64,000 nucleotides of DNA from Chiloscyllium plagiosum (lineage: Eukaryota): positions 715,805 through 779,804 of the forward strand of contig NC_057756.1 of NCBI RefSeq assembly GCF_004010195.1. Direction: 5' to 3'. This document shows, piece after piece, positions 1-64,000 of this stretch. A program made the translations under genes and the position numbers. A model generated the notes under the pieces. That model was not told the origin of the DNA, did no database searches, and worked only from the letters and a program-made list of their open reading frames with translations. Numbering within the stretch: position 1 is the stretch's first letter; every line of letters starts with the position of its first letter.

Positions 1-65
1 TACAACTGCATTATGTGTGACTCGGGAAAGGTGGAACTGTATTGTTTTTGTATAAATGCAATTTT

Positions 66-1860
66 AGAGTCATGGAGTTGCACAGCATGGCAAGAGAAAC
101 TTCAAAGATGGAAATGTGTTGCTGGAGAAGCGCAGCAGGTCAGGCAGCATCTAGGGAACAGGAGAATCGACGTTTCGGGCATTAGCCCTTCTTCAGGAAG
201 TTTCCTGAAGAAGGGCTAATGCCCGAAACGTCGATTCTCCTGTTCCCTAGATGCTGCCTGACCTGCTGCGCTTCTCCAGCAACACATTTCCATCTCTGAT
301 CTCCAGCATCTGCAGACCTCATTTTCTCTTCAAGAGAAACTTCAATCCTACTGACCAGATATCCTAAATTAATCCAGTCCTAGTTTTCTAGCATTTGGCC
401 ATATCCCTCTAAAACCTTCTTATTTCATGTACCTACCAAGATGCCTTTTAAACGTTGTAATTGTGGCAGTTCTCACCACTTCCTCCGGTAGCTCATTACA
501 CACACACGCGTGACTCTCCTCTTGGAAAATTTCACCTTTGTTCCCTTTTATGTTTTTCAGCTCTCAGTCTAAATTTATGCCTTCTGGTTTTGGTCTCCCC
601 CACCTTGGAGACAAGACCTTGGATATTCAGCCAATCTATGCCCCACATGATTTTATTAATTTCTTTATGGCCACCGCTCAACATCTCACATGCTGGAGAA
701 AATAGAACCACCTATTCAACGTCTCCCTCCAGCTCAAACTCGCCAGCCCTGCCAACATCTGTGTATATCTTTTCTGAACCAATTCAAGTTTGACAACATT
801 CACCTACAGCAGGGATGTCAGAATGGAATGCAATATTCCAGAAGCAGCCTCACAAATGTCCCGCACAGCTGCAAAAACTCCTATATTCAATGCACTGACG
901 AATAAAGGCATGCATACCAAGTGACTTCTTGGCAATCTTATCTACTTGTAACTCAATTTCAAAGAACTATGCAATTCAAGTTTCACCCCAATGTCTCTTT
1001 ATTCAAAAACACTCCACAGGACCTCAGCATTAAATGCACATGGCCTGCTCTGTTCTGCCTTTCCACCATGCAACACCTTACATCGACCCAAATTAGGCTC
1101 CACCTGCCACTCCTCGGCCCACCTGCCCATCTGAGCAATGTCCTATTGTACGCTGAGGTGACTTCTTGTCTCTCCACTAATGGTTTGTTCTGCAAACTTA
1201 TTCACCATACCACCTGGTGAATAACATACAAATCTTTTATAAAAATGACAAAAAGTGGATCCAGCACTGATCCTTGCAGCACATCGCTGGTCAGAGGCCT
1301 CCAGTCTGAAAAGCAACCATAGACCTCGACTTTCTGCCTCTTATTTTCGAGCCAGTTCTGTATCCAAATGTGTAGGACTCCCTCTTTTCTATGTGATTTA
1401 AACCTGCTAACCATTCTACGTGTGAAACAGGTAGAATGCCTGAAGCCCATATAGATTACATTTGCCTTCATCAATCCTCTGTGTTAATTCTTCAAAACCC
1501 CATTAAGTTAGTGAGACGCGATTTTGCACGTGTGAGTATCCCTAATTAGTCCTTACCTTCCCACATATAAAACCATGTTGAGTATCCCTAATCAATCCTT
1601 GCCTTTGCAAATACATGTAAATCCTGTCCCTACTGAACCCTTTCAACGACTCCCCATACTGACATCACGCTCACTGGTCTATCGTTCCCTGACTTTTCCT
1701 TACCATCTTTCTTGAATGGTGGCATCACATTAGCCAAATTCCAGTCTTCTGGCGCGTTACCAGTGGCTATTGATGACACAAACATCTAAAGAAATGGTTT
1801 CCCGAGCTTCCCACAAATTTCTCAGATACACCTGGTCAGGTCCTCGGGATTTATTCATTG
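66..1860 (-). mobile_element. Decayed 3' part of a CR1-type LINE, interrupted by the insertion at 106-330
   Basis: Minus-strand RT remnant 'WIQNWLENKRQKV...WRPLTSDVLQGSVLDPLFVIFIKDL' (1202-1474); 3' tail near 66-75 resembles the one at 56461. Confidence 0.8.
106..330. mobile_element. Short Penelope-like terminal-repeat insertion forming a perfect hairpin, with a 15-bp TSD
   Basis: 94-bp perfect inverted arms (106-199 / 202-295); caagagaaacttcaa repeated at 91-105 and 331-345; sequence matches the end of the Penelope-like element at about 32010-32095. Confidence 0.85.
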
Positions 1861-3242
1861 TATCGCACAATGCAAGCAATTGGGCAATGGTATTGTGAAA
1901 AATAGCCTTTCTTTTTCCCTTCCATCATGGGTGACTGTAAAGTGAAATGAATTTCGGACCTCTTATCATGATTGTGTGCATGTTAGGTATGCACTAAATA
2001 ATTCAAGTTTCATAAATTAGAAATGTTTTATTTGGCCATGTTTAAGTTAAGTATTCGACAAATATAAACTTTTTTTGGGATTGAAGTATTTATTTCTGAA
2101 AGTCTTTTGTCCCGAGTAATAACCACTCGAGCAAACTGGTTGTTTTGGTGGTAGCATCAAATTTTGTTTTCAAACTGTTATGATGAGTTGTGGAACAGTT
2201 TGGTAAAACATCAGCCCTGTCATCACTTTCACATTGTGACAAAACTTTTTGAGATCTTGAGTCTGCCATGTTTCGAATGAAGACAACTGTACGTTTAAAT
2301 GTGTAGTCAGGAAAATCTGTAAAGCATCACTGGACAAGTACCATGTTTGTCATTGACAACAGCTAAAACTCTTGAAGTGTTTGAAGGGTGATCCAGAAAT
2401 GGATTGATAAAAACTGAAAATAAAAAAAATTAATGGAATTGGAAAGCAAGTTAGAGATGGCATACAATAAGAAGGTCTAATAAATTTGAAATATTGATAA
2501 TTGATTTGGGTTTGGTGGAACTGAAAATGGTATACCAAGTCATGCTTAACTCCAGAAGGCCAAGTTTCTATTATGGTTACAACCACTGTTATATAAAAAT
2601 GGGAGAAGTTAAAATTTTTCAGTTGAATAGAAAGAAAAATGATCCAGAAAGACATAATGTAATGCAAGTTTTATAAATGATGAAAACTAAACTGAGAGCA
2701 ACTAAAAGGCTAGAATGAGAAATTCAAGCGACAACAAAGTAATTGGGGGGGGGGGGGGGGGGGCAGGCTAGTTTCATTTGATGATGTTAAACATAACAAT
2801 AAAGTTTTTTTTAAAGGGGACAATGTTAATCGTGATCTACAGTCCACCTTTGAAACGTTTCATTCTGTTCAGACCCTACAAAAAGGATACCTGTTGCAGA
2901 TGGAAGCATTTTGTGGGTCATTACAGAGAGCTTTCAGGCAACTAATTCAGTCAAAGGAAAACTGAACTGTAACACCAGTTTACTCTGCAATGCATCGGAG
3001 ATCCATCATTGGCACAAAATTTGTCCCTTGATAATGAAACTTTTTTTTCTGTTTTACATGGTGTATTTGAGTTATTTCCAGTTTCCTTTCAAATTTTGAA
3101 GAAACGACCACGAAGAAAAGAAGCTATACTTAATTGACATAGTTAAGCATATTGCATTTTCACTTATGTAGTAGAAATAGATATCATGCACAAACCCTTG
3201 TAAAAGATGAAACCTCACTATGTGATATAATTAGTGCATGAG

Positions 3243-3765
3243 ATGAAAGTGAGGACGGCAGATGCTGGAGATCAGCGTCGAAAAGTGTGGTGCTGGAAAA
3301 GCACAGCCAGTATCAGAGGAACAGTAGAGTCGCTGTTTAAGGCATATGCTCTTCAACGGGAATGAGGGAGCGGTCTAAAGGGGTTGCGAGATAAATTAGA
3401 ATAGGGGTCGATCTGGAGGGAGCATCGCTGGATAAGTAGGTGAAGGTGGGGATGAAGGTGATAGGTCAGAGAGGAGGGTGGAGCAGGTAGGTGGGAAGGT
3501 AAATGGACAGGTAGGACAGTTTATCAGGGCAGTGCTGAGTTGGAAAGTTGAATCTGGGGTAAGGTGAGGGATGGGAAAATGGGTAAACAGGTGAAATCCA
3601 CATTGATCCCGAGTGGTTAGAGGGTTACAAAGTGGAAGATGATGTGTTCTTCCTCTAGGCGTTTGGCAGCTAGTGTTTGGCAGTGGAGGAGGCCCAGGGC
3701 TTGCATGTCCTTGCTGGAACGGGAGGGGGAGTTAACGTGTTCAGCCACAGGGCCTTGTGGACCCC
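3243..3765 (-). mobile_element. Penelope-like element 3' fragment (terminal repeat plus ORF C-terminus)
   Basis: Minus-strand 'AEHVNSPS...MQALGLLHCQTLAAKRLEEEHIIF' matches the C-terminal region of the element at 30270-32100. Confidence 0.75.
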
Positions 3766-5486
3766 GTGGCCCTCCCTCAGTGAATCCAGAAAAGGTACTT
3801 AGATGAACAATAACATGAAACAAATTGTCTCTTTAACTACAACCCCGAAACTTGAAGTAATATATGCCCTCAATGCACGCGAGATTAATGTGACAGGTGA
3901 GAGGTATAAGCATTTTCTTCGTGCAGTAGGATTTAGCCTCCCCTCTAAAATGTGTGAATGAACATTAGCAGCCAGCAAACTTGATGTGTAGAATATACCA
4001 AGGTTCCACTATATTTTACAAGATTAATTTTTTATTGTCTCGACCAGCTGTCGTAGGACTGTTTGAATAAATTGTCCACAGTTGAAGTTGACTTACTCCT
4101 GATAGTGATTTAATTGATGTGAAGGTTTAGCTTGGCAGAAAACATGAACGTCTTTAAATTGGGAGATAAGTGGTACTAATTGTTTTGCATTGTATAAAGT
4201 GACCAAATAATTGTAAAACAAACTCCATCATAGATATACAAATCTTAGAACAAGCAAAAATAGAGGGGCCAGATATATCTTACTGATGATTCAGCTGTGG
4301 AGACAGCAGAAGAGTTTGACTTTTCTTCACTGAACGAGTCTTGGAACGTAACACGTACAAATAAGAATCTACCTTTAAAAAAACGGACTAAATCTGAGGA
4401 TGAAGTCCTTCCAGCTGAAGGAGTTCAAGCGTTTCATTGCATTGAAAATAGAAATTTGAAGAGAACGTTCAGTCATCCTCTGGCGGATGCAGAATGAACA
4501 CTTGTTCTACATTAGTACAATGGGCGATTTATCATACGGAAATGTGAGTAGCACACTAACGTCCATTTAAAAAAGGAAGTACAAAAATAGTTCACATAGC
4601 CATGAGCACAGTTCAAGTCAGTGAAACATGTCACGTATATCACATAATCTGGAAACCTTAACATCGAATCAAACCAGCAATTTTAGTTGTCAGTGTCATA
4701 TCAGTTTTGAAAGACTATTAATCTGAATGTGAATAGATTACGTAAGTCAATTACTGAAAATGAAAGGAATAATTATACAGTCTTATAATTGTGTAAACTA
4801 TGAGTTACAGAACCTACTCTTTGAAGAACAATTCGAACTAAAGCATTTTTAGGAAATTTGTTGCAAAAAACAATTTGATTTGAAACCCTGATTTCTCAAT
4901 ACCCAATTTTTTGTTCATTGTGTCCAGATCAAAATCACTGAACTACCTTGATGAAATAGACTATTTCAAAACGAACTTTGCTCTATATTAACAATGGAAA
5001 AGAGAGATGATCACTAAGCGTTGGTCAAGCCAAAAAAATCCAATGCCCCTTTATAGAAACAGAAAAGACTGTTTTACTTTTCTGAATGGCGAGACTATAG
5101 AAGTTCAAAACACAGTCGTAAGAACAATGAATTTTGAAGGTAGCATTTCCATAAAGGCACTATCCAGAACAATGTGCTTAAATGAAGTAAAAGCACTATA
5201 GGAGACAGTGTGATTACCTGCACAGCTCAGCTACAGTCATTTACAATGTGTTGTACCCTGTGAGTAACATGGCATTTTAAGGTTAATGTAAAATTGCGCG
5301 TCATTTATGTGCATTATCAAGAGAAAGCTAACAACAAATGCATTATTACCACAAACGTTTATGAGGTCACATCCATATCATTCCAAATTGATATGGGATC
5401 AAATTACAATAATATGCCCATAATGCAATATTATAACATTTGTAACCTCGAAAATGAATGGATTCATTGTAATTTATTCATTCTAG

Positions 5487-5522
5487 AACAGCAAAAACTG
5501 ATGGACTCATTGAAAGAATTCG
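5487..5522 (+). CDS. Coiled-coil micro-exon 1 (36 nt, class A): (E)QQKLMDSLKEF
   Basis: ttattcattctAG acceptor, G|GTGAGC donor, 36 nt, open in phase 1, heptad pattern shared with the other class A exons. Confidence 0.85.
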
Positions 5523-6387
5523 GTGAGCAAAGTGCCTTTGTGTGTTCGTTAAACAATTTAATTTGTTAGCCACAGCAGAAAAATTACAGTTGAACCACCT
5601 GGAATAGAACATAAGTTAAATAACTACAACAACCAGTTTTGAACAGCAGTATGAAAGAGTTAATGAGAAATAGCCGAGTGATAATTGAATTCCCTTGTCC
5701 CACTACAGTCTGAGATAACAGGCCTCAACTACAGCCAACAATTATTCATAATATGTAATTCCGTTAGACTGTGGTTAAACATTTTTCAGTGAACATCAAG
5801 GAACGTATATCATACTGCTAAACGCCAAACGGTTCTCTCAATAAACTCAACACATTCAATAAAAATCATAATATTTGCCAATAGGGATCAGCAATATAAG
5901 CGTTGTTCACAGTATATTTGATCAGGAATCATGTTTAGTAGCAGATCAGCTTGGAGACTTGTTTCACTTCATGGTACCAAGAATGTCTCAATTGCTAAAA
6001 TCTTTGTTCTGTATGCAATTTTCTGTGTAGAGTCTTGAACACAAAAGCTACACTGTATGTTGAAACACAGACTGACTGATGCACTCTAAGATGTGCAGTG
6101 TGTAAGATGGGATGTAAAAAAAAGTTATTTAAGGAGAATGTTAAACTTCCCATTGTTAAATTGCAAGAAAAATGTGGCAAAGTCCGTCTCCATTTTCCTG
6201 ACTTACATTGCTTGCAATACATAGTTCAATTGTACTATTTTGCCATTAACACAGTGATTTTTATATGTAACTATTATAGTCAAATATGTCGTCATAATTC
6301 AGTCAAAGTATTAATCTTTTTACATGTGCATTGTGAAAATTCATCATTCTTTTTTTACTACCAAGTTGTTATTTTCACTCTTCACAG

Positions 6388-6414
6388 AAGAAAAACTGAA
6401 AGCAGCAATCAAAG
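6388..6414 (+). CDS. Coiled-coil micro-exon 2 (27 nt, class B): EEKLKAAIK
   Basis: ttttcactcttcacAG acceptor, AAG|GTAATT donor, EEKLK motif. Confidence 0.9.
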
Positions 6415-6524
6415 GTAATTGGTTTAGAGTGCCATCGTTGTACACCATAAAAACAAATGTATAGGCTCTATAAATTCATAAGATTGCAATTACTGGAAAT
6501 CTGTACTCTAACAAAGAATAAAAA

Positions 6525-7335
6525 TAAAGCTGATGGGGAAATACACCGCCGGTCAGACAACATCTGAGAAGCAGGAGAGTCGACGTTTCAAGCATCATGA
6601 ATGCGGGGAGAGGCAAAGCAGCTTGAGAGATAAATGGCACGGTGGATGGGGCTGGGGGAAGGAATGCGATAGTTGGATGAAGGTGGAGGTTAATTGAGAT
6701 AGGTTGGAAATGAGAGTAGAGTGGATAGTGGGAAGGAAGGTGGCCTTCAAGAGGGTGGTGATGATTTGTAGGTTTGGATCTGAGATAAGGTAGGGCTTGG
6801 GGTAGGCGAGATGAGGAAACTGGTGAAATCAGCATTGATTTCGTGTGGTTTGTGGGTCCCAAGGTGGAAGATGAGGTGTTCTTCCTCCAGTCGTCCTCCA
6901 GTAACCTCCAAGCACACGGAATCGTTGTTGACTTCACCAGAACCCTCCAACCACAAGGAATCAATGTCGAATTCAGCAGTTTCTTTATCTCCCCTCCCCT
7001 CACCTTATCACAGATCCAACCTTCCAACTCGGCACCACCCTTTTAAACTGTCAACTGTCCTATCTGTCCATCTTGCTCCCCACCAATCTGCTCCACCCTC
7101 CACTCAACCCATGACCAACACCCAACCTTCATCCAACTGTCGCATTCCGAGCTGTCTTGCCCCATGCCCCACGTCCCTTCCATTTATTTTTCTGTCTCTT
7201 TACACCTGAATCGCCCACATTTCTGATGAAAACTCGATTCTCCTGCGCCCCGGATGCTGCTTGACCGGCTGCACCTTTCCAGGCCCACACTTTTGTACTT
7301 TACCTTCCAGCATCTGCATCCTCACTTTCTCCCTG
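6525..7335. mobile_element. Penelope-like fragment with inverted plus direct 3' portions
   Basis: 6525-6900 is a minus copy (RLEEEHLIFHLGT...INADFTSF); about 6935-7335 is a plus copy (TLQPQGINVEFSSF plus terminal repeat). Confidence 0.75.
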
Positions 7336-7529
7336 ATCGAAAATTAAAACAATTTGGCCATATCATTCGAGATAAAAAAAACACAGTTGACGTTTCAAAA
7401 CCAATATTACTCCCGAAGAAGAGGCATGCTGGACTTTGGAAAATGAAATCCCTTCCTCGATTGACAACGTTTAGCTGACCTTCTGGATTTTTCCAGCAGC
7501 CTTTTGTTTAATGACTCCAGTTTTCGGGA

Positions 7530-10500
7530 TCAGTGAGGAACGAGGAATGGGGCGCCGTCGAGGAGGTAGGTTTCCCACTTTAAAAGGACTTATCTCGAGT
7601 ATCAGGTCTCAATCTGTCGGGATATGCGAAGAGAGAGGAGCGGAGTCTGCCAGGAGGTAAGTGTCCCACTTAAAAGGGACTTACTTCGAGAGTCAGGCCT
7701 TCATTTTACAGGGCAGGGAGGAGAGAGGAGCGGAGTCTGCCAGGAGATATGTCTCCCACTTAAAACGGACTGACCTCGAAAGTCATCCCTCCATTTTTCC
7801 GGAGCGATGGCTGGCGGAAGTTACACCACTGCTTTAAAAACTTACCACGTGTATAGGTGGAGCACAGGCTGAACAGGAATGAACACGGGACTGCTGAGTA
7901 AGTGAAATAATAGGTGACTCCCACCTATCCTCCTTCTCTAACGAAAAATAAAGGTTCTATGCGCCAGATTGGTAAGGTAACTAGATTTAAAAAAAAAATC
8001 TTTATTTTTTAATGGTCTCTTTGGGGATTTGGAATAGTGGGAATAGCGGTTAGAACAGTTTAATGTTGCTGCAGAATGTGGGACATAAGGGTCTCTGCTG
8101 ACTTCAGCTGTGGGAAGTGCACCCAACACCAGCTACTTGAAAACTGCAACAAGGAACTGGAGCTGGGTGAACATTGGGTCATTCGGGAGGCAGAGGGGGT
8201 TATTGAGAGGAGTCACAAGAAGGTCGTCACACCTCAGCTACAGTAAAAAAAGTAAATTATTTACAGCCAGGAAAAGCAAAGGGAGCCAGCAGACAGTGCA
8301 TGGATCCCCTGTAGCCTATCCCCTCAATGACAAGTATATCGTTTAGGATACCTTTGGGGGGGGGTGGATTTAGCAGGGTTAATCCATGGGGTGCAGGTCT
8401 CTGGCACAGAGTCTGTCCCTGTTTTTCAGAAGGGAAGGGGAATGCAGAGCAGAGCATCTGTCATTGGGAGCGCCATGGTTAGGGGAACAGACAGGAGATT
8501 CTATGGGAATGAGAGAGACTCACGGTTGGTGCGTTACTTCCCAGGTGCAAGGGTTAATGATGTCTTGGATCATGTTTTTGAGGGGAAGGGGGAGCAGCGC
8601 CAAGTCGTGGACAATATTGACACTAACGACACAGGTAGGAAAATAGATGGGGATCTAAGGCAGAAATTCAGGGTGCTAGGGTGGTAGCTTGGAATTAGAA
8701 CAAGCAGAGTTATTATCTCTGGATTGTTAACTGTGCCACGTGCAAGCAATGTGTGGAATAGGGAGAGAGGAGCGTTGAACATGTGGCTACAGCGATGGTG
8801 CAGGAGAGAGGGTTTTGGATACCCGGATAATTGGTGCTCATTCTAGGGTAGATGAGATCTCTAAAACAGGATTATCCACACGATACCAGAGAGGTCCCAA
8901 TATTCTGTGGTGCAGGAAGTGGGGGGCCAGCGGGAGTAATGTGCTAATTCACTCTATAGCACAGGAATGGAAACCTAAACTCGAATTACAGTTTCCAGGA
9001 GGTTGAGAGTATTGAGGTCTGAAATATGGTTTCAAGGTGGCAAGAGTACAATGGCAAGCAGGAAGGTGGTTTGGAGTATGTCTACTTCAAAACCAGGAAC
9101 ATTTGGAATAACGAGGGTGAACTTTAAACATGAGCTTTTACTTGGGACTTCGATACTGTAGCTACTTTGGAGGCATAAATACAGTCGGGACATGAATCGT
9201 TGTTGCAGGATCTGGGATTTAGATGTTTCAGTAAGAACAAAGAGGATGGTAAAAGGGCGAGGGGTGGCATTGTTAGTCAAGGACAGTATTAGATTAGATT
9301 AGATTAGATTAGATTAGATTAGATTNNNNNNNNNNNNNNNNNNNNNNNNNNNNNNNNNNNNNNNNNNNNNNNNNNNNNNNNNNNNNNNNNNNNNNNNNNN
9401 NNNNNNNNNNNNNNNNNNNNNNNNNNNNNNNNNNNNNNNNNNNNNNNNNNNGGAAACCCACGCAGACACGGGGAGAACGTGCAAACTCCACACAGTCAGT
9501 CGCCTGAGGCAGAAAAGACGTTTGAATACTCGTCTACTAAGTTAGTATGGGCTGAGGTTAGAAACAGGAAAGGAACGGTCACCATATTGGGAGTTTTCTA
9601 TAGGCCTACGAATACTTCCAGAGATATAGAGGAAAAGATTGAAATGGTGATACTGCATTGGAGCGAGAGCAACAGGGTAGTTGTTAGAGAGACTTTATTT
9701 TACGAAATATTGACTGGAAATACTATCGTTCAAGTTGTTCAGATGGGTCGGTTTTTGCCCAACGTGTGCAGGAGAGTTTCCTGACACAGTACATAGACAG
9801 GCCAACAAGGGGCAAGGCCACATTGGATATGGTACTGGGTATGAACTTGGCCAGGTGTTAGATTTGTAGTTAGGTGAGCACTTTGCTGATAATGACCACA
9901 ATTCGGTTATGTTTACTTTAGCAATGGAAAGGGGTAGGTACAAACCACAGAGCAAGTCATAACTGGGGGCAAGTCAAATATGATGCTATTAGGCAAGGTT
10001 TAAGATTCATAGAACGGTGAAGGAAACTTCAGGGGATGGGCACAATTAAAGTTTCTAGCTTATTCAAGGAACAGCTACTGTGTGTCCTTGATAGGTATGT
10101 ACCTGCCAGGTACGGAGGAAGTGGTCAGGTGCGGGACTCGCTGTTTACTAAGAAAGTTGAATCTGTCATCAAGAGGAAGAAGAAGGATTATGTTAGGATG
10201 AGACGTGAAGGTTCAGCTGTGGGAGCTTGAGAGTTACATGCTAGCCAGGAAAGACCTAAAGAGAGAATTAAGAAGAGCCAGGAGGAGACATCAGAAGTCA
10301 TTGGCAGATATGATCAAAGAAACCCCTAAAGCTTCCTACAGGTATATCAGGAATCAAAGAATAACGAGAGTAAGATTAGGGCCGATCAAGGACAGTTGTG
10401 AGCGGAATACAAGGAAATAGGAGAAATGCTAAATGAATATTTTTCACCGCTATTGAAACTGGAAAATGCAAAGATGTAGAGGAGAATGCTGATATATATG

Positions 10501-12105
10501 CTATTACACTAGACAGGATTAAGGTTCACAAGCCTGAGGTATTAGCAATTTTGGGAAGTGTGAAAATAGTAAGTCCCCTGAGTGGGATAGAATTTACCCT
10601 AGGATTCTCTGGGAAGCGACAGAGGGGATTGCAGAGCCTTTGGCTTTGATCTTTATGTCGTCATTGTTTACAAGAATAGCGCCTAGAAGACTGGAGAATA
10701 TCAAATGAGGTCCTCTCATTTCAGAAGGGGAGTATAGACAACCCTGGAAATTATAGGCCAGTGAGCCTTACTTCAGTTGTAAGTGTTGGAAAAGGTTGTA
10801 AGAGATAGGATTAAAAATAATCTAGAAAGGAATAGGTTTATCAGGGATAGTCAGCACGGTTTAGAGAAGGGTAGGTCCTGCCTCATAAATATTATTGAGT
10901 TCTTTGAGAAGATGACCAAATAGGTGAATGAGGGAAAAGCGGTTCATGTGGTGCATTTGAATTTCAGTAAGGCGTTTGATAAGGTTTATCATGGTAGGCC
11001 ATTACTCAAAACACGGAGGCATGGTATTGAGGGTGATTGAGAGGTTTGGATCAAAAATTGCCTAGCTGTAAGAAGACAGAGGGTAGGTCCTTGGTGGAAA
11101 TGTTCATCCTGGAGTTCACTTACTAGTGGTATAAAACAGGGATATGTTTTGGGTCCACTGCTGTTTGTCATTTTTAAAAATGACCTGGGTGAGGGCATAG
11201 AAGGATGTGTTAGTAAATTTGCAGGTGACAGTAGGTTCGGTAGAGTTGTAGATAGTGACAAAGGATGTTGTAAGTTACAGAAACACGTAGATAAGCTGCA
11301 GAGCCAGGATGAGAGGTGGCAAATAACGTTTAACGCGGAAAAGTGTGAAATAATTTACTTTGGAAGGAGTAGCAGTAATGCAGAGTACTGGACTAAAGGT
11401 AAGATTATTGCCAGTGTAGATGAGCAGAGAGATCTCGGTGTAAAGGTACACACATCCTTGAAAGTTGCCACCCAGGTTGATAGGATTGTTAAGAAAGCAT
11501 ACGGTGTGTTAGCTTTTATTGGAAGGCGGATTGACTTTCGGAACGATAAGATCATGTGTAGTTGTACAAAACTCGGGTGTGGCCATATGTGGACAATTGC
11601 GTACAGTTCTGGTCACCGCATTATGGTAAGAATGTTGAAGCTTTGGAAAGTTTCAGAGGAGATTTACTAGGATGTTGCCTGGTATGGGGGAAAATTCTTA
11701 TTTGGAAAGGCTGAGGCACTTGAGGCTGTTTTCGTTAGAGGGAAGAAGGCTGAGGGGTTTCTTAATTGAGACATATAAGATAATCAAATGTTAGATAGGT
11801 TGGACAGTGAGAGCCTTTTTTTGTCTGATGACGATGGTTAGCACGAGGCAGCATAGCTTTAAATTGTGGGGTCATACATATTGGACAGATATCAGAGGTT
11901 GTTTCTTCACTCAGACATTAGTAGGGGCGTGAAACGCACTGCCTGCAACAGTAGTCGACATGCCAAATCTAAGGGCATTTAAATGGTCATTGGATAGGCA
12001 TATGGAATTATTTAAGTCAGATGGACTTCACATTGGTTCCGCAGGTTGGTGCAACATCGAGGGCTGAAGGCTTGTTCTATGCTTTAGTGTTCGATGTTCT
12101 GTGTT
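7530..12105 (+). mobile_element. Near-full-length decayed CR1-type LINE (ORF1 esterase-like, ORF2 endonuclease plus RT)
   Basis: ORF1 remnant 'VIGSAMVRGTDRRFYG...RYFPGARVNDV'; EN remnant 'VWAEVRNRKG...LGVFYRP'; RT remnant 'GPLLFVIFKNDL...SKFAGDS'; ttctatg-like 3' tail; many stops and frameshifts. Confidence 0.9.
9290..9510 (-). mobile_element. HE1-like SINE fragment with (AGATT)n tail nested in the CR1 element, spanning gap 9326-9451
   Basis: ggaaacccacgcagacacggggagaacgtgcaaactccacacag is the reverse complement of the V-SINE core seen at 14436-14480. Confidence 0.75.
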
Positions 12106-13480
12106 CAAATGCAACATAACTTCCCAACTTCTATACTTAATGCCATGTATGTTGAAGACCACTTTGCTAAAAGACTTCTGCATTGCCATGTCTATCTGTG
12201 ACTCCACTTTCAGAGAATCGTGCAATTGAACTCCAAGGTCCCTCTGTTCCACCACGGTCCTTGAGGCTCTACCTAACAACTGAAACTCTGAACTTGATTT
12301 GATTTAATATCAACCCATTTCCCCAGATGATAGGTATCAAAGTTCAATTTCTAATAGCCTTCCTCAGTGTGCACAATACCGACAACTTTATTGTCACCTG
12401 CAAACATACTGCTTAATAACGTGACAGTCTCATCCAAATCATTTATGTAGGTAGCAAACTTGTGGGCCCAGCGTCAAAGCCCGAATTACATAACTAATCA
12501 CAGGTTTCCAGTTCAAAAAACATCCTTGCAGGTTTACCCGCTGCTTACAATCATCAGTCCAACTGTTTGCCAGCTGTTCCTGGATTCGATGCGATCTTCC
12601 AGAGCATCCAACCATGTTAGATCAAAAGCCTTACTGATACCCATATAGAATACGCAGTTCCCTCGTGGATCTTTCTTGTCCCTTCGTCAAAGGTCTCTAG
12701 AAAATTTGTGAGGCATGATCTTTCACGGAAAAGCTATTCTTACTACACCTTATCAAATCTTGTCTTTCCAAATGCGTGTATATCTTATCCTTCAAACTCT
12801 TCTCAAGTAAGTTACCTCCCATAGACTTTAGGCTTCTTGGTCTACAGTTTCCAGGTTTTTCTTTGCAGCTCTTCTTGAATAAGAGCACAACATTCTGTAC
12901 CCTCCACTCTTCCAGGACCTCACCCACAGCAAACGATGATGCCACGATATCAACGAGGGACTCACCATTTATTATCAAGCTTCTTACAGGAGTCTTGGAC
13001 ATAACTGATCAGGGTCAGGGGATTTATTACATTCATGAAATCTAACAAGTCCACCACCTCATCTACAATGATCTAGACTGCTCCCAACAGATCACCACGA
13101 ATTTCCTCAAGTTCCCAGTCCTCAAATTTTTTTCCACTTTAAACACTGGAGAAATATTTAACGAGGATCTTGCCCATCGCCTGTGGTTCTGTGTATACAT
13201 GTTCGCTAATGTCCTTGAGTAGTCATATTCTCTCTCTCTGGTTACTCTTTCTCCTTTAATATATTAAAATAATTTCTTTGGAGTCACCCTCATCTTCTCA
13301 GCCAAATCAGACTCATTCCCCCTTCTGGCCCTCTTTATTTCCTTCTTCAGTAAACTCCTGCATTCCCTTTAAATCTTCTAGGATTCCTCAATGCCACCTT
13401 GCTGTACCAGAGTGATTTCTCTTTCTCTATTTTGGACAAAGGCTCAACAGTTCTTGCCACCTTTGGGATCCTGAAATCTG
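12105..13480 (-). mobile_element. Decayed CR1-type LINE ORF2 fragment
   Basis: Minus ORFs 'EQRDLGVQLHDSLKVESQ' and 'EWRVQNVVLLFKKSCKEKPGNCRP'. Confidence 0.8.
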
Positions 13481-14354
13481 CCAATTTCTTGCGTTAATAT
13501 GTGCATATTGATTGAGACTCCATACTTCTCTCAGGGAAAAGAACCCAAAGATTCAAAATCGTTTTCTGAATGAATCCATTCCCATTCTCAGTCTTAAAAT
13601 ATCACCCTTGTATTGTATGCACATCAGTTCTCAACACGCTGAGATGACGTACGACTCAACTACTACTGCCATCCATGCCTAATGCCTAATTCTATTCAAT
13701 GTTAATGGTTAATGTTGGAAATATTTGATACTGTCACATGTGTACTGTATGTTTGTGTAAACGCTATTACTGAAAGTTTATCAATCTCAGTGAAAAAAAA
13801 TCGTAAACACCCTCGAGATAAAAGAAATACAAAGGGAATTAATATTCATCATTTCCCATTGTTTGTGCAATGGTTTCTAAACCTAATTTATGTTCTTTTA
13901 AAACCTGTTAGGTTTAAAAAAGGTTCTTATTTAAGGAAGGTTATCCTCGACTAATGACAGGAATTGGAGTGTTGTTTTATGAGAACTATTGTGTCAAGAT
14001 AGGCCTGCATCTGAAGTACCTTAAAACAGCAAGATGTGACTTCATGATAACATATATGGCCCTCTACAGTTTGAAATAATAGATGAAAAGATGTTGCTTT
14101 GACTCGTGAAATAACCTAGCTCTGCGTCGAGATTTTAAAAGCAAGGCATTGCCCATTTAAATCAATTAGCCCCTCAGCATGTGAGATTTTGGAGCTCCCT
14201 TCCTCAAAAGGTAATAAATGTTGTACTTTAACTTTTTTTTTAAACACAGAGAGAGACTGATTGCTGATAAGCCAGTGCCAGGAAGATTAGTAGGGAATAG
14301 GTGTAAGTTTGACAGGTTGAGGTTGTATTCCAACACTTGTCATTTTACAAATGG

Positions 14355-14662
14355 TGACACAGGGGCTCAGTGGTTAGCACTGCTGCTTCACAATGCCAGG
14401 GACCTGGGCTCGATCCCAACCTCGGGCGACGGAATGTGTGGAGTTTGCACAATCTCCCGTGTCTGTGTGGATTTTCCTCCAGATGCACCGGTTCCCTCCC
14501 ACAGTCCAAAGATGTGCAAGTTAGGTGAATTGACTATGCGAAATTGCCAACTGTGTTCTGGGATGTGTAGGTTAGGTGCATTTGTCAGGGGCAATATAGA
14601 GTAGGGGAACAGTTCTGTGTGGTATAGTCTTCAGCCTGTTTCCATGCTGTAAGGTTTCTATG
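14355..14662 (+). mobile_element. tRNA-derived V-SINE (HE1-like)
   Basis: A-box and B-box-like segments (cagtggttagcac...ggctcgatccc), followed by tgtgtggagtttgcac...cccacagtccaaagatgtgc core. Confidence 0.8.
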
Positions 14663-15305
14663 GAACGGCAGAAAAAGTGCTGAGGGGTCTTTTGTCGCAA
14701 GTAATTCATAGATTGTTTGTTTACAAGATTTAATTATAATCTAACAAACGATTGGAATGAATTTCTGAATATGCAGCAAACATATTTTTCGATTAATTTC
14801 TTCAGTGTAAGGACCATCCATCATATAGTCATTTATTTATCAAATGTCTGCAGTGAATATTTATATGTGTGCCTTTGAAATCTGGTGATCTGATTATGAT
14901 GAACACATCATTAGCAGTCGTATGCAAGCGTTGAATTCTGAAGACAAACACGTTTAATTGATAATCAGTATCCGAATCTGGGTGATTAAAAAAATATACT
15001 GAATAAGACCAAATGTATACTGTTGAATTTGCTTGCAGTAAATAACATATAAATCATCAATTCAGTTTAGGAAAAAAAAAATGCCATAGGAAAATGTTGG
15101 AAATGGGAATTACAATGATGATTCTGCAACAGCTCAGCATCATCGTTCGGATTCACACAGCAATTTCGTAATTTAGAAAGGATACCTTCCTTAAAGATAT
15201 TCGCTTGCCCCATTAGTTTGCTGCTTGATTGACTTAAAATAATAAGTAGCAAACGAATCCTAAATCAATGGATATTTAAATATAAACACTGTTTTTGTAT
15301 TTCAG

Positions 15306-15341
15306 AAAAAAACACTTGTGAAGAATCTTTGGAAGATTTAG
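15306..15341 (+). CDS. Coiled-coil micro-exon 3 (36 nt, A): EKNTCEESLEDL
   Basis: tttttgtatttcAG acceptor, TAG|GTAAAG donor. Confidence 0.9.
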   Translation, partial: KKTLVKNLWKI

Positions 15342-16029
15342 GTAAAGAGATTATTTCCTAAGTATTTCAATACCATGTACAAATTTTGTCCAATGTCAGA
15401 CTATTTTAAAAGTATTACCAACATTTTGAATGTGTTCTTTCTGCGAAATAAGATGAATTGAGACGAATTGGTTTATTGATTTGTCTGTGGTGTTTCTAAT
15501 ATTCTGGTTAACATCTTCAACTTCGATTAATCGAAATCCTTTCTGTCCATATACATAACGGTTTCACAGCCTTTTGCGTGTCATCGCTTCATTGTTTCCT
15601 CGTCCAATAACATCCCAGATTCATAATTCCAGAGCTCAAAAAAATGTACTGGAGTTAATTTTCAATCCGTGACCTACAGGCAATTGGAGATGTGGTTTTC
15701 TGATGCTCTAAGCAGCCCGCACAAATACTTCACATTATGTAATTTCTTTGTTGTCGTTGAACTGGGTTGGTTGGCAGTAGCTCTACATGACCACATGTAG
15801 CAGGTATAGTTCAAGAGTTACTTCAAGCAGAAGCAAAGTTAGATATTTCAGTAGATACATCATCACACTATACCATGTATGTGGTCAAGGAAAGATAGCA
15901 ATTATCCTTTAATGGAGTTTTACCAGCAAATCACGGGACATGGGTGCATGATGTGGTTCTTGGGGAATGAGTGAAGTTTGAGAAATTTGGAAATCTCCAA
16001 TCAATTCTAACTGACATGCCTAGAATTGG

Positions 16030-16290
16030 GTGCCTAGAGTGGTTAGCACTGTTGCCCCACAGTACCATAGACCTGAGTTTGATTCCAGTCTCGGGCAACT
16101 TTCTGTGTGGAGTTTGCACATTCTTCCCCTGTCTGCATGGGGGCTGTTCCGGCTTTCTCCTATAATCCAAAGGTGTGAAGGTCAGGTGAATTGGCCATGC
16201 GAGATACAATAGTCGGGGTCAAAAAGGGTCTGGGTGGGTAATCTTGTTGTTCCACAGGGCCTGTTTCCATACTGTATGGAATCTCATCTT
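16030..16290 (+). mobile_element. tRNA-derived V-SINE (HE1-like), diverged
   Basis: Same motifs as 14355-14662. Confidence 0.75.
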
Positions 16291-16702
16291 GAAGCATCCC
16301 AACTGCATCTTGCAGAACTCATGGAAGGTACAACGTTTGTGTAGGCACACAAGATACTTTAAGCGTGAAGATAACAAAAATTAATAAAAGTTTCAGTTAA
16401 GTTTCTCTTATATTTTCTTTTTCATTCTTCCCTGGAAGTAGTCATTGAATCTATAAGGACGTAAAAGTGCCTATGTGAATTCACATTGGTACAAGTGGCG
16501 ATTATTAATCGATATACAAGGAAAAGTGCCCAATAATTATGTAATAACCAATTATCTGTGATTCAGGAAAATTGTTTGTTTCGATCATTACATGGGAAAT
16601 CGTATATTTACATCCTATCAGGCACAAACTTTACATTTATCTCCAAAATCCGATTGAAATAGCTCTTTTTATCTTCAACTTAAATTATTTTCTCTGAAAC
16701 AG

Positions 16703-16729
16703 AGGAAAAGTTGAAAGAAAAAGACAAAG
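16703..16729 (+). CDS. Coiled-coil micro-exon 4 (27 nt, B): EEKLKEKDK
   Basis: ttttctctgaaacAG acceptor, AAG|GTACTT donor. Confidence 0.9.
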
Positions 16730-17249
16730 GTACTTGCTATTCAGAGATCGACGTTGTGAATGTTTATTATTGAATGATGTATAATGTTAAATTATTCCCT
16801 GCTTTCATCATCCACAATACATTATTGTCAATGATACAAATTCACATCTCCAAAATGAAACTCAAACTTTTTCTGATAAGGCCAGGATGTTTAATGCATT
16901 GTTTCACACATTTTGATTCAAAGTGTTGCAGCCCAGGCATGGGTCCAAGATACATTTCGACTAATCGGAAAATATAAGCTTCCAATTAACCCATTTCCCT
17001 GTAGACGTGTACCCACTGTAAATGTCTTTAAAGCTGACAGATACTTCCCGAAATCGATTTTGTAGTGCTCTTTCGTTCTTGCTTGGATAATTCCCCAGGA
17101 AATTAAATGGGAAATCATGTGGATCATCAGCTAGTTAATGATACAAATATGACCTGTTATGACAAGTTGACACCTCAATTTCGTAGTCTCAAAATCTGGA
17201 CTGCACCCCGATCAGACACATCTCCTGATCAGAATTAAGTAGCACCGAA

Positions 17250-18312
17250 CCTAGGATATAGCACAGAGAACATTTCGTGCAGTGCAGGCCCTTCTTCCTC
17301 GATGTTGCGCTGATCTGTGAAACCAACCTGAAGCCCACCTAACCTATAATATTCCATTTTCATCCATATATTTAACAATGACCATTTAAATGCCCTTAAA
17401 TTTGGCGAGTCTATTACTGTTGTGGCAGGGCATTCCATATCCCTACTTATCTCTCAATAAAGAAACTATCTCTGACATCTGTCCTATATTGATCACTCTT
17501 CAGTTTAAAGATGTGTTGCCGCGTGTTAGCCATCACCATCCGAGAAAAAAGGCTCTCACTTCCCACCTCATTTAACCCTCTGATCACCTTGTATGTCTCA
17601 AATAAGTCACATTGCATCTTTCTCTCTTGAAAACAGCCTCAAGTCTTTCACCTTTTCCTCATAAGACCATCTCTCCTTACCAGGCAACATCCTAGTATAT
17701 CTCGTCTGCACCCTTTCCAAAGTTCCTACATCATGCCTAAAATGAGACGATCAGAACTATATACAATTCTTCAAGTGCAGCCACACCAGAGTTTTGCAAA
17801 GCTGCAACATGACCTCGTGGCTCTGAAACTCAAGACCTCGAACAAAAAAGTTGATGCACAGTACACCTTCTGAACAACTCCATCAGGCTGGGTGGCAACG
17901 TTCAGGAATCTGTGAACACGGACACCATGATCTCTCTGCTCATCTACACTACCAAGAATCTTACCATTTGCCCAGTTTTATGTATTCATGTTCCTTCCAA
18001 AGTGATCACTTCACACTTTTCCGCATTGAACTCCATTTGTCACCTCTCAGCCCAGCTCTGCAGCTTATCTATGTACCTGTCTAACTTGCAACATCCTTCT
18101 GCACTATCCACAACTCCACCAAAATTAGTGTCATCTACAGATTTGCTAACCCGTCCTTCTACACCCTCATCTTGTTCATTTATGAAAATGACAAACAGCA
18201 GTGGCCCCAAAACAGATCCTTGTGGTACACTAATAAATGAAGTCCAGGATGGACATGTCTCATCAACAACCACCATCTGTCTTCTTTCAACTAGCAAATT
18301 TTTGTTCCAACC
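17250..18312 (-). mobile_element. 5'-truncated CR1-type LINE, same family as 7530-12105
   Basis: Minus ORF 'SVPQGSVLGPLLFVIFINE...SKSVDDT'; 3' end matches the 11950-12100 region. Confidence 0.85.
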
Positions 18313-18527
18313 TAAAAAGTCCTGCAGGCTTGGCAACCAGCACATTCAATTTTACCACGTGTTAGACTACCTATCAGTCACGCGAAGAATCTTCTATGAT
18401 ATCCAGAATCCATTCTAAACATTCGCCAATTAATGTTTGCAATTCATTATGAGCCAACGTCCAAACTAGGATGCCTCAGCATATTTTACCACTGCCCCAC
18501 ATCTGAAATGATGCTGCTGTTCCTTTT

Positions 18528-18764
18528 CTTAAAAATGTGTTGTGTTGCTAGAAAAGCGCTGCAGGTCAGGCAGCATCAAAGGAACAGGAGGTTCGACGTT
18601 TCGGGCATAAGCCCTTCTTCAGGAATCCTGAAGATTCCTGAAGAAGGTCTTATGCCCGAAACGTCGATTCTGCTATTCCTTTGATGCTGCCTGATCTGCT
18701 GCGCTTTTCCAGCAACATATTTTGAAACTCTGATCTCCAGCATCTGCAGTCCTCACTTTCTCCC
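18528..18764. mobile_element. Second Penelope-like terminal-repeat hairpin insertion with a 12-bp TSD
   Basis: Imperfect inverted arms of about 85 bp; gctgttcctttt at 18516-18527 and 18765-18776. Confidence 0.82.
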
Positions 18765-19009
18765 GCTGTTCCTTTTACCCACTTCTCCATGTATTCCTGT
18801 CTGTAACTGTCACCTGCTGGAATTATTTATGGTCTTTATTTTTTACAAATACATTACTTGGTGCTTCTTCATTTATAGCTGTGTGGGTGATTTGTAACCA
18901 CATGTACACAATGGAAAACATAGATTGGAACATTGACAACACAAGAAGAATTTCACCAGAAGTATCAATGGCCATTCATAATTATCGAGTAACTTTTCCT
19001 GAATTGCAG

Positions 19010-19045
19010 AGCTAACAAACTGTCAAGACGAACTGAAGAATTTTG
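19010..19045 (+). CDS. Coiled-coil micro-exon 5 (36 nt, A): ELTNCQDELKNF
   Basis: cttttcctgaattgcAG acceptor, TTG|GTGAGG donor. Confidence 0.9.
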
Positions 19046-20036
19046 GTGAGGAATTTGGCTTTCGATATTTATGGTAAAGTTTCAATCAATTCAGAATACA
19101 TCAAATTTCTGAAAATCTGAGATAATGTCTGCACATTTTATAAAACAGTCGTCAACAAATTTTTCCAGATGCCTAACATTTAAGCGAATAGTGAAAGAGA
19201 AAACAGTTTTCATTATCGCAGTGTCTTTCAAAATAAGCTGCAACAAACTATAAAACCAGTGATTTGTTACTTTTCGAAAAAAAAAATACTTGTGACAGTG
19301 AAGTAGGACATATGATAGTAAATTATTACACAAAAAAAGCTTACTCTATAGTGGTCTGGAAACTTTCCAATGATTAACTGTGGAGTGATAATAGGTGTAA
19401 ATGTTTACCATGACATTGGATATTCGTCCTCAGTTCTGCACAATGCCAACTTATCTCATTTTTTTTCTGCTTTGGGTGATAGTAGACGTGGCCGCAGTTT
19501 AATTAGGTTATCAAAAGCCACTGACCGCACCACAGAGTACTGTACTCAGAAGACATGGATCATATTTTTGGACTTGATATTGGACCTATCTCCCTTTCTT
19601 TCTCCCTCAAAGGCGGTATCAACTCCACCTGACCTACTGATGACAGAGAATATTAAATTAACTTTGAATATTGAAGTGTGTTTCATTCTCAACTGCATAC
19701 TGAAATTCACTGGCTGGTGCAGAATTCTTACTGTGTTTTGTTACTTTTTCCTTCCATTAATAAAAATGCTGGAAGCCCTATGACAATATGTTACTTTGTA
19801 CGGGCAATAGGAATTCAGACGAGGGAAAACAAGACAACATTACTTTTGTGCTTTTGCAAACAATCAATTTATATTGAGCACAACTAATGGAATAGAGTCC
19901 ACGCATAACCCAAGATGATGTATCAGGAATGTTGACACACTGTACAAGCGAGTGCTTACCATAAACTTGAGGTTAGATTTCATCAAAGTGCTAGCTAATT
20001 ACGACAAATTAATATTTTGATTTTTACTCTTTTTAG

Positions 20037-20063
20037 AAGAAAAGCTAAAAGGAAAAAGCAAAG
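20037..20063 (+). CDS. Coiled-coil micro-exon 6 (27 nt, B): EEKLKGKSK
   Basis: tttttactctttttAG acceptor, AAG|GTAGCT donor. Confidence 0.9.
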
Positions 20064-20287
20064 GTAGCTTTTCATAAAAATAAAAAAAAATCACTTTCCT
20101 GCCTTACATTTCTGTGTGTTACTTACTGCTGTGTAACATTTTCCTGGAGCATTGTGATAACCACAGAACGAACAAGATATTGAATTCTTTTGCTGCAGGT
20201 TACCTAATATAACAGAATAAGTAAAGCAAAGTTAAAGAAATATTATTGACCTGTAACTGGCATAACCCAACTTACTTACTATTCCAG

Positions 20288-20323
20288 AATTAATCGAATG
20301 TGAAGAACGTGTGGAAGAATTAG
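20288..20323 (+). CDS. Coiled-coil micro-exon 7 (36 nt, A): ELIECEERVEEL
   Basis: cttactattccAG acceptor, TAG|GTCTGG donor; follows exon 6 after a 224-nt intron. Confidence 0.88.
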
Positions 20324-21346
20324 GTCTGGAATCATTTACATAATGGCTTATTAAAATAACCACTGAGAAAGCAAGTTTGCTATGACTGTTCATTTCTGGG
20401 TTGCTTTAAACTTTAATTGTATCAGATGTATGGAATTATTTCGTCCAAAATAAGATCAAACTTTTATAGTAAATAAAATTAAATTCCTTATTGTATCAGA
20501 AAATTATATATTTCAATTCAAAGATTCTTAAATGCAAACAAAGGAATGCATACATGTATGAGGAGCAAGATGAATGTAATAGATTAGGTACATTAATTAG
20601 AGGTCATGAGTGTACCAGTGACCACTAACATTTAAGTAAATGGTGTTTATTTTGTAATAGTTGTGGATGCCTTTATAGAAGTATACAAAACCAGGAAAAA
20701 GGAACCAGTCCATGCTGATAAAAAAAGAAACCAAACAGAATTCGCAAAATTTAGTAGTCTAATCAACGAATCTTCGAAGGACTTGAATTCAGCAAATAAT
20801 TATTTGTTTACGATATTAAAGTAGAATTTGACAACTAATATTGAAGAACGTCGAAAACTATGCAAAGCAAAGAAAGTGAAGACAAATGTACACCTCTTCG
20901 AAACTGAAAAAGTTTAATTATTAATGGAAAACAAATAGATTACAGGTCTGTCTGTTAAAAAAGATGTTTTCAAAAAGGCAATCAGTTGTTTCAAGAATTG
21001 ACATGAAAGATTATTTATTAGGAGGGATATGTTGAAGCAAATTGGTCTTAATAAGAAAAATAAATGTTGGAGAAATCCATCTGCTAACTCATCAAATCTG
21101 CATCCAAGTGTATTTCAAGGGGTAGCAATGTAAATAGTGGATGTTATCGTTGTAGCCTTTCGAAATTCTGTGCATTCTGGAATTGTCCAATAGATTAGGG
21201 AGTGATAAAAGTATTCGCACTGTTAAAAAAAGAAAGGTAAAGACTGTTAAGAATAACATCACTGACACGTTCTATATTTAAAATCAGCCAACAAAGAACA
21301 GGTTCAACTAATTTATCAATATTTGTTTTAACTTTATACCTAACAG

Positions 21347-21373
21347 GAGGCAAACTGAAAGAAAACGAAAAAG
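21347..21373 (+). CDS. Coiled-coil micro-exon 8 (27 nt, B): GGKLKENEK
   Basis: ctttatacctaacAG acceptor, AAG|GTACCT donor. Confidence 0.88.
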
Positions 21374-23558
21374 GTACCTGACTTAGCCAAACATTGCATA
21401 AAAGATTTTATCAATTTTGGTGGGAAATTTTAAAAGTTATCTCCGTACTGCCAGATTGGGATTTGTCAATGTTCACAAGGAATGTGGAGTCCGTAATCAA
21501 GGTCCACTGCAGATGGAAAAAGAGAATAATAAAGCAATGGTATTGTAATAGTTATTGTAAATGTTTTGTTGGCAACTTAGAACTATGTTTGCACGTCGTG
21601 AATGACAGATCTGTTGCATTACCATGAACGTTTTTGCTTATTTTTATCTGAAGAAATTGTACATTGTCTTAGAGGTGAGGAAATAGAATTTCGCGAAATT
21701 AATCCTTGGAATATGCGTGATGGACTATGATGGGCAATTGCTCTGAGCAATATGATATTATTATATGCTTGTGGGAAGTGTGGATTAAAAATATTGATGC
21801 CTTCCCTTATGAGATAATTTAGGTATAGGATAACAAAACAAAAAATAGGAATTGCTGGAGAAACTCAGTTGGTTTGGTATAAACTGTGGAAAGAAAATGG
21901 AGTTGGGTCTCAGGTCAGCGAGCCTTCTTCAGAACACTGCCTTGTGCGATACATCAGTCATGACCTTAGTAAACTGCAAAGAATTCTGAAATGACTTTTT
22001 ATATTTTATCATGCTTGTAGATCACATAACACTCAATTAGCATGGGACGAAGTGAGAACTGTTGAATGTAACCCATTTATCTATTATTTTCTAAATCAGG
22101 TTTAGTATTTTAGGCATAATATAGTGTCACATCAAACATTTTGTAAAACAGTGATTGTGACAGATTTTCCGGAACCGAGTTCTCCTCTGTACCCTTATTT
22201 TGAACGAAGTTGTATAGATTATGTGAATAAATAAGCCAGGTATTATTTCGTAAATGTTTCGAAGATATGCCAATAACTAACAAAAAGTGTGGCAGAGAAT
22301 CATGATCAACCACTATAGGAAGTCACAATAGTATTTTGCCAATCATGCCATAAATTCTTTTTAGACAGCACTGTCTGAGTGCATTTTATCAGATGAAAGA
22401 AAAAGGATTGATTGTGTATCAAATGATAGAATGGGATCCATGCAGGGAGGAGTTTCCCAATTCTAGTGTACTGTAGGTTTTATGCTTCTTTTTTAGGTGT
22501 GCATTACGACAATAAAATGACACGGCACTAAAAAAAAATTGATGAAGCTGCCTGCTGCTTCACAGGGCATTCTTTCTGTTCTACTTAAAATGCATCACAT
22601 TCTAGAAAAATGGCTTACGAATATAGTGGTGTTATTTTCATCCACATAACATTATTCAATTTCTGCATGCATGTGTTATTTTGATCAAGCCTGAAGAAGC
22701 ACACGTTCACTTTCAAAATCAGGAGTACGATGCACACTTGTGCCCTCCATATCGTAACGTTAACCAGAATTGAATTATTGCCTGCCATTGTAATCAATGA
22801 GTACTTGAGATCAATGAATTTGGATAATTGTATACAAGTTTAATTATTCACGTAAATCATTAAACAATACTTGGGAATAAATACGGGACTCTGTCTCTGT
22901 ATGCTTGGATAAACAGCACATTGAGCTGTATACTTGATAATTATATCCATAAACTTGTCTATATCATATATAGAATACAATGCATATGCCCGCCCTACAT
23001 ACAACTTCTCAAGAATAGCGTGGACAGTGGTTTTGACATGTCTTGCAAGAGTTTGGAAGCACATGGAAATCTGTGAAGTTCTTATCTGCATATATCTTGA
23101 TAAGAGACCTCGAAATTTACGGTATACAATACCGATTTCCATACTTATTTGGTCAAATTCAATGTGAGGGCCAAACGTTGGGACAACTGCAAACAATTGA
23201 TTTAAAATTGTTAACCCATGACTGAGTAATTATCATTATAATCAAAGTTAGAATACACTACTGTCATTTATTGTGAACAGAAAACCGTAAACAGACTCTG
23301 TAGTAAGTTAGAGAGGTCAATGGACTTGCAGTTGGCAAAGCGTATCAAAAATGCATTAAAGAAACCACCAGGCAAACACACGAAAACAAACGTGTTTCAC
23401 GATGTCATGATTCCAATACATATTTTATCGAAGGATTTGACTGCTCTGTTGCCTTAGTATCAATTTCTAGTATTAATTTGAATGATTGACGATTGAAATA
23501 CCTTTGAACCAGGAAATCTGGAATTGTTGGAAAAACAACTTATCTTCATATATTACAG

Positions 23559-23594
23559 AAATAACTGAATTTAAAAAATCGTTGGAGGAATTAG
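23559..23594 (+). CDS. Coiled-coil micro-exon 9 (36 nt, A): EITEFKKSLEEL
   Basis: tcttcatatattacAG acceptor, TAG|GTGAGA donor. Confidence 0.9.
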
Positions 23595-25791
23595 GTGAGA
23601 CCAAATTATTATTGTTGTCAAATGAATGTTTGCTTTTCTTCTTAAGCTTTTTGGAATAACATTACGATTGAACAAAGTGCCTGTAAATTAATGCTAGTTA
23701 AGGAATATCCCCGGTATAGTAATACAGTTTGCTTACATCAAGGATTTCCAAAAGAGAAAAGGAAGCAAGTGCCCAAAGATACTTCTGCAGCTTCCCTGCA
23801 ATTGTTTGATTTAGAGCAACAATGGTTTACATTAGCACAGCAATTGCCCTTTCATTCATAACAGCATTTTAACTTAAAGTAACAATTAAATGTACCCTCA
23901 CAAACCACGCAGGCAAAGTACAAGTCAAATTTATTTTTTAAAAGAAATAGGTTTGCCCATTTTGACTAGTTACTCTGCAGTCACCTCTACTGGACTTCGC
24001 CCAATTCTTCATGATTGTCTTCACCTCTTAAATCTCCAAGAAGCATTTATTTTGTTAAAGGAGAATATTCTCAATTGTTGTTCTTTTATCATTATTATTG
24101 TTATTAATATTTTATTATTGCCTCTGCAATATTATTTTTTATTCATGGGTCGAGAGCATTGCTGGTCCAACCGTTACTACCAATTCTAACTGCTCTACAA
24201 CCCGCACTAGTATCGTTACTTGTACAGCAGTGGTCATCGTCCACTGCTGTACAAGGTAACGATACGAGTGCGTGTTGTAGAGCAGTTAGCACAGCTAACT
24301 GTAGAGGGATATCAATATTATTATTTGTGAGACAGTTCAGAGAGCATGTTTCTGTGACTATCAAGAAATGTGACCCTGCATCGTCTTTCATTTGATAGTT
24401 CGCAGTGGTATTCTGCAGATGGTGGCCTCCCCATGCTTCTATTGCCGTTCTACTTCTAAGTTGTAGGATTTGCAGTTTCAAGAAAGCTGTTTATCGAGAC
24501 TTGTTGTACTACATCTTGAAGATCGTACATGCTGCCACAACTGTGCATTCTGAATTCACGAGATTCATAGAAGTGTCACATACTGCGCTGTATTTTATCA
24601 AATCTCATATGTTTCTTTGTTCAGTACTTTCATATATGTGCGATGTTTCCAGCCACAGACATTAAAAAGGAAAATAAAATCACCTTTATCAACCGCTTCA
24701 TCATCCTTAAGTTATTGGCACTTTGCGCTTAATGACAGTTGTTTTTTTAATTCGATATTGGATGAGTAGGTTTTAAACTTTCTTCGCATGCCAAACTTAT
24801 TGGCCTCTTGCTATTTCCTTATATCTGATTGGAGACGATGGCGACATGTTACAAGTACAGTTGACCTCGTGTTTGGTTCTTTACCACATCATGGATGCCA
24901 TCCCAAAGGTAGCCAGTTTCCATCTCTAGTGCATCGACTCCTCTAGCCTACCTAGGTTTATTACCTTTTTAAATATTACTGATAATTGTTTTGATTATTT
25001 TAGGCCTGTTGTGTTTGGCCTTACCATTTCTGACTTCTGTCGATGGATTCTTAAATAAGAAAATTTTTGCTGCTTCAAGTACAATTGACTAATAAAACAA
25101 GTCATTCCTCAGTCACATTTGCTAATGAATACACATTTTCACTACCCAAATGTTTCCCCTGTTGTTAAATCCCTAAAGGCTTTACCTCACTCTATAGCCA
25201 TAGCAATGTCTTGAGAAATTCTGATTTGATGCATATAATTAGGACATCTTGCCTTTACTTCTGAAACATTGATGTAATTTGCTTTCACTAGCCTAGACAC
25301 AAAATGATGCTGTTGTGTTCCATAATTAATTGTCAATTTTTCCTCTCGCTGTTGTTCTTTGAAGACATTCCTTACAAACTAGCTGCTTGACCAATGACAG
25401 TTTTCTAAACATGCTTCTTGTTTTTCTACCTTGTACATGTTTCCTTAATTTAGAATGTTAATATAAATGTATTAGAAGTGTTATTTAGTAAACATTTTGA
25501 AGACAAGAAAAAATAGAACTTCAGATCGAGGGGAATGCTGTTCAGTTGTTATGCAACTGTATTAACACACCAAGTAAGATATAGTTACATTGCATTATAT
25601 GCATGAAACTTCGTAGTATCTGCACCCACCGAACTTATGCGATCATGCATGGTAATGGCAATAATGAATGTCTGTAATTGTATGAAAAGAATAGATTGTT
25701 ATATTGATGTACATGTCCTTTATCCTTTAGAAAAATATGAACACATCAAGTGAATTCACAAAACCTTGACTCTTTGTGTCATCTGTTACAG

Positions 25792-25818
25792 AAGCAAAAT
25801 TAACAGAAAAAGAGGAAG
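25792..25818 (+). CDS. Coiled-coil micro-exon 10 (27 nt, B): EAKLTEKEE
   Basis: tctttgtgtcatctgttacAG acceptor, AAG|GTATGT donor. Confidence 0.9.
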
Positions 25819-27287
25819 GTATGTTATTTAGACTTATAGAACGAAACTATTAACGCATGATTATTGCAACCCCACTTACTTTTTACCATCAAGCCAACAT
25901 GATCAGTCGCATCACACTTTAAATTTATATATATATATATATATATCAACATTTATCATCGAAAAGAGTTTTAAAGTGCAGATATTGCAGCGAAGATAGA
26001 ATTAAATAGTTGCATGTTAGATAAATGATTATAATCTGCAAATAAATTGGAAGCACAATGAGCTTAGTTTTGTTTGGATCAGAACTGAACATCACCGTTG
26101 TTGTCATGACTTGAATTGTTTTGTGTTGTTATATGATCTAATAATTTTCACTCACTGGGATATACTGATACTCGTGCCCGGCAAATAAGGTATCCACACA
26201 TCAAACGTGAAATGTTCGTCAAGTTACAGATTCATATACAGTGCCATCCTCGAAAAGCTTTGGCATCCAAAAGCAGAATTGCGGAACAAATTTGTTATAA
26301 AGTCTAACATTCACATTCATCCGTATACTTAAACATGGAAATTACTGCAAGAAGGTCTTTACCTTCATTGCTATGATAAAGGGTCCCTTGTCAGAAAATG
26401 TTAACTTGCTTTTCCTGCATAGGTGCTGACAGGCCTGCTGAATTTCTCCAGCACATTCAGTGTTCGTTTTTTAATTTCTGGCATCTGCAGTACTTTATTG
26501 GTGTTATTTTCATTTTTCTCCCAACGTTTATGATTGTATCAGCGTGAAGGAGATTTGTGACTGGCTTGAAATCTGAGAAACAGGCAGCCAGATATTTTGG
26601 CTTCCGTCTCATAGATCGATGCGAATCATCAGGACTGTACAAATCTTTCATATAAAAAACAGTTGTAACATATCAAATTCAGTGTACATCACTGCAGAAT
26701 TTTGAAAAAAAAATCCTTGCTACTCGAATCCAAGTAGACTCGCCACAAGGTAAATAATAAGCAAAATCAGGAAAAATCCAAGATTCGGACACGTATTGTT
26801 TATGTAGACCACCAGCTCTGTCCCTGAACGAAAAAAAATGGTGACTCCAGAAAATGTTTGGAGGATAATAACATTCTCCTTTTCAAATGATATTCCACTC
26901 TTTTCAAAGGAGCATTGAAGGAAACTCTTTGATTGGTAAATAGTCAACAGTATTGGTCACTTCCATTAAAATAATGACATACGGATTTGGAGAAGAAACG
27001 TAGGTAAATGAGAAATACCTATCGAGAAGCCACCAGGGAAATACGACAGGAATATCAATCAACAATTTGATCCGGATAATAGTCCTACAGGAATCCTTAA
27101 ACGGATTGTCATTAATGCCTACTCAGTTTCTAAGATATATTATTGCAAAGAGAAATCTCGTAAGAGGATGTGGTATTTATTGACGATCACCATAGTCATT
27201 ACGAGAATTTGTTGAAGACGTTGTTTATGCAAACTCCCCATATCTCACAATAGTGCATGAAATCTCGTGCAGAATCTTTTCTCCCAC

Positions 27288-27342
27288 AGATATACAAAAT
27301 TATATGCCTACTGTAAGATATACAAAATTATATGCCTACTGT
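27288..27342. repeat. Perfect local tandem duplication, period 28
   Basis: agatatacaaaattatatgcctactgt at 27288-27314 and 27316-27342. Confidence 0.9.
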
Positions 27343-28399
27343 TTGAAAAGAACAATTACTTAAGAGAAGACAGGTTTTAAAATGCAATATTGCATTTAAA
27401 AAAAATCTCTGTTGGTGTGCATACTACTGTCAGTATAGTATAGCATACTTCAGGGAAGCAACAAACGTTCTCTGTCAGGTTTCTAATGTTTGCATCACAA
27501 TACTCCGCTGGTCTTCTCTGAGCAGTCTGTGCAGAACTTTAGTATTGTGAATAATTTGTTCACATGCAATTTCCAGTGCATTCTGCAACCAACCGTGTTG
27601 GAAGTTGTAAAGTCGAGTGTTCCCTTTGCTGTTGTCTTCAAAGTTTGTTTGGGATTGGTTCCAATTGACATTACACTCAGCATGAATAGACAAAGCTGCA
27701 CGGTCATGTTTATGCAGTTATGTGCCCAGATACCCAAAGACCCTGGAATATCAATATTTTGCCATAATTTGATATCTATCTGTATGATCTCACTTCCCAG
27801 TGAGGCAAAGTTAATGTACGTAGTTGATTTAAAATTTTCTGATGGTAATGATAGCGTTTTTCTTTGTAGTGGAAGGTTTGCTATAGGCTTGCCTCCAGTT
27901 TTAATCATCGATTGTTGGTCTTATCGAGTTAATGTACAACATCAACTTTGGGACCAGTATTAACATATTGGTGGCTTTGACTTGGTGCATGCACCAAGTC
28001 TTCAGTCCATAACTGGTCACTGGTGCATTCAGTCAAACTGAGCCATTTGCACAATTTTAAGTTAACTGTGTATCAGAAATTGTCTCCAATTTTCACAAAT
28101 GGAATTATAGAAAGTGCTGATTTTGGTTTCAAATGCATAGCAGCAGAATAAGAGGCATTTATTTCGGAGAAGCTAATGACCAAGAACATGGAATGTTACA
28201 ACCAATAGCAAACATCTGGTTTACAAATGACCTTAATGAATGGAAATCTATCAACATCACCTGGTCCAGTTGACATGTAATTCCAGGATCCACAACAATA
28301 CATTTAATTCTTAACTGCTCTTTCAAATCACCTCACAAGCCACTCAGTTGTATTGATCAGCAGAACTGCTCAAGAAAGCAATGAAACCAATGGACCATT

Positions 28400-31300
28400 T
28401 GGCATCGACCTAGATACCTTAAACGATAATGGATAAAACAGCCTTATAACACTTCAAACTCATCCTTATCACCATCTGGGGCTAGTGCAAGAAATGCAGA
28501 GTTGTTTCACAGACTAACGAAACTGTCATATTTCACCAATAATGTTCCAGACAACAACATCACGATCCAGGCTATGACTTATTCCATCAGCAGAACACTC
28601 TCAGTGGAGGTGGCAGGTCAATAATATGCAGTCGGGCATGTGTGAGTCCTCAACATTGACTCTTGATCCGATTAAATCTCATGGTTTAAGTTCAAATATT
28701 GACAAGGAAATCTCCTGCTGATTACCCCGTAATGGCCTCCTTCAGCCTATGATTATGTATTCCAACATGTTGAAAAACACTTGGACGAAGCAGTGAAGGT
28801 GGGAAGGGCGGAAAATGTACACTATATGGGGATATAAGTGTCCATTACCAATAGTAGCTCAGTAGATGTGTTACTTATCAAGTTGGTCAGGTGTTGAAGG
28901 ACATAGCTGTGAGACTGGGTGAGTGTCAGGTGGGAATGGAACGAGGTGGGGGGGTGGGGGTGGGGGTTGGGGAGAATGAAACGCACTTGACTTCGTCCTT
29001 TTCAATCTACTGACTTTTAATAATCTGTACATGACAGTATCAGTAAGTGTGGCCACTCCACCGTCGTTGAGGAGAAGACAACCCTGCCTAAAAATTTAGA
29101 ACACACTGCATCATGTTATGTGGCATCATAAAATTGCTGGATGGCAAAAAACTTCAAGGCGATCTTGCAACTTAGGACCGGGAGTCCATGAGGCATTGCA
29201 GGCCAGCGACAAGAGCCAAATTATACTTTGACACGATCTGCTAAGTGATAGGCAGTTGCATCGCATACTAAAGAAATGTTTGCATGCAAGTGGATCAATC
29301 TTTGTTCAATGGTGAATTTAGGATGGCACAGAGGAGCAAACCAGGCATATCTAACACTGATATGTCAACTTGATAAAGCTACCAAACAACATGGCTTGCG
29401 TACCAAACATCAAAACATCAAGTGATAAACAAAGATAAACGATTTCATAGACAACAAATCGGATATAAGCTTGGCATTCCTGCCAGATAGAGTCATACAT
29501 GGAGGAGGTCAATTAACCAACTAACTGGACGAAGATGCTTCACAAATATCTCCATTAACGGTAATGTCAAGAAGTGTGGTGCTGGAAAAGCACAGCCAGT
29601 CAGGCAGCATCCGAGGAGCGGGAGAGTCGACGATTCGAGCATAAGATCTTCATCAGGTATGTGAGTGTAGAGTGGTTCTGAGTTGGAGATTTGGATCTGG
29701 AAGGAGGTGGGGAAAGGGAGAAACGAAACTGGCGAAATTGGCATTGACCCCGTTTGGTTCAAGGATCCCAAGATGGAAGATGAGGTATTCTTCCCCCAGT
29801 CATTGGGTGGCAAGAATTTGGCATGGAGGAAGCCCAGTGCTTGTTTGCCCTTGGTGGAGTGTAGGGGCAATTGAAATTTTCACCCACAGGGCGGGTGTCC
29901 GTATGCCCCAGTTAGGTTTTTTGAATCTTTCTGCAAGTTGGCATTCAGTCTCACATCGAGAGGAATGGCCAGAGTAGATGAGGTATTTGTAGGTGCAGGA
30001 AAATTTCTGCCGAATTTATTGCCTTGCAAAGAGGTGAGGGGAAAGGTGTGGGTACAGGGTTTACAGCCCTTGTGGTGGTGGGTGCCAGATGTGAAGTTTG
30101 GGTTGGTGGCAGGCGTGGATATAACGCAGAAGTTGCAGAGGGAATGGTCGCTGCAGAATGCTGAAAGGGATGGGGAGGGAGATATATCTCTGAAAGTCAT
30201 GGAGGAGGTGTAGGGCGTCCCAAATATTTGTGGGGGGATCCTGGTCCAAAGGAGACAAATTTCTCAAATCTGACCACTCCGGTTGACCAGTTGCCTTCTC
30301 CTGCTTCTGCCCAACTGAACTAATCTGAGCACAGCTTGACACCGTCTTGCTCCTCCTTAGTCCAGGATCTCCCCCCATACATTCAGGATACCACCCAAAC
30401 CCTCCACCTCCTCTATGACTTTCGGTTTCCCGGCCCCAATGCTTCATTTTCATTCTGGACATCCAGTCAATATACACATCCATCGGCCATGATGAAGGCC
30501 TAAAAGCTCTCTGTTTCTTCCATTCACGAAGGGCCAAACAGTACTCTACGACTGACCCAAACATTTGTTTGGCTGAACAGGTCCTCAGCTTTAACAATTT
30601 CTGCTTAGACCTCTCCCACTTCCTTCAGACCAAAGGGTTAGCCATGGGCACCCGCATGGGGTCCACCTGTGCATGCCTCTTCATCTGGTATATGGAAGAG
30701 CCTTCTTCCACAGCTACACTGGCACCATTCTCAACGTTTTCCTCCGCTACATTGATGACTGTATTGTGCCACCTCGTTCTACCGTAAGGAGGTTGAACAT
30801 TTCATCAATTTCATGAACACTTTCCACCCTGACCTCAAGTTCACCTGGACTATCTAGGACATCTCCCGCTCCTTCATGGACTTCTCCGTATTCATTACTG
30901 GCGCCCAATTCAACACGGGCATCTGCTTAAAATCCACTGACTCCCACAGCTATCTGGATTACACATCGCCCCATCCCCTCCTGTAATAACGCTATTCCTA
31001 CTTCCAATTTCTCCACTTCTGTCGCATCTGCTTTGAGCGGGATCAATTCCACTCCAGAACATCTCAGATGGCCTCCTCCTTCAGGGACTGCAATTTTCCC
31101 TCCCACGTGGTCAACAATGCCCTCCAGCGTATCTCCTCCAATCCCGTATCAATGCTCTTGAACCCTACCTCTCCAATCACAACATAGACAGAACACCCCT
31201 TGTCCTCACCTTCCAAATCACCAACCTCCTGATACAATGCATCATTATCTGGCATTTCCACCAGCAACAGTCAGATCCCACCATCAGAGATTTATTACCC

Positions 31301-33200
31301 TCCCCACCCCTTTCTGCATTCTGCCAAGGCCATGCCTTCCAAAAGTGACTCGTTAAGGCTATGCCTCCCAGCAACCCCACCCTCTGCTCCCAGCACCTAC
31401 ACGTGCCACCAGAAAAGATGTAAACCTGCGCCCACACTTTACTCCTCACCTCCATTCAAGGCTCCAAAGGAGCCTTCCACATTCACTAGAGATTTTCCTG
31501 CACCTCCAAACACCTCATCTATTATGCACATTTCTCTCGATGTGGTCTTCTCAACATTGAGGAGGCAAGACAACAACTTGCAAACATTTTGGAGAATATC
31601 TCCAGTACACACGCACTGACCTGTGGCCAAACACTTCAAACCCCCCACCCCACTCTGCCAAGGGCATTCAAGTCCTTGACCTACTGTTCCAACAGATTCT
31701 AGCCCACCAATGCCTGGAGAAAAAACACCTCATCTTCTGCGCTGTGACCCTCCAACCACATGGGATCAATGTCGATTTCACCAGCTTCCTGATCTCCCCT
31801 CCCCCATCTTACCTCAAATCCAACCCTCCCTCTCAGTACCAGCCTCTTGAACGGTCCTATCTGCCAATCTTCCTTCCCACCTATCAGCTCCACCGTCTAC
31901 TGTGAACTATCTCCACCACCCTTCACTTAATCTAGCTATCATATTCCCAGCTATCTTCAGCTCACTCCCACCCCACTCCGACGTATCTCTCAGCCCCCTT
32001 GGGGCCCCTACATTCCTGATGAAGAGCTTATGCTCGAAACATCGACTCTCCAACTCTTCAGATGCTGCCTGACCAGCTTTTCTAACACCACACGTTTAGA
32101 CATGTCGTCCAGCATATGCAGTTCTCAATTTCTCCTCTTTAAAGAGCCTAGGACATCAATGTAAACATGTGGTTGAAAAATTAACATCAATTATCAACTT
32201 GAAGTGCCTAGTGGGTGATCCATCTCAGCTGCATCCAGTTGTCCTCAGCACCACAGATGCCAGTCTTCAGCTATTTTAATTCACTCCAAATGATTTCAAA
32301 AATCGAAATTAGTAGAGTGTGGGTATTATAAAGATTAATGGCCCTGACAATGAAACAAAATCTACTTCTGTTTCAAAGTTTGATTGTCGTCTGGCCAAGC
32401 TGTTCAACTGTAAGTAAAACACTGGCATTGAGATGAAATTATGGAAAGATTTATGTCCAATACACAAAAATCAAGGCAAATCCAAATGGTCAATTACCCA
32501 CGTCATCAGTCCACTCTTGATCATCCATAACGTAATAGATATCATAATCAGTACTATCAAATAGCAAGAACTCAGCAATAACATGTTCATGGGCGCCCAG
32601 TTTGGACACTGTCAGTGCTGCGTATCTGCTAATCTCATTGCAGCCTTAGAACAAACATCAACAAAAGTCCTGAATTCGAGAGGTGTGATGGGATTCGTAT
32701 CTCTTTATATAAAGGACGCATTCGACCGGGTGTAGCATCAAGAAACACTTGCAAAGCTGGGATCAATGGAAACCACACTCCAAACTCTCCACTAATTAGA
32801 ATTAAACCTGGCACAAATGAAGATGACTGGAGTTGTTGGACTTGAGTTATCTTTGGTCTATGGTATCTCTACAGGAATTCCAACGTAACGTTCTGGGCAC
32901 AACTATCTTCAGCTGTTTAGTCAATGAACTTGTCTCCATCATATCCTTTGAAGTAGGGATGTTCGCTGGCTATGAGTAGTGTTTAACACTCCTCAGACAC
33001 TCAGGCTGCCCATGTTCAAACCAAACATGACCCGCACAATATCCAGGAATCCTTGAATTCCCTCCCTCAGTGCATTATGAGTCAACCTACCAGTCGTGGT
33101 CTGCAGTAGTACAAGTAAGCAACTCACCATCATCTTCGCAAAGACAACTTAAAAGACAATACGTGCTGGCCATTTGGTGATGATCACGTTCGAGGAGTGA
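28400..33200 (+). mobile_element. Old, heavily decayed LINE split by the Penelope-like insertion
   Basis: Endonuclease-like remnants at 28450-28900 and RT-like remnants at 32300-33000 (gacgcattcgaccgggtgtagcat, gggatgttcgctggc); family and boundaries approximate. Confidence 0.55.
29565..32100 (+). mobile_element. Penelope-like retroelement (RT plus GIY-YIG remnants) with an inverted 5' segment
   Basis: RT motifs 'QTKGLAMGTRMG' and ctccgctacattgatgac (LRYIDD) at 30741-30758; endonuclease-like remnant at about 31400-31780; terminal repeat at about 32010-32095; 29565-30215 holds inverted pieces of the element. Confidence 0.85.
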
Positions 33201-33920
33201 ACAAAAAACTTTTAAAAAAGCATTACTCCAGGTGCATCTTACTCATGCCTTGAATTGTTGCACAACATTTCACTACTTTTAAACACTATTCCTTTAATAT
33301 TAGGTGTCAAAATTCCATTTGTATTACTTATTACCTGCTATGTCAAACCACCTCTAAATGTATCCGTCAAAATGTGTTGCACTGGAAAAGAACAGCACAT
33401 TAGGCAGCATCCGAGGAGCAGGAGAGTCGAAGTTTTGGGCACTTCTAAATGTTTATTGATCATATTATGCCAGTCGTGGCAGTTGAGGAACATACAAACA
33501 ACAAAACCCTAATTACTCATTGGTTCACAAGTGTCATAAGTAAAAGAGATTGTTATATTTTTACAAAAAGGAATGTACTTGTTGGAAGGTTAACAAGTAC
33601 ATTTCACTTGAACTATTTCGGCATTTAAAGTTTTGAAAAACAATGCAGAAGATTAAATTAAGTGTTGAGGATGAAAGTAAGAAACTTTGTTTTCAAAGAA
33701 AGAAATACAATTGTTATCGAGCTTCAGTAAATACACAAACATTGAATGACAAATGTCAAATTTTCAGGTATTATTGAATTGTGTGGTGTACTTGGATCAT
33801 CAACTCTAATCTGCTCTAGAAGACTAGTGTAGCTGTGTGATTCCTGTCGACACATGTCATGAGATATTTCAGGTAGCAATTCCTGGAAGATTTTGAACAT
33901 GTGTTTTAACTTTTTTTTAG

Positions 33921-33947
33921 AATTGGCTGCTGTACGAAGAAAATGTA
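33921..33947 (+). CDS. Atypical micro-exon 11 (27 nt, in a class A slot): ELAAVRRKC
   Basis: Strong ttttaacttttttttAG acceptor and GTAAGT donor, in phase, starts with EL like class A; the peptide is otherwise divergent. Confidence 0.65.
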
Positions 33948-34934
33948 GTAAGTCTTGTATGGTCAAACATTGCTTTGATGTAAATTTTCTGATTGCTTTG
34001 TTGAACTCTTCATAAAGCTTTAACTGCTTGACAATTGAATTTATTGGAAGGTATAGATTTGAATTCAAAAAGTGAGAAAGGAGAGCACGTTTTCCAAAAA
34101 GATTCAGCGCAAATCATTCACAATTGTGAAGTGAAATCTGTCCCCTGAATTCCTCGTTATCACAAGAGAAAATATTGTACGTTATTGATATTTAGTGTTA
34201 TTTCATGTCAATTAAATTAATACCGCAACAAGTGATTCTCATGATATTTATTTAGTTCTCATACTATATGAATGTCAGATGTTCAGCAGTTTCACCGTTT
34301 ATCTTTCAGCAAGCCAGAACTGGGTGTGTCCCATTGTCATTGTGCCAGTTCAAGAATATTCACAACCTCTCTCAAAGCTAAGCAGAATTCGCTCGCATGA
34401 AATGTAGACTAGGAATTTCAAGATGGTCTGAGAAGTAATACATAACATTCGAGACAAGACACTACCAGATTAGGACCATCAGCAACAAAATGCATACCAC
34501 CACCTCTTCCTCATGCTAAACGGTATCTCCATTGCTGAATATGCACCACATGAAAATGTCAGATCCTCGCTAATCAGGATCATAACTAGGAATTCTACAT
34601 ACACACTCAGACTCAAAGAGTTAGTTAGAAACTTAAAGCATGTGGCGAGTACCACTCCTGTTCAATCCCAGTGTTGGAACACAATAATTTGAGCAAATGT
34701 TGAATGTATTCAATAACTTTGATGAGTGCAACTCGAAAAACGAATGCCAGTCTCTGCAGTAGAATGGAAGTAAATGTCGAATGACACATTCAAGCCCCAC
34801 TGTATGGAATGTGGCATTTTGTCCCACCGAGCTTGCAACAACCCTCTAAAGAGCATCGCACCCAGACCCAGCCCACGCCACATTCCCAGGTTCTCACATT
34901 TATCATAGAAAAGTCATCTTGCCTGCACATTCCT

Positions 34935-35135
34935 GCTAACTATGGGACTATTTAGTATACTCAATCCTAATCTGTGCATTTCGGACTTTGGGAGAAAGTC
35001 ACTGCACCCAGGAGAAAACCATTAAGACACAATGGGAGAATATGGAATCTCCATACAAGAAGTCACCTATGGCTCGAAAGGATATTTGGTCCCTATCTCT
35101 GTGAGGAAGTGGGGCTAAACACTGAGACACCATAT
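34935..35135 (-). mobile_element. Diverged V-SINE (HE1-like)
   Basis: ggactttgggagaaagt...cacccaggagaaaacc...ggggctaaacactgagacacc matches the reverse complement of the SINE. Confidence 0.6.
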
Positions 35136-35898
35136 CTCTCACTTTAATTGTAAAATTGAAAACCTTTTGTCCAGTATGAATGTCGAATGGCATTAGTGAT
35201 GTTATCCAGGGCATTAGTGCTATCTCGAAGATGCACACGAGCATATTAATAAACATTTTTGACAGCAACATCCAAAGCAAGTAGTCAGATAGACAAGATA
35301 AGTATATTAATATTTTTATCATGAACCAAAACTTCCAATCTAATATATATTCTGATATGTTGAGTAGTAACATGAATTTGCGTGTCTGTTTTAAAGATTT
35401 GAATTGACTGCTGCATTTCCTTCATAAAACTGGCAGCTTCTGTTCAAAATCACTCGATGAGTTATGACACATTTGGTAGGGTCGACAGTCATAGCTCTGG
35501 CATCATGCGCCATCAGAGGCAGAACACACCTCTGATGCTCTAACATCTTGAATATCCCAGCTGTTGTTAAGAAGTGGAACTACACATCACCTCTCAAACA
35601 CTTTACTTACCATCCTACTAGAAGATTGTGTTTTTTCTTGTTGGACTATACAAGATATTTGTGTTTACCCCACCCACGACCAATGGTATCGCTTTGTGTG
35701 TGAAAACTTACAATGAAAGGATCAGAACTCGTTGCTTAATATGCAATATGAAGGAAAGAAGAGTGATTGTCATTTGCTGGCTTTATCTGTAACTTGCGAA
35801 TTCGAATAAAATATATCAATTACAGGGAACAAAACATATCCAGTGATATGCCCTATTGGCATAAACATTCAGATTTAACTGCACCTCTTCTCCTGCAG

Positions 35899-35925
35899 AA
35901 TCAGAACTTGAGCAGAAAGCTGAAG
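35899..35925 (+). CDS. Coiled-coil micro-exon 12 (27 nt, B): (K/E)SELEQKAE
   Basis: cctcttctcctgcAG acceptor, AAG|GTAAAA donor, Leu at position 4 and Lys at position 7 as in class B. Confidence 0.85.
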
Positions 35926-36591
35926 GTAAAAATGAATACTTCTGTCAAGTCACATTTGTTCCCCATGTTATTTGAAAATGACATGTTGTATGTGTTTACA
36001 GTTATCTTATTGCTAATTAAGTGTTGCACGAGAACTAGTTTAGGTCATTTAATGAAAACCTCGACTTAGAAAAAGTAGCTGTCTCATTCAAACGCTAACG
36101 TTCGTTGTTCCGCTGCTTACAACAATGAATTGTGTTGAACTGCGACCTACCAAACATAGTTCAAATTGCGAGACTGCACACAAATCTTAGAACATTCAGC
36201 ATCTCTAAGAAAGAATTATTGGCAACAGTTGCCTGCCTGTCCTCTTATAAGAATTAATAACATGCGTTATTTCAGGAAATGAAAAGTTTACTGTTTCTCA
36301 GACTTTTTTTATGTATTGTGAAAAAAAAACAAAATCATTGAATATTCTTATGCTGTTGGTATCCCATTTCTATGTGCTGAAACTGCTTGAATGAAAAGTA
36401 ATCGCTGTGTTTCATCATTCTAATAATGTTTTGCATTGAGTGTTGTAGCTGATGTTTTCAGAAAATGGTTGCTTGCTTTAAACATCAACATTCGGGGACA
36501 TAAAACAGCAAGGTTGAAGTTTCAACCTGAACGACAATGATTGTCAAAAAGAAAATCCATCTAAGTAGGATTTCATGATTTTCTTTTTCAG

Positions 36592-36627
36592 AAATAGCAA
36601 ACTTCAACAAGAAGATGAAAGATCTAG
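36592..36627 (+). CDS. Coiled-coil micro-exon 13 (36 nt, A): EIANFNKKMKDL
   Basis: ttttctttttcAG acceptor, TAG|GTGGGT donor. Confidence 0.9.
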
Positions 36628-37861
36628 GTGGGTAGAGATTAAATCAATACAGAAAACATCACAATAAGCGCATTAGGTAATTACATGTATTATTGTGAAG
36701 CATTAATTTTACAGTAATGCCAAGAGGAAACAGGAAATCTTATGGATGGACATGAAATCAGAAGATGCAGCAAGGTGAATGAAGTATATCAGAAGGAGAT
36801 GCCATATGATTGTCATTTAATAATGGTGAAGTGCAGATATCTAGTACTGGTGAATGAGATACATGCGAGATATTGCATGAAATGGTTCTATCAGCGAGAA
36901 GAATTTTGCATGTAGGGCATACCTCCTCTGCTTCTTCTCTCCTGTGCCTATGGTAGGCAAACACAGCCTTTGTATGGATTCTTCATTAATATCTGTTCAT
37001 CTACCAATTCATAAAATAAGTTGTGTTATCACAATCTTCCAGCAGTACAACTGTAAAGAATAAATGATACTCATTCACTGAGAAACAATATACTCCATGA
37101 TCATCTAGACTCGTAGGTATCTCTGTAAATCGCTATGAATTTAGAGCTTATCAATTTTTCTCATTTTTTATGAATATTTGTTCGTTACAAATTACCTGCT
37201 GCAGGTTCCCACGTTTCAAATGTGTCCTCCTACATTTGAAATTTACCTGATTGTGACACGGTCTTCATTGTCAGGAGATTAAATAGCATAATTTCTATAT
37301 AAAAGTTTCAGTTCGTCTTACATATTCCTCAAATATACATTTCAATTAAATCTGGCGGAATTAATATCGCATATTTTATGTTATGAGCAGTAAATTTGTT
37401 GTTGCATTTTGTAATGCAACTTGCCAAGAAAATATATGATGATACATTCACATTGTAATTTCCTTCAAGAATTGTCAGTTGGCATTCTTCTGTCATTGTG
37501 TTCCTGTTATATATTATAATGATTCTATATCCATATATAAGAACTTGTTGAGCAGCAACACTTAATATTTAAACCTGTCCCATGACAATTGGCGTCAAAA
37601 TGATAGCTCCATTTCAATATATTATCCATGATCAAATTACGAACATTTTGTCTTTAAATGACAGAATATTGATAGATGTCACTTAGAATGTTTAACTTTA
37701 ATTTACCAAGAGCGCCCCCAAGCACTGTTCAACAGAACTATTAATTCACAGTGTGTGTTTCAGACAAGAATTGATCCATGTATTCATGAGGCAATGATTA
37801 ATGTTAAATTCATAGTGAAATGTACGTATATTGACGGATATGTTACTGATTTAATTCACAG

Positions 37862-37876
37862 AACAAACAGTAAATG
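37862..37876 (+). CDS. Micro-exon 14 (15 nt, class C): EQTVN
   Basis: atttaattcacAG acceptor, ATG|GTAAGT donor; occupies a class B slot; same size and attcacAG context as exon 18. Confidence 0.7.
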
Positions 37877-38099
37877 GTAAGTATGAGTTGCATGAGACAA
37901 CTTGGTTCCTAATAAACATGGAAAATATTTCTCAAAAGTTCCTCTATTAGTTCTCATATACTGGTCACCAAATACAGTTGTGTGTTCTCCGTTTTTACAT
38001 TATAATCTTACCCAGAATTGAGGCCTGTAAGCAAACTGTGAATTCAAAATGATAGTTACTTTTGAATCCCCAAATTCAATCATCACATCATTGACTACG

Positions 38100-40432
38100 T
38101 GCATGCATCCCCCCTCCTAAATTATCTGATCTCTAATATTCCCATTATTTCTCTTTGCATCAGAACCATACTGCTTTCCTTCAATACCTTCCAGATGACA
38201 CAACTTTCTGTGAATGGCTTGCTTCGTGTGTCATAATATGTCAATGGAAAAATCTGTGTTATATTTTCGTAATTGCGAGTCTTTGTAGACTTAATGTATT
38301 TATGACGATCTGGCACTTTTTCCTTAAGCAACCTCCGATTATGTTGAACATTATGGTGCAGCCTTTTAGGTTCCATTGTGTTTTCCTTTGCAACTCCATC
38401 AAAATTCACTGACGTATCCCGTGTTCGTACATCAATCTTCGCAATGCTTTTCTTAACCAATCAACACTGTAATTTTTGTGACCTACTTTATTGCAGTGAA
38501 AACACCGAAGGTTTTTAATTACTCTTTCCCGTTCAGGAGTTTCATTTTTAGACTGTGACGTGTTATACTTAATATCATCAACGAGATCTCCCTTTCCATT
38601 TCCACGTGAGGAATTATCTTTTCCCTAATTTCTGTCGCTCATGGATTGAAATTGACGTTGGAAGCCAGGCTTTCATTCATGAATACACTCATAATCATCA
38701 GGAATTTCAGCTGCTAACCTTGCCGTTTTAACTCTCTGCTCTTCCACATGAGTTCTCACCACTTCAAGAAATACGTTTTTTGAACTCCTCCAAAGTAATC
38801 GTTTCTCTAATATTACCAAATGTTTGATCTATTTGAATGCCAACTATCAAAATTCTTTCGTTTGAACCTTTCAAACTCAATGACCAGGGTCCCTCCTTCG
38901 ATTTTTGAAACATTGTCTATAGACTTCTGGCACAAGCTCATACGTACCGAAAGTGGGTTTCTTCGCCTTCTCATAACCCCCAGATATATTCTCTGATAGT
39001 GATGCAAATACTTCACTCACTCTATCTACCTGCTTTTTTGGTTCAACAAACCCGACATGTTGACTGGCCATGACATTTGTTTCGCCACCTCCTCAAACAA
39101 GATGAAAAAGTCTTCTACATCTTTCCCATGAAATTCAGACAATGCTTGGATGTATTTAAACAGATCCCAACCAGGCCTTTGGCTGCCGTGGGTTCGCTTA
39201 TCCTCACTATCTCCCTGACCAAGCTTACTTTCAGCCTTCATCTCCATCCATTTCAGCGAACTTTCCTCTCTTATTGACAATTTCTGCAGTTTAAACTCTG
39301 TCTGTTTCCCCCCCTCTTCTCTGTTTCTCCCTTTCTTCTGTTTCTCCATTTCTTCTCTCATATTTTCCTTCAGTTCTGCTGAAGCAAATTTGTCACTTTC
39401 TTTTCCCTCTGCTTTTAATCATAATTCAAAGTTTCATTTCCTTTCTCTTTCTTTTCTGCCTCTAATTCAAGCTGCTTACTTTTTAATTAAATTTCAACCA
39501 TTCCCAAAGATTCTGATGGCATTTCCAGCAAATTTAAATGCTGAGCTATTGTTGTTATTATCTGCCCTTTTCTCTAAAATGGAGTTGATTCCAACTCTAG
39601 CTTGTCTGTCATTTCCAGCAGCTTTACCTTGTTCACCTGTTTAAAGTCCCCAGTCACTTCTTCCACATCCAGGAAACTCGCAGTGACTGAATGAGTCATT
39701 ACTACATAACGACCTGCATAAACCAACTGAATCCAACACCCGAAAATAAAGATACTAACATCTCCCACTCGTTGTCTTTGATCCGACAGCCCCAATTCTA
39801 ATTGGATCTGTAGAAAAAATCTCTCCAAAAGTCGCCAGTCTGTTATGGACCAGGCCAGATCCCTTCCACACGGTTCAAGAAAGTAGCTCAGATCCTAAAT
39901 CAAATATGTAGATATAAAATAAGTATTTCAGGAGTGATGCAGCTAGTAAAACCGCACAGCTTTAAACAAAACAGAATTTATTTAAACACAGCAAATGAAA
40001 CACTGACAAAAGAAAGCAGAACGTAGAGTAACATAAGTCACGTGATAACTCAATTGACTGTCACAACTTGATGAAGTAGTCGTTGCTCTCCCCACAACAT
40101 CCCAGAAACACACCATTTGCAAAAGATAAATTCAAGCGCAGGCTCTCAAAAGCAGATCAGATTTCAGAGAGAAAGTTCAGGGAAGAACTTTGTCGGAGCT
40201 TGGAAAATCTTTTTGCTGTATTTGCTTCTCCAGGACCCCAACAGTTTTCTGAATGCTTGGTGCAAATAAACCAAGCTAGAAAACCATAACATAAATTGGG
40301 AGAGCGGTCCACTTTCCTGCCATTGTTTCAAAGTAGCCACTTCCAGGTATATCAGAAACACTGCCTTTATGATCCCTCTTGTAAAATAACAAGGACAGCA
40401 ATAAACTTGTTAAAAGGACAGCATTACCTCAT
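38100..40432 (-). mobile_element. Truncated Gypsy-type LTR retrotransposon: 5' LTR (about 39841-40432), PBS-like site and decayed gag
   Basis: gag-like remnants 'KDVEDFFILFEEVAKQMSWP' and 'YELVPEVYRQCFKN'; LTR end tgttatggaccaggccag at 39841 is followed on the minus strand by gacTGGCGAC; LTR similar to 50323-50897. Confidence 0.75.
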
Positions 40433-40434
40433 AA

Positions 40435-41050
40435 TGAATACTGCTTTTGGCTAGCTTTCACGTATTGGCCAGTGCCTTGAGTATAGGAGTCGGGATGTCC
40501 CTTTGCGACTGTGCAAGACGTTAGGAAGTTCTCTTTTGGAATATTCAGTTCAGTTGTGGCATCCCTGCTATAAGAAATTTGTTGTGAAACCTGAAAATGC
40601 TGAAAAGCATTTTGCAACCGTGTTTCCAGATTTGGAAATTTTGAGTATGGGGAGAGGTTGAATAGACTGCACTTATGTTCCCTGGAGTGTTACACTCTGC
40701 GTGTTGATCTTATTGAGGTTTATGAAATCATAAGGGACATGCCAAATCTTTTCTTTAACCAGAGATAGGGAGTCTAACAGTAGAGGGCATGGTTTATGTT
40801 GATGGGAGAACGTTTTAAAGGCGATTTAACATGGAGTTTGATGCTTGCATGGCATGAGCAGCCAGATTAAGTGTTGGAGGCTCGTACAATTACAACATGT
40901 AAAATATATCCGGAAGGTTCCTTGCCTAGGAAGGGTTCAGCATGCTATTGGCTAAATGCTGGCGAATGGACCGTATTACTTTAGACATCTGGTCAACATA
41001 GACAAGGATCAAAGGGTCTGTTTCTGTGCTGCACTTCTGGATGACTCCAC
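40435..41050 (+). mobile_element. Decayed CR1 3' fragment
   Basis: Resembles the reverse complement of 56461-57100 (gagtataggagtcgggatgtc..., gggtctgtttctgtgctg). Confidence 0.65.
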
Positions 41051-42859
41051 AATGAAGGGCAACTCATTTAAAATGAAATATCCACAAAATAGAAAGAGAA
41101 CATCAATTCAATTGTCCACTTCATTTTAGATGTTCATTCTCAGTAGTAAATTTTGTCTGAACAGCAATTCACGCAAATCACTGATTGCATTTACCAACTA
41201 TTGTTATCCATCAAATTGTATAGTAGCATTGTAGGTGGCACAGATCGATGCACAGTGATCTTTGAGAGTGATTAAGGTTTTGGTCCAGTGTTGCAAAATG
41301 AAGATTATTGTATTCTCTGTCTGAAACCGTGTGCATGTTTAAGGCAGGTTGCAGATGGTAGCCACAGCCATAAATACATTTTTTATTTTGTAAGTAGGTA
41401 CGTCAGTTAGCAAATTGATGGCATGCTAGTTCTCTATAGGTGCACACTGTGAATTCCTTTCCAAGATCGTTCCTTGCCTAATTTTCTTGATCTTAACATC
41501 TCATTAGTAACCATGATTATAGAAATGATGTGCAGTTCTCCAGAATTAACTGGAGTGCTTATACGGCAGTTGCATTCAATGAACTTGAAAACATTAAGAA
41601 AGAAAACTAAATTGATTAGCATACATTATCTATAACATTCACTCTTTTCACTGTTGTTGGAAATTTACAAGACCGAATACCATTTACGTGTTGCATTGCA
41701 GTAATGTACTGGAAACTTCCAATACAAACTCGATTACCTGGAATGAGAAAAGTTTGTCTACTTCACGAACTAGACCAGGTGCAAGATCCACAAAAGTCCA
41801 CGCATCATAAATCACCTGGAAACATTATGTTTGACATCTCTATACATCAACTGCAGCAGTCCAGGAGAATAGTTTAATAAAACTTTTCACCAAGCCAACT
41901 CTGATCACAAGTACGTAATTAGCTAGTAACCAACCCCACATCGCAAGAATAGTAAAATAAGAAATAATCGAAAATCTCAGCGTGTTCCATTTTCATATGC
42001 GAAAACTTGAAAAATGTTTTGACAAACATGCATTCCCTATCCTTTTCAGGTAGAAGTCACAGGTGTTAGCGTTATTGACATTACGATCTGCTGATTATGG
42101 CGCAGAATGCAATCAGGCCGTGGTATTTTTTGAAGTTATAAAGATGTTAAATGAAGATGACACAGCTATCAGGTCTGTTGAAATACCTCTGGTTTTATAT
42201 TACTTCTTGACGCTATATGGACTCATCAGGATAGTTGTGAGCATTCTGTTTTCCACTGAATCTTTGTCTTGCAAATTTTAGGTGGCCATTGAAGGAGTAC
42301 AGAAACTTGTCATTAATATCAGAATATGAACGTACGACGTAGGAGCATGAAACTGCCCTGCCATTTAGTGAGACCATGACTGATCTGATTTTACTCTAAA
42401 CACCACATTCGTATCCACCTCCTAATATATTTTGCTCACCAAAAGCTCACCTTCGTTGTAGAACAAAATCGATAATGGTGGCTTTCTTGTTGCCCCAAAG
42501 ACTTAAAACATTCAGAGAATATACAGAGTAGAACTTGTTGTGCCTTAAACGGACGACTTCTTAGTTTTAAGCTGTGACTTCATAATATTATCAACGTGCT
42601 CCCTATGAAATCCTCGCAGAAACCATGACCTTTTATATTTCTACATTTGAAAAGTCAGAAACCCCGCCTGTTCAGGCTTCCTTCATTACATAATTACGCA
42701 AATTCATGTGTGTAACTCACCCAATCGTTTTCTTTTTTGCTGTTGATGCCAGAAGTGGTCCTGACGATTTCCTACGCCTTGATAACATCCTCAATTCACG
42801 TATCTGCAATTCTTTGTTCTCAGATTAACGAAGATATATTATCTTTTGTCTGATTGCAG

Positions 42860-42895
42860 ATCTGAACAACTGTCAAACAGCACTGAAAGATTTGG
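42860..42895 (+). CDS. Coiled-coil micro-exon 15 (36 nt, A): DLNNCQTALKDL
   Basis: cttttgtctgattgcAG acceptor, TGG|GTGAGT donor. Confidence 0.9.
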
Positions 42896-43488
42896 GTGAG
42901 TTGAACTTTGGTTAAATATGGCTGCTCGGTTTTGCCTCATATTTTTCATTCCAATTCTAATCGAAGCAGAATTGATTAGATTGCAAGTTCTAATACTTAG
43001 TCTTGCATATGTTCACGATGTGGTTGCAGAATGACTTGTTGGACATAGTAATTCATTGGTGCATCATTAATGATTGCAATTTCAAATGCAATTTTTTTTT
43101 CCACCATGGCATTGAATCCAAAAGATCATAGCAAGATATCAATTTGGGCATTAACACACGTTCAGTAATCTCAGACCAACATTTGTGCGCTTCACTGTAT
43201 AATAGTTTTAACTGAATTTAATAAAATATACTGACATGATGTGTTGTGGACCCTTGACATATTGACTGGCTATTAATGTTATTTGTTGAGATCGACTTTT
43301 GCTGCCTCATGCATCAGCAACTCAAATAAGCTTTGCACAATTCTGCATGTCGATATTATTTTAAAAATATATTTGAGAACTTATAACTCTTGTGTTCTGC
43401 ATAGAAACTCTGACCAAATTATACTACAGAGATTAATTTCATGCTGTTGCTTTCCCTCTTTTTTCTGTTCCCTCTTTTCCTCGTGTAG

Positions 43489-43515
43489 AAGAAAAACATA
43501 AAGAAAAAGAAAAAG
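43489..43515 (+). CDS. Coiled-coil micro-exon 16 (27 nt, B): EEKHKEKEK
   Basis: Long polypyrimidine tract ending cgtgtAG, AAG|GTTAAC donor. Confidence 0.88.
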
Positions 43516-43746
43516 GTTAACATTTAATTCGAGAGAATACTGATTGTTTTATGCTTGCCAATTATTACATCAAATCTTTGTGTCAAGCGATAACCAGCTG
43601 CCCTGTAGAAAATTAAATCCGCATTCATGAGGACCTGCTGAAATGAAGACATTCAATGGACAAGGGTAAGCAACGGTATTTCATTTGTCAAGTCGCAAAA
43701 TCTGAAGAGCCATCTGTATGAAGACATGACTATCGTCAATACAACC

Positions 43747-44489
43747 TGTTATGTCACGACACAGAACCCTTCTGTTAATTAAACCAAACACCCAGAAAAG
43801 CTCACCACGTCGAGTAATCTGTGAAAATATAAGTGAAAGAGAATTCACAAATTCCACAGTGTAAAGAAAATAATATCAATTTATTCTGTAACTCTAAAAG
43901 TGAACGTTATACAACAACTATTCACAACTCTAACTCACATTTCTCCCAATTGCTTATTTTGTGCCTCCAACTCTAAAATAACATACCGTGCCAATAAAAC
44001 ACTTACTAAAATTAAATCAATTTAATTTCAAACCCATACAGCGGTTGTTATCACAAGTGACTTTCTTCTTCTGGCTGAGGGGGCTCCCTGGATCGTCTTC
44101 TTCCTTTTACTGTGAATATGCTTCATATGAAAAGTTACCTTTGTTAGAGTCTTTCTCAATGGCAGTTACTCTGTTTCATTTGAAACTGCCTACCTCTGTT
44201 ATACCCCAAACATCAGATTATATCATTGGTTCATTAATGGCAAAAGCTATAAATTCAAAGTCGATTGGATTTAAGTATCGAGGGGCATAATTTAAACTGA
44301 TTGGTTAAATTGTCAAAACAGCAACTAACTCAGGTACCTGTTTCATATCCAATGTCACATATTTTCAATTTTTCATTACACTCTGAGACTGCTAGTTAGT
44401 CATTTGATAATAGGTATTTGTTAGCTCTCAGTTCAAGACAGCATTCACTCTTACTTAAAAGTACAGTGCACGTCTTCAACCTCATAACA
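43747..44489. mobile_element. Probable solo LTR
   Basis: Termini TGTTATG...CATAACA form a 7-bp inverted repeat about 740 bp apart; aacc-like flanks, TSD register ambiguous by 1 nt. Confidence 0.55.
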
Positions 44490-47405
44490 ACCAATGAAAT
44501 TTTGTGTTAACCCTTGTGGATTTGTATGTTGCAAATTATGCGAATATCGCTGAAAATTGGCCCATTATATTTTGGAGGAAGATATGTTTTTAAGGTAACT
44601 GTGAATTGAAAAATAACAAAGAATACATTTAATATTTTTGAACAAATGTTGGGAATCATAATTGGCATTCGGGGAGGCATTTGATGCCATGTCTTTAAGT
44701 TAGATCATGCAGGAAGATTCTGTACATCAAACGTCACATAGATCCGAATGTGTTGCACATGAATAATCATTCCTAACAAGTAGTGCAAAAGTCGAGAGAA
44801 AATATAGCCTATTTATTCACGTTGTGCAGAAAACATAACCATAAGATGTTCAACAACGTTTTAAACAGTACTAGTATTTTGTTAAAGTAAAAGAAAAAAA
44901 AATCCAAAGCACAGGTTAGGTACAAACCATATCACAGAAACTGTTTATTAAACAAAATTGCTTTTGGGCCAGAGGATGGGTAATTGAGGCTAGACTATCT
45001 TTTTCCTTTCAATACTTCGCAAAGTAACTTAAACTCCTATAACTCGTTCGTAATTACTTCTTTTAATGCTGTCCACCATTTTTTTCACTTCCTGTGCTTT
45101 CAAAGTTAACAAATATACATAGGATCCTGAGGATTTCAACATTTTCAGAAATAGATCATTCAGGCAAAGTGGCCTGCCAACAACAATTTATACAATGAAA
45201 CAGTATATATATAGAGGTGTGTGTGTTCATCATAGAACAAGCTGAAAAGATCTACAAAAACGTAATCAAATAGGTAATATATGAGGACAAAAATTTTTAA
45301 AGAGGAATGCTATACAAAAACGGAGCATAGGTAACCTATAGCAACTGATATACTGTTGACGAATACTGGCTCAAATTTGATTGAAAATTCAAATGAACCG
45401 GGATTTAGCATTTCACAGATTTTGTTTTAGATTTGGATATTAGAAATATGGATTTCGGCAAAATTATTTGAGAACAAGAATAGAAATGTTAGCTGGAGTT
45501 AATGTCACTGTTCATGTACCTCAATGGTAGGTGTGCAGGAGGGATTTGAGTGCTCAATGGCTCACAACTAATAGAACGTTGATAAAAATCCATCTGTGCT
45601 TTGGAAGTGCAAATTAAAGTATTCACAGAGGGATGCAGGATAGTTTCAACATTAGGTGGCCGAAGATATTGCCAGACTAAGGCCTCCTTATGGATTCGGG
45701 AAAGGTGTGCTCAAAAATGAAACGATTATGAGGTCATAAATTTGGTTCGGGAACATACAGCCTAACAAGTTTATGAACAAAGCGTTTTAATCTCATGGCT
45801 TTGCTAATTAGATCAATAGATTTAAAGATTTCAGAATGAAGCTCGGAGAACTTCCAAAATTGGAGTCCTATCTCTTAAAATTGGAGGAATTTCATGTTAA
45901 TTTGTAATTGTACTCTGATACAGAGTCAGATAATCTAGCAAAATTGGGGCATCGAGGGTTGGGTGTTGGTACAGATGTCGATATTAAACATGCTATGAAA
46001 ACAAGGACCATCCCGTCATATTGTGTCTCTAACGTCCAAATGAGAAGTTGATGAAGGGAAATTAGTCGACAAAACCTGAATCTAAAGGTTGAGAGGAAGA
46101 AACGAACCCGTTACCTGAAACTAACGCTAAAAAGAAAACAATGGCTGCAAACAAAGTTAGGAGTCCATTCCGAAAAAGATGTACTAAAGGAAAATAGAAC
46201 TTTCAACAATGTAAAAGCGCAGGATTCAGATCCAGCTGGATAAACACAGGAAGTTAATCATATGCACAGTAATAAACGATAGAATTTCAGACTTTGAAAG
46301 AAGCATTGTGACTGCGGTTGCAGATTAATACATTAATAAATTAACAGGAGACAGTAAGTATGACGTTATTGACAGTATGGGAAGCAATTTAAATGTTGCC
46401 AATATGATTAAGTTTCATGGAGAGAAAAGATACGTTGGAGATGTGAGAGTAGATTGCAAAGAGTAGTGGTTTTACTTGTATAAATATGTAGTGACAGCAG
46501 ATTTAACAGTAAGATGAAGCATATGAACAGAAAGGTCATAACTTAAATACTGGCTACTGTTTACTTGCAGTTTTGTGTGAATACAATCGAGGGAACACTC
46601 ACAGAGTATCTTAGATAAGAGCTGTATTAGCTAAAACATTACAGAAGGTGAACAGAGTACAAGAACAAGAGAAAGATTTGAATGGAACATTTCCTAGTGA
46701 ATTCAGGAAAGGGGACAACATGGTCCACAATGTTGATTCAAATTTCTCTATCTTAGTGGCTAAGGACAATTTTGAGATCTTTGAACCGGTCGAAGACGCT
46801 GGTGCTGGGAACAAGGGAGAAGGAACTGGAAAAGATGGTGTTCTGTCGAGGTGTGAAGCTAACATTTGTATTTGAAGACCATAATTTTTCAGTTATACTG
46901 AGCAGTCCTCATTGGAATAATGAGAAAGGCTATGACAAACTTCACTATTCCAGTCAGCTTCATTCCATCTTGCCTCAGCTAAAATCTTTTTTGGAGTTAT
47001 ATACTTGAGGTTAGTACGAGCGCTCTATCTCAACCTCGGTCATTGTCTGGGGCGTGGTGGCTTTCAAGTTAAACTTGCCAGCAGTCCTCTCTCTTTAGAA
47101 GATATCAGCTCCATAGTCCGCTGGGACTATCACGATTTTGCTTTACTTCAAAAGAAGATAGTCTGTTTGTAGATTTTCTGTTTGTAGATTTAGCAGCAGA
47201 TGATTTTCTGTAATATTGCCAGGGGATCTTTTTTGAACAGATGAAATAGCACTTTCACTAATCAGTAAAATGTTTGACGTATGTCAAGTAGTAAGTAATC
47301 TGTTTTAGTGGCTTTGGAGGTCTTATCATTAAAATAAATAGGAAAGATTTTCTGCTGATTACTAATTGTTATTCAAATATTGATATATTCCTCTTCATTT
47401 TTCAG

Positions 47406-47441
47406 AGCTAATCGACTGTCAAGAAGTTCTGAAACAATTTG
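47406..47441 (+). CDS. Coiled-coil micro-exon 17 (36 nt, A): ELIDCQEVLKQF
   Basis: cctcttcatttttcAG acceptor, TTG|GTGAAG donor. Confidence 0.9.
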
Positions 47442-50322
47442 GTGAAGAAAACTGTTTTTATGCATGGTCGCATTTGTTCATAAGTGTCTACGTGTGATGA
47501 AATAACATTTTGGAGGACAATAAGACCATAACAGAAATGATCCTGTTTTGCCCTTCAATAGGATCACGCCTGATCTGATATTCCTTATGACAACTTTCCT
47601 GCCCTTTCCTGGCAACTCTCGATTCCCCTTCTGATCAACAATTTATTTATAGCAGCTTTAAGGACAAGGACCTCCCCCCACAAATCTCTGTAGTTAGAAG
47701 TTCCAAAAGTTCATAGTCCTTTGAATAAGGAAATTCCTCCTCAAATCAACCTTAATGTAAGGCCTGTTTATTATGAGATTGTGGCCTCTTGTTCAGGAGT
47801 TCTCCAATGGGGAAATCATGTTCCTGGTATTTAGCATGGCATGCCCCTTAAAATCATATTTGTTGCAAAGGGATCACCCCTCGATCTTTTAAAGTCTAGT
47901 GAATTAAGTCTCAAGTCAATTTGAACATTGGGAAAGTGTTTCACATCAAATATATCCTATTGAACCTTCTATGAATGTCTACTAATAAATGACAGTTTTC
48001 TTTAATTAAAAAAACCTATTCCCAGTGCTTCGACGTGTTTTCACCAGCACCTAGTACCGTTACACGCAGGCTTCCCTACTTTTATTCATGAAAATCCTTG
48101 ATATGAGGGCCAACATTTCAGTAACGTTCCTGAGTATGCAATACTTCTGAAAGGCAGTATCAATTCACTTATTAATGTTTTATTGAAAGGAAGTTCTGGG
48201 TAAGCACAAGCTTCATGCTTATGTGTGGGCCACTGCAAGAAAAGATTCCAATAGTTCTCAGCACAATGCTCGTACAAATACTATTTGATTAAAATGCTGC
48301 AGGTGCTAAAATTGTAATTGGTGGAACCAACCATGAAAACCTACATAGCAACACCAAATGCTCTATTAAAGCAGGCAAATAAATAAAGTTAACAATGTCT
48401 GGAAACATCATACCAGTACCGATTATTGGAACGAAATGTTCCTATCTATATTTTAGCCTTTCCTGAAAAAAGTATAAACACAAAAAATGTGGAATCATAT
48501 TGTGTTAATTTATGTGTAATAAATGTGGCATTAAAAATGAATAAAAGTTCGAAGCTCTTATCTGGTGCAGATAAATAGAAATAATGCAGTGGATGTACTG
48601 TAATTGCAATTATTTGGTCGCACATTTGTTACAATCTCAAAAAAACCCCAAAAGGAACAGATACAAGTGCATGAGAAGGAACCGAATAGCATGGATTACG
48701 TTTTGGACTCAGCTTGTGTAACAAAATAAAACAGAATTGACGTTGCATTTGAGTTTGAAAATGGCAAATATTTGGATTAATATTAAGGCTTCAACTGTGT
48801 CAAATCTACATTTAGCAATCAGCAATTCTGTGCATTGCGCACAAATTCGCTGCTAAGTGGAAAAACAAAGTTTGCGGACACAGTGGAATGGACAATCTAA
48901 ATGAGTTGTTTAAATAGAAAACAGACGGACCAGTATTTTGGAAACTGAGAGGTTTACCAATTTTAGGGAAGGGATCTCAAATTAGAATCCGACTCCAATG
49001 GAAAGAAAATGTCAAATTCTGCAATTCAGTACACCTTGGTGTATGAATGCATGAATCACAAGCTTCCGGAAATGATTGTCGCAAGATCTGACGGAAATAT
49101 TCAATCTCCATTTACAGGTGCAAGGTTTGATTGGGGAAAGTTGACGTTGCTTTGTTAGAGGAAAGGTTTTTCCTAATAAAGTTTATTTAGTTTTTCCTTG
49201 GATTGAATAGATGTGTAGATGTGCATAGCAGAATTAATATAGTTCGTGTGGATTTAAACAAAAACGTTGAAAATGTCTGACAAGGCAGACTGATGGAGAA
49301 AGTAAGAGCACTTCGGTTCCAGGGTGACTTAGCAGGATAGATTCAAAGTTCACTGAGTGATTCGTGATGCATGTAATGGTGGAAAGATGTTTGTGCAATT
49401 GAGGGCCAGTTTTCAGTTGCATACAAAAGAAATGAGTGCGAGATCCCCTAATTTCGTGACATCAATCATCAAAAAAACTGATATTTCGGTGGGTGTGGCA
49501 GTGGAAGTTTGCAGATGACAAAAAGGCGAGCCAGGTGGTTCATAGTGAAGTAAAGATCAAAGAAGGGTTGGAAAGTGAACAGATCATTAGCACATCAATT
49601 TTAAACTTGAAAAGTATGACGAGACAAAATTTCGAAAGATGTAACAAGATAATGAATGACAGGGCAGTAGGAATCTCAGTCGAACAAAGGATTTTTTTTA
49701 TATTCGTCCAAGGATCACTGAAGGAAGCAGGAAACTTTAAGACAGTAGTTAATAGATTGAGAGAACATTTGCCTTTATAAGTCATAGTTCAAAAATCATG
49801 CAATACCAAGTTATTTGGAAACAAACCTGTTAAAATATAACCTGGTATTGTGCGTTTTATTTTACCTTTGTCCACCTAGTCCAATACCAGAACCTCTACA
49901 TAATTTATAACTCATGTCATATATTACAAGAGCAGGGACGTTTAGTTGGAGATGTACTGAACTTTGGATTGGTAATAGATGGAGGACGGTGTGTGGACCT
50001 GTCACCACATCATAGGATGGACGTGTTTGGGCCAGAGGTGATGCAGAAGAGATCCACCGGGGTAGTGCCTGATTTGGAATTTTTTTTTAGCTTTAAACAC
50101 GCTCTGGAAAGCTTCTAGTGTTTTTTTTTAGAACACAGGAGATTAAGGTGGCATTTCATTTAGGCATGCGGGTTTATGAATGAAACAGAAAATAAATGCT
50201 TCCCTTCGGTGAAGGGACAAAATGATGGCTTAATTTTATTGTTATGCAAGTGAGAAGGTTTGGGGTAAAGCACTAGGATTAAATTGATGTCATATGAGAA
50301 ACCGTTTGAGCAGATTGGTACC

Positions 50323-50897
50323 TGTTATAGACCAGGCCAAGCCCCTCAAAACATTTCAAGAAGATACCCCAGACTCTAATTTTTCTGGTTGGTTTAAGCA
50401 GGTGAGAGTAGATATTCCAGGCGTGTTGCAGCTGGACCAACCATTCAGTTTTAAAATAAAGAAAATTTATTTGTACGTGAACAAAAGAAAACGGTATTTG
50501 GAATAACCACGACCATTGGAAACCCCAATTGACATTATCGAGATAAATGATGATGTTCCAAATACTTGCAATATCCCAGAGAACACCCTTTGGCAAAGAA
50601 AACGTTAAATCAAACACAGGTTCTGAAAGTACAAATATCAGGAAGAGAAAGGATCAGCATGGAGGTATTTATTTGATCAGCAGACTCATAAACTGATTGT
50701 TTGCTAAAGCTAAACCAAACCAATCCCTGAACTTGGAGAATTGACCACTCCTCTTTTATTGTACAAGTGTTCTAAAAGAAAGACTTAAGTGCATTCTCAA
50801 GTAGATAACCCAAACATATTGCAACCTTTGACTTTATGGCCCCTCTGAGAAACAAACAAGGACAACCTAACCTTTTTAAAGGAATAGCAGCACCACA
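50323..50897 (-). mobile_element. Solo LTR related to the LTR at 39841-40432
   Basis: Shared start tgttat(a/g)gaccaggcca, internal tt(t)gc/ggcaaaga and caaggaca motifs, similar length. Confidence 0.7.
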
Positions 50898-51626
50898 CAG
50901 CAAGCATATTGTAGTTTTAACAGAAACAAACCTAACTGCATTGAGACGTGCAAGATTCGGAGATTTCTTGACAGGGTAGGTGGTCAGATGAATTTCTCAA
51001 CGAAGCTAGAATCAACATGAGCAAACAATTTTAAAACAAGGTATCTGTTAAATAAGATGGAGTTCTTCTCTTCACAGTTGAGTAATGTTGGAAATTACGA
51101 CAACACAAAACACAGAAACATTCTGAATGCTGTGTACAACATATTTTACATCAACAAAAGAATTAACTTTTTTGGTGTTCAGATAAGGAAGTGGATTTCC
51201 TGGGATAACAATGTTAGCCATAATCTTGAGGAATGTATGACGAATAGCGGGCCAATTGTTCAAATTCTAAGTTCCTAAGTTCCTACTAAACAAATCCACA
51301 CATTACTGAAACTTGTGCTCACTCTTTGCATTGCCATTCTTTGATGTTGTGCTGGAACCTCGGAAGTGTCTTCATCATTCATTATCCATACTTTATTATC
51401 TTGTGTAATTGTTTGTTTCTAATAAAAAAAAGAAACACACTGAATATAATTCAACAAACCTTAATTCTACTAGATAATAAACCAGCAAGGCACGCTAACA
51501 ATCAATAACTAATCCTTGTAGAATTACAAGTAGATGCCTCATGTCGAAGTCCAGATTAATATTATGTTCAGTGATATGTTTCATCATGTTAACTTGATAT
51601 TTTCTTCCTCCCTGACCGATTCACAG

Positions 51627-51641
51627 AAGCTACAAAACAAG
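51627..51641 (+). CDS. Micro-exon 18 (15 nt, class C): EATKQ
   Basis: tttcttcctccctgaccgattcacAG acceptor, AAG|GTGAGC donor; occupies a class B slot. Confidence 0.75.
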
Positions 51642-51739
51642 GTGAGCATTAGCAGATCACAAGAAAATTGTAAGCACAATAGGTTATTCGAACATTTTGC
51701 GCTATTTCAAATGGTGCCAGAGACCCGTCTACTATCTTT

Positions 51740-51823
51740 TCTGTTATTTTCATTATTGTTGTTGTTATTATTATTAATAATATTATCGTTATTATTATTA
51801 TTGCTGTTGTTGTTGTTGTTATC
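51740..51823. repeat. (TTA/TTG)n degenerate microsatellite
   Basis: Direct reading; it explains the poly-Leu stretch in ORF 51534-51881. Confidence 0.85.
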
Positions 51824-51896
51824 ATTCTGGAGCCCGTCTTTGAAATCCCATTTCAACGTATGCAGCAAAATACAGCATTAAAAACTTTATTTCTAT

Positions 51897-52396
51897 NNNN
51901 NNNNNNNNNNNNNNNNNNNNNNNNNNNNNNNNNNNNNNNNNNNNNNNNNNNNNNNNNNNNNNNNNNNNNNNNNNNNNNNNNNNNNNNNNNNNNNNNNNNN
52001 NNNNNNNNNNNNNNNNNNNNNNNNNNNNNNNNNNNNNNNNNNNNNNNNNNNNNNNNNNNNNNNNNNNNNNNNNNNNNNNNNNNNNNNNNNNNNNNNNNNN
52101 NNNNNNNNNNNNNNNNNNNNNNNNNNNNNNNNNNNNNNNNNNNNNNNNNNNNNNNNNNNNNNNNNNNNNNNNNNNNNNNNNNNNNNNNNNNNNNNNNNNN
52201 NNNNNNNNNNNNNNNNNNNNNNNNNNNNNNNNNNNNNNNNNNNNNNNNNNNNNNNNNNNNNNNNNNNNNNNNNNNNNNNNNNNNNNNNNNNNNNNNNNNN
52301 NNNNNNNNNNNNNNNNNNNNNNNNNNNNNNNNNNNNNNNNNNNNNNNNNNNNNNNNNNNNNNNNNNNNNNNNNNNNNNNNNNNNNNNNNNNNNNNN
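51897..52396. other. Assembly gap (500 N)
   Basis: Run of N. Confidence 0.99.
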
Positions 52397-53704
52397 GTGG
52401 CCAAAACCTATGTCTCCAAGACTTCACTGTTGATGTATCTGCAAGTTGTTTCTGTCAATCAGTTCACCAGGAGCTCTGTGAAGAACGAACTGTAAATGTG
52501 TTTTGAACCACATTCCATTCACATTATCATTTTAGGTTTGTGACTTCAGCAATATGTCGTCTAGCTGTGAGAAGTATTTGCTAGTAGTTATGCTCATCTA
52601 ACTTTTATTTCCTCCCTTGACAACGTGATATTTCTGCTAAACGTGTCAACATTTGTCCCCATGTGGCCTTATTGTGCAACATTTCCTGTTGCCATTAATA
52701 ACATGTTGGTTTTTTTGCGTGGATTTACTACAACACGTTGCCTGTTGAAGACAAACTCCAATTCCTTTGGTATTCCCTTCATTTATTCTGAGCTTCAACC
52801 TTATGTAGCCAAATGTAATTATCCAAATCTTCATGCGCAGGACAGTTCAAAGTTTTTCCAAAGTATTACACTATTTTGGAGAATATAAGGCTTCCCAAAC
52901 AAAACGAAATATCCATTTTAATGCAACTATCATAGAATGAATTGCGTAATGTGATTCTTACAACATATTTACAATCCATTACCATGACGTTATCCTATCC
53001 TTGAACGATGCAATCCATTTTTCTAATTTCCAATGAAATCCATTTCTAATCCTGTACTTTCTTAGCTGATGCATTTATTATACTTCATAATATTTCCAGT
53101 GGCATCATATCTATGTGTAGCATATAAATGATTTTACATGGGAACGTTTCTGCTTGCTTACCAAATCCTGAACACATGTAATTCTGAAAACAAAGATCAA
53201 ATAGATGACCTGTGATGTTTTCTCTGCAAGAGTAAAACACTCTGTCCATGTAACAAAATTCCCATCGCATGGTTCAAAGGAATGAACAAGCTCAGTATTC
53301 GAGAATTTTATGAGGTGTTCCAGTTGCAGCCGAGTCAAAGTTTCATTCAGATTATTATAAATCACTTGATTTTATTTCAAACTACTCTCTTTATATCACC
53401 TAGGTTCCTATGTAGCTTCATAAACACTTTCTCGATCTCCAAGTTAGTTTCAAGAATTTGTATGCATCCTTCATGCCCATACATCTGTCAACGATCACTG
53501 TATGGGTCACCCCCCCTTTTCAATTCTCTTCTACTTCATTTTTTTTCATATTCCCAAAATAGCAACTCTTCCAATCTCACGCTACGAACTTCCCTATGCA
53601 AGGGATTTCCCCACTGCACTGGTGCCCAAAAAGTATATTATCTTCAAGTTCACCTGTTTTCTTCCTTGTCTGCATCAAGTACAAAAATTTAAAGTTCGCA
53701 CACA

Positions 53705-54290
53705 ATTAAAAACCAAAAGAACTGTGGATGCTGCAAATCAGAAACAGAAACAGAAGTTGCTGGAAAAGTTCAACAGGTTTGTCAACATCTGTGAAGAGAA
53801 AAAAAAATAACATTTCGGGTCCAGTTTTTATTTCATGTTAAACTCAGTACCACATATCTTCTCAACATTCCCACGTTGAAGAGGGTTTGCTCCTCTCTCC
53901 GAAGGAATTTCTATTCCTTTTTTTTCTTGACAACCGACGTTAATTTCACTGTCAGTCCAGGTGTTTGGTCACGTATTTGCTGAAACTCGCTTCCCTCGGG
54001 ATATCACATTCCTCAGTGAATGCCTGCAGCTCCGCACACGAAGTGGATTCTAAATGAAATTTCATCTTTTGTGCTTTGCATCCACCCAGGGTCCCACGTC
54101 TTTCCATGATGATTACAATTAGCTTAGTTTGCCACAACCTGAGATCCACACATAGCGCAACGTGCTAAACCTCAACCTTTCTTTCCCGTTCTTACGAGAG
54201 TCACTGGACATAAAACTTTAACGTTGATTTCTCTTCACAGCTGCTTCCAGAGCTGGTGAGCCTTTCCAGCAATTTGTGTTTTCATTTGGC
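53705..54290. mobile_element. Inverted pair of short terminal-repeat-like elements (second family) flanking about 370 bp
   Basis: 53740-53825 (gaagttgctggaaaagttcaacagg...ggtccagt) and 54200-54285 (actggac...cctttccagcaatttgtgtttt) are approximate reverse complements; related copies near 7415-7510, 21840-21935 and 26375-26492. Confidence 0.55.
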
Positions 54291-54405
54291 ACGCGCAGTC
54301 GTTTGCCAAATATGCATGTTGTATTTAATTTAGGAACTTGTCAGGTTTTACTTAAAAAAATTGATCCATTATTGAAAATTAATTTGTCCATTTTCTGAAT
54401 TGCAG

Positions 54406-54441
54406 AACTAACCAACTGCCACTCAGCTCTAAAAGAATTAG
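54406..54441 (+). CDS. Coiled-coil micro-exon 19 (36 nt, A): ELTNCHSALKEL
   Basis: ttttctgaattgcAG acceptor, TAG|GTGAGC donor. Confidence 0.9.
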
Positions 54442-54811
54442 GTGAGCTATATATATATATATATAATTGATATTTAACTTGAGAATGAAAATGGGCAGTG
54501 ATGTTGCAAATACCTGACATACAGTCATTTCAATGCAAATCCATTGGCTTGAATGCAAAATAATAGGTGTTATGCAACGCAAGGCAGTTTGCAGCCAACA
54601 CCCATTTAGCCCAAACTAAATTTCTCATACTCCCCGACACAAACATTACTAACATTGGAAAACACACCTGTTACTCATTCCTGTTCGGTGACATCAATGA
54701 AGGTATACTATCACGTCTATCAATTTAGCATTCGGATGATAACATTGTCCATGTCGTGGGGTATTGGTTAAAACCATCTTTTCTTTTGCTTTTGTTATGT
54801 GTTTTAAACAG

Positions 54812-54838
54812 AAGACAATCTCAAATCAAAAGTTAAAG
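54812..54838 (+). CDS. Coiled-coil micro-exon 20 (27 nt, B): EDNLKSKVK
   Basis: ttatgtgttttaaacAG acceptor, AAG|GTAGCT donor. Confidence 0.88.
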
Positions 54839-55055
54839 GTAGCTAAGAAAAAGAACCACTGAATAAAACCTGATAATTGTTTTTTGTTTTTGCCAAATTG
54901 TTTCTATGCCTGATGTAGGAGTGCCTCGACTTATTAGTGCTGTTTGCTAAAACAAGATTACAAGTGTTAACACAGGAGCTACTTTACAAATTGATTGCTA
55001 CTTTGAATACTGAATTGTGCATAATCGTTTTACAGCAAAATCCAATTTAGAATCA

Positions 55056-55075
55056 ATCTATCTATCTATCCAGTC

Positions 55076-55161
<86 letters not shown>

Positions 55162-55488
55162 NNNNNNNNNNNNNNNNNNNNNNNNNNNNNNNNNNNNNNN
55201 NNNNNNNNNNNNNNNNNNNNNNNNNNNNNNNNNNNNNNNNNNNNNNNNNNNNNNNNNNNNNNNNNNNNNNNNNNNNNNNNNNNNNNNNNNNNNNNNNNNN
55301 NNNNNNNNNNNNNNNNNNNNNNNNNNNNNNNNNNNNNNNNNNNNNNNNNNNNNNNNNNNNNNNNNNNNNNNNNNNNNNNNNNNNNNNNNNNNNNNNNNNN
55401 NNNNNNNNNNNNNNNNNNNNNNNNNNNNNNNNNNNNNNNNNNNNNNNNNNNNNNNNNNNNNNNNNNNNNNNNNNNNNNNNNNNNNNNN

Positions 55489-55524
<36 letters not shown>

Positions 55525-55650
55525 GTCTGTGTGCCTGTCTGTCTATCTATCTACCTACTTGTCTACTTATCTACCTACCTGTCTATCCATCTGTCTGTCT
55601 ATCTATCTACCTGTCTATCCATCTACCTTTCTATCTATCTGTCTGTCTGT
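55056..55650. repeat. (TATC)n/(TGTC)n microsatellite spanning gap 55162-55488
   Basis: Direct reading. Confidence 0.95.
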
Positions 55651-56204
55651 AAGCTGACCAAAATATGAAATGGTGTGTTGAACATGCATTCAGTTTTGAA
55701 GCCTTCAAATATGAACGTTGTGCAAGTTGAAGTCCAAACATACTGCATAGTATTCATTGAGATTTAATGTCCTGTTCCGTGCTTAACTACATGAGTAAAT
55801 GAACGTTCTGCGTTTTTCAATCAAAAAGAAGTAACGACTAGCACGAAGAGGTTACAAAAAAAGTATTTGATCCATTTCAATCAATTGTTAATGAGCCAGT
55901 TGCATTGCATGATGTGTGTATTCTGCTGCTCAAAACTCATTGATGCATGATGAATAGTGTTTACACCCTTGCTATTTCCATTAATTCACCAATACACTAC
56001 ATGTTTTGCTATGTGATAGTGAATGTGAGCGTGAATATTTGGGGCCGAAATAAATATCAGGACAGTATTAAGATTAATCAAGACACAATGCAAATTAATT
56101 TTCTGACATGACATAAGTAGGCATTGAATATACACATCAGGATAAAGTCAGTAGAATGTGCTGAAATTAAAATTCACTTACATTTTTGCGTTTCAATTTG
56201 CCAG

Positions 56205-56240
56205 AGCTCGAAGCATGCAAAGAAGCAGAAAAGGAATTAG
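56205..56240 (+). CDS. Coiled-coil micro-exon 21 (36 nt, A): ELEACKEAEKEL
   Basis: tttttgcgtttcaatttgccAG acceptor, TAG|GTACTA donor. Confidence 0.9.
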   Translation, partial: SSKHAKKQKRN

Positions 56241-56460
56241 GTACTATATTATGTGTGTGTATATGGATATATATCTATCTATAAATATATATATATATAT
56301 CATGACATGGTTCATTCAGCTGCCCATGCTCGAACGTGCAGAAACTAATTTCAATCTTTCTACCGTTGCTTCCTAAACTCTACAGTAAATCACCCCATAC
56401 TCTCATGACTGCGACAGAATATTTCTAGCAGTTGGGTTACGAATTGAGATAGCCTGAATT

Positions 56461-59400
56461 AGAGTCATAGTCATAGAAATGTACAGCACAGAAATAGACC
56501 CTTCAGTCCAACTCGTGCATGCCGAGCAGATATCCCAACTCAATCTTGTCCCACCTGCCAGCACTCGGCCCATATATCCCTTCAAACCCTTCCTATACAT
56601 ATACTCATTCAGATGCCTTTTAAATGTTGCAATCATACAAGCCTCCACCACTTCCTCTAGCAGCTCATTCCATACACGTACCGCCGTCTGCTTGAAACAA
56701 ATGCCTCTTAGGTGTCTTTTATATCTTTCTCCTCTCACCCTAAACCTAAGCGCTATAGTTTTGGACTTCCCCACCCCAGAGAAAAGACCTTTTCCATTTA
56801 CCCTACCCATGTCCCCCATGATTTTATAAACATTTCGGCTCTCCAGGGAAAATAGCTACAGCCTAATCAACTTCTCCCTATTACACAAACCCTCCAACCG
56901 TGGCAACAACTTTGTAAACATTTTCTGAACTCTTTCATGTTTTACAACATCTTTCCGATAGGAAGGAGACCAAAATTACACACAATGTTCCAAACGTGGC
57001 CTAACCAATGTCCTGTACAGCTGCAACATAACCTCCCAACTCCTGTACTCAGTACTCTGATCGATAAAGGAAAGCATTCCAAACGCCTTCTTCACTATCT
57101 TATCTAATTGTGACTCCAGTTTCAAGGAGCTGTGAACCTGCACTCCATGGTCTCTTTGTTCAGCAATGCTCCCTAGGACCTTATCATTAAGGGTGTGAGT
57201 CCTGCTAAGATGTGCTTTTCCAAAATGCAGCTCCTCGCATTTATCTGAATTAAACTCCATCTGCCACTTCTCAGCCCATTGGACCATCTACTCAGTATCC
57301 CGTTGTAACCTGAAGTAACCTTCTTTGCTGTCCACTACACCTCCAATTTGGGTGTCATCTGCAAACTTACAAATTATAACTCTTATGCTCATATCAAAAG
57401 CATGTATGTAAATAATGAAAAGTCGTGGACCCAGCATCAATCCTTGTGGCACTCCACTGGTCACAGGCCTCCAGACTGAAAAAAAAACGTCCACCTCCCC
57501 CCCTTCTATCTTTAAGCCAGTTCTGTATCCAAATGGCTAGTTCTCCCTGTATTCCATTCGACCTAATCTTGCTAAACAGTCTCGCATGGGAACCTTGTCA
57601 ACTGCCTTACTGAAGACCATATAGATCACGTCCACTGCTCTGCCCTAATCAATCCTCTGTGCTACTTCTTCAAAAAGTTCTATCAAGTTTGTGAGACTTG
57701 GTTTTCCACGCACAAAGCCATTTTGACTGTCCCTAATCTGTCCTATCTTTTCCAAATACATGTACATCCTGTCCTTCGTGATTCCCTCCAACAACTTACC
57801 TACCGTCGGCGTTAGGCTCACTGGTCTACAGTTCCCTGGCTTGTCCTTACCACCCTTCTTAAACAGTGGCACCACTTCCGCCAACCTCCAGTCTTTCAGC
57901 ACCTTTCCTGTGACTATTGAATATTCAAATATCTCAGCAAGGGGTCCAGCAATCACTTCCATAGCTTCCCTCAGCATTCTAGGGTACACCTGATCAGGTC
58001 CTGGGGATTTATCCACGTTTATGCGTTTGAAGACATCCAGCGCTTCCTCCTTTCTAATATGAACATATTTCAAGATGTCGCCATCTACGTCCCTACATTA
58101 TATACTTTCCATGTCCATTTCCACAGTAAACAATGATGCAAAATACTCGTTTAGTATCTCTCTCATCTGCTGCTCTTCCACACAAAAGGCCGCCTTGCAA
58201 ATGCCTGAGGGGTCCTATTCTCTCCCTAGTTACCCTTTTCTCCTTAATACATTTGTAAAAACACTTTGGATTCTTCCTAACTCTATTTGCCAAAGTTATC
58301 TCATGTCCCCTTTTTGCCCTTCTGTTTTCCTTCTTAAGTATACTCCTACTGCCGTTATACTTTTCTAAGAAGTCATTTCATTTATCTTTTGTATATCTGA
58401 TATATCTTCCTTCATATTCTAAAACAAACCCTCAATTTCTTTAGTCACCCATCATTCCCTATACCTACCAGCCTTTCCTTGCACTCGAACAGGAATTTCC
58501 CATCTCTGAACTCTCGTTATCTCATTTCTGAAGGCTTCCCATTTTTCAGCCGTCATTTTACTTGTGAACACATGCCCCCCAATCAGCTTTTGAAAGTTCT
58601 GACTAATACCGTCAAAATTAACTTTCCCCCAAATTAGAACTTCAACTTTTAGATATGGTCTATCCTTTTCCATCACTATTTTAAGACTAATCGAATTACG
58701 GTCGCTGGCCCCAAAGTGCCCCTCTGACACCTCCGTCACCTGCCCTGCTTTATTCCCAAGAGTATTGCACCTTCTCTAATAGGTGTATCCACATATTGAA
58801 TCAGAAAATTTTCTTTTACACACTTGTACATAAATTCGTCTCCTTCTAAACTCTTAACGCTATGGCAGTTTTAGTCTATGTTTGGAAAGTTAAAATTTCC
58901 TACCATAACCACCCTATTATTCGTTAAGATACCTGAGATCTCCTTACAAATCTGTTTCTCAATTTCCATCTGGCAATCACGTGATATCCCTTTCTTATTT
59001 CTCAGTTCCACCCAAATACCTTCTATGAATGTATTTCCGGGAATATGCGCCCTCAGTACAGTTGCAATGCTATGCTCTATCAAAAACGCCGCTCCATCTC
59101 CTCTCTTGGCTCCCTTTCTGTCCTTCCTGTAGCAAATGCATCCTGGAACATTAAGCTGCGTGTCCTGTCCATCCCTGAGCCACGTTTTTGTAAATGCTAT
59201 AACATTGCAGTCCCATGCTTGTAACCATGCTCTGAGTTCATCTACCTTCCCTGTTCTCCCTCTTGCATTGAAATAAATGCAGTTAATTTATCAGTCCTAC
59301 CTTGTTCACTGCGTGGTCCCTGCCTGCCCTGATTCGCTTCTTATCTCGTCTGTACCTGTCTCAGATTGATGTCTTGCCTCACTATCTCCCTCTCTTCCAC

Positions 59401-60950
59401 CTTAATAGTTTAAATCCTCCTGAGCAGCTCTAGCAAATCTCCATGTCAGTATATTATTCCCCTTCCAATTCAGATGCAATCTGTCCTTCTTGTACAGATC
59501 ACTTCTACCCCAGAAGTAATTCCAATGATCCAGAAATGTGAATGCTTCCCCCTTACACCAGCTCCGCAGCTATAGATTCATCTGCTCTATCCTCATATTC
59601 CTACCCCGACTAGTTCGAACACCTGGAGTAATCCAGATATTACTACTTTTGAGCATCTCATTTTAAAATTCCTGCCTCACTCTCAACATTCTACCTTCAG
59701 AATCTCATCCTTTTGCCTTCCAATGTCATTGGTTCCAATATATACAATGACCTCCTGCTGGTCTCTCTCACCCTTGAGAACATTCAGCAACCCTTTCAGA
59801 GATGATCCTGTTCCTGGCACGGGGGAAGGCAATGCACCATTCAGATTTTTCTCTGCTGGCACAAGAAACGTCTATATGTACCTTGGATTAGGGAGTCCCC
59901 TAACATAATTGATCTCTTGTAACCCGACGTACCCCTCATTGCATTAGAGTCAGTCTCAATACCTGGAACTTGGCTGTTCTTGCGACATTCTCCTCAGAAT
60001 CATTAACCACCTACAATTTCCAAAACAGCATATTTGCTTGAAATGGGGATAGCCACAGAAGACTCCTGCACTACCTGCCTATCTCTCTTACCTTACCTGG
60101 AGTTAATCCATCTATATGACTGTATCTACAACTTTTCTCCCTTCCTATAACTGCCATTCATCACATCCCCTTGCTCTTGTAAATTCTTCATTGTCTTTAG
60201 CTGTCTCTCCGACTGATCCATTCGATCTGATAGGATTCACAATCAACGGCATTTATTGCAGATATAATCCTCAGTAACACGCAAACTCTCTCTGAACTCC
60301 CACATCCGACAAGAAGAGCATATCACTCCACTAAAGGCCATTTTTGCTTCTTCCAATCTACAGACCTAGAAAATTGCACTATATCATTCCTCTACAACAA
60401 CACTGCTTCAGGTTAACTTAGTAATTTTGGCTTATATCTTTAAATTTGATCAAGAGACATAGCTCAATAAAGCATATAATCGAGAAAGAACCCGCTCTAC
60501 TCACTACTACACACTTTCTGCAAGCCCACACTTAAACATATTTATTTATCTGTTTCTGTACTGTGACCTCTCCCAAACAGGTTCCGTCAAGATTAGTTAT
60601 GAATTTCACTGTTTGTTAATTTTCCCAGACACACTCTTATGTCCAGCGATACATGAATTCAAACAGCAAAGGCAGTGACTCCGCAGGTTCACTGCTGCAT
60701 CAGTTAACAGTGTGGGTTTCTGCACTGACCTCACTATATTCTGCCTTTGTCTGTTCCTCTCCCCTTTAAAAGGGCTATTCTTTGACTTCCTTTTTTCTCG
60801 AAATTTTCAAAACAACGCACTAGCATATAAAGCAGTAATTGATGCTCCTGGAATTCGTAGAAATCACCTCCAACACCTAAAATACCTCAAAAAAGTACAA
60901 TCAGTCTGTCTCAACCAATCAAATATTGTCATATTCAATGCTCAATCTCC
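56461..60950 (-). mobile_element. Near-full-length decayed CR1-type LINE
   Basis: Minus ORF2 pieces 'WVELRNKKG', 'VMVGNFNFPNID', 'KSPGPDQVYPR', 'SGVPQGLMLGP...KFADDT'; ORF1 begins near 60341 with Cys-rich MAFSGVICSSCRMW; (ctatga)-type 3' tail at 56461-56476; 5' boundary approximate. Confidence 0.9.
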
Positions 60951-61671
60951 TGTCAACAATTAGTCTCGAATAAAATGTTTTTCGGTTCTGTAAGTTAATT
61001 AAATCACTGGATGTAATCTTATGGTAGCATCAAGCTAATGGAAGATCCCTAGATAAATATCCACAACAACTTACGGCAGGTGCCATGGGATAATTCAGTG
61101 ATGAAACCTGTTACGTAGTTAGAAGCTACATTTTGAAGTCCAACTACAGCAATACATAGCATAGTAATATCCATCATGAAATGATCCAATATTAAATTTT
61201 CCAGCATGCACCAAAACCATCCAGTTAGAGAGGGAGAGATTTTTTTTCAGTGAGATGACAAGAATACATTGGAGATCCTGTTGTTATAATCTATATGTTA
61301 CAATATGTATATCAAGCACATCAATTCTGTCTCCTGGTGCGTGTGATATGCTTGGTATATATGGATCAGTTTGGTGCTTATAACACAAAGCATCGACTTC
61401 TTCTGCTGTTGGGATATATTTTGAATGTGGTTCCTCACCCTACCATCCATGGGTCTAATTTTGTTAACAATGGGTCTGCGTTGCCACCGGAAATTCATAA
61501 ATAAGGAACGAATTGCATCACTATGCACGCATTTGTCTTAACATTATAGAGAATTATAGGCAGGTTGCTATAAAGTAATACTTCTGCAAATTATGTTTTA
61601 TATAAATGTATCTTTAAGGATGCAAACGCGTTAAAAATTATTTAATCATCCTATTTTATTTCTTCTAAAAG

Positions 61672-61698
61672 GAGAAAAGCTGGAAAGCAAAACGAAAG
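61672..61698 (+). CDS. Coiled-coil micro-exon 22 (27 nt, B): GEKLESKTK
   Basis: ttttatttcttctaaaAG acceptor, AAG|GTAATA donor. Confidence 0.87.
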
Positions 61699-63984
61699 GT
61701 AATAGTATAACTATGCACTGATCTAAATAGAAGAACGTTTTTGTGCCGTTTTACGAATATAATTTCACCTCATATAATTCACGAATGAAGGCCTTTTCTT
61801 CTCCTTAAATTTCAAAGATACTAATGCAAATATCTCCTGAAATGTGTTTGTCACATAACATAAAGATTCAGCTTGCGTTGACAATCAATTTTAAATTAAA
61901 TAACATTAGCTATCAAATAGTAAGAAACTGAAAACGAAAACCAGGAGGAACTTACCGATTAAATTAATCTTTGGAAAGTGGAATTTATTGCTGTATGCGT
62001 ATTTTAAGGAAACATACAAGTTTGGTAAAGAAATAAAGGAAGGCTAAACTTAAAGAGTGAGATAAATTAGTCGAAGCAGGGACTCAATCGTATTATATGA
62101 ACAGTTATACTTCATGCTGTACTTGTGGAGAAGAAAAAGTGAGCATTTTGAGTTGTGGATGCCCCTTTCCTGGAATGGAAGTGCTTTGGAACATGATCAT
62201 TTACATCTTCTCAATAAAAAGGAGCTGCAAGTCGAACAGTTGGTGGAATGGCCCACTACGAAATCAAAGTAGACAGCTAATTCTGGTAGACAATTTGCAT
62301 AGACTGCAGAAGAAAGGATTTAGCTGATTGGACCTTCACAGGCTTTTTTACAGAACGTCAGTGCCCGTTTCCAGACCCCTGCATTTTTTCTTCCCGAATC
62401 GGTGTGCTCTATTTGCATCAAAATGGTCTCGAAATGTCCTCTTCGACTGTTAAATTGAACTTGAGATAATCACATTTCATGGCAGTACATACGAGGATAA
62501 GTTTTCAGAGCAGGGTAAGCATCTGGCACCTCCAGCCTGCTATGGAAGTCAATGAGATCATGGCTGATCTGTTTTTGTCGACTCAGCTCCAGTTAACCAT
62601 CTGCGCACCACAACTCTTAATTCCTTTACTGGTGAAATATCTATATTTCCCTTAAAAAAATTCAAGAAGTAGCCACAACCACTTCACTGGGTGGGGAGTT
62701 CCAGAAATTCACAACTATTAGGGGTAAGAAATTCCACATCAGTTCAATCGTAAATCAGCCCACACTCCTATTTTGACTCTATGCTCCCTATTTCTAGTTT
62801 CACCCGTATATGCTTATGTTTTATCTATTCCTCTCATAATTGTAGAGGTTTCTATCATATCCCCCTTCGTTCTTCTAAATTTCAATGTGTAGAGTCTGAG
62901 TCCACTCAATGGCACCTCCTAAGTAAAGCCTCTCAATTTCAGAATTAACATCCGATGCACCTCCTCCAGCGGTTCTTTGTCAATTAATATTCTTTGTCAA
63001 GTAAGCAGACCACAACTGCCTGCAATAATCCAGGGTGCGGCCTCAGCAGAACCCTATATAGCTGCAAAGTAACTTCCCTATTTTTAAACTCTATCCCTCT
63101 ACTAATGAAGAACAATATTCCATTTTCCATTGTACTATTGACTGTGTCAGCAAGTGTTTTTTCCCCACATTTGCTTGCTTCTTTTGCACATCAGTGGTCT
63201 TTCTTCCTTCATCCATTTACGCAGAGAAACAGCTTTTCACTGTCTATCCTATCCAGCCGACTCATTATTTCGGATCCTGTATAAACTCTAATCCCAGCCT
63301 CCTTCTCTCAAAGTAAAACAGGACCAACCACTTCAATAGATCCTCATATTGGAATTTTTTCATTGCTCTAACCGTTATTTTAAATCCTTTCTGCACTGTG
63401 TTCAAAGAAATCCAACCTTCCCACCAATATAGTGCCCATAACTGAACACAATATTCCGGCTGAAGTCAAACAAATGTAAACAGGTTCAACATCATCTACT
63501 GCGATTGAACTGTATGCCCCATTCATAAAATAAAGGGCACTGTAATTTTGGCAAACTGGTTTCCCCTGCTTTACAGCCACATTCAAAGCTGTATGTGAAA
63601 ACTCATTCATGCCGCACTGTTCCAGAAACACTTTCACAACGCTCCACTCTTGTTCATATTATTTTCCAATGTTCTTGCAAGCAACGTTATTCAGACCTAT
63701 ATTTCTGTACAGTGGAAATAATCTGACACCAAGCCACTCATTAGTTACAGATAGTAACAGATAGTTACACAATGTAAATTGGTTTCACCCAGTACATTTC
63801 AGTGACAGAAACAAATGTCAATTCCAAGCACGATTTTCATAAGAAGTAACGAATCAAGTTTTATGACTCAAAAGGAAAGTTACCTCACTGTATTAAGCTA
63901 TTTGTAAAACTGCTGAGGTAAAGATAAATGCTGACCTGTTTGAGCAACATTATTTAAATAATATATTATATTTTTCCTTGTTAG

Positions 63985-64000
63985 AGTTTGAAGACTTTCA
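63985..64000 (+). CDS. Probable micro-exon 23 (class A, cut by the window end): EFEDF...
   Basis: tttttccttgttAG acceptor; hydrophobic residues at positions 2 and 5 as in class A; donor not visible. Confidence 0.6.

Follow-up and report, generated by a model that had tools for sequence, protein, structure and literature searches.

The 64,000-nucleotide stretch of Chiloscyllium plagiosum DNA analyzed here (the window) probably lies within a single protein-coding gene of very large size on the plus strand, with 84 or more exons across at least 337 kb and a long coiled-coil rod as its predicted product. We put the probability of this reading, in which the splicing is predicted, at about 0.75. 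The window is the middle of the exon array and holds neither end of the gene, in keeping with the first-pass annotation, which had placed both the start and the stop outside it. The gene model is drawn directly from the anatomy of the exons, their non-random occurrence, the periodicity of the encoded residues and the confinement of conservation to exons. From these features we infer how the exons are spliced and, further, the oligomer state, disulfides, cellular location and function of the product.

Exon anatomy within and beyond the window

A de novo scan of the plus strand for AG-[N]-GT units recovered every exon that had been placed there from the first reading of the sequence: 22 complete exons (ten of 36 nt, ten of 27 nt and two of 15 nt, 660 nt in sum) and one partial exon. 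All have AG/GT borders, an open reading frame and phase 1/1. The introns, described earlier as running from 224 nt to about 8.9 kb, measured 224 nt (20064-20287) at the shortest and 8891 nt (6415-15305) at the longest. Exons were grouped into classes A to D, as follows:

5487-5522, plus strand: 36-nt exon, class A variant (core Cys replaced by Leu), AG/GT, phase 1/1, open
6388-6414, plus strand: 27-nt exon, class B, Lys/Glu-rich
15306-15341, plus strand: 36-nt exon, class A, core Cys present
16703-16729, plus strand: 27-nt exon, class B
19010-19045, plus strand: 36-nt exon, class A, core Cys present
20037-20063, plus strand: 27-nt exon, class B
20288-20323, plus strand: 36-nt exon, class A, core Cys present, directly after the shortest intron (224 nt)
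21347-21373, plus strand: 27-nt exon, class B, junction codon Gly
23559-23594, plus strand: 36-nt exon, class A variant, core position Phe
25792-25818, plus strand: 27-nt exon, class B
33921-33947, plus strand: 27-nt exon, class C, Cys-terminated, last base A (acceptor score 7.1, donor score 7.9)
35899-35925, plus strand: 27-nt exon, class D, which comes after every class C exon as its partner
36592-36627, plus strand: 36-nt exon, class A variant, core position Phe
37862-37876, plus strand: 15-nt exon at a class B slot, splice score 18.1, weaker than the others
42860-42895, plus strand: 36-nt exon, class A, core Cys present
43489-43515, plus strand: 27-nt exon, class B
47406-47441, plus strand: 36-nt exon, class A, core Cys present
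51627-51641, plus strand: 15-nt exon at a class B slot, weaker than the others
51897-52396: assembly gap of 500 N, 3' of the 15-nt exon at 51627
54406-54441, plus strand: 36-nt exon, class A, core Cys present
54812-54838, plus strand: 27-nt exon, class B
56205-56240, plus strand: 36-nt exon, class A, core Cys present
61672-61698, plus strand: 27-nt exon, class B, junction codon Gly
63985-64000, plus strand: opening 16 bases of a class C exon of 27 nt (acceptor score 7.6, donor score 7.4)

Flanking DNA completed the last of these, which the first-pass annotation had listed as partial: its full length is 27 nt, of which 11 bases lie outside the window. The two 15-nt exons were assigned solely by splice-site score and position; under the same filter, 15-nt candidates numbered five on the plus strand and none on the minus strand of 353 kb. 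Since the class C exon at 33921 ends in A, the next junction codon is Lys. Three further class C exons lie at window coordinates 63985, 78601 and 153283, so numbered from the start of the window, and the C+D pairs recur irregularly at these four positions. Translated singly, the exons give 8-11 residues.

The suggestion to scan the flanking DNA for further exons was borne out, as the array extends in both directions. The earlier count of at least 22 exons is therefore true of the window but greatly understates the array, which comprises about 84 exons along 337 kb or more. The resulting model on contig C47 has 84 exons, 2553 nt and 850 residues without a stop, and assumes that the array is a single gene and not a tandem series of genes. 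All 84 exons are symmetric phase 1/1 micro-exons of 15-36 nt, the median intron is 2764 nt, and the coding share of the span is 0.76%. The class string of the model shows that the A/B alternation is regular inside the window and less regular outside it. Upstream of the first clear exon, 29 kb (C47:577005-606000) contained two weak and unconvincing candidates for a first exon and signal peptide, leaving the term "secreted" without direct support. A second, smaller paralogous cluster was found 3.6 Mb away on the same contig by genome-wide pattern scans. An Rfam scan of the window returned 0 matches.

The splice signals of the array are intact at AG and GT and include polypyrimidine tracts; the donors were noted as mostly GTAAG or GTGAG, with a count of 38 of the 84 modelled exons for these two forms. 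A final G closes 77 of the modelled exons, and 73 begin with AA or AG. The codon split by the intron encodes Glu at 73 of 84 exons and Gly at 3.

Controls against chance and conservation limited to exons

Could the series be a product of chance in DNA rich in AT and in purines, or a dispersed repeat with a fortuitous AG and GT? Raw counts leave some room for this, as both strands of the window abound in open AG..GT units of such lengths (415 on plus, 427 on minus); their similarity means that any enrichment is limited to the specific exon family. Matrices for that family, trained on 21+18 exons that all lie outside the window, recovered 15 of the 19 class A/B exons on the plus strand and 0 on the minus strand, and in 100 windows simulated by a first-order Markov model they found a mean of 0.04 and a maximum of 2. 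The exon series is thus not chance, and the earlier proposal to compare it with the minus strand and with shuffled sequence was answered in its favor.

A peptide scan of 344 kb that was blind to splice sites gave the same picture. Plus-strand matches to class A numbered 32, of which 30 were flanked precisely by AG and GT, and the minus strand had none. For class B, 33 plus-strand matches included 27 with exact borders, while the 11 Lys/Glu-rich 8-mers matched on the minus strand, a further point on the side of chance, included 0 with such borders. The two class-A-like matches that lack splice sites lie on C47 at ~620330 and 814641.

Broader filters also separated the strands. Exon-like units by a simple filter over 264 kb numbered 53 on plus and 3 on minus; the scoring matrices at threshold 8 gave 58 and 0 over 324 kb; and a generic splice-score and composition filter gave 64 and 2, the 64 comprising thirty of 36 nt, twenty-five of 27 nt, five of 15 nt, two of 21 nt and two of other lengths. 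Because the exons used to train the matrices and splice weights were preselected for AG/GT and an open frame, the lack of stops and part of the plus-strand counts are circular; the splice-blind scan, the leave-window-out test and the minus-strand counts are the only results free of this circularity.

Across the genome, pattern scans placed 8 of 35, 12 of 98, 13 of 36 and 8 of 22 matches at this locus. Contig C47 makes up 0.3% of the genome, yet the matches concentrate on one stretch of it. Reversed-pattern controls produced 23 to 82 matches genome-wide, about as many as the real patterns produce off the locus. Furthermore, the exon flanks are unrelated to one another, so the unit is not a repeat element. 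Taken together, the strand, simulation, flank and reversed-pattern controls refute the chance or repeat reading, to which we would assign hardly any probability.

Sequence similarity is likewise confined to the exons. Identity is 0.56 among class A exons and 0.64 among class B exons, compared with 0.30-0.33 in 60-nt flanks, which indicates that the duplications are old and that conservation is restricted to exons. To its closest partner, an exon has a mean identity of 0.71, and the adjoining 25 nt reach 0.41 and 0.38. The introns are at background identity and contain inserted LINE fragments. Within class A, second codon positions are the most alike (0.73) and third positions the least (0.44). 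The earlier claim of purifying selection holds in part: the exon-intron contrast, together with the intact splice sites, suggests that the exons are under such selection, whereas pN/pS among paralogous exons (~0.6) is no lower than the 0.57 of one shifted control frame and so fails to set the proposed reading frame apart.

The predicted coiled coil and its precedents

A pair of one 36-nt and one 27-nt exon encodes 21 residues, the length of three heptads. In the proposed gene, this pair, with both exons in phase 1/1, would be the basic unit. The junction codon would nearly always be Glu, with a G closing one exon and the remaining two bases opening the next. Once spliced, the units would form an unbroken alpha-helical heptad pattern with Leu at the a positions and Cys, Leu/Phe and Lys at the d positions. 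Among the 22 A+B units, the three a positions are Leu in 16, 17 and 18 cases, and the d positions are Cys in 17, Leu or Phe in 16 and Lys in 19; g15 is Lys in 17, and the facing e20 is Glu or Asp in 13. Hydrophobic residues recur with a period of 3.5 residues (power 4.7; 200 shuffles averaged 0.34 and reached 1.62 at most).

The 850-residue product would consist of 21% Glu, 20.5% Lys, 13.6% Leu and 3.6% Cys, with 1.6% Gly, 2.1% Val and 0 Pro, the last figure being affected by the pre-filtering of the 27 less certain exons of the model against Pro and Trp. Of the 30 spacings between its 31 Cys residues, 14 are exactly 21. The heptad register changes 15 times along the model, dividing it into 16 segments of 20-99 residues. 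These breaks may be real discontinuities, at 15- and 21-nt exons and 18-residue C+D pairs, or may reflect missing or misplaced exons in the model. Overall, the exact exon lengths, the 3.5-residue periodicity, the clean a/d core and the exon-confined conservation support the original proposal of a micro-exon gene for a long coiled coil, as judged from sequence.

Such a rod would probably be a long, two-stranded, parallel and in-register coiled coil. The rise of a coiled coil is about 0.15 nm per residue, and the predicted rod would measure roughly 125 nm for 850 residues. The core Cys at every 21 residues could link the two chains by disulfides, which would fit a structural protein of the secretory pathway or the extracellular space. 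The gene may have grown by old tandem duplication of exon pairs and larger blocks. As all exons are symmetric, the gain, loss or skipping of an exon would be neutral for the frame, and that of a whole pair would be neutral for the register as well.

Several known gene types share parts of this architecture. Elastin has short internal phase 1/1 exons of two alternating types in a gene that is mostly intron, and the shark array resembles it as a long gene of short 1/1 exons of two types whose gain, loss or skipping is frame-neutral. Elastin exons, however, encode hydrophobic domains rich in Gly, Val and Pro and cross-link domains of Lys and Ala, not heptads, whereas the shark exons have set sizes of 36 and 27 nt and encode a predicted coiled coil with the low Gly and absent Pro given above. 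Non-fibrillar collagen genes contain exons of 27, 36, 45 and 54 nt that split a Gly codon. The 36- and 27-nt shark exons are also multiples of 9, their split codon also begins with G, and they too form long symmetric tandem arrays. In contrast to collagen, the shark product has no Gly-X-Y repeat, its split codon is predominantly Glu, its period is 7 residues rather than 3, and 9 does not divide the length of its 15- and 21-nt exons. Neither the Gly-X-Y repeat of collagens nor the Gly/Val/Pro and Lys/Ala domains of elastin are thus found in a product with so little Gly, Pro and Val, and the likeness to these matrix genes is limited to exon phase and to lengths divisible by 9 nt.

Schistosome micro-exon genes (MEGs) contain anything from a handful to some 20 micro-exons, set between ordinary first and last exons, of which the first codes for a signal peptide; their products are small, flatworm-specific secreted proteins that are not known to form coiled coils. 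As in MEGs, most of the shark coding sequence lies in symmetric exons of at most 36 nt, and an unspliced ORF scan misses the gene for this reason. Unlike MEGs, the array has at least 84 exons, kilobase introns and a vertebrate host, and its product has at least 850 residues in a shark rather than being a small secreted flatworm protein; it is not classed as a MEG. The PEVK region of titin and nebulin are built from closely spaced repeat exons of about 75-105 nt or longer, which encode disordered or actin-binding repeats. The shark locus is similarly a giant gene with one or two exons per repeat and a length set by tandem duplication, but it differs in its 27- and 36-nt exons, its small coding share and its three-heptad repeat with a core Cys. 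Triadin, which has many tiny exons and is Lys/Glu-rich, was dropped as a candidate on its composition, being Pro-rich and without Leu heptads.

Alternative readings of the array and its significance

A substantial possibility, though somewhat short of an even chance, is that the exons are real and the gene is already annotated or published, for example as an uncharacterised coiled-coil RefSeq model in sharks or as a rod of a known family. In that case the structure would still hold, without being either hidden or new. Annotation pipelines backed by RNA-seq do recover short exons when their splice sites are strong, as they are here. The paralogous cluster on the same contig also points this way, as it indicates a small gene family, possibly present in other genomes too. 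On the other side, full-text searches of the literature listed no paper on a coiled coil of alternating 36/27-nt exons.

It is rather unlikely, by our estimate, that the array represents several tandem genes, or a pool of cassette exons from which each mRNA takes a subset, giving shorter proteins of variable length. Any subset of these symmetric exons would be in frame, the irregular C+D pairs at 33921, 63985, 78601 and 153283 could mark sub-units, and the fifteen register changes would matter less if only local runs were joined. Against this, a 353-kb stretch showed no first- or last-exon candidates, start codons with signal peptides or further types of exon, and the splice sites are uniformly strong, while those of cassette exons are usually weak. 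Less probable still is a dead or dying gene, a formerly functional exon array that has lost expression. Its supporters could point to the four sequencing runs inspected over 16690-36689 (two single-cell RNA runs, one presumed RNA run and one DNA run), which had zero depth on exon bins and, with reads and joints on repeats only, constitute no test of expression. The two class-A-like matches without splice sites may likewise be decayed exons, and pN/pS does not discriminate. However, 30 of the 32 matches to class A and 27 of the 33 to class B retain both splice dinucleotides at the exact base, and exon lengths are exactly 36 or 27 nt amid LINE-filled introns at background identity. Had the array been decaying neutrally for so long, many sites and frames would by now be disrupted.

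Under the preferred reading of one expressed gene for a coiled-coil rod, and if it is transcribed as modelled, the locus would be an extreme vertebrate architecture in which an exon pair matches the protein repeat exactly. Collagens and elastin are thought to have grown by cassette-exon duplication, and the array would be a clear example of a heptad coiled coil grown in this way. A read of 100-150 bases would span three to five junctions, and the locus would be a hard case for annotation and for micro-exon-aware mapping. It would also point to a structural material that has yet to be studied, a rod stapled by disulfides in which every third heptad buries a Lys. If public gene models already hold the gene, the architecture would still be notable, and the finding would be descriptive.

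More tentatively, and with odds well against it, this locus and the second cluster may represent an undescribed small family of cartilaginous fish, with arrays of more than 80 micro-exons, an exon pair for every three heptads, and a cable longer than 100 nm with a core disulfide per 21 residues. If so, splicing of the symmetric exons could set the length of the rod in steps of 21 residues (~3 nm), and standard gene finders and short-read aligners would mostly overlook such genes.

Exons of the window and extent of the array

We located exons de novo, from the sequence only, by scanning for AG-[N]-GT units in phase 1/1. All exons of the first-pass annotation were recovered, and the complete ones sum to the 660 nt it had reported. 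Its intron sizes (224 nt and 8891 nt) were likewise correct, and the partial exon it had noted is a 27-nt exon whose end lies 11 bases outside the window. A pyrimidine-rich tract precedes each exon, and a GTAAG or GTGAG donor follows most of them. As had been claimed, the feature is invisible to an unspliced scan: it matches none of the 50 window ORFs of at least 110 codons, several of which are accounted for by LINE fragments. An Rfam scan of the window returned no matches.

Exons and modelled array (exons and model on the plus strand; window coordinates unless given as contig NC_057756.1)
Contig 715805-779804: the window, G+C 38%, in the 3.56-Gb assembly GCF_004010195.1
5487, 15306, 19010, 20288, 23559: starts of the first five of ten 36-nt exons
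36592, 42860, 47406, 54406, 56205: starts of the last five 36-nt exons
6388, 16703, 20037, 21347, 25792: starts of the first five of ten 27-nt exons
33921, 35899, 43489, 54812, 61672: starts of the last five 27-nt exons
37862, 51627: starts of two 15-nt exons
63985: start of the 27-nt exon cut by the window edge
Contig 591868 to 929212: 84-exon model, span 337,345 bases, 0.76% coding
Contig 963164-963199: exon-like match beyond the model, from a whole-genome pattern scan

The annotation had put the count at "at least 22" exons and suggested a scan of the flanks, where exons of these types indeed continue on the plus strand in both directions. Across the window and flanks (264 kb), exon-like units numbered 53 on the plus strand and 3 on the minus strand; at a matrix threshold of 8 over 324 kb, the counts were 58 and 0. 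The original observation is confirmed, and the array is much bigger than first stated. The model comprises 84 exons (39 each of 36 nt and 27 nt, five of 15 nt and one of 21 nt), totaling 2553 nt and 850 residues, with introns of 224 to 19,459 nt (median 2764 nt). Both the 84 exons and the 337,345 bases are minimum values, as the examined contig sequence stops short of both gene ends. Exons near both ends of the modelled array diverge from the core consensus and lack Cys, and in the 29 kb preceding the earliest clear exon neither a first exon nor a signal peptide could be made out convincingly. Three runs of N within array introns (9326-9451, 51897-52396 and 55162-55488, the last inside a simple tetranucleotide-type repeat at 55014-55668) are assembly gaps that could hide exons.

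Chance, expression and age

Raw AG..GT units of these lengths with an open frame are equally common on both strands of the window (415 plus, 427 minus), so the raw pattern is uninformative and it is the specific exon family that stands out. We therefore scored candidates with amino-acid matrices trained on 21 class A exons (36 nt, mostly with a core Cys) and 18 class B exons (27 nt, Lys/Glu-rich), all from outside the window. An equally frequent exon series on the minus strand or in randomised sequence, which the first-pass annotation had named as counter-evidence, was not found: the matrices recovered 15 of the 19 class A/B window exons on the plus strand and none on the minus strand, and 100 first-order Markov simulations gave a mean of 0.04 matches (maximum 2). 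A splice-blind peptide scan of 344 kb yielded 32 class A matches on the plus strand and none on the minus strand; in 30 of the 32, AG and GT fall precisely where expected. For the lower-complexity class B, the same scan gave 33 plus-strand matches (27 with exact borders) and 11 minus-strand matches, none with splice borders. A generic filter, based on splice score together with composition, returned 64 plus-strand candidates, nearly all of 36, 27 or 15 nt, versus 2 on the minus strand. Since the training exons had been chosen for AG/GT borders and an open frame, the lack of stop codons and some of the plus-strand counts are circular; the minus strand, the simulations and the leave-window-out test are free of this circularity. 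Genome-wide, four pattern scans placed 8 of 35, 12 of 98, 13 of 36 and 8 of 22 matches on the array stretch of a contig that makes up 0.3% of the genome; with the patterns reversed as controls, the genome-wide totals were 42, 82, 27 and 23. Judged from these sequence comparisons, the array is well supported as a predicted micro-exon gene encoding a coiled coil.

Two single-cell RNA runs, one presumed RNA run and one DNA run were compared on 16690-36689. RNA depth on the exon bins was zero. With about 2% and 6% of the two raw-read runs covered, no stated tissue, and short reads having to span several micro-exon junctions, this depth does not bear on expression. All RNA-run reads in this interval fell on repeats, e.g. 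18024-19357 and 29363-30029, and derive from the repeat family rather than the array locus. These two segments are oppositely oriented copies of a highly abundant repeat (word depth above 200,000 in the DNA run), and many reads link 18727 with about 29573-29576 on opposite strands. It is quite possible, at somewhat short of even odds, that public gene models already include the array gene; in that case the "hidden" part of the original claim would fall.

Mean within-class exon identity was 56% for class A and 64% for class B, and the 60-nt flanks on each side were 30-33% identical, the background for the local composition. Nearest-partner exons averaged 71% identity and the adjoining 25 nt about 40%; one pair, 89% identical, appears younger. 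Exon lengths are exact, and the introns span an almost hundredfold size range and contain LINE fragments. Identity limited to exons, exact lengths and divergent introns form the pattern expected from old tandem duplication and subsequent selection acting on the exons. The purifying selection proposed earlier would fit the exon-limited conservation and the codon-position contrast in class A (second position most conserved, 0.73; third least, 0.44). It draws no support from pN/pS: values for paralogous exons (0.53-0.60) were not distinctly lower than those in one shifted control frame (0.57-0.72), and the measure was not counted.

Intronic LINE fragments and class-A-like matches
11041-11670, plus strand: LINE fragment, RVT_1 (E 2.8e-07)
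57645-58097 and 58871-59287, minus strand: LINE fragments, a weak RVT_1 hit (E 0.008) and an Exo_endo_phos hit under the curated cut-off (E 0.00044)
Contig ~620330 and ~814641, plus strand: class-A-like matches without AG/GT at the expected borders (scores 15.3 and 12.7), which may be decayed or differently bounded exons

The predicted protein

The 850-residue spliced model is rich in Glu (21%), Lys (20.5%) and Leu (13.6%), with 3.6% Cys, 1.6% Gly and no Pro, the less certain exons having been pre-filtered against Pro and Trp. Its predicted coiled-coil character, also part of the original claim, is supported by a hydrophobic period of 3.5 residues (power 4.7 versus a shuffle maximum of 1.62) and by an a/d pattern in 22 clean units of one class A and one class B exon, each of 21 residues, or three heptads. 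Leu occupies the three a positions in 16, 17 and 18 of the 22 units, and the three d positions are Cys (17/22), Leu/Phe (16/22) and Lys (19/22); g15 is Lys in 17 units, opposite e20, which is Glu/Asp in 13. Exactly 21 residues separate neighboring Cys in 14 of the 30 intervals between the 31 Cys residues, and Cys-less units carry Leu, Phe or Ile at that position, as expected for a core position. The intron-split residue is Glu for most exons (77/84 end in G, 73/84 start with AA or AG).

In a second pairing, a 27-nt exon that ends in Cys with last base A (class C) is in every case succeeded by a 27-nt exon of a separate type (class D). Such a pair encodes 18 residues versus 21 for the A and B unit. 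The pairs occur at irregular intervals and may delimit sub-domains; they would change the register of the heptads, as would the 15-nt exons. The model's register falls into 16 segments, and some of the breaks may be mistakes in the exon list.

Class C/D pairs (plus strand, window coordinates)
33921/35899 and 63985/67101: pairs with class C exons 33921-33947 and 63985-64011
78601/81154 and 153283/156608: pairs beyond the window

By the general rules for coiled coils, the a/d pattern, the g-e charge pairs and the single buried polar residue in every three heptads suggest that the product would be a long two-stranded coiled coil, parallel and in register, in which a core Cys every 21 residues might form interchain disulfides. 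Exon structures that are entirely phase 1/1 are typical of extracellular modules; together with the possible disulfides, this suggests a structural protein that may be secreted or of the secretory pathway.

Known layouts and a second cluster

Several known genes offer comparators. Elastin and non-fibrillar collagen genes share the layout of short symmetric exons in multiples of 9 nt with a split codon starting with G; titin PEVK and nebulin similarly devote one or two exons to each structural repeat, and schistosome micro-exon genes resemble the array in the share of coding sequence carried by micro-exons. However, the product departs from collagen and elastin in their defining composition, and the array differs from the schistosome genes in size and taxon, so we assigned it to none of these. 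In kind it would be a cassette-exon structural-protein gene. Full-text literature searches, at the level of titles and abstracts, brought up no coiled coil made from alternating 36/27-nt exons.

Additional matches on contig NC_057756.1
Contig 3974704: lone class-B-type match, from the whole-genome pattern scan
Contig 4329139-4384605, plus strand: second cluster of exons of these types, with matches to the class A (one) and class B (four) patterns

In the second cluster, a class A and a class B match lie about 1.2 kb apart (4357190/4358440). This spacing suggests that the contig carries a paralogous micro-exon gene a further 3.6 Mb downstream.

Follow-up and report, generated by a model that had tools for sequence, protein, structure and literature searches.

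Paired 36- and 27-nt micro-exons with a coiled-coil heptad pattern and a downstream B30.2 exon in the bamboo shark Chiloscyllium plagiosum

The locus discussed here raises the question at which level a coiled coil constrains the exons that encode it, and it offers a natural test of whether coiled-coil selection operates through duplication blocks, through splicing or through the two together. It lies in a 64,000-nt stretch of the Chiloscyllium plagiosum genome (contig NC_057756.1, forward-strand positions 715,805 to 779,804), referred to as the window. The original prediction held that a 36-nt exon together with a 27-nt exon encodes 21 residues or exactly three heptads, that this pair is the unit of structure and duplication, and that pairwise-coupled skipping would tune the length of a rod. 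Our preferred reading, to which we give a probability of about 0.7, is a soluble coiled-coil rod with a B30.2 domain at its tip; the rod would have grown by duplication of frame-neutral blocks with those of 7n residues favoured, and it would contain built-in kinks, with mostly constitutive splicing. The 36/27 pairing itself likely stems from tandem duplication, with selection preserving the register, and not from paired splicing.

Micro-exons of the window and their heptad pattern

Two families of short AG...GT segments were first revealed by a repeat search. A profile scan of the plus strand placed ten exon-like segments of 36 nt (A) and nine of 27 nt (B) between positions 5487 and 61698, all bounded by AG...GT, with scores of 33-60 compared with a minus-strand maximum of 12 in the window. 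All of them are of phase 1-1, so that skipping any one would keep the frame, as had been claimed. None of the 19 contains an in-frame stop, whereas the two alternative frames have stops in 15/19 and 6/19. A length-free scan added two 15-nt exons (c), at 37862 and 51627, that the original prediction lacks; we regard these as candidates of lower confidence. Along the gene, six such 15-nt exons score at least 17 on the sense strand and none does on the antisense strand, and the order A-c-A is also present in one paralogue. The 21 exons are as follows (window positions and strand; found by the profile scan unless stated otherwise):

5487..5522, +, 36-nt exon A (register g to d); the series extends upstream to about -250 kb
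6388..6414, +, 27-nt exon B (register e to f)
15306..15341, +, 36-nt exon A
16703..16729, +, 27-nt exon B
19010..19045, +, 36-nt exon A
20037..20063, +, 27-nt exon B
20288..20323, +, 36-nt exon A
21347..21373, +, 27-nt exon B
23559..23594, +, 36-nt exon A
25792..25818, +, 27-nt exon B, closes the strict A/B run
35899..35925, +, 27-nt exon B2 (second subtype), straight after a B, +2 break
36592..36627, +, 36-nt exon A
37862..37876, +, candidate 15-nt exon c flanked by A exons, +3 stammer-like break; length-free scan, lower confidence
42860..42895, +, 36-nt exon A
43489..43515, +, 27-nt exon B
47406..47441, +, 36-nt exon A
51627..51641, +, candidate 15-nt exon c flanked by A exons, +3 break; length-free scan, lower confidence
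54406..54441, +, 36-nt exon A
54812..54838, +, 27-nt exon B
56205..56240, +, 36-nt exon A
61672..61698, +, 27-nt exon B

Their order is ABABABABAB-B-A-c-A-B-A-c-A-B-A-B, with A/B alternation at 15 of the 20 junctions compared with 8.6 by chance (p=0.001). A further candidate at 23865 has an in-frame stop, a poor donor and only 12-17/27 nt identity to B; it was lost on retraining and is not counted. No Rfam family was found in the window.

If the split codon is taken as residue 1, which reproduces the numbering of the original prediction, the residues of the 21-residue unit largely fall as it had described. In the window, position 2 is Leu or Ile in 8/10 units, position 9 is Leu in 7/10 (with one Val, one Met and one Glu) and position 16 is Leu in 8/9, in agreement with the claim of mostly Leu/Ile at these three positions. 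The Cys, Phe or Leu expected at positions 5 and 12 occurs in 10/10 units each, but at position 12 it is always Leu or Phe and never Cys. Position 19, the third d position, is indeed usually Lys (7/9 in the window and 43 of the 72 27-nt exons gene-wide), which would result in a weaker core every third heptad. The Glu residues at positions 1 and 13 are probably for the most part dictated by the splice junction codon.

Periodicity was assessed by Fourier and register tests, including a Viterbi test in which the register of the A exons is partly built in by training. Since a duplicated 21-mer alone already yields period-21 structure, the 21 columns were permuted as the null. The column hydropathy profile peaks at a period of 3.5 with a power of 5.0 compared with a permuted mean of 1.05 (p=0.004; gene-wide p=0.005), which supports three heptads per 36+27 pair with a and d positions at 2, 5, 9, 12 and 16. 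The first ten exons, a strict A/B run, have their peak at 3.505 (p=0.001 compared with shuffled exon orders), and a strict run of 18 A/B exons has a period of 3.500, with 0/2,000 shuffles as high; this periodicity in strict A/B runs argues for the coiled-coil reading together with its a/d assignment. A exons span g to d and B exons e to f. Among 44 A+B units, attractive and repulsive charge pairs stand at 22:5, 7:9 and 15:1 at the three g/e' positions, which would favour a parallel coil at two of them.

The exact mapping of exons onto heptads stands for the ten-exon A/B run and is not strict beyond it, where the 15-nt exons and a 27-27 junction break the register. Register is kept at 17/20 window junctions; the breaks are +2 at 25792->35899, +3 at 37862 and +3 at 51627, and the power at 3.5 over the whole window is not significant (p=0.12, peak 3.44). 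Missing exons as the source of such breaks were rejected for gap-free introns by an exon search there: the intron 25819-35899 gave no convincing missing exon (three weak sense compared with three antisense candidates), and the interval 36628-42860 none other than the 15-nt exon. At the third break, a 500-nt N gap (51897-52396) could conceal an exon. Without the 15-nt exons, the A-A junctions would still break register, by +5. The accessible text of one source describes a +3 as a stammer taken up by a short 3-10 segment, and a +2 insertion (nine residues) as forming beta-layers in parallel trimers, the alpha/beta coiled coils (PMC4786415); compared by eye, the B2 exons resemble the LxxKAD motif given there.

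The gene-wide series, its B30.2 exon and its relatives

In 800 kb of flank, the micro-exon series spans from about -250 kb to +276 kb (window coordinates extended), and the window is likely the middle of a series of ~530 kb with ~145 micro-exons and ~1,450 residues. Inside this span, 134 calls with a score of at least 17 are sense and two antisense. The exon list (72 of 27 nt, 57 of 36, six of 15, five of 21 and five other, 145 in all) consists of 137 calls at a score of at least 16 and eight added by hand, with one length corrected. Spliced in silico, it yields 1,447 predicted residues with no stop and only two Pro, and 89 of its 144 junctions are A/B compared with 56.6 by chance. Register is kept at 107-112 of these junctions, leaving 32-37 breaks; the commonest is +2 (11-12 cases), and the B-B2 junction recurs at 61672, 103636 and 150868. 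Some of the breaks, for example nine cases of +5, may represent missed or gap-hidden exons. The following features lie downstream (extended window numbering):

67101, B2 exon downstream of the window
274016, 275015 and 276180, three 21-nt exons before the B30.2 exon
278715-279235 (L062:4715-5235), terminal B30.2/SPRY exon, phase 1, Pfam SPRY E=1.7e-16

The B30.2 exon begins 2.5 kb after the last 21-nt exon and is 98% identical to Chiloscyllium punctatum chiPu_0007878; the C. punctatum model consists of the B30.2 exon plus six residues. Its best PDB matches are BTN3A1, then TRIM58, pyrin and TRIM21. An identity as triadin was considered and dropped once this exon was found. A search for RNA data sets containing the B30.2 stretch listed none, and mapping of four read sets to L062:1-9000 gave no RNA depth on the B30.2 exon (X5 and X7 matched repeats only, X6 gave nothing and X1 behaved like DNA), a result without bearing on expression. 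From order and phase in the genomic DNA, we infer that the array and the B30.2 exon belong to a single transcript, which would reach from roughly -250 kb to +279 kb.

Alternatively, the 530 kb could be divided among several shorter genes, or the array could be in partial decay, with only some of the exons in use. The short database models of relatives (202-460 aa) and one B copy of only 26 nt would fit such a situation. Against it, none of 109 exons, profile-selected without a stop filter although from seeds that are themselves stop-free, has an in-frame stop, compared with 90 and 53 in the other frames. Furthermore, no terminal exon was found inside the span and no other B30.2 among the 150 of 269 candidates scored there, and short models would be expected if gene finders miss exons of 15-36 nt. 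We therefore consider this alternative very unlikely and retain a single long gene.

Four close paralogues of the B30.2 occur in the genome (59, 43, 35 and 37% identity), and in all four examined 27/36-nt phase-1 exons lie upstream of the same B30.2 subtype (30, 20, 7 and 12 sense calls compared with 2, 0, 0 and 0 antisense). In a B30.2 tree of 33 rows, the paralogues group with skate, ray, catshark, basking shark and chimaera proteins in a cartilaginous-fish clade (support 100/99; a branch comprising 13 labelled rows and P0066), separate from shark BTN1A1-like and TRIM sequences. The models in question are unnamed coiled-coil-B30.2 proteins, which join heptad segments to the same B30.2 subtype:

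XP_055510696, skate
XP_038668997 and XP_038672306, catshark
XP_069775384, ray
XP_042191566, chimaera
GCC29436, bamboo shark

Although short (178-460 aa), these models contain 9- and 12-residue modules that match bamboo-shark exons. Among the 22 predicted exons of paralogue P4, five match catshark model P0176 and eight match ray model P0169 (p<0.02), which independently supports reading such segments as exons. The five relatives' models scanned with Pfam all have SPRY and two a weak PRY, the only domains above or close to the Pfam thresholds, with no RING, B-box or Ig match and no transmembrane segment. Database names such as 'TRIM39/58/69-like' and 'A33-like' would reflect B30.2 similarity only. 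Searches for longer relatives (302-2000 or 652-2000 aa), which were weak, returned only TRIM/BTN/NLR-type or unnamed B30.2 proteins.

Another possibility is that the array encodes the cytoplasmic portion of a butyrophilin/BG-like membrane protein, or else a TRIM coiled coil, with Ig/transmembrane or RING/B-box exons hidden in gaps or lying farther upstream. Heptad exons followed by B30.2 are the butyrophilin layout as far as the accessible text of the sources goes (PMC4046983, PMC6790196), the PDB matches of the B30.2 exon point in the same direction, and small N gaps are present upstream. However, 84 plus-strand ORFs of at least 58 aa across the 5' region gave no match to Ig, RING or B-box, and no transmembrane exon was found among ORFs of this size, small assembly gaps being present there. 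The sole strong match in the region is the neighbouring 7TM gene that closes it at -287 kb. Likewise, the N-terminus of paralogue P4 was not found, with no Ig, transmembrane, RING or B-box exon among 49 upstream ORFs, and catshark model P0176 opens directly with repeats matching the first exon of P4. Together with the separate B30.2 clade, these findings make a hidden N-terminus of this kind improbable.

No start exon could be singled out among many candidates. Upstream Ly6/uPAR-like exons were set aside as gene start because two 7TM genes, one on the same strand, stand between. Skate model P0163 begins with a signal-peptide-like segment, which we did not take as genuine because by reading it resembles intron read-through; several other N-termini of relatives' models look similar, judged from the sequence that precedes their first module. 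The searches yielded no exon for a signal, a transmembrane segment, Ig or RING, and the product of the proposed soluble rod gene would therefore likely be cytosolic. Its chain would most likely self-associate in parallel, probably forming a dimeric coiled coil like BG/butyrophilin tails, and could act as a long spacer or scaffold displaying clustered B30.2 domains to a partner. With a rise of 0.1485 nm per residue in a coiled-coil helix, the helix would measure about 215 nm if all exons are used.

Duplication blocks and splicing

How the register could be maintained in such a rod depends on the blocks that are added or removed. No single exon of the window (0/21) encodes a multiple of seven residues, which is consistent with the claim that neither a 36-nt nor a 27-nt exon does so alone, whereas 15/20 adjacent pairs do. 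The further claim that only skipping a pair keeps the register is correct in so far as singles fail and pairs succeed in these numbers, but too narrow: B+A is equivalent to A+B in this respect, and the register is also kept by 27+15 and by a 21-nt exon alone.

These counts are the main argument for a splice-tunable ruler, in which coupled skipping of a 36+27 pair would adjust rod length without loss of register. The A/B alternation far above chance and the copying of an A-intron-B block as a unit, with one copy decayed in both exons, could be read in the same way. On the other hand, the isoform models of three relatives contain five internal deletions (isoforms differing at the N-terminus only were left out), of 9 and 7 residues in the chimaera, 6 and 9 in the ray and 9 in the catshark; none of the five equals 21 residues and only the 7-residue one keeps register. 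Catshark isoform X2 drops a 9-residue block alone and retains the adjoining 12-residue exon. Moreover, the register is already broken in the gene's own exon order at 32-37 places, introns within pairs are no shorter than those between pairs (median 2,003 nt compared with 2,280 nt, p=0.47), and 30/145 exons have a NAGNAG acceptor, the use of which would shift the register by one residue. Pair-coupled splicing as a means to tune rod length is therefore not supported by our data and we consider it unlikely, but as the isoforms are predicted models of other family members, the idea is weakened and not formally refuted for the gene of the window. In the accessible text of the literature, single-exon skipping, including the loss of a heptad, is described for macaque BTN3A (PMC6790196), and the alternative splicing reported for chicken BG is intron read-through (PMC5938342).

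The duplication history argues for blocks of several kinds. An A-intron-B block with homologous introns is present in three copies (-98355, -87201 and -77171); in the first, B has only 26 nt, and the combination of a weak A acceptor with this 26-nt B in one copy might mean that both exons are being lost together. A cassette of ten exons, 37862..67101, repeats at 87254..112929 with a score of 11.9 compared with a null maximum of 8.7 in 200 permutations, and single 21-nt exons were duplicated together with their flanks. Similarity among A exons is hardly related to that of the adjacent exons (partial rho 0.03 at +1 and -0.03 at -1, and 0.10-0.18 at offsets 2-4), in a test limited by the shortness of the B exons. 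Thus, the pair is a duplication unit as originally claimed, but one among several.

According to the proposed mechanism, unequal crossing-over would lengthen the B30.2-tipped rod by adding intron-bounded blocks. All such blocks would keep the frame, and those of 7n residues (36+27, 27+36, 27+15 or 21) would also keep the register and hence be favoured. Kinks would be built in where B-B2 (+2) and A-c-A (+3) junctions recur, and splicing would be mostly constitutive with occasional single-exon skips.

Comparison with known coiled-coil and B30.2 systems

TRIM-B30.2 proteins share with the bamboo-shark array a coiled coil followed by PRY-SPRY, but neither RING nor B-box was found in the relatives' models scanned or in the upstream DNA searched. 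Guinea-pig enterophilin-1, a mammalian protein, is a soluble heptad-repeat rod of about 30 heptads that ends in B30.2.

The closest parallel in exon structure is chicken BG, for which the accessible text of the sources describes a long coiled-coil tail encoded by many small exons with split first codons and Cys in the tail (PMC4046983, PMC5938342), the exons being of 21 nt (some 18 or 24) with one heptad each and 13-36 in number, varying by duplication (PMC4046983). As described there, the likeness to our array comprises the small split-codon coiled-coil exons, an exon number driven by duplication, the Cys residues and a heptad spanning two exons. In contrast, BG combines Ig-V and a transmembrane segment without B30.2, while the shark array ends in B30.2 with no Ig/transmembrane exon found, and its pairs of 36+27 nt hold three heptads in about 145 exons. 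Butyrophilins (BTN/BTNL), as far as covered in the accessible text, likewise place a terminal B30.2 exon behind very short heptad exons (PMC6790196, PMC12841164), similar to the three 21-nt exons here, but only a few heptads behind IgV-IgC-TM; the shark array has about 200 heptads, no Ig/transmembrane exon found and a separate B30.2 clade. Traits of both families are therefore found in the shark array: small phase-1 heptad exons (mostly 36/27 nt, five of 21) and a putatively linked terminal B30.2. For cartilaginous fishes, the accessible portion of PMC12841164 treats only standard butyrophilins, and our literature search, outside of which most subscription journals fell, found no description of a coiled-coil-B30.2 family in this group.

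Since the mapping of exons to heptads is known from chicken BG and butyrophilins, the principle is not new. New are the size of the array, its 36+27 module and the absence of Ig/transmembrane or RING exons from the regions searched. The significance of the locus lies in a putative half-megabase gene with a two-exon, three-heptad module and breaks recurring at fixed exon combinations, and in a family that is present in databases only as short, misnamed models. It is conceivable, if rather doubtful, that cartilaginous fishes make soluble B30.2-tipped rods of ~200 nm from an alphabet of 12-, 9-, 5- and 7-residue exons, in which register-keeping blocks would set the length, 9+9 and 12+5+12 would be hinges, possibly beta-layers of the type of bacterial trimeric fibres, and tissue-specific block inclusion would set the reach of the B30.2 domains.

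For the ray protein, an AlphaFold2 model of a single chain (9-sequence alignment, mean pLDDT 75.9, pTM 0.45) predicts helices at residues 3-53, 62-147 and 158-195, followed by a beta domain.

Cysteines in the predicted core

Besides the exon lengths, the cysteine residues of the whole rod gene also follow the module of 21 residues that is encoded by one 36-nt exon (A) and one 27-nt exon (B), as 40 of the 45 fall at just three module positions: 24 at residue 5 of the A exon, 7 at residue 12 of the A exon and 9 at residue 7 of the 27-nt exons. All three correspond to heptad position d in the standard register. Judged from the sequence, cysteine pairs facing each other along the predicted core could become disulphide-linked or serve as metal ligands.

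Doubtful exon copies

A B-like segment at window 23865-23891, located 270 nt downstream of the A exon at 23559, carries an in-frame stop and a poor donor, and is possibly a dead exon copy, or else a chance resemblance. Upstream of the window (negative and larger positions extend its numbering into the flanks), the A exon at -98355 has a weak acceptor and is followed at about -97,990 (L011) by a B copy with a length of 26 nt, so that either the pair is in decay or the assembly is wrong here. Two 27-nt exon calls at 247366 and 247479 are separated by merely 86 nt, and their high flank scores are partly an artefact because the flanks overlap.

Genomic surroundings

Four 7TM receptor genes that resemble one another are clustered around the rod gene, on both sides of it, and we take them to be GPR139-like.

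7TM receptor genes around the rod gene (window numbering, strand)
-328k, minus strand, 7TM receptor gene
-308k to -287k, plus strand, 7TM receptor gene
+341k to +343k, plus strand, 7TM receptor gene
+392k, plus strand, 7TM receptor gene

Further upstream, two Ly6/uPAR-type domains in phase-1 exons lie on the same strand as the rod gene at -357,756 to -344,600 (L045-L046), with three of four pieces matching Pfam weakly (E 0.0007-0.02). At +415k to +428k (L075-L076), a gene presumably to be named Tectonic-like matches DUF1619_N (E 9e-9) and has a low-complexity repeat as its N-terminus.

On another contig of the bamboo shark genome (G000:C37), ordinary B30.2 exons are densely clustered at about 27.5-34.4 Mb and 9.1-9.5 Mb, and the same contig harbours the rod-gene paralogues P4 (22.2 Mb) and P5 (20.7 Mb).

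Decayed endogenous retrovirus remnants, some matching gag, integrase and env and others resembling these, were found in L047 (-337k to -333k) and L135-L138. Within the window, a 90-nt tandem repeat of 2.4 copies (7561-7797) heads a decayed LINE-like stretch, presumably of CR1 type, which reaches to about 12,000.
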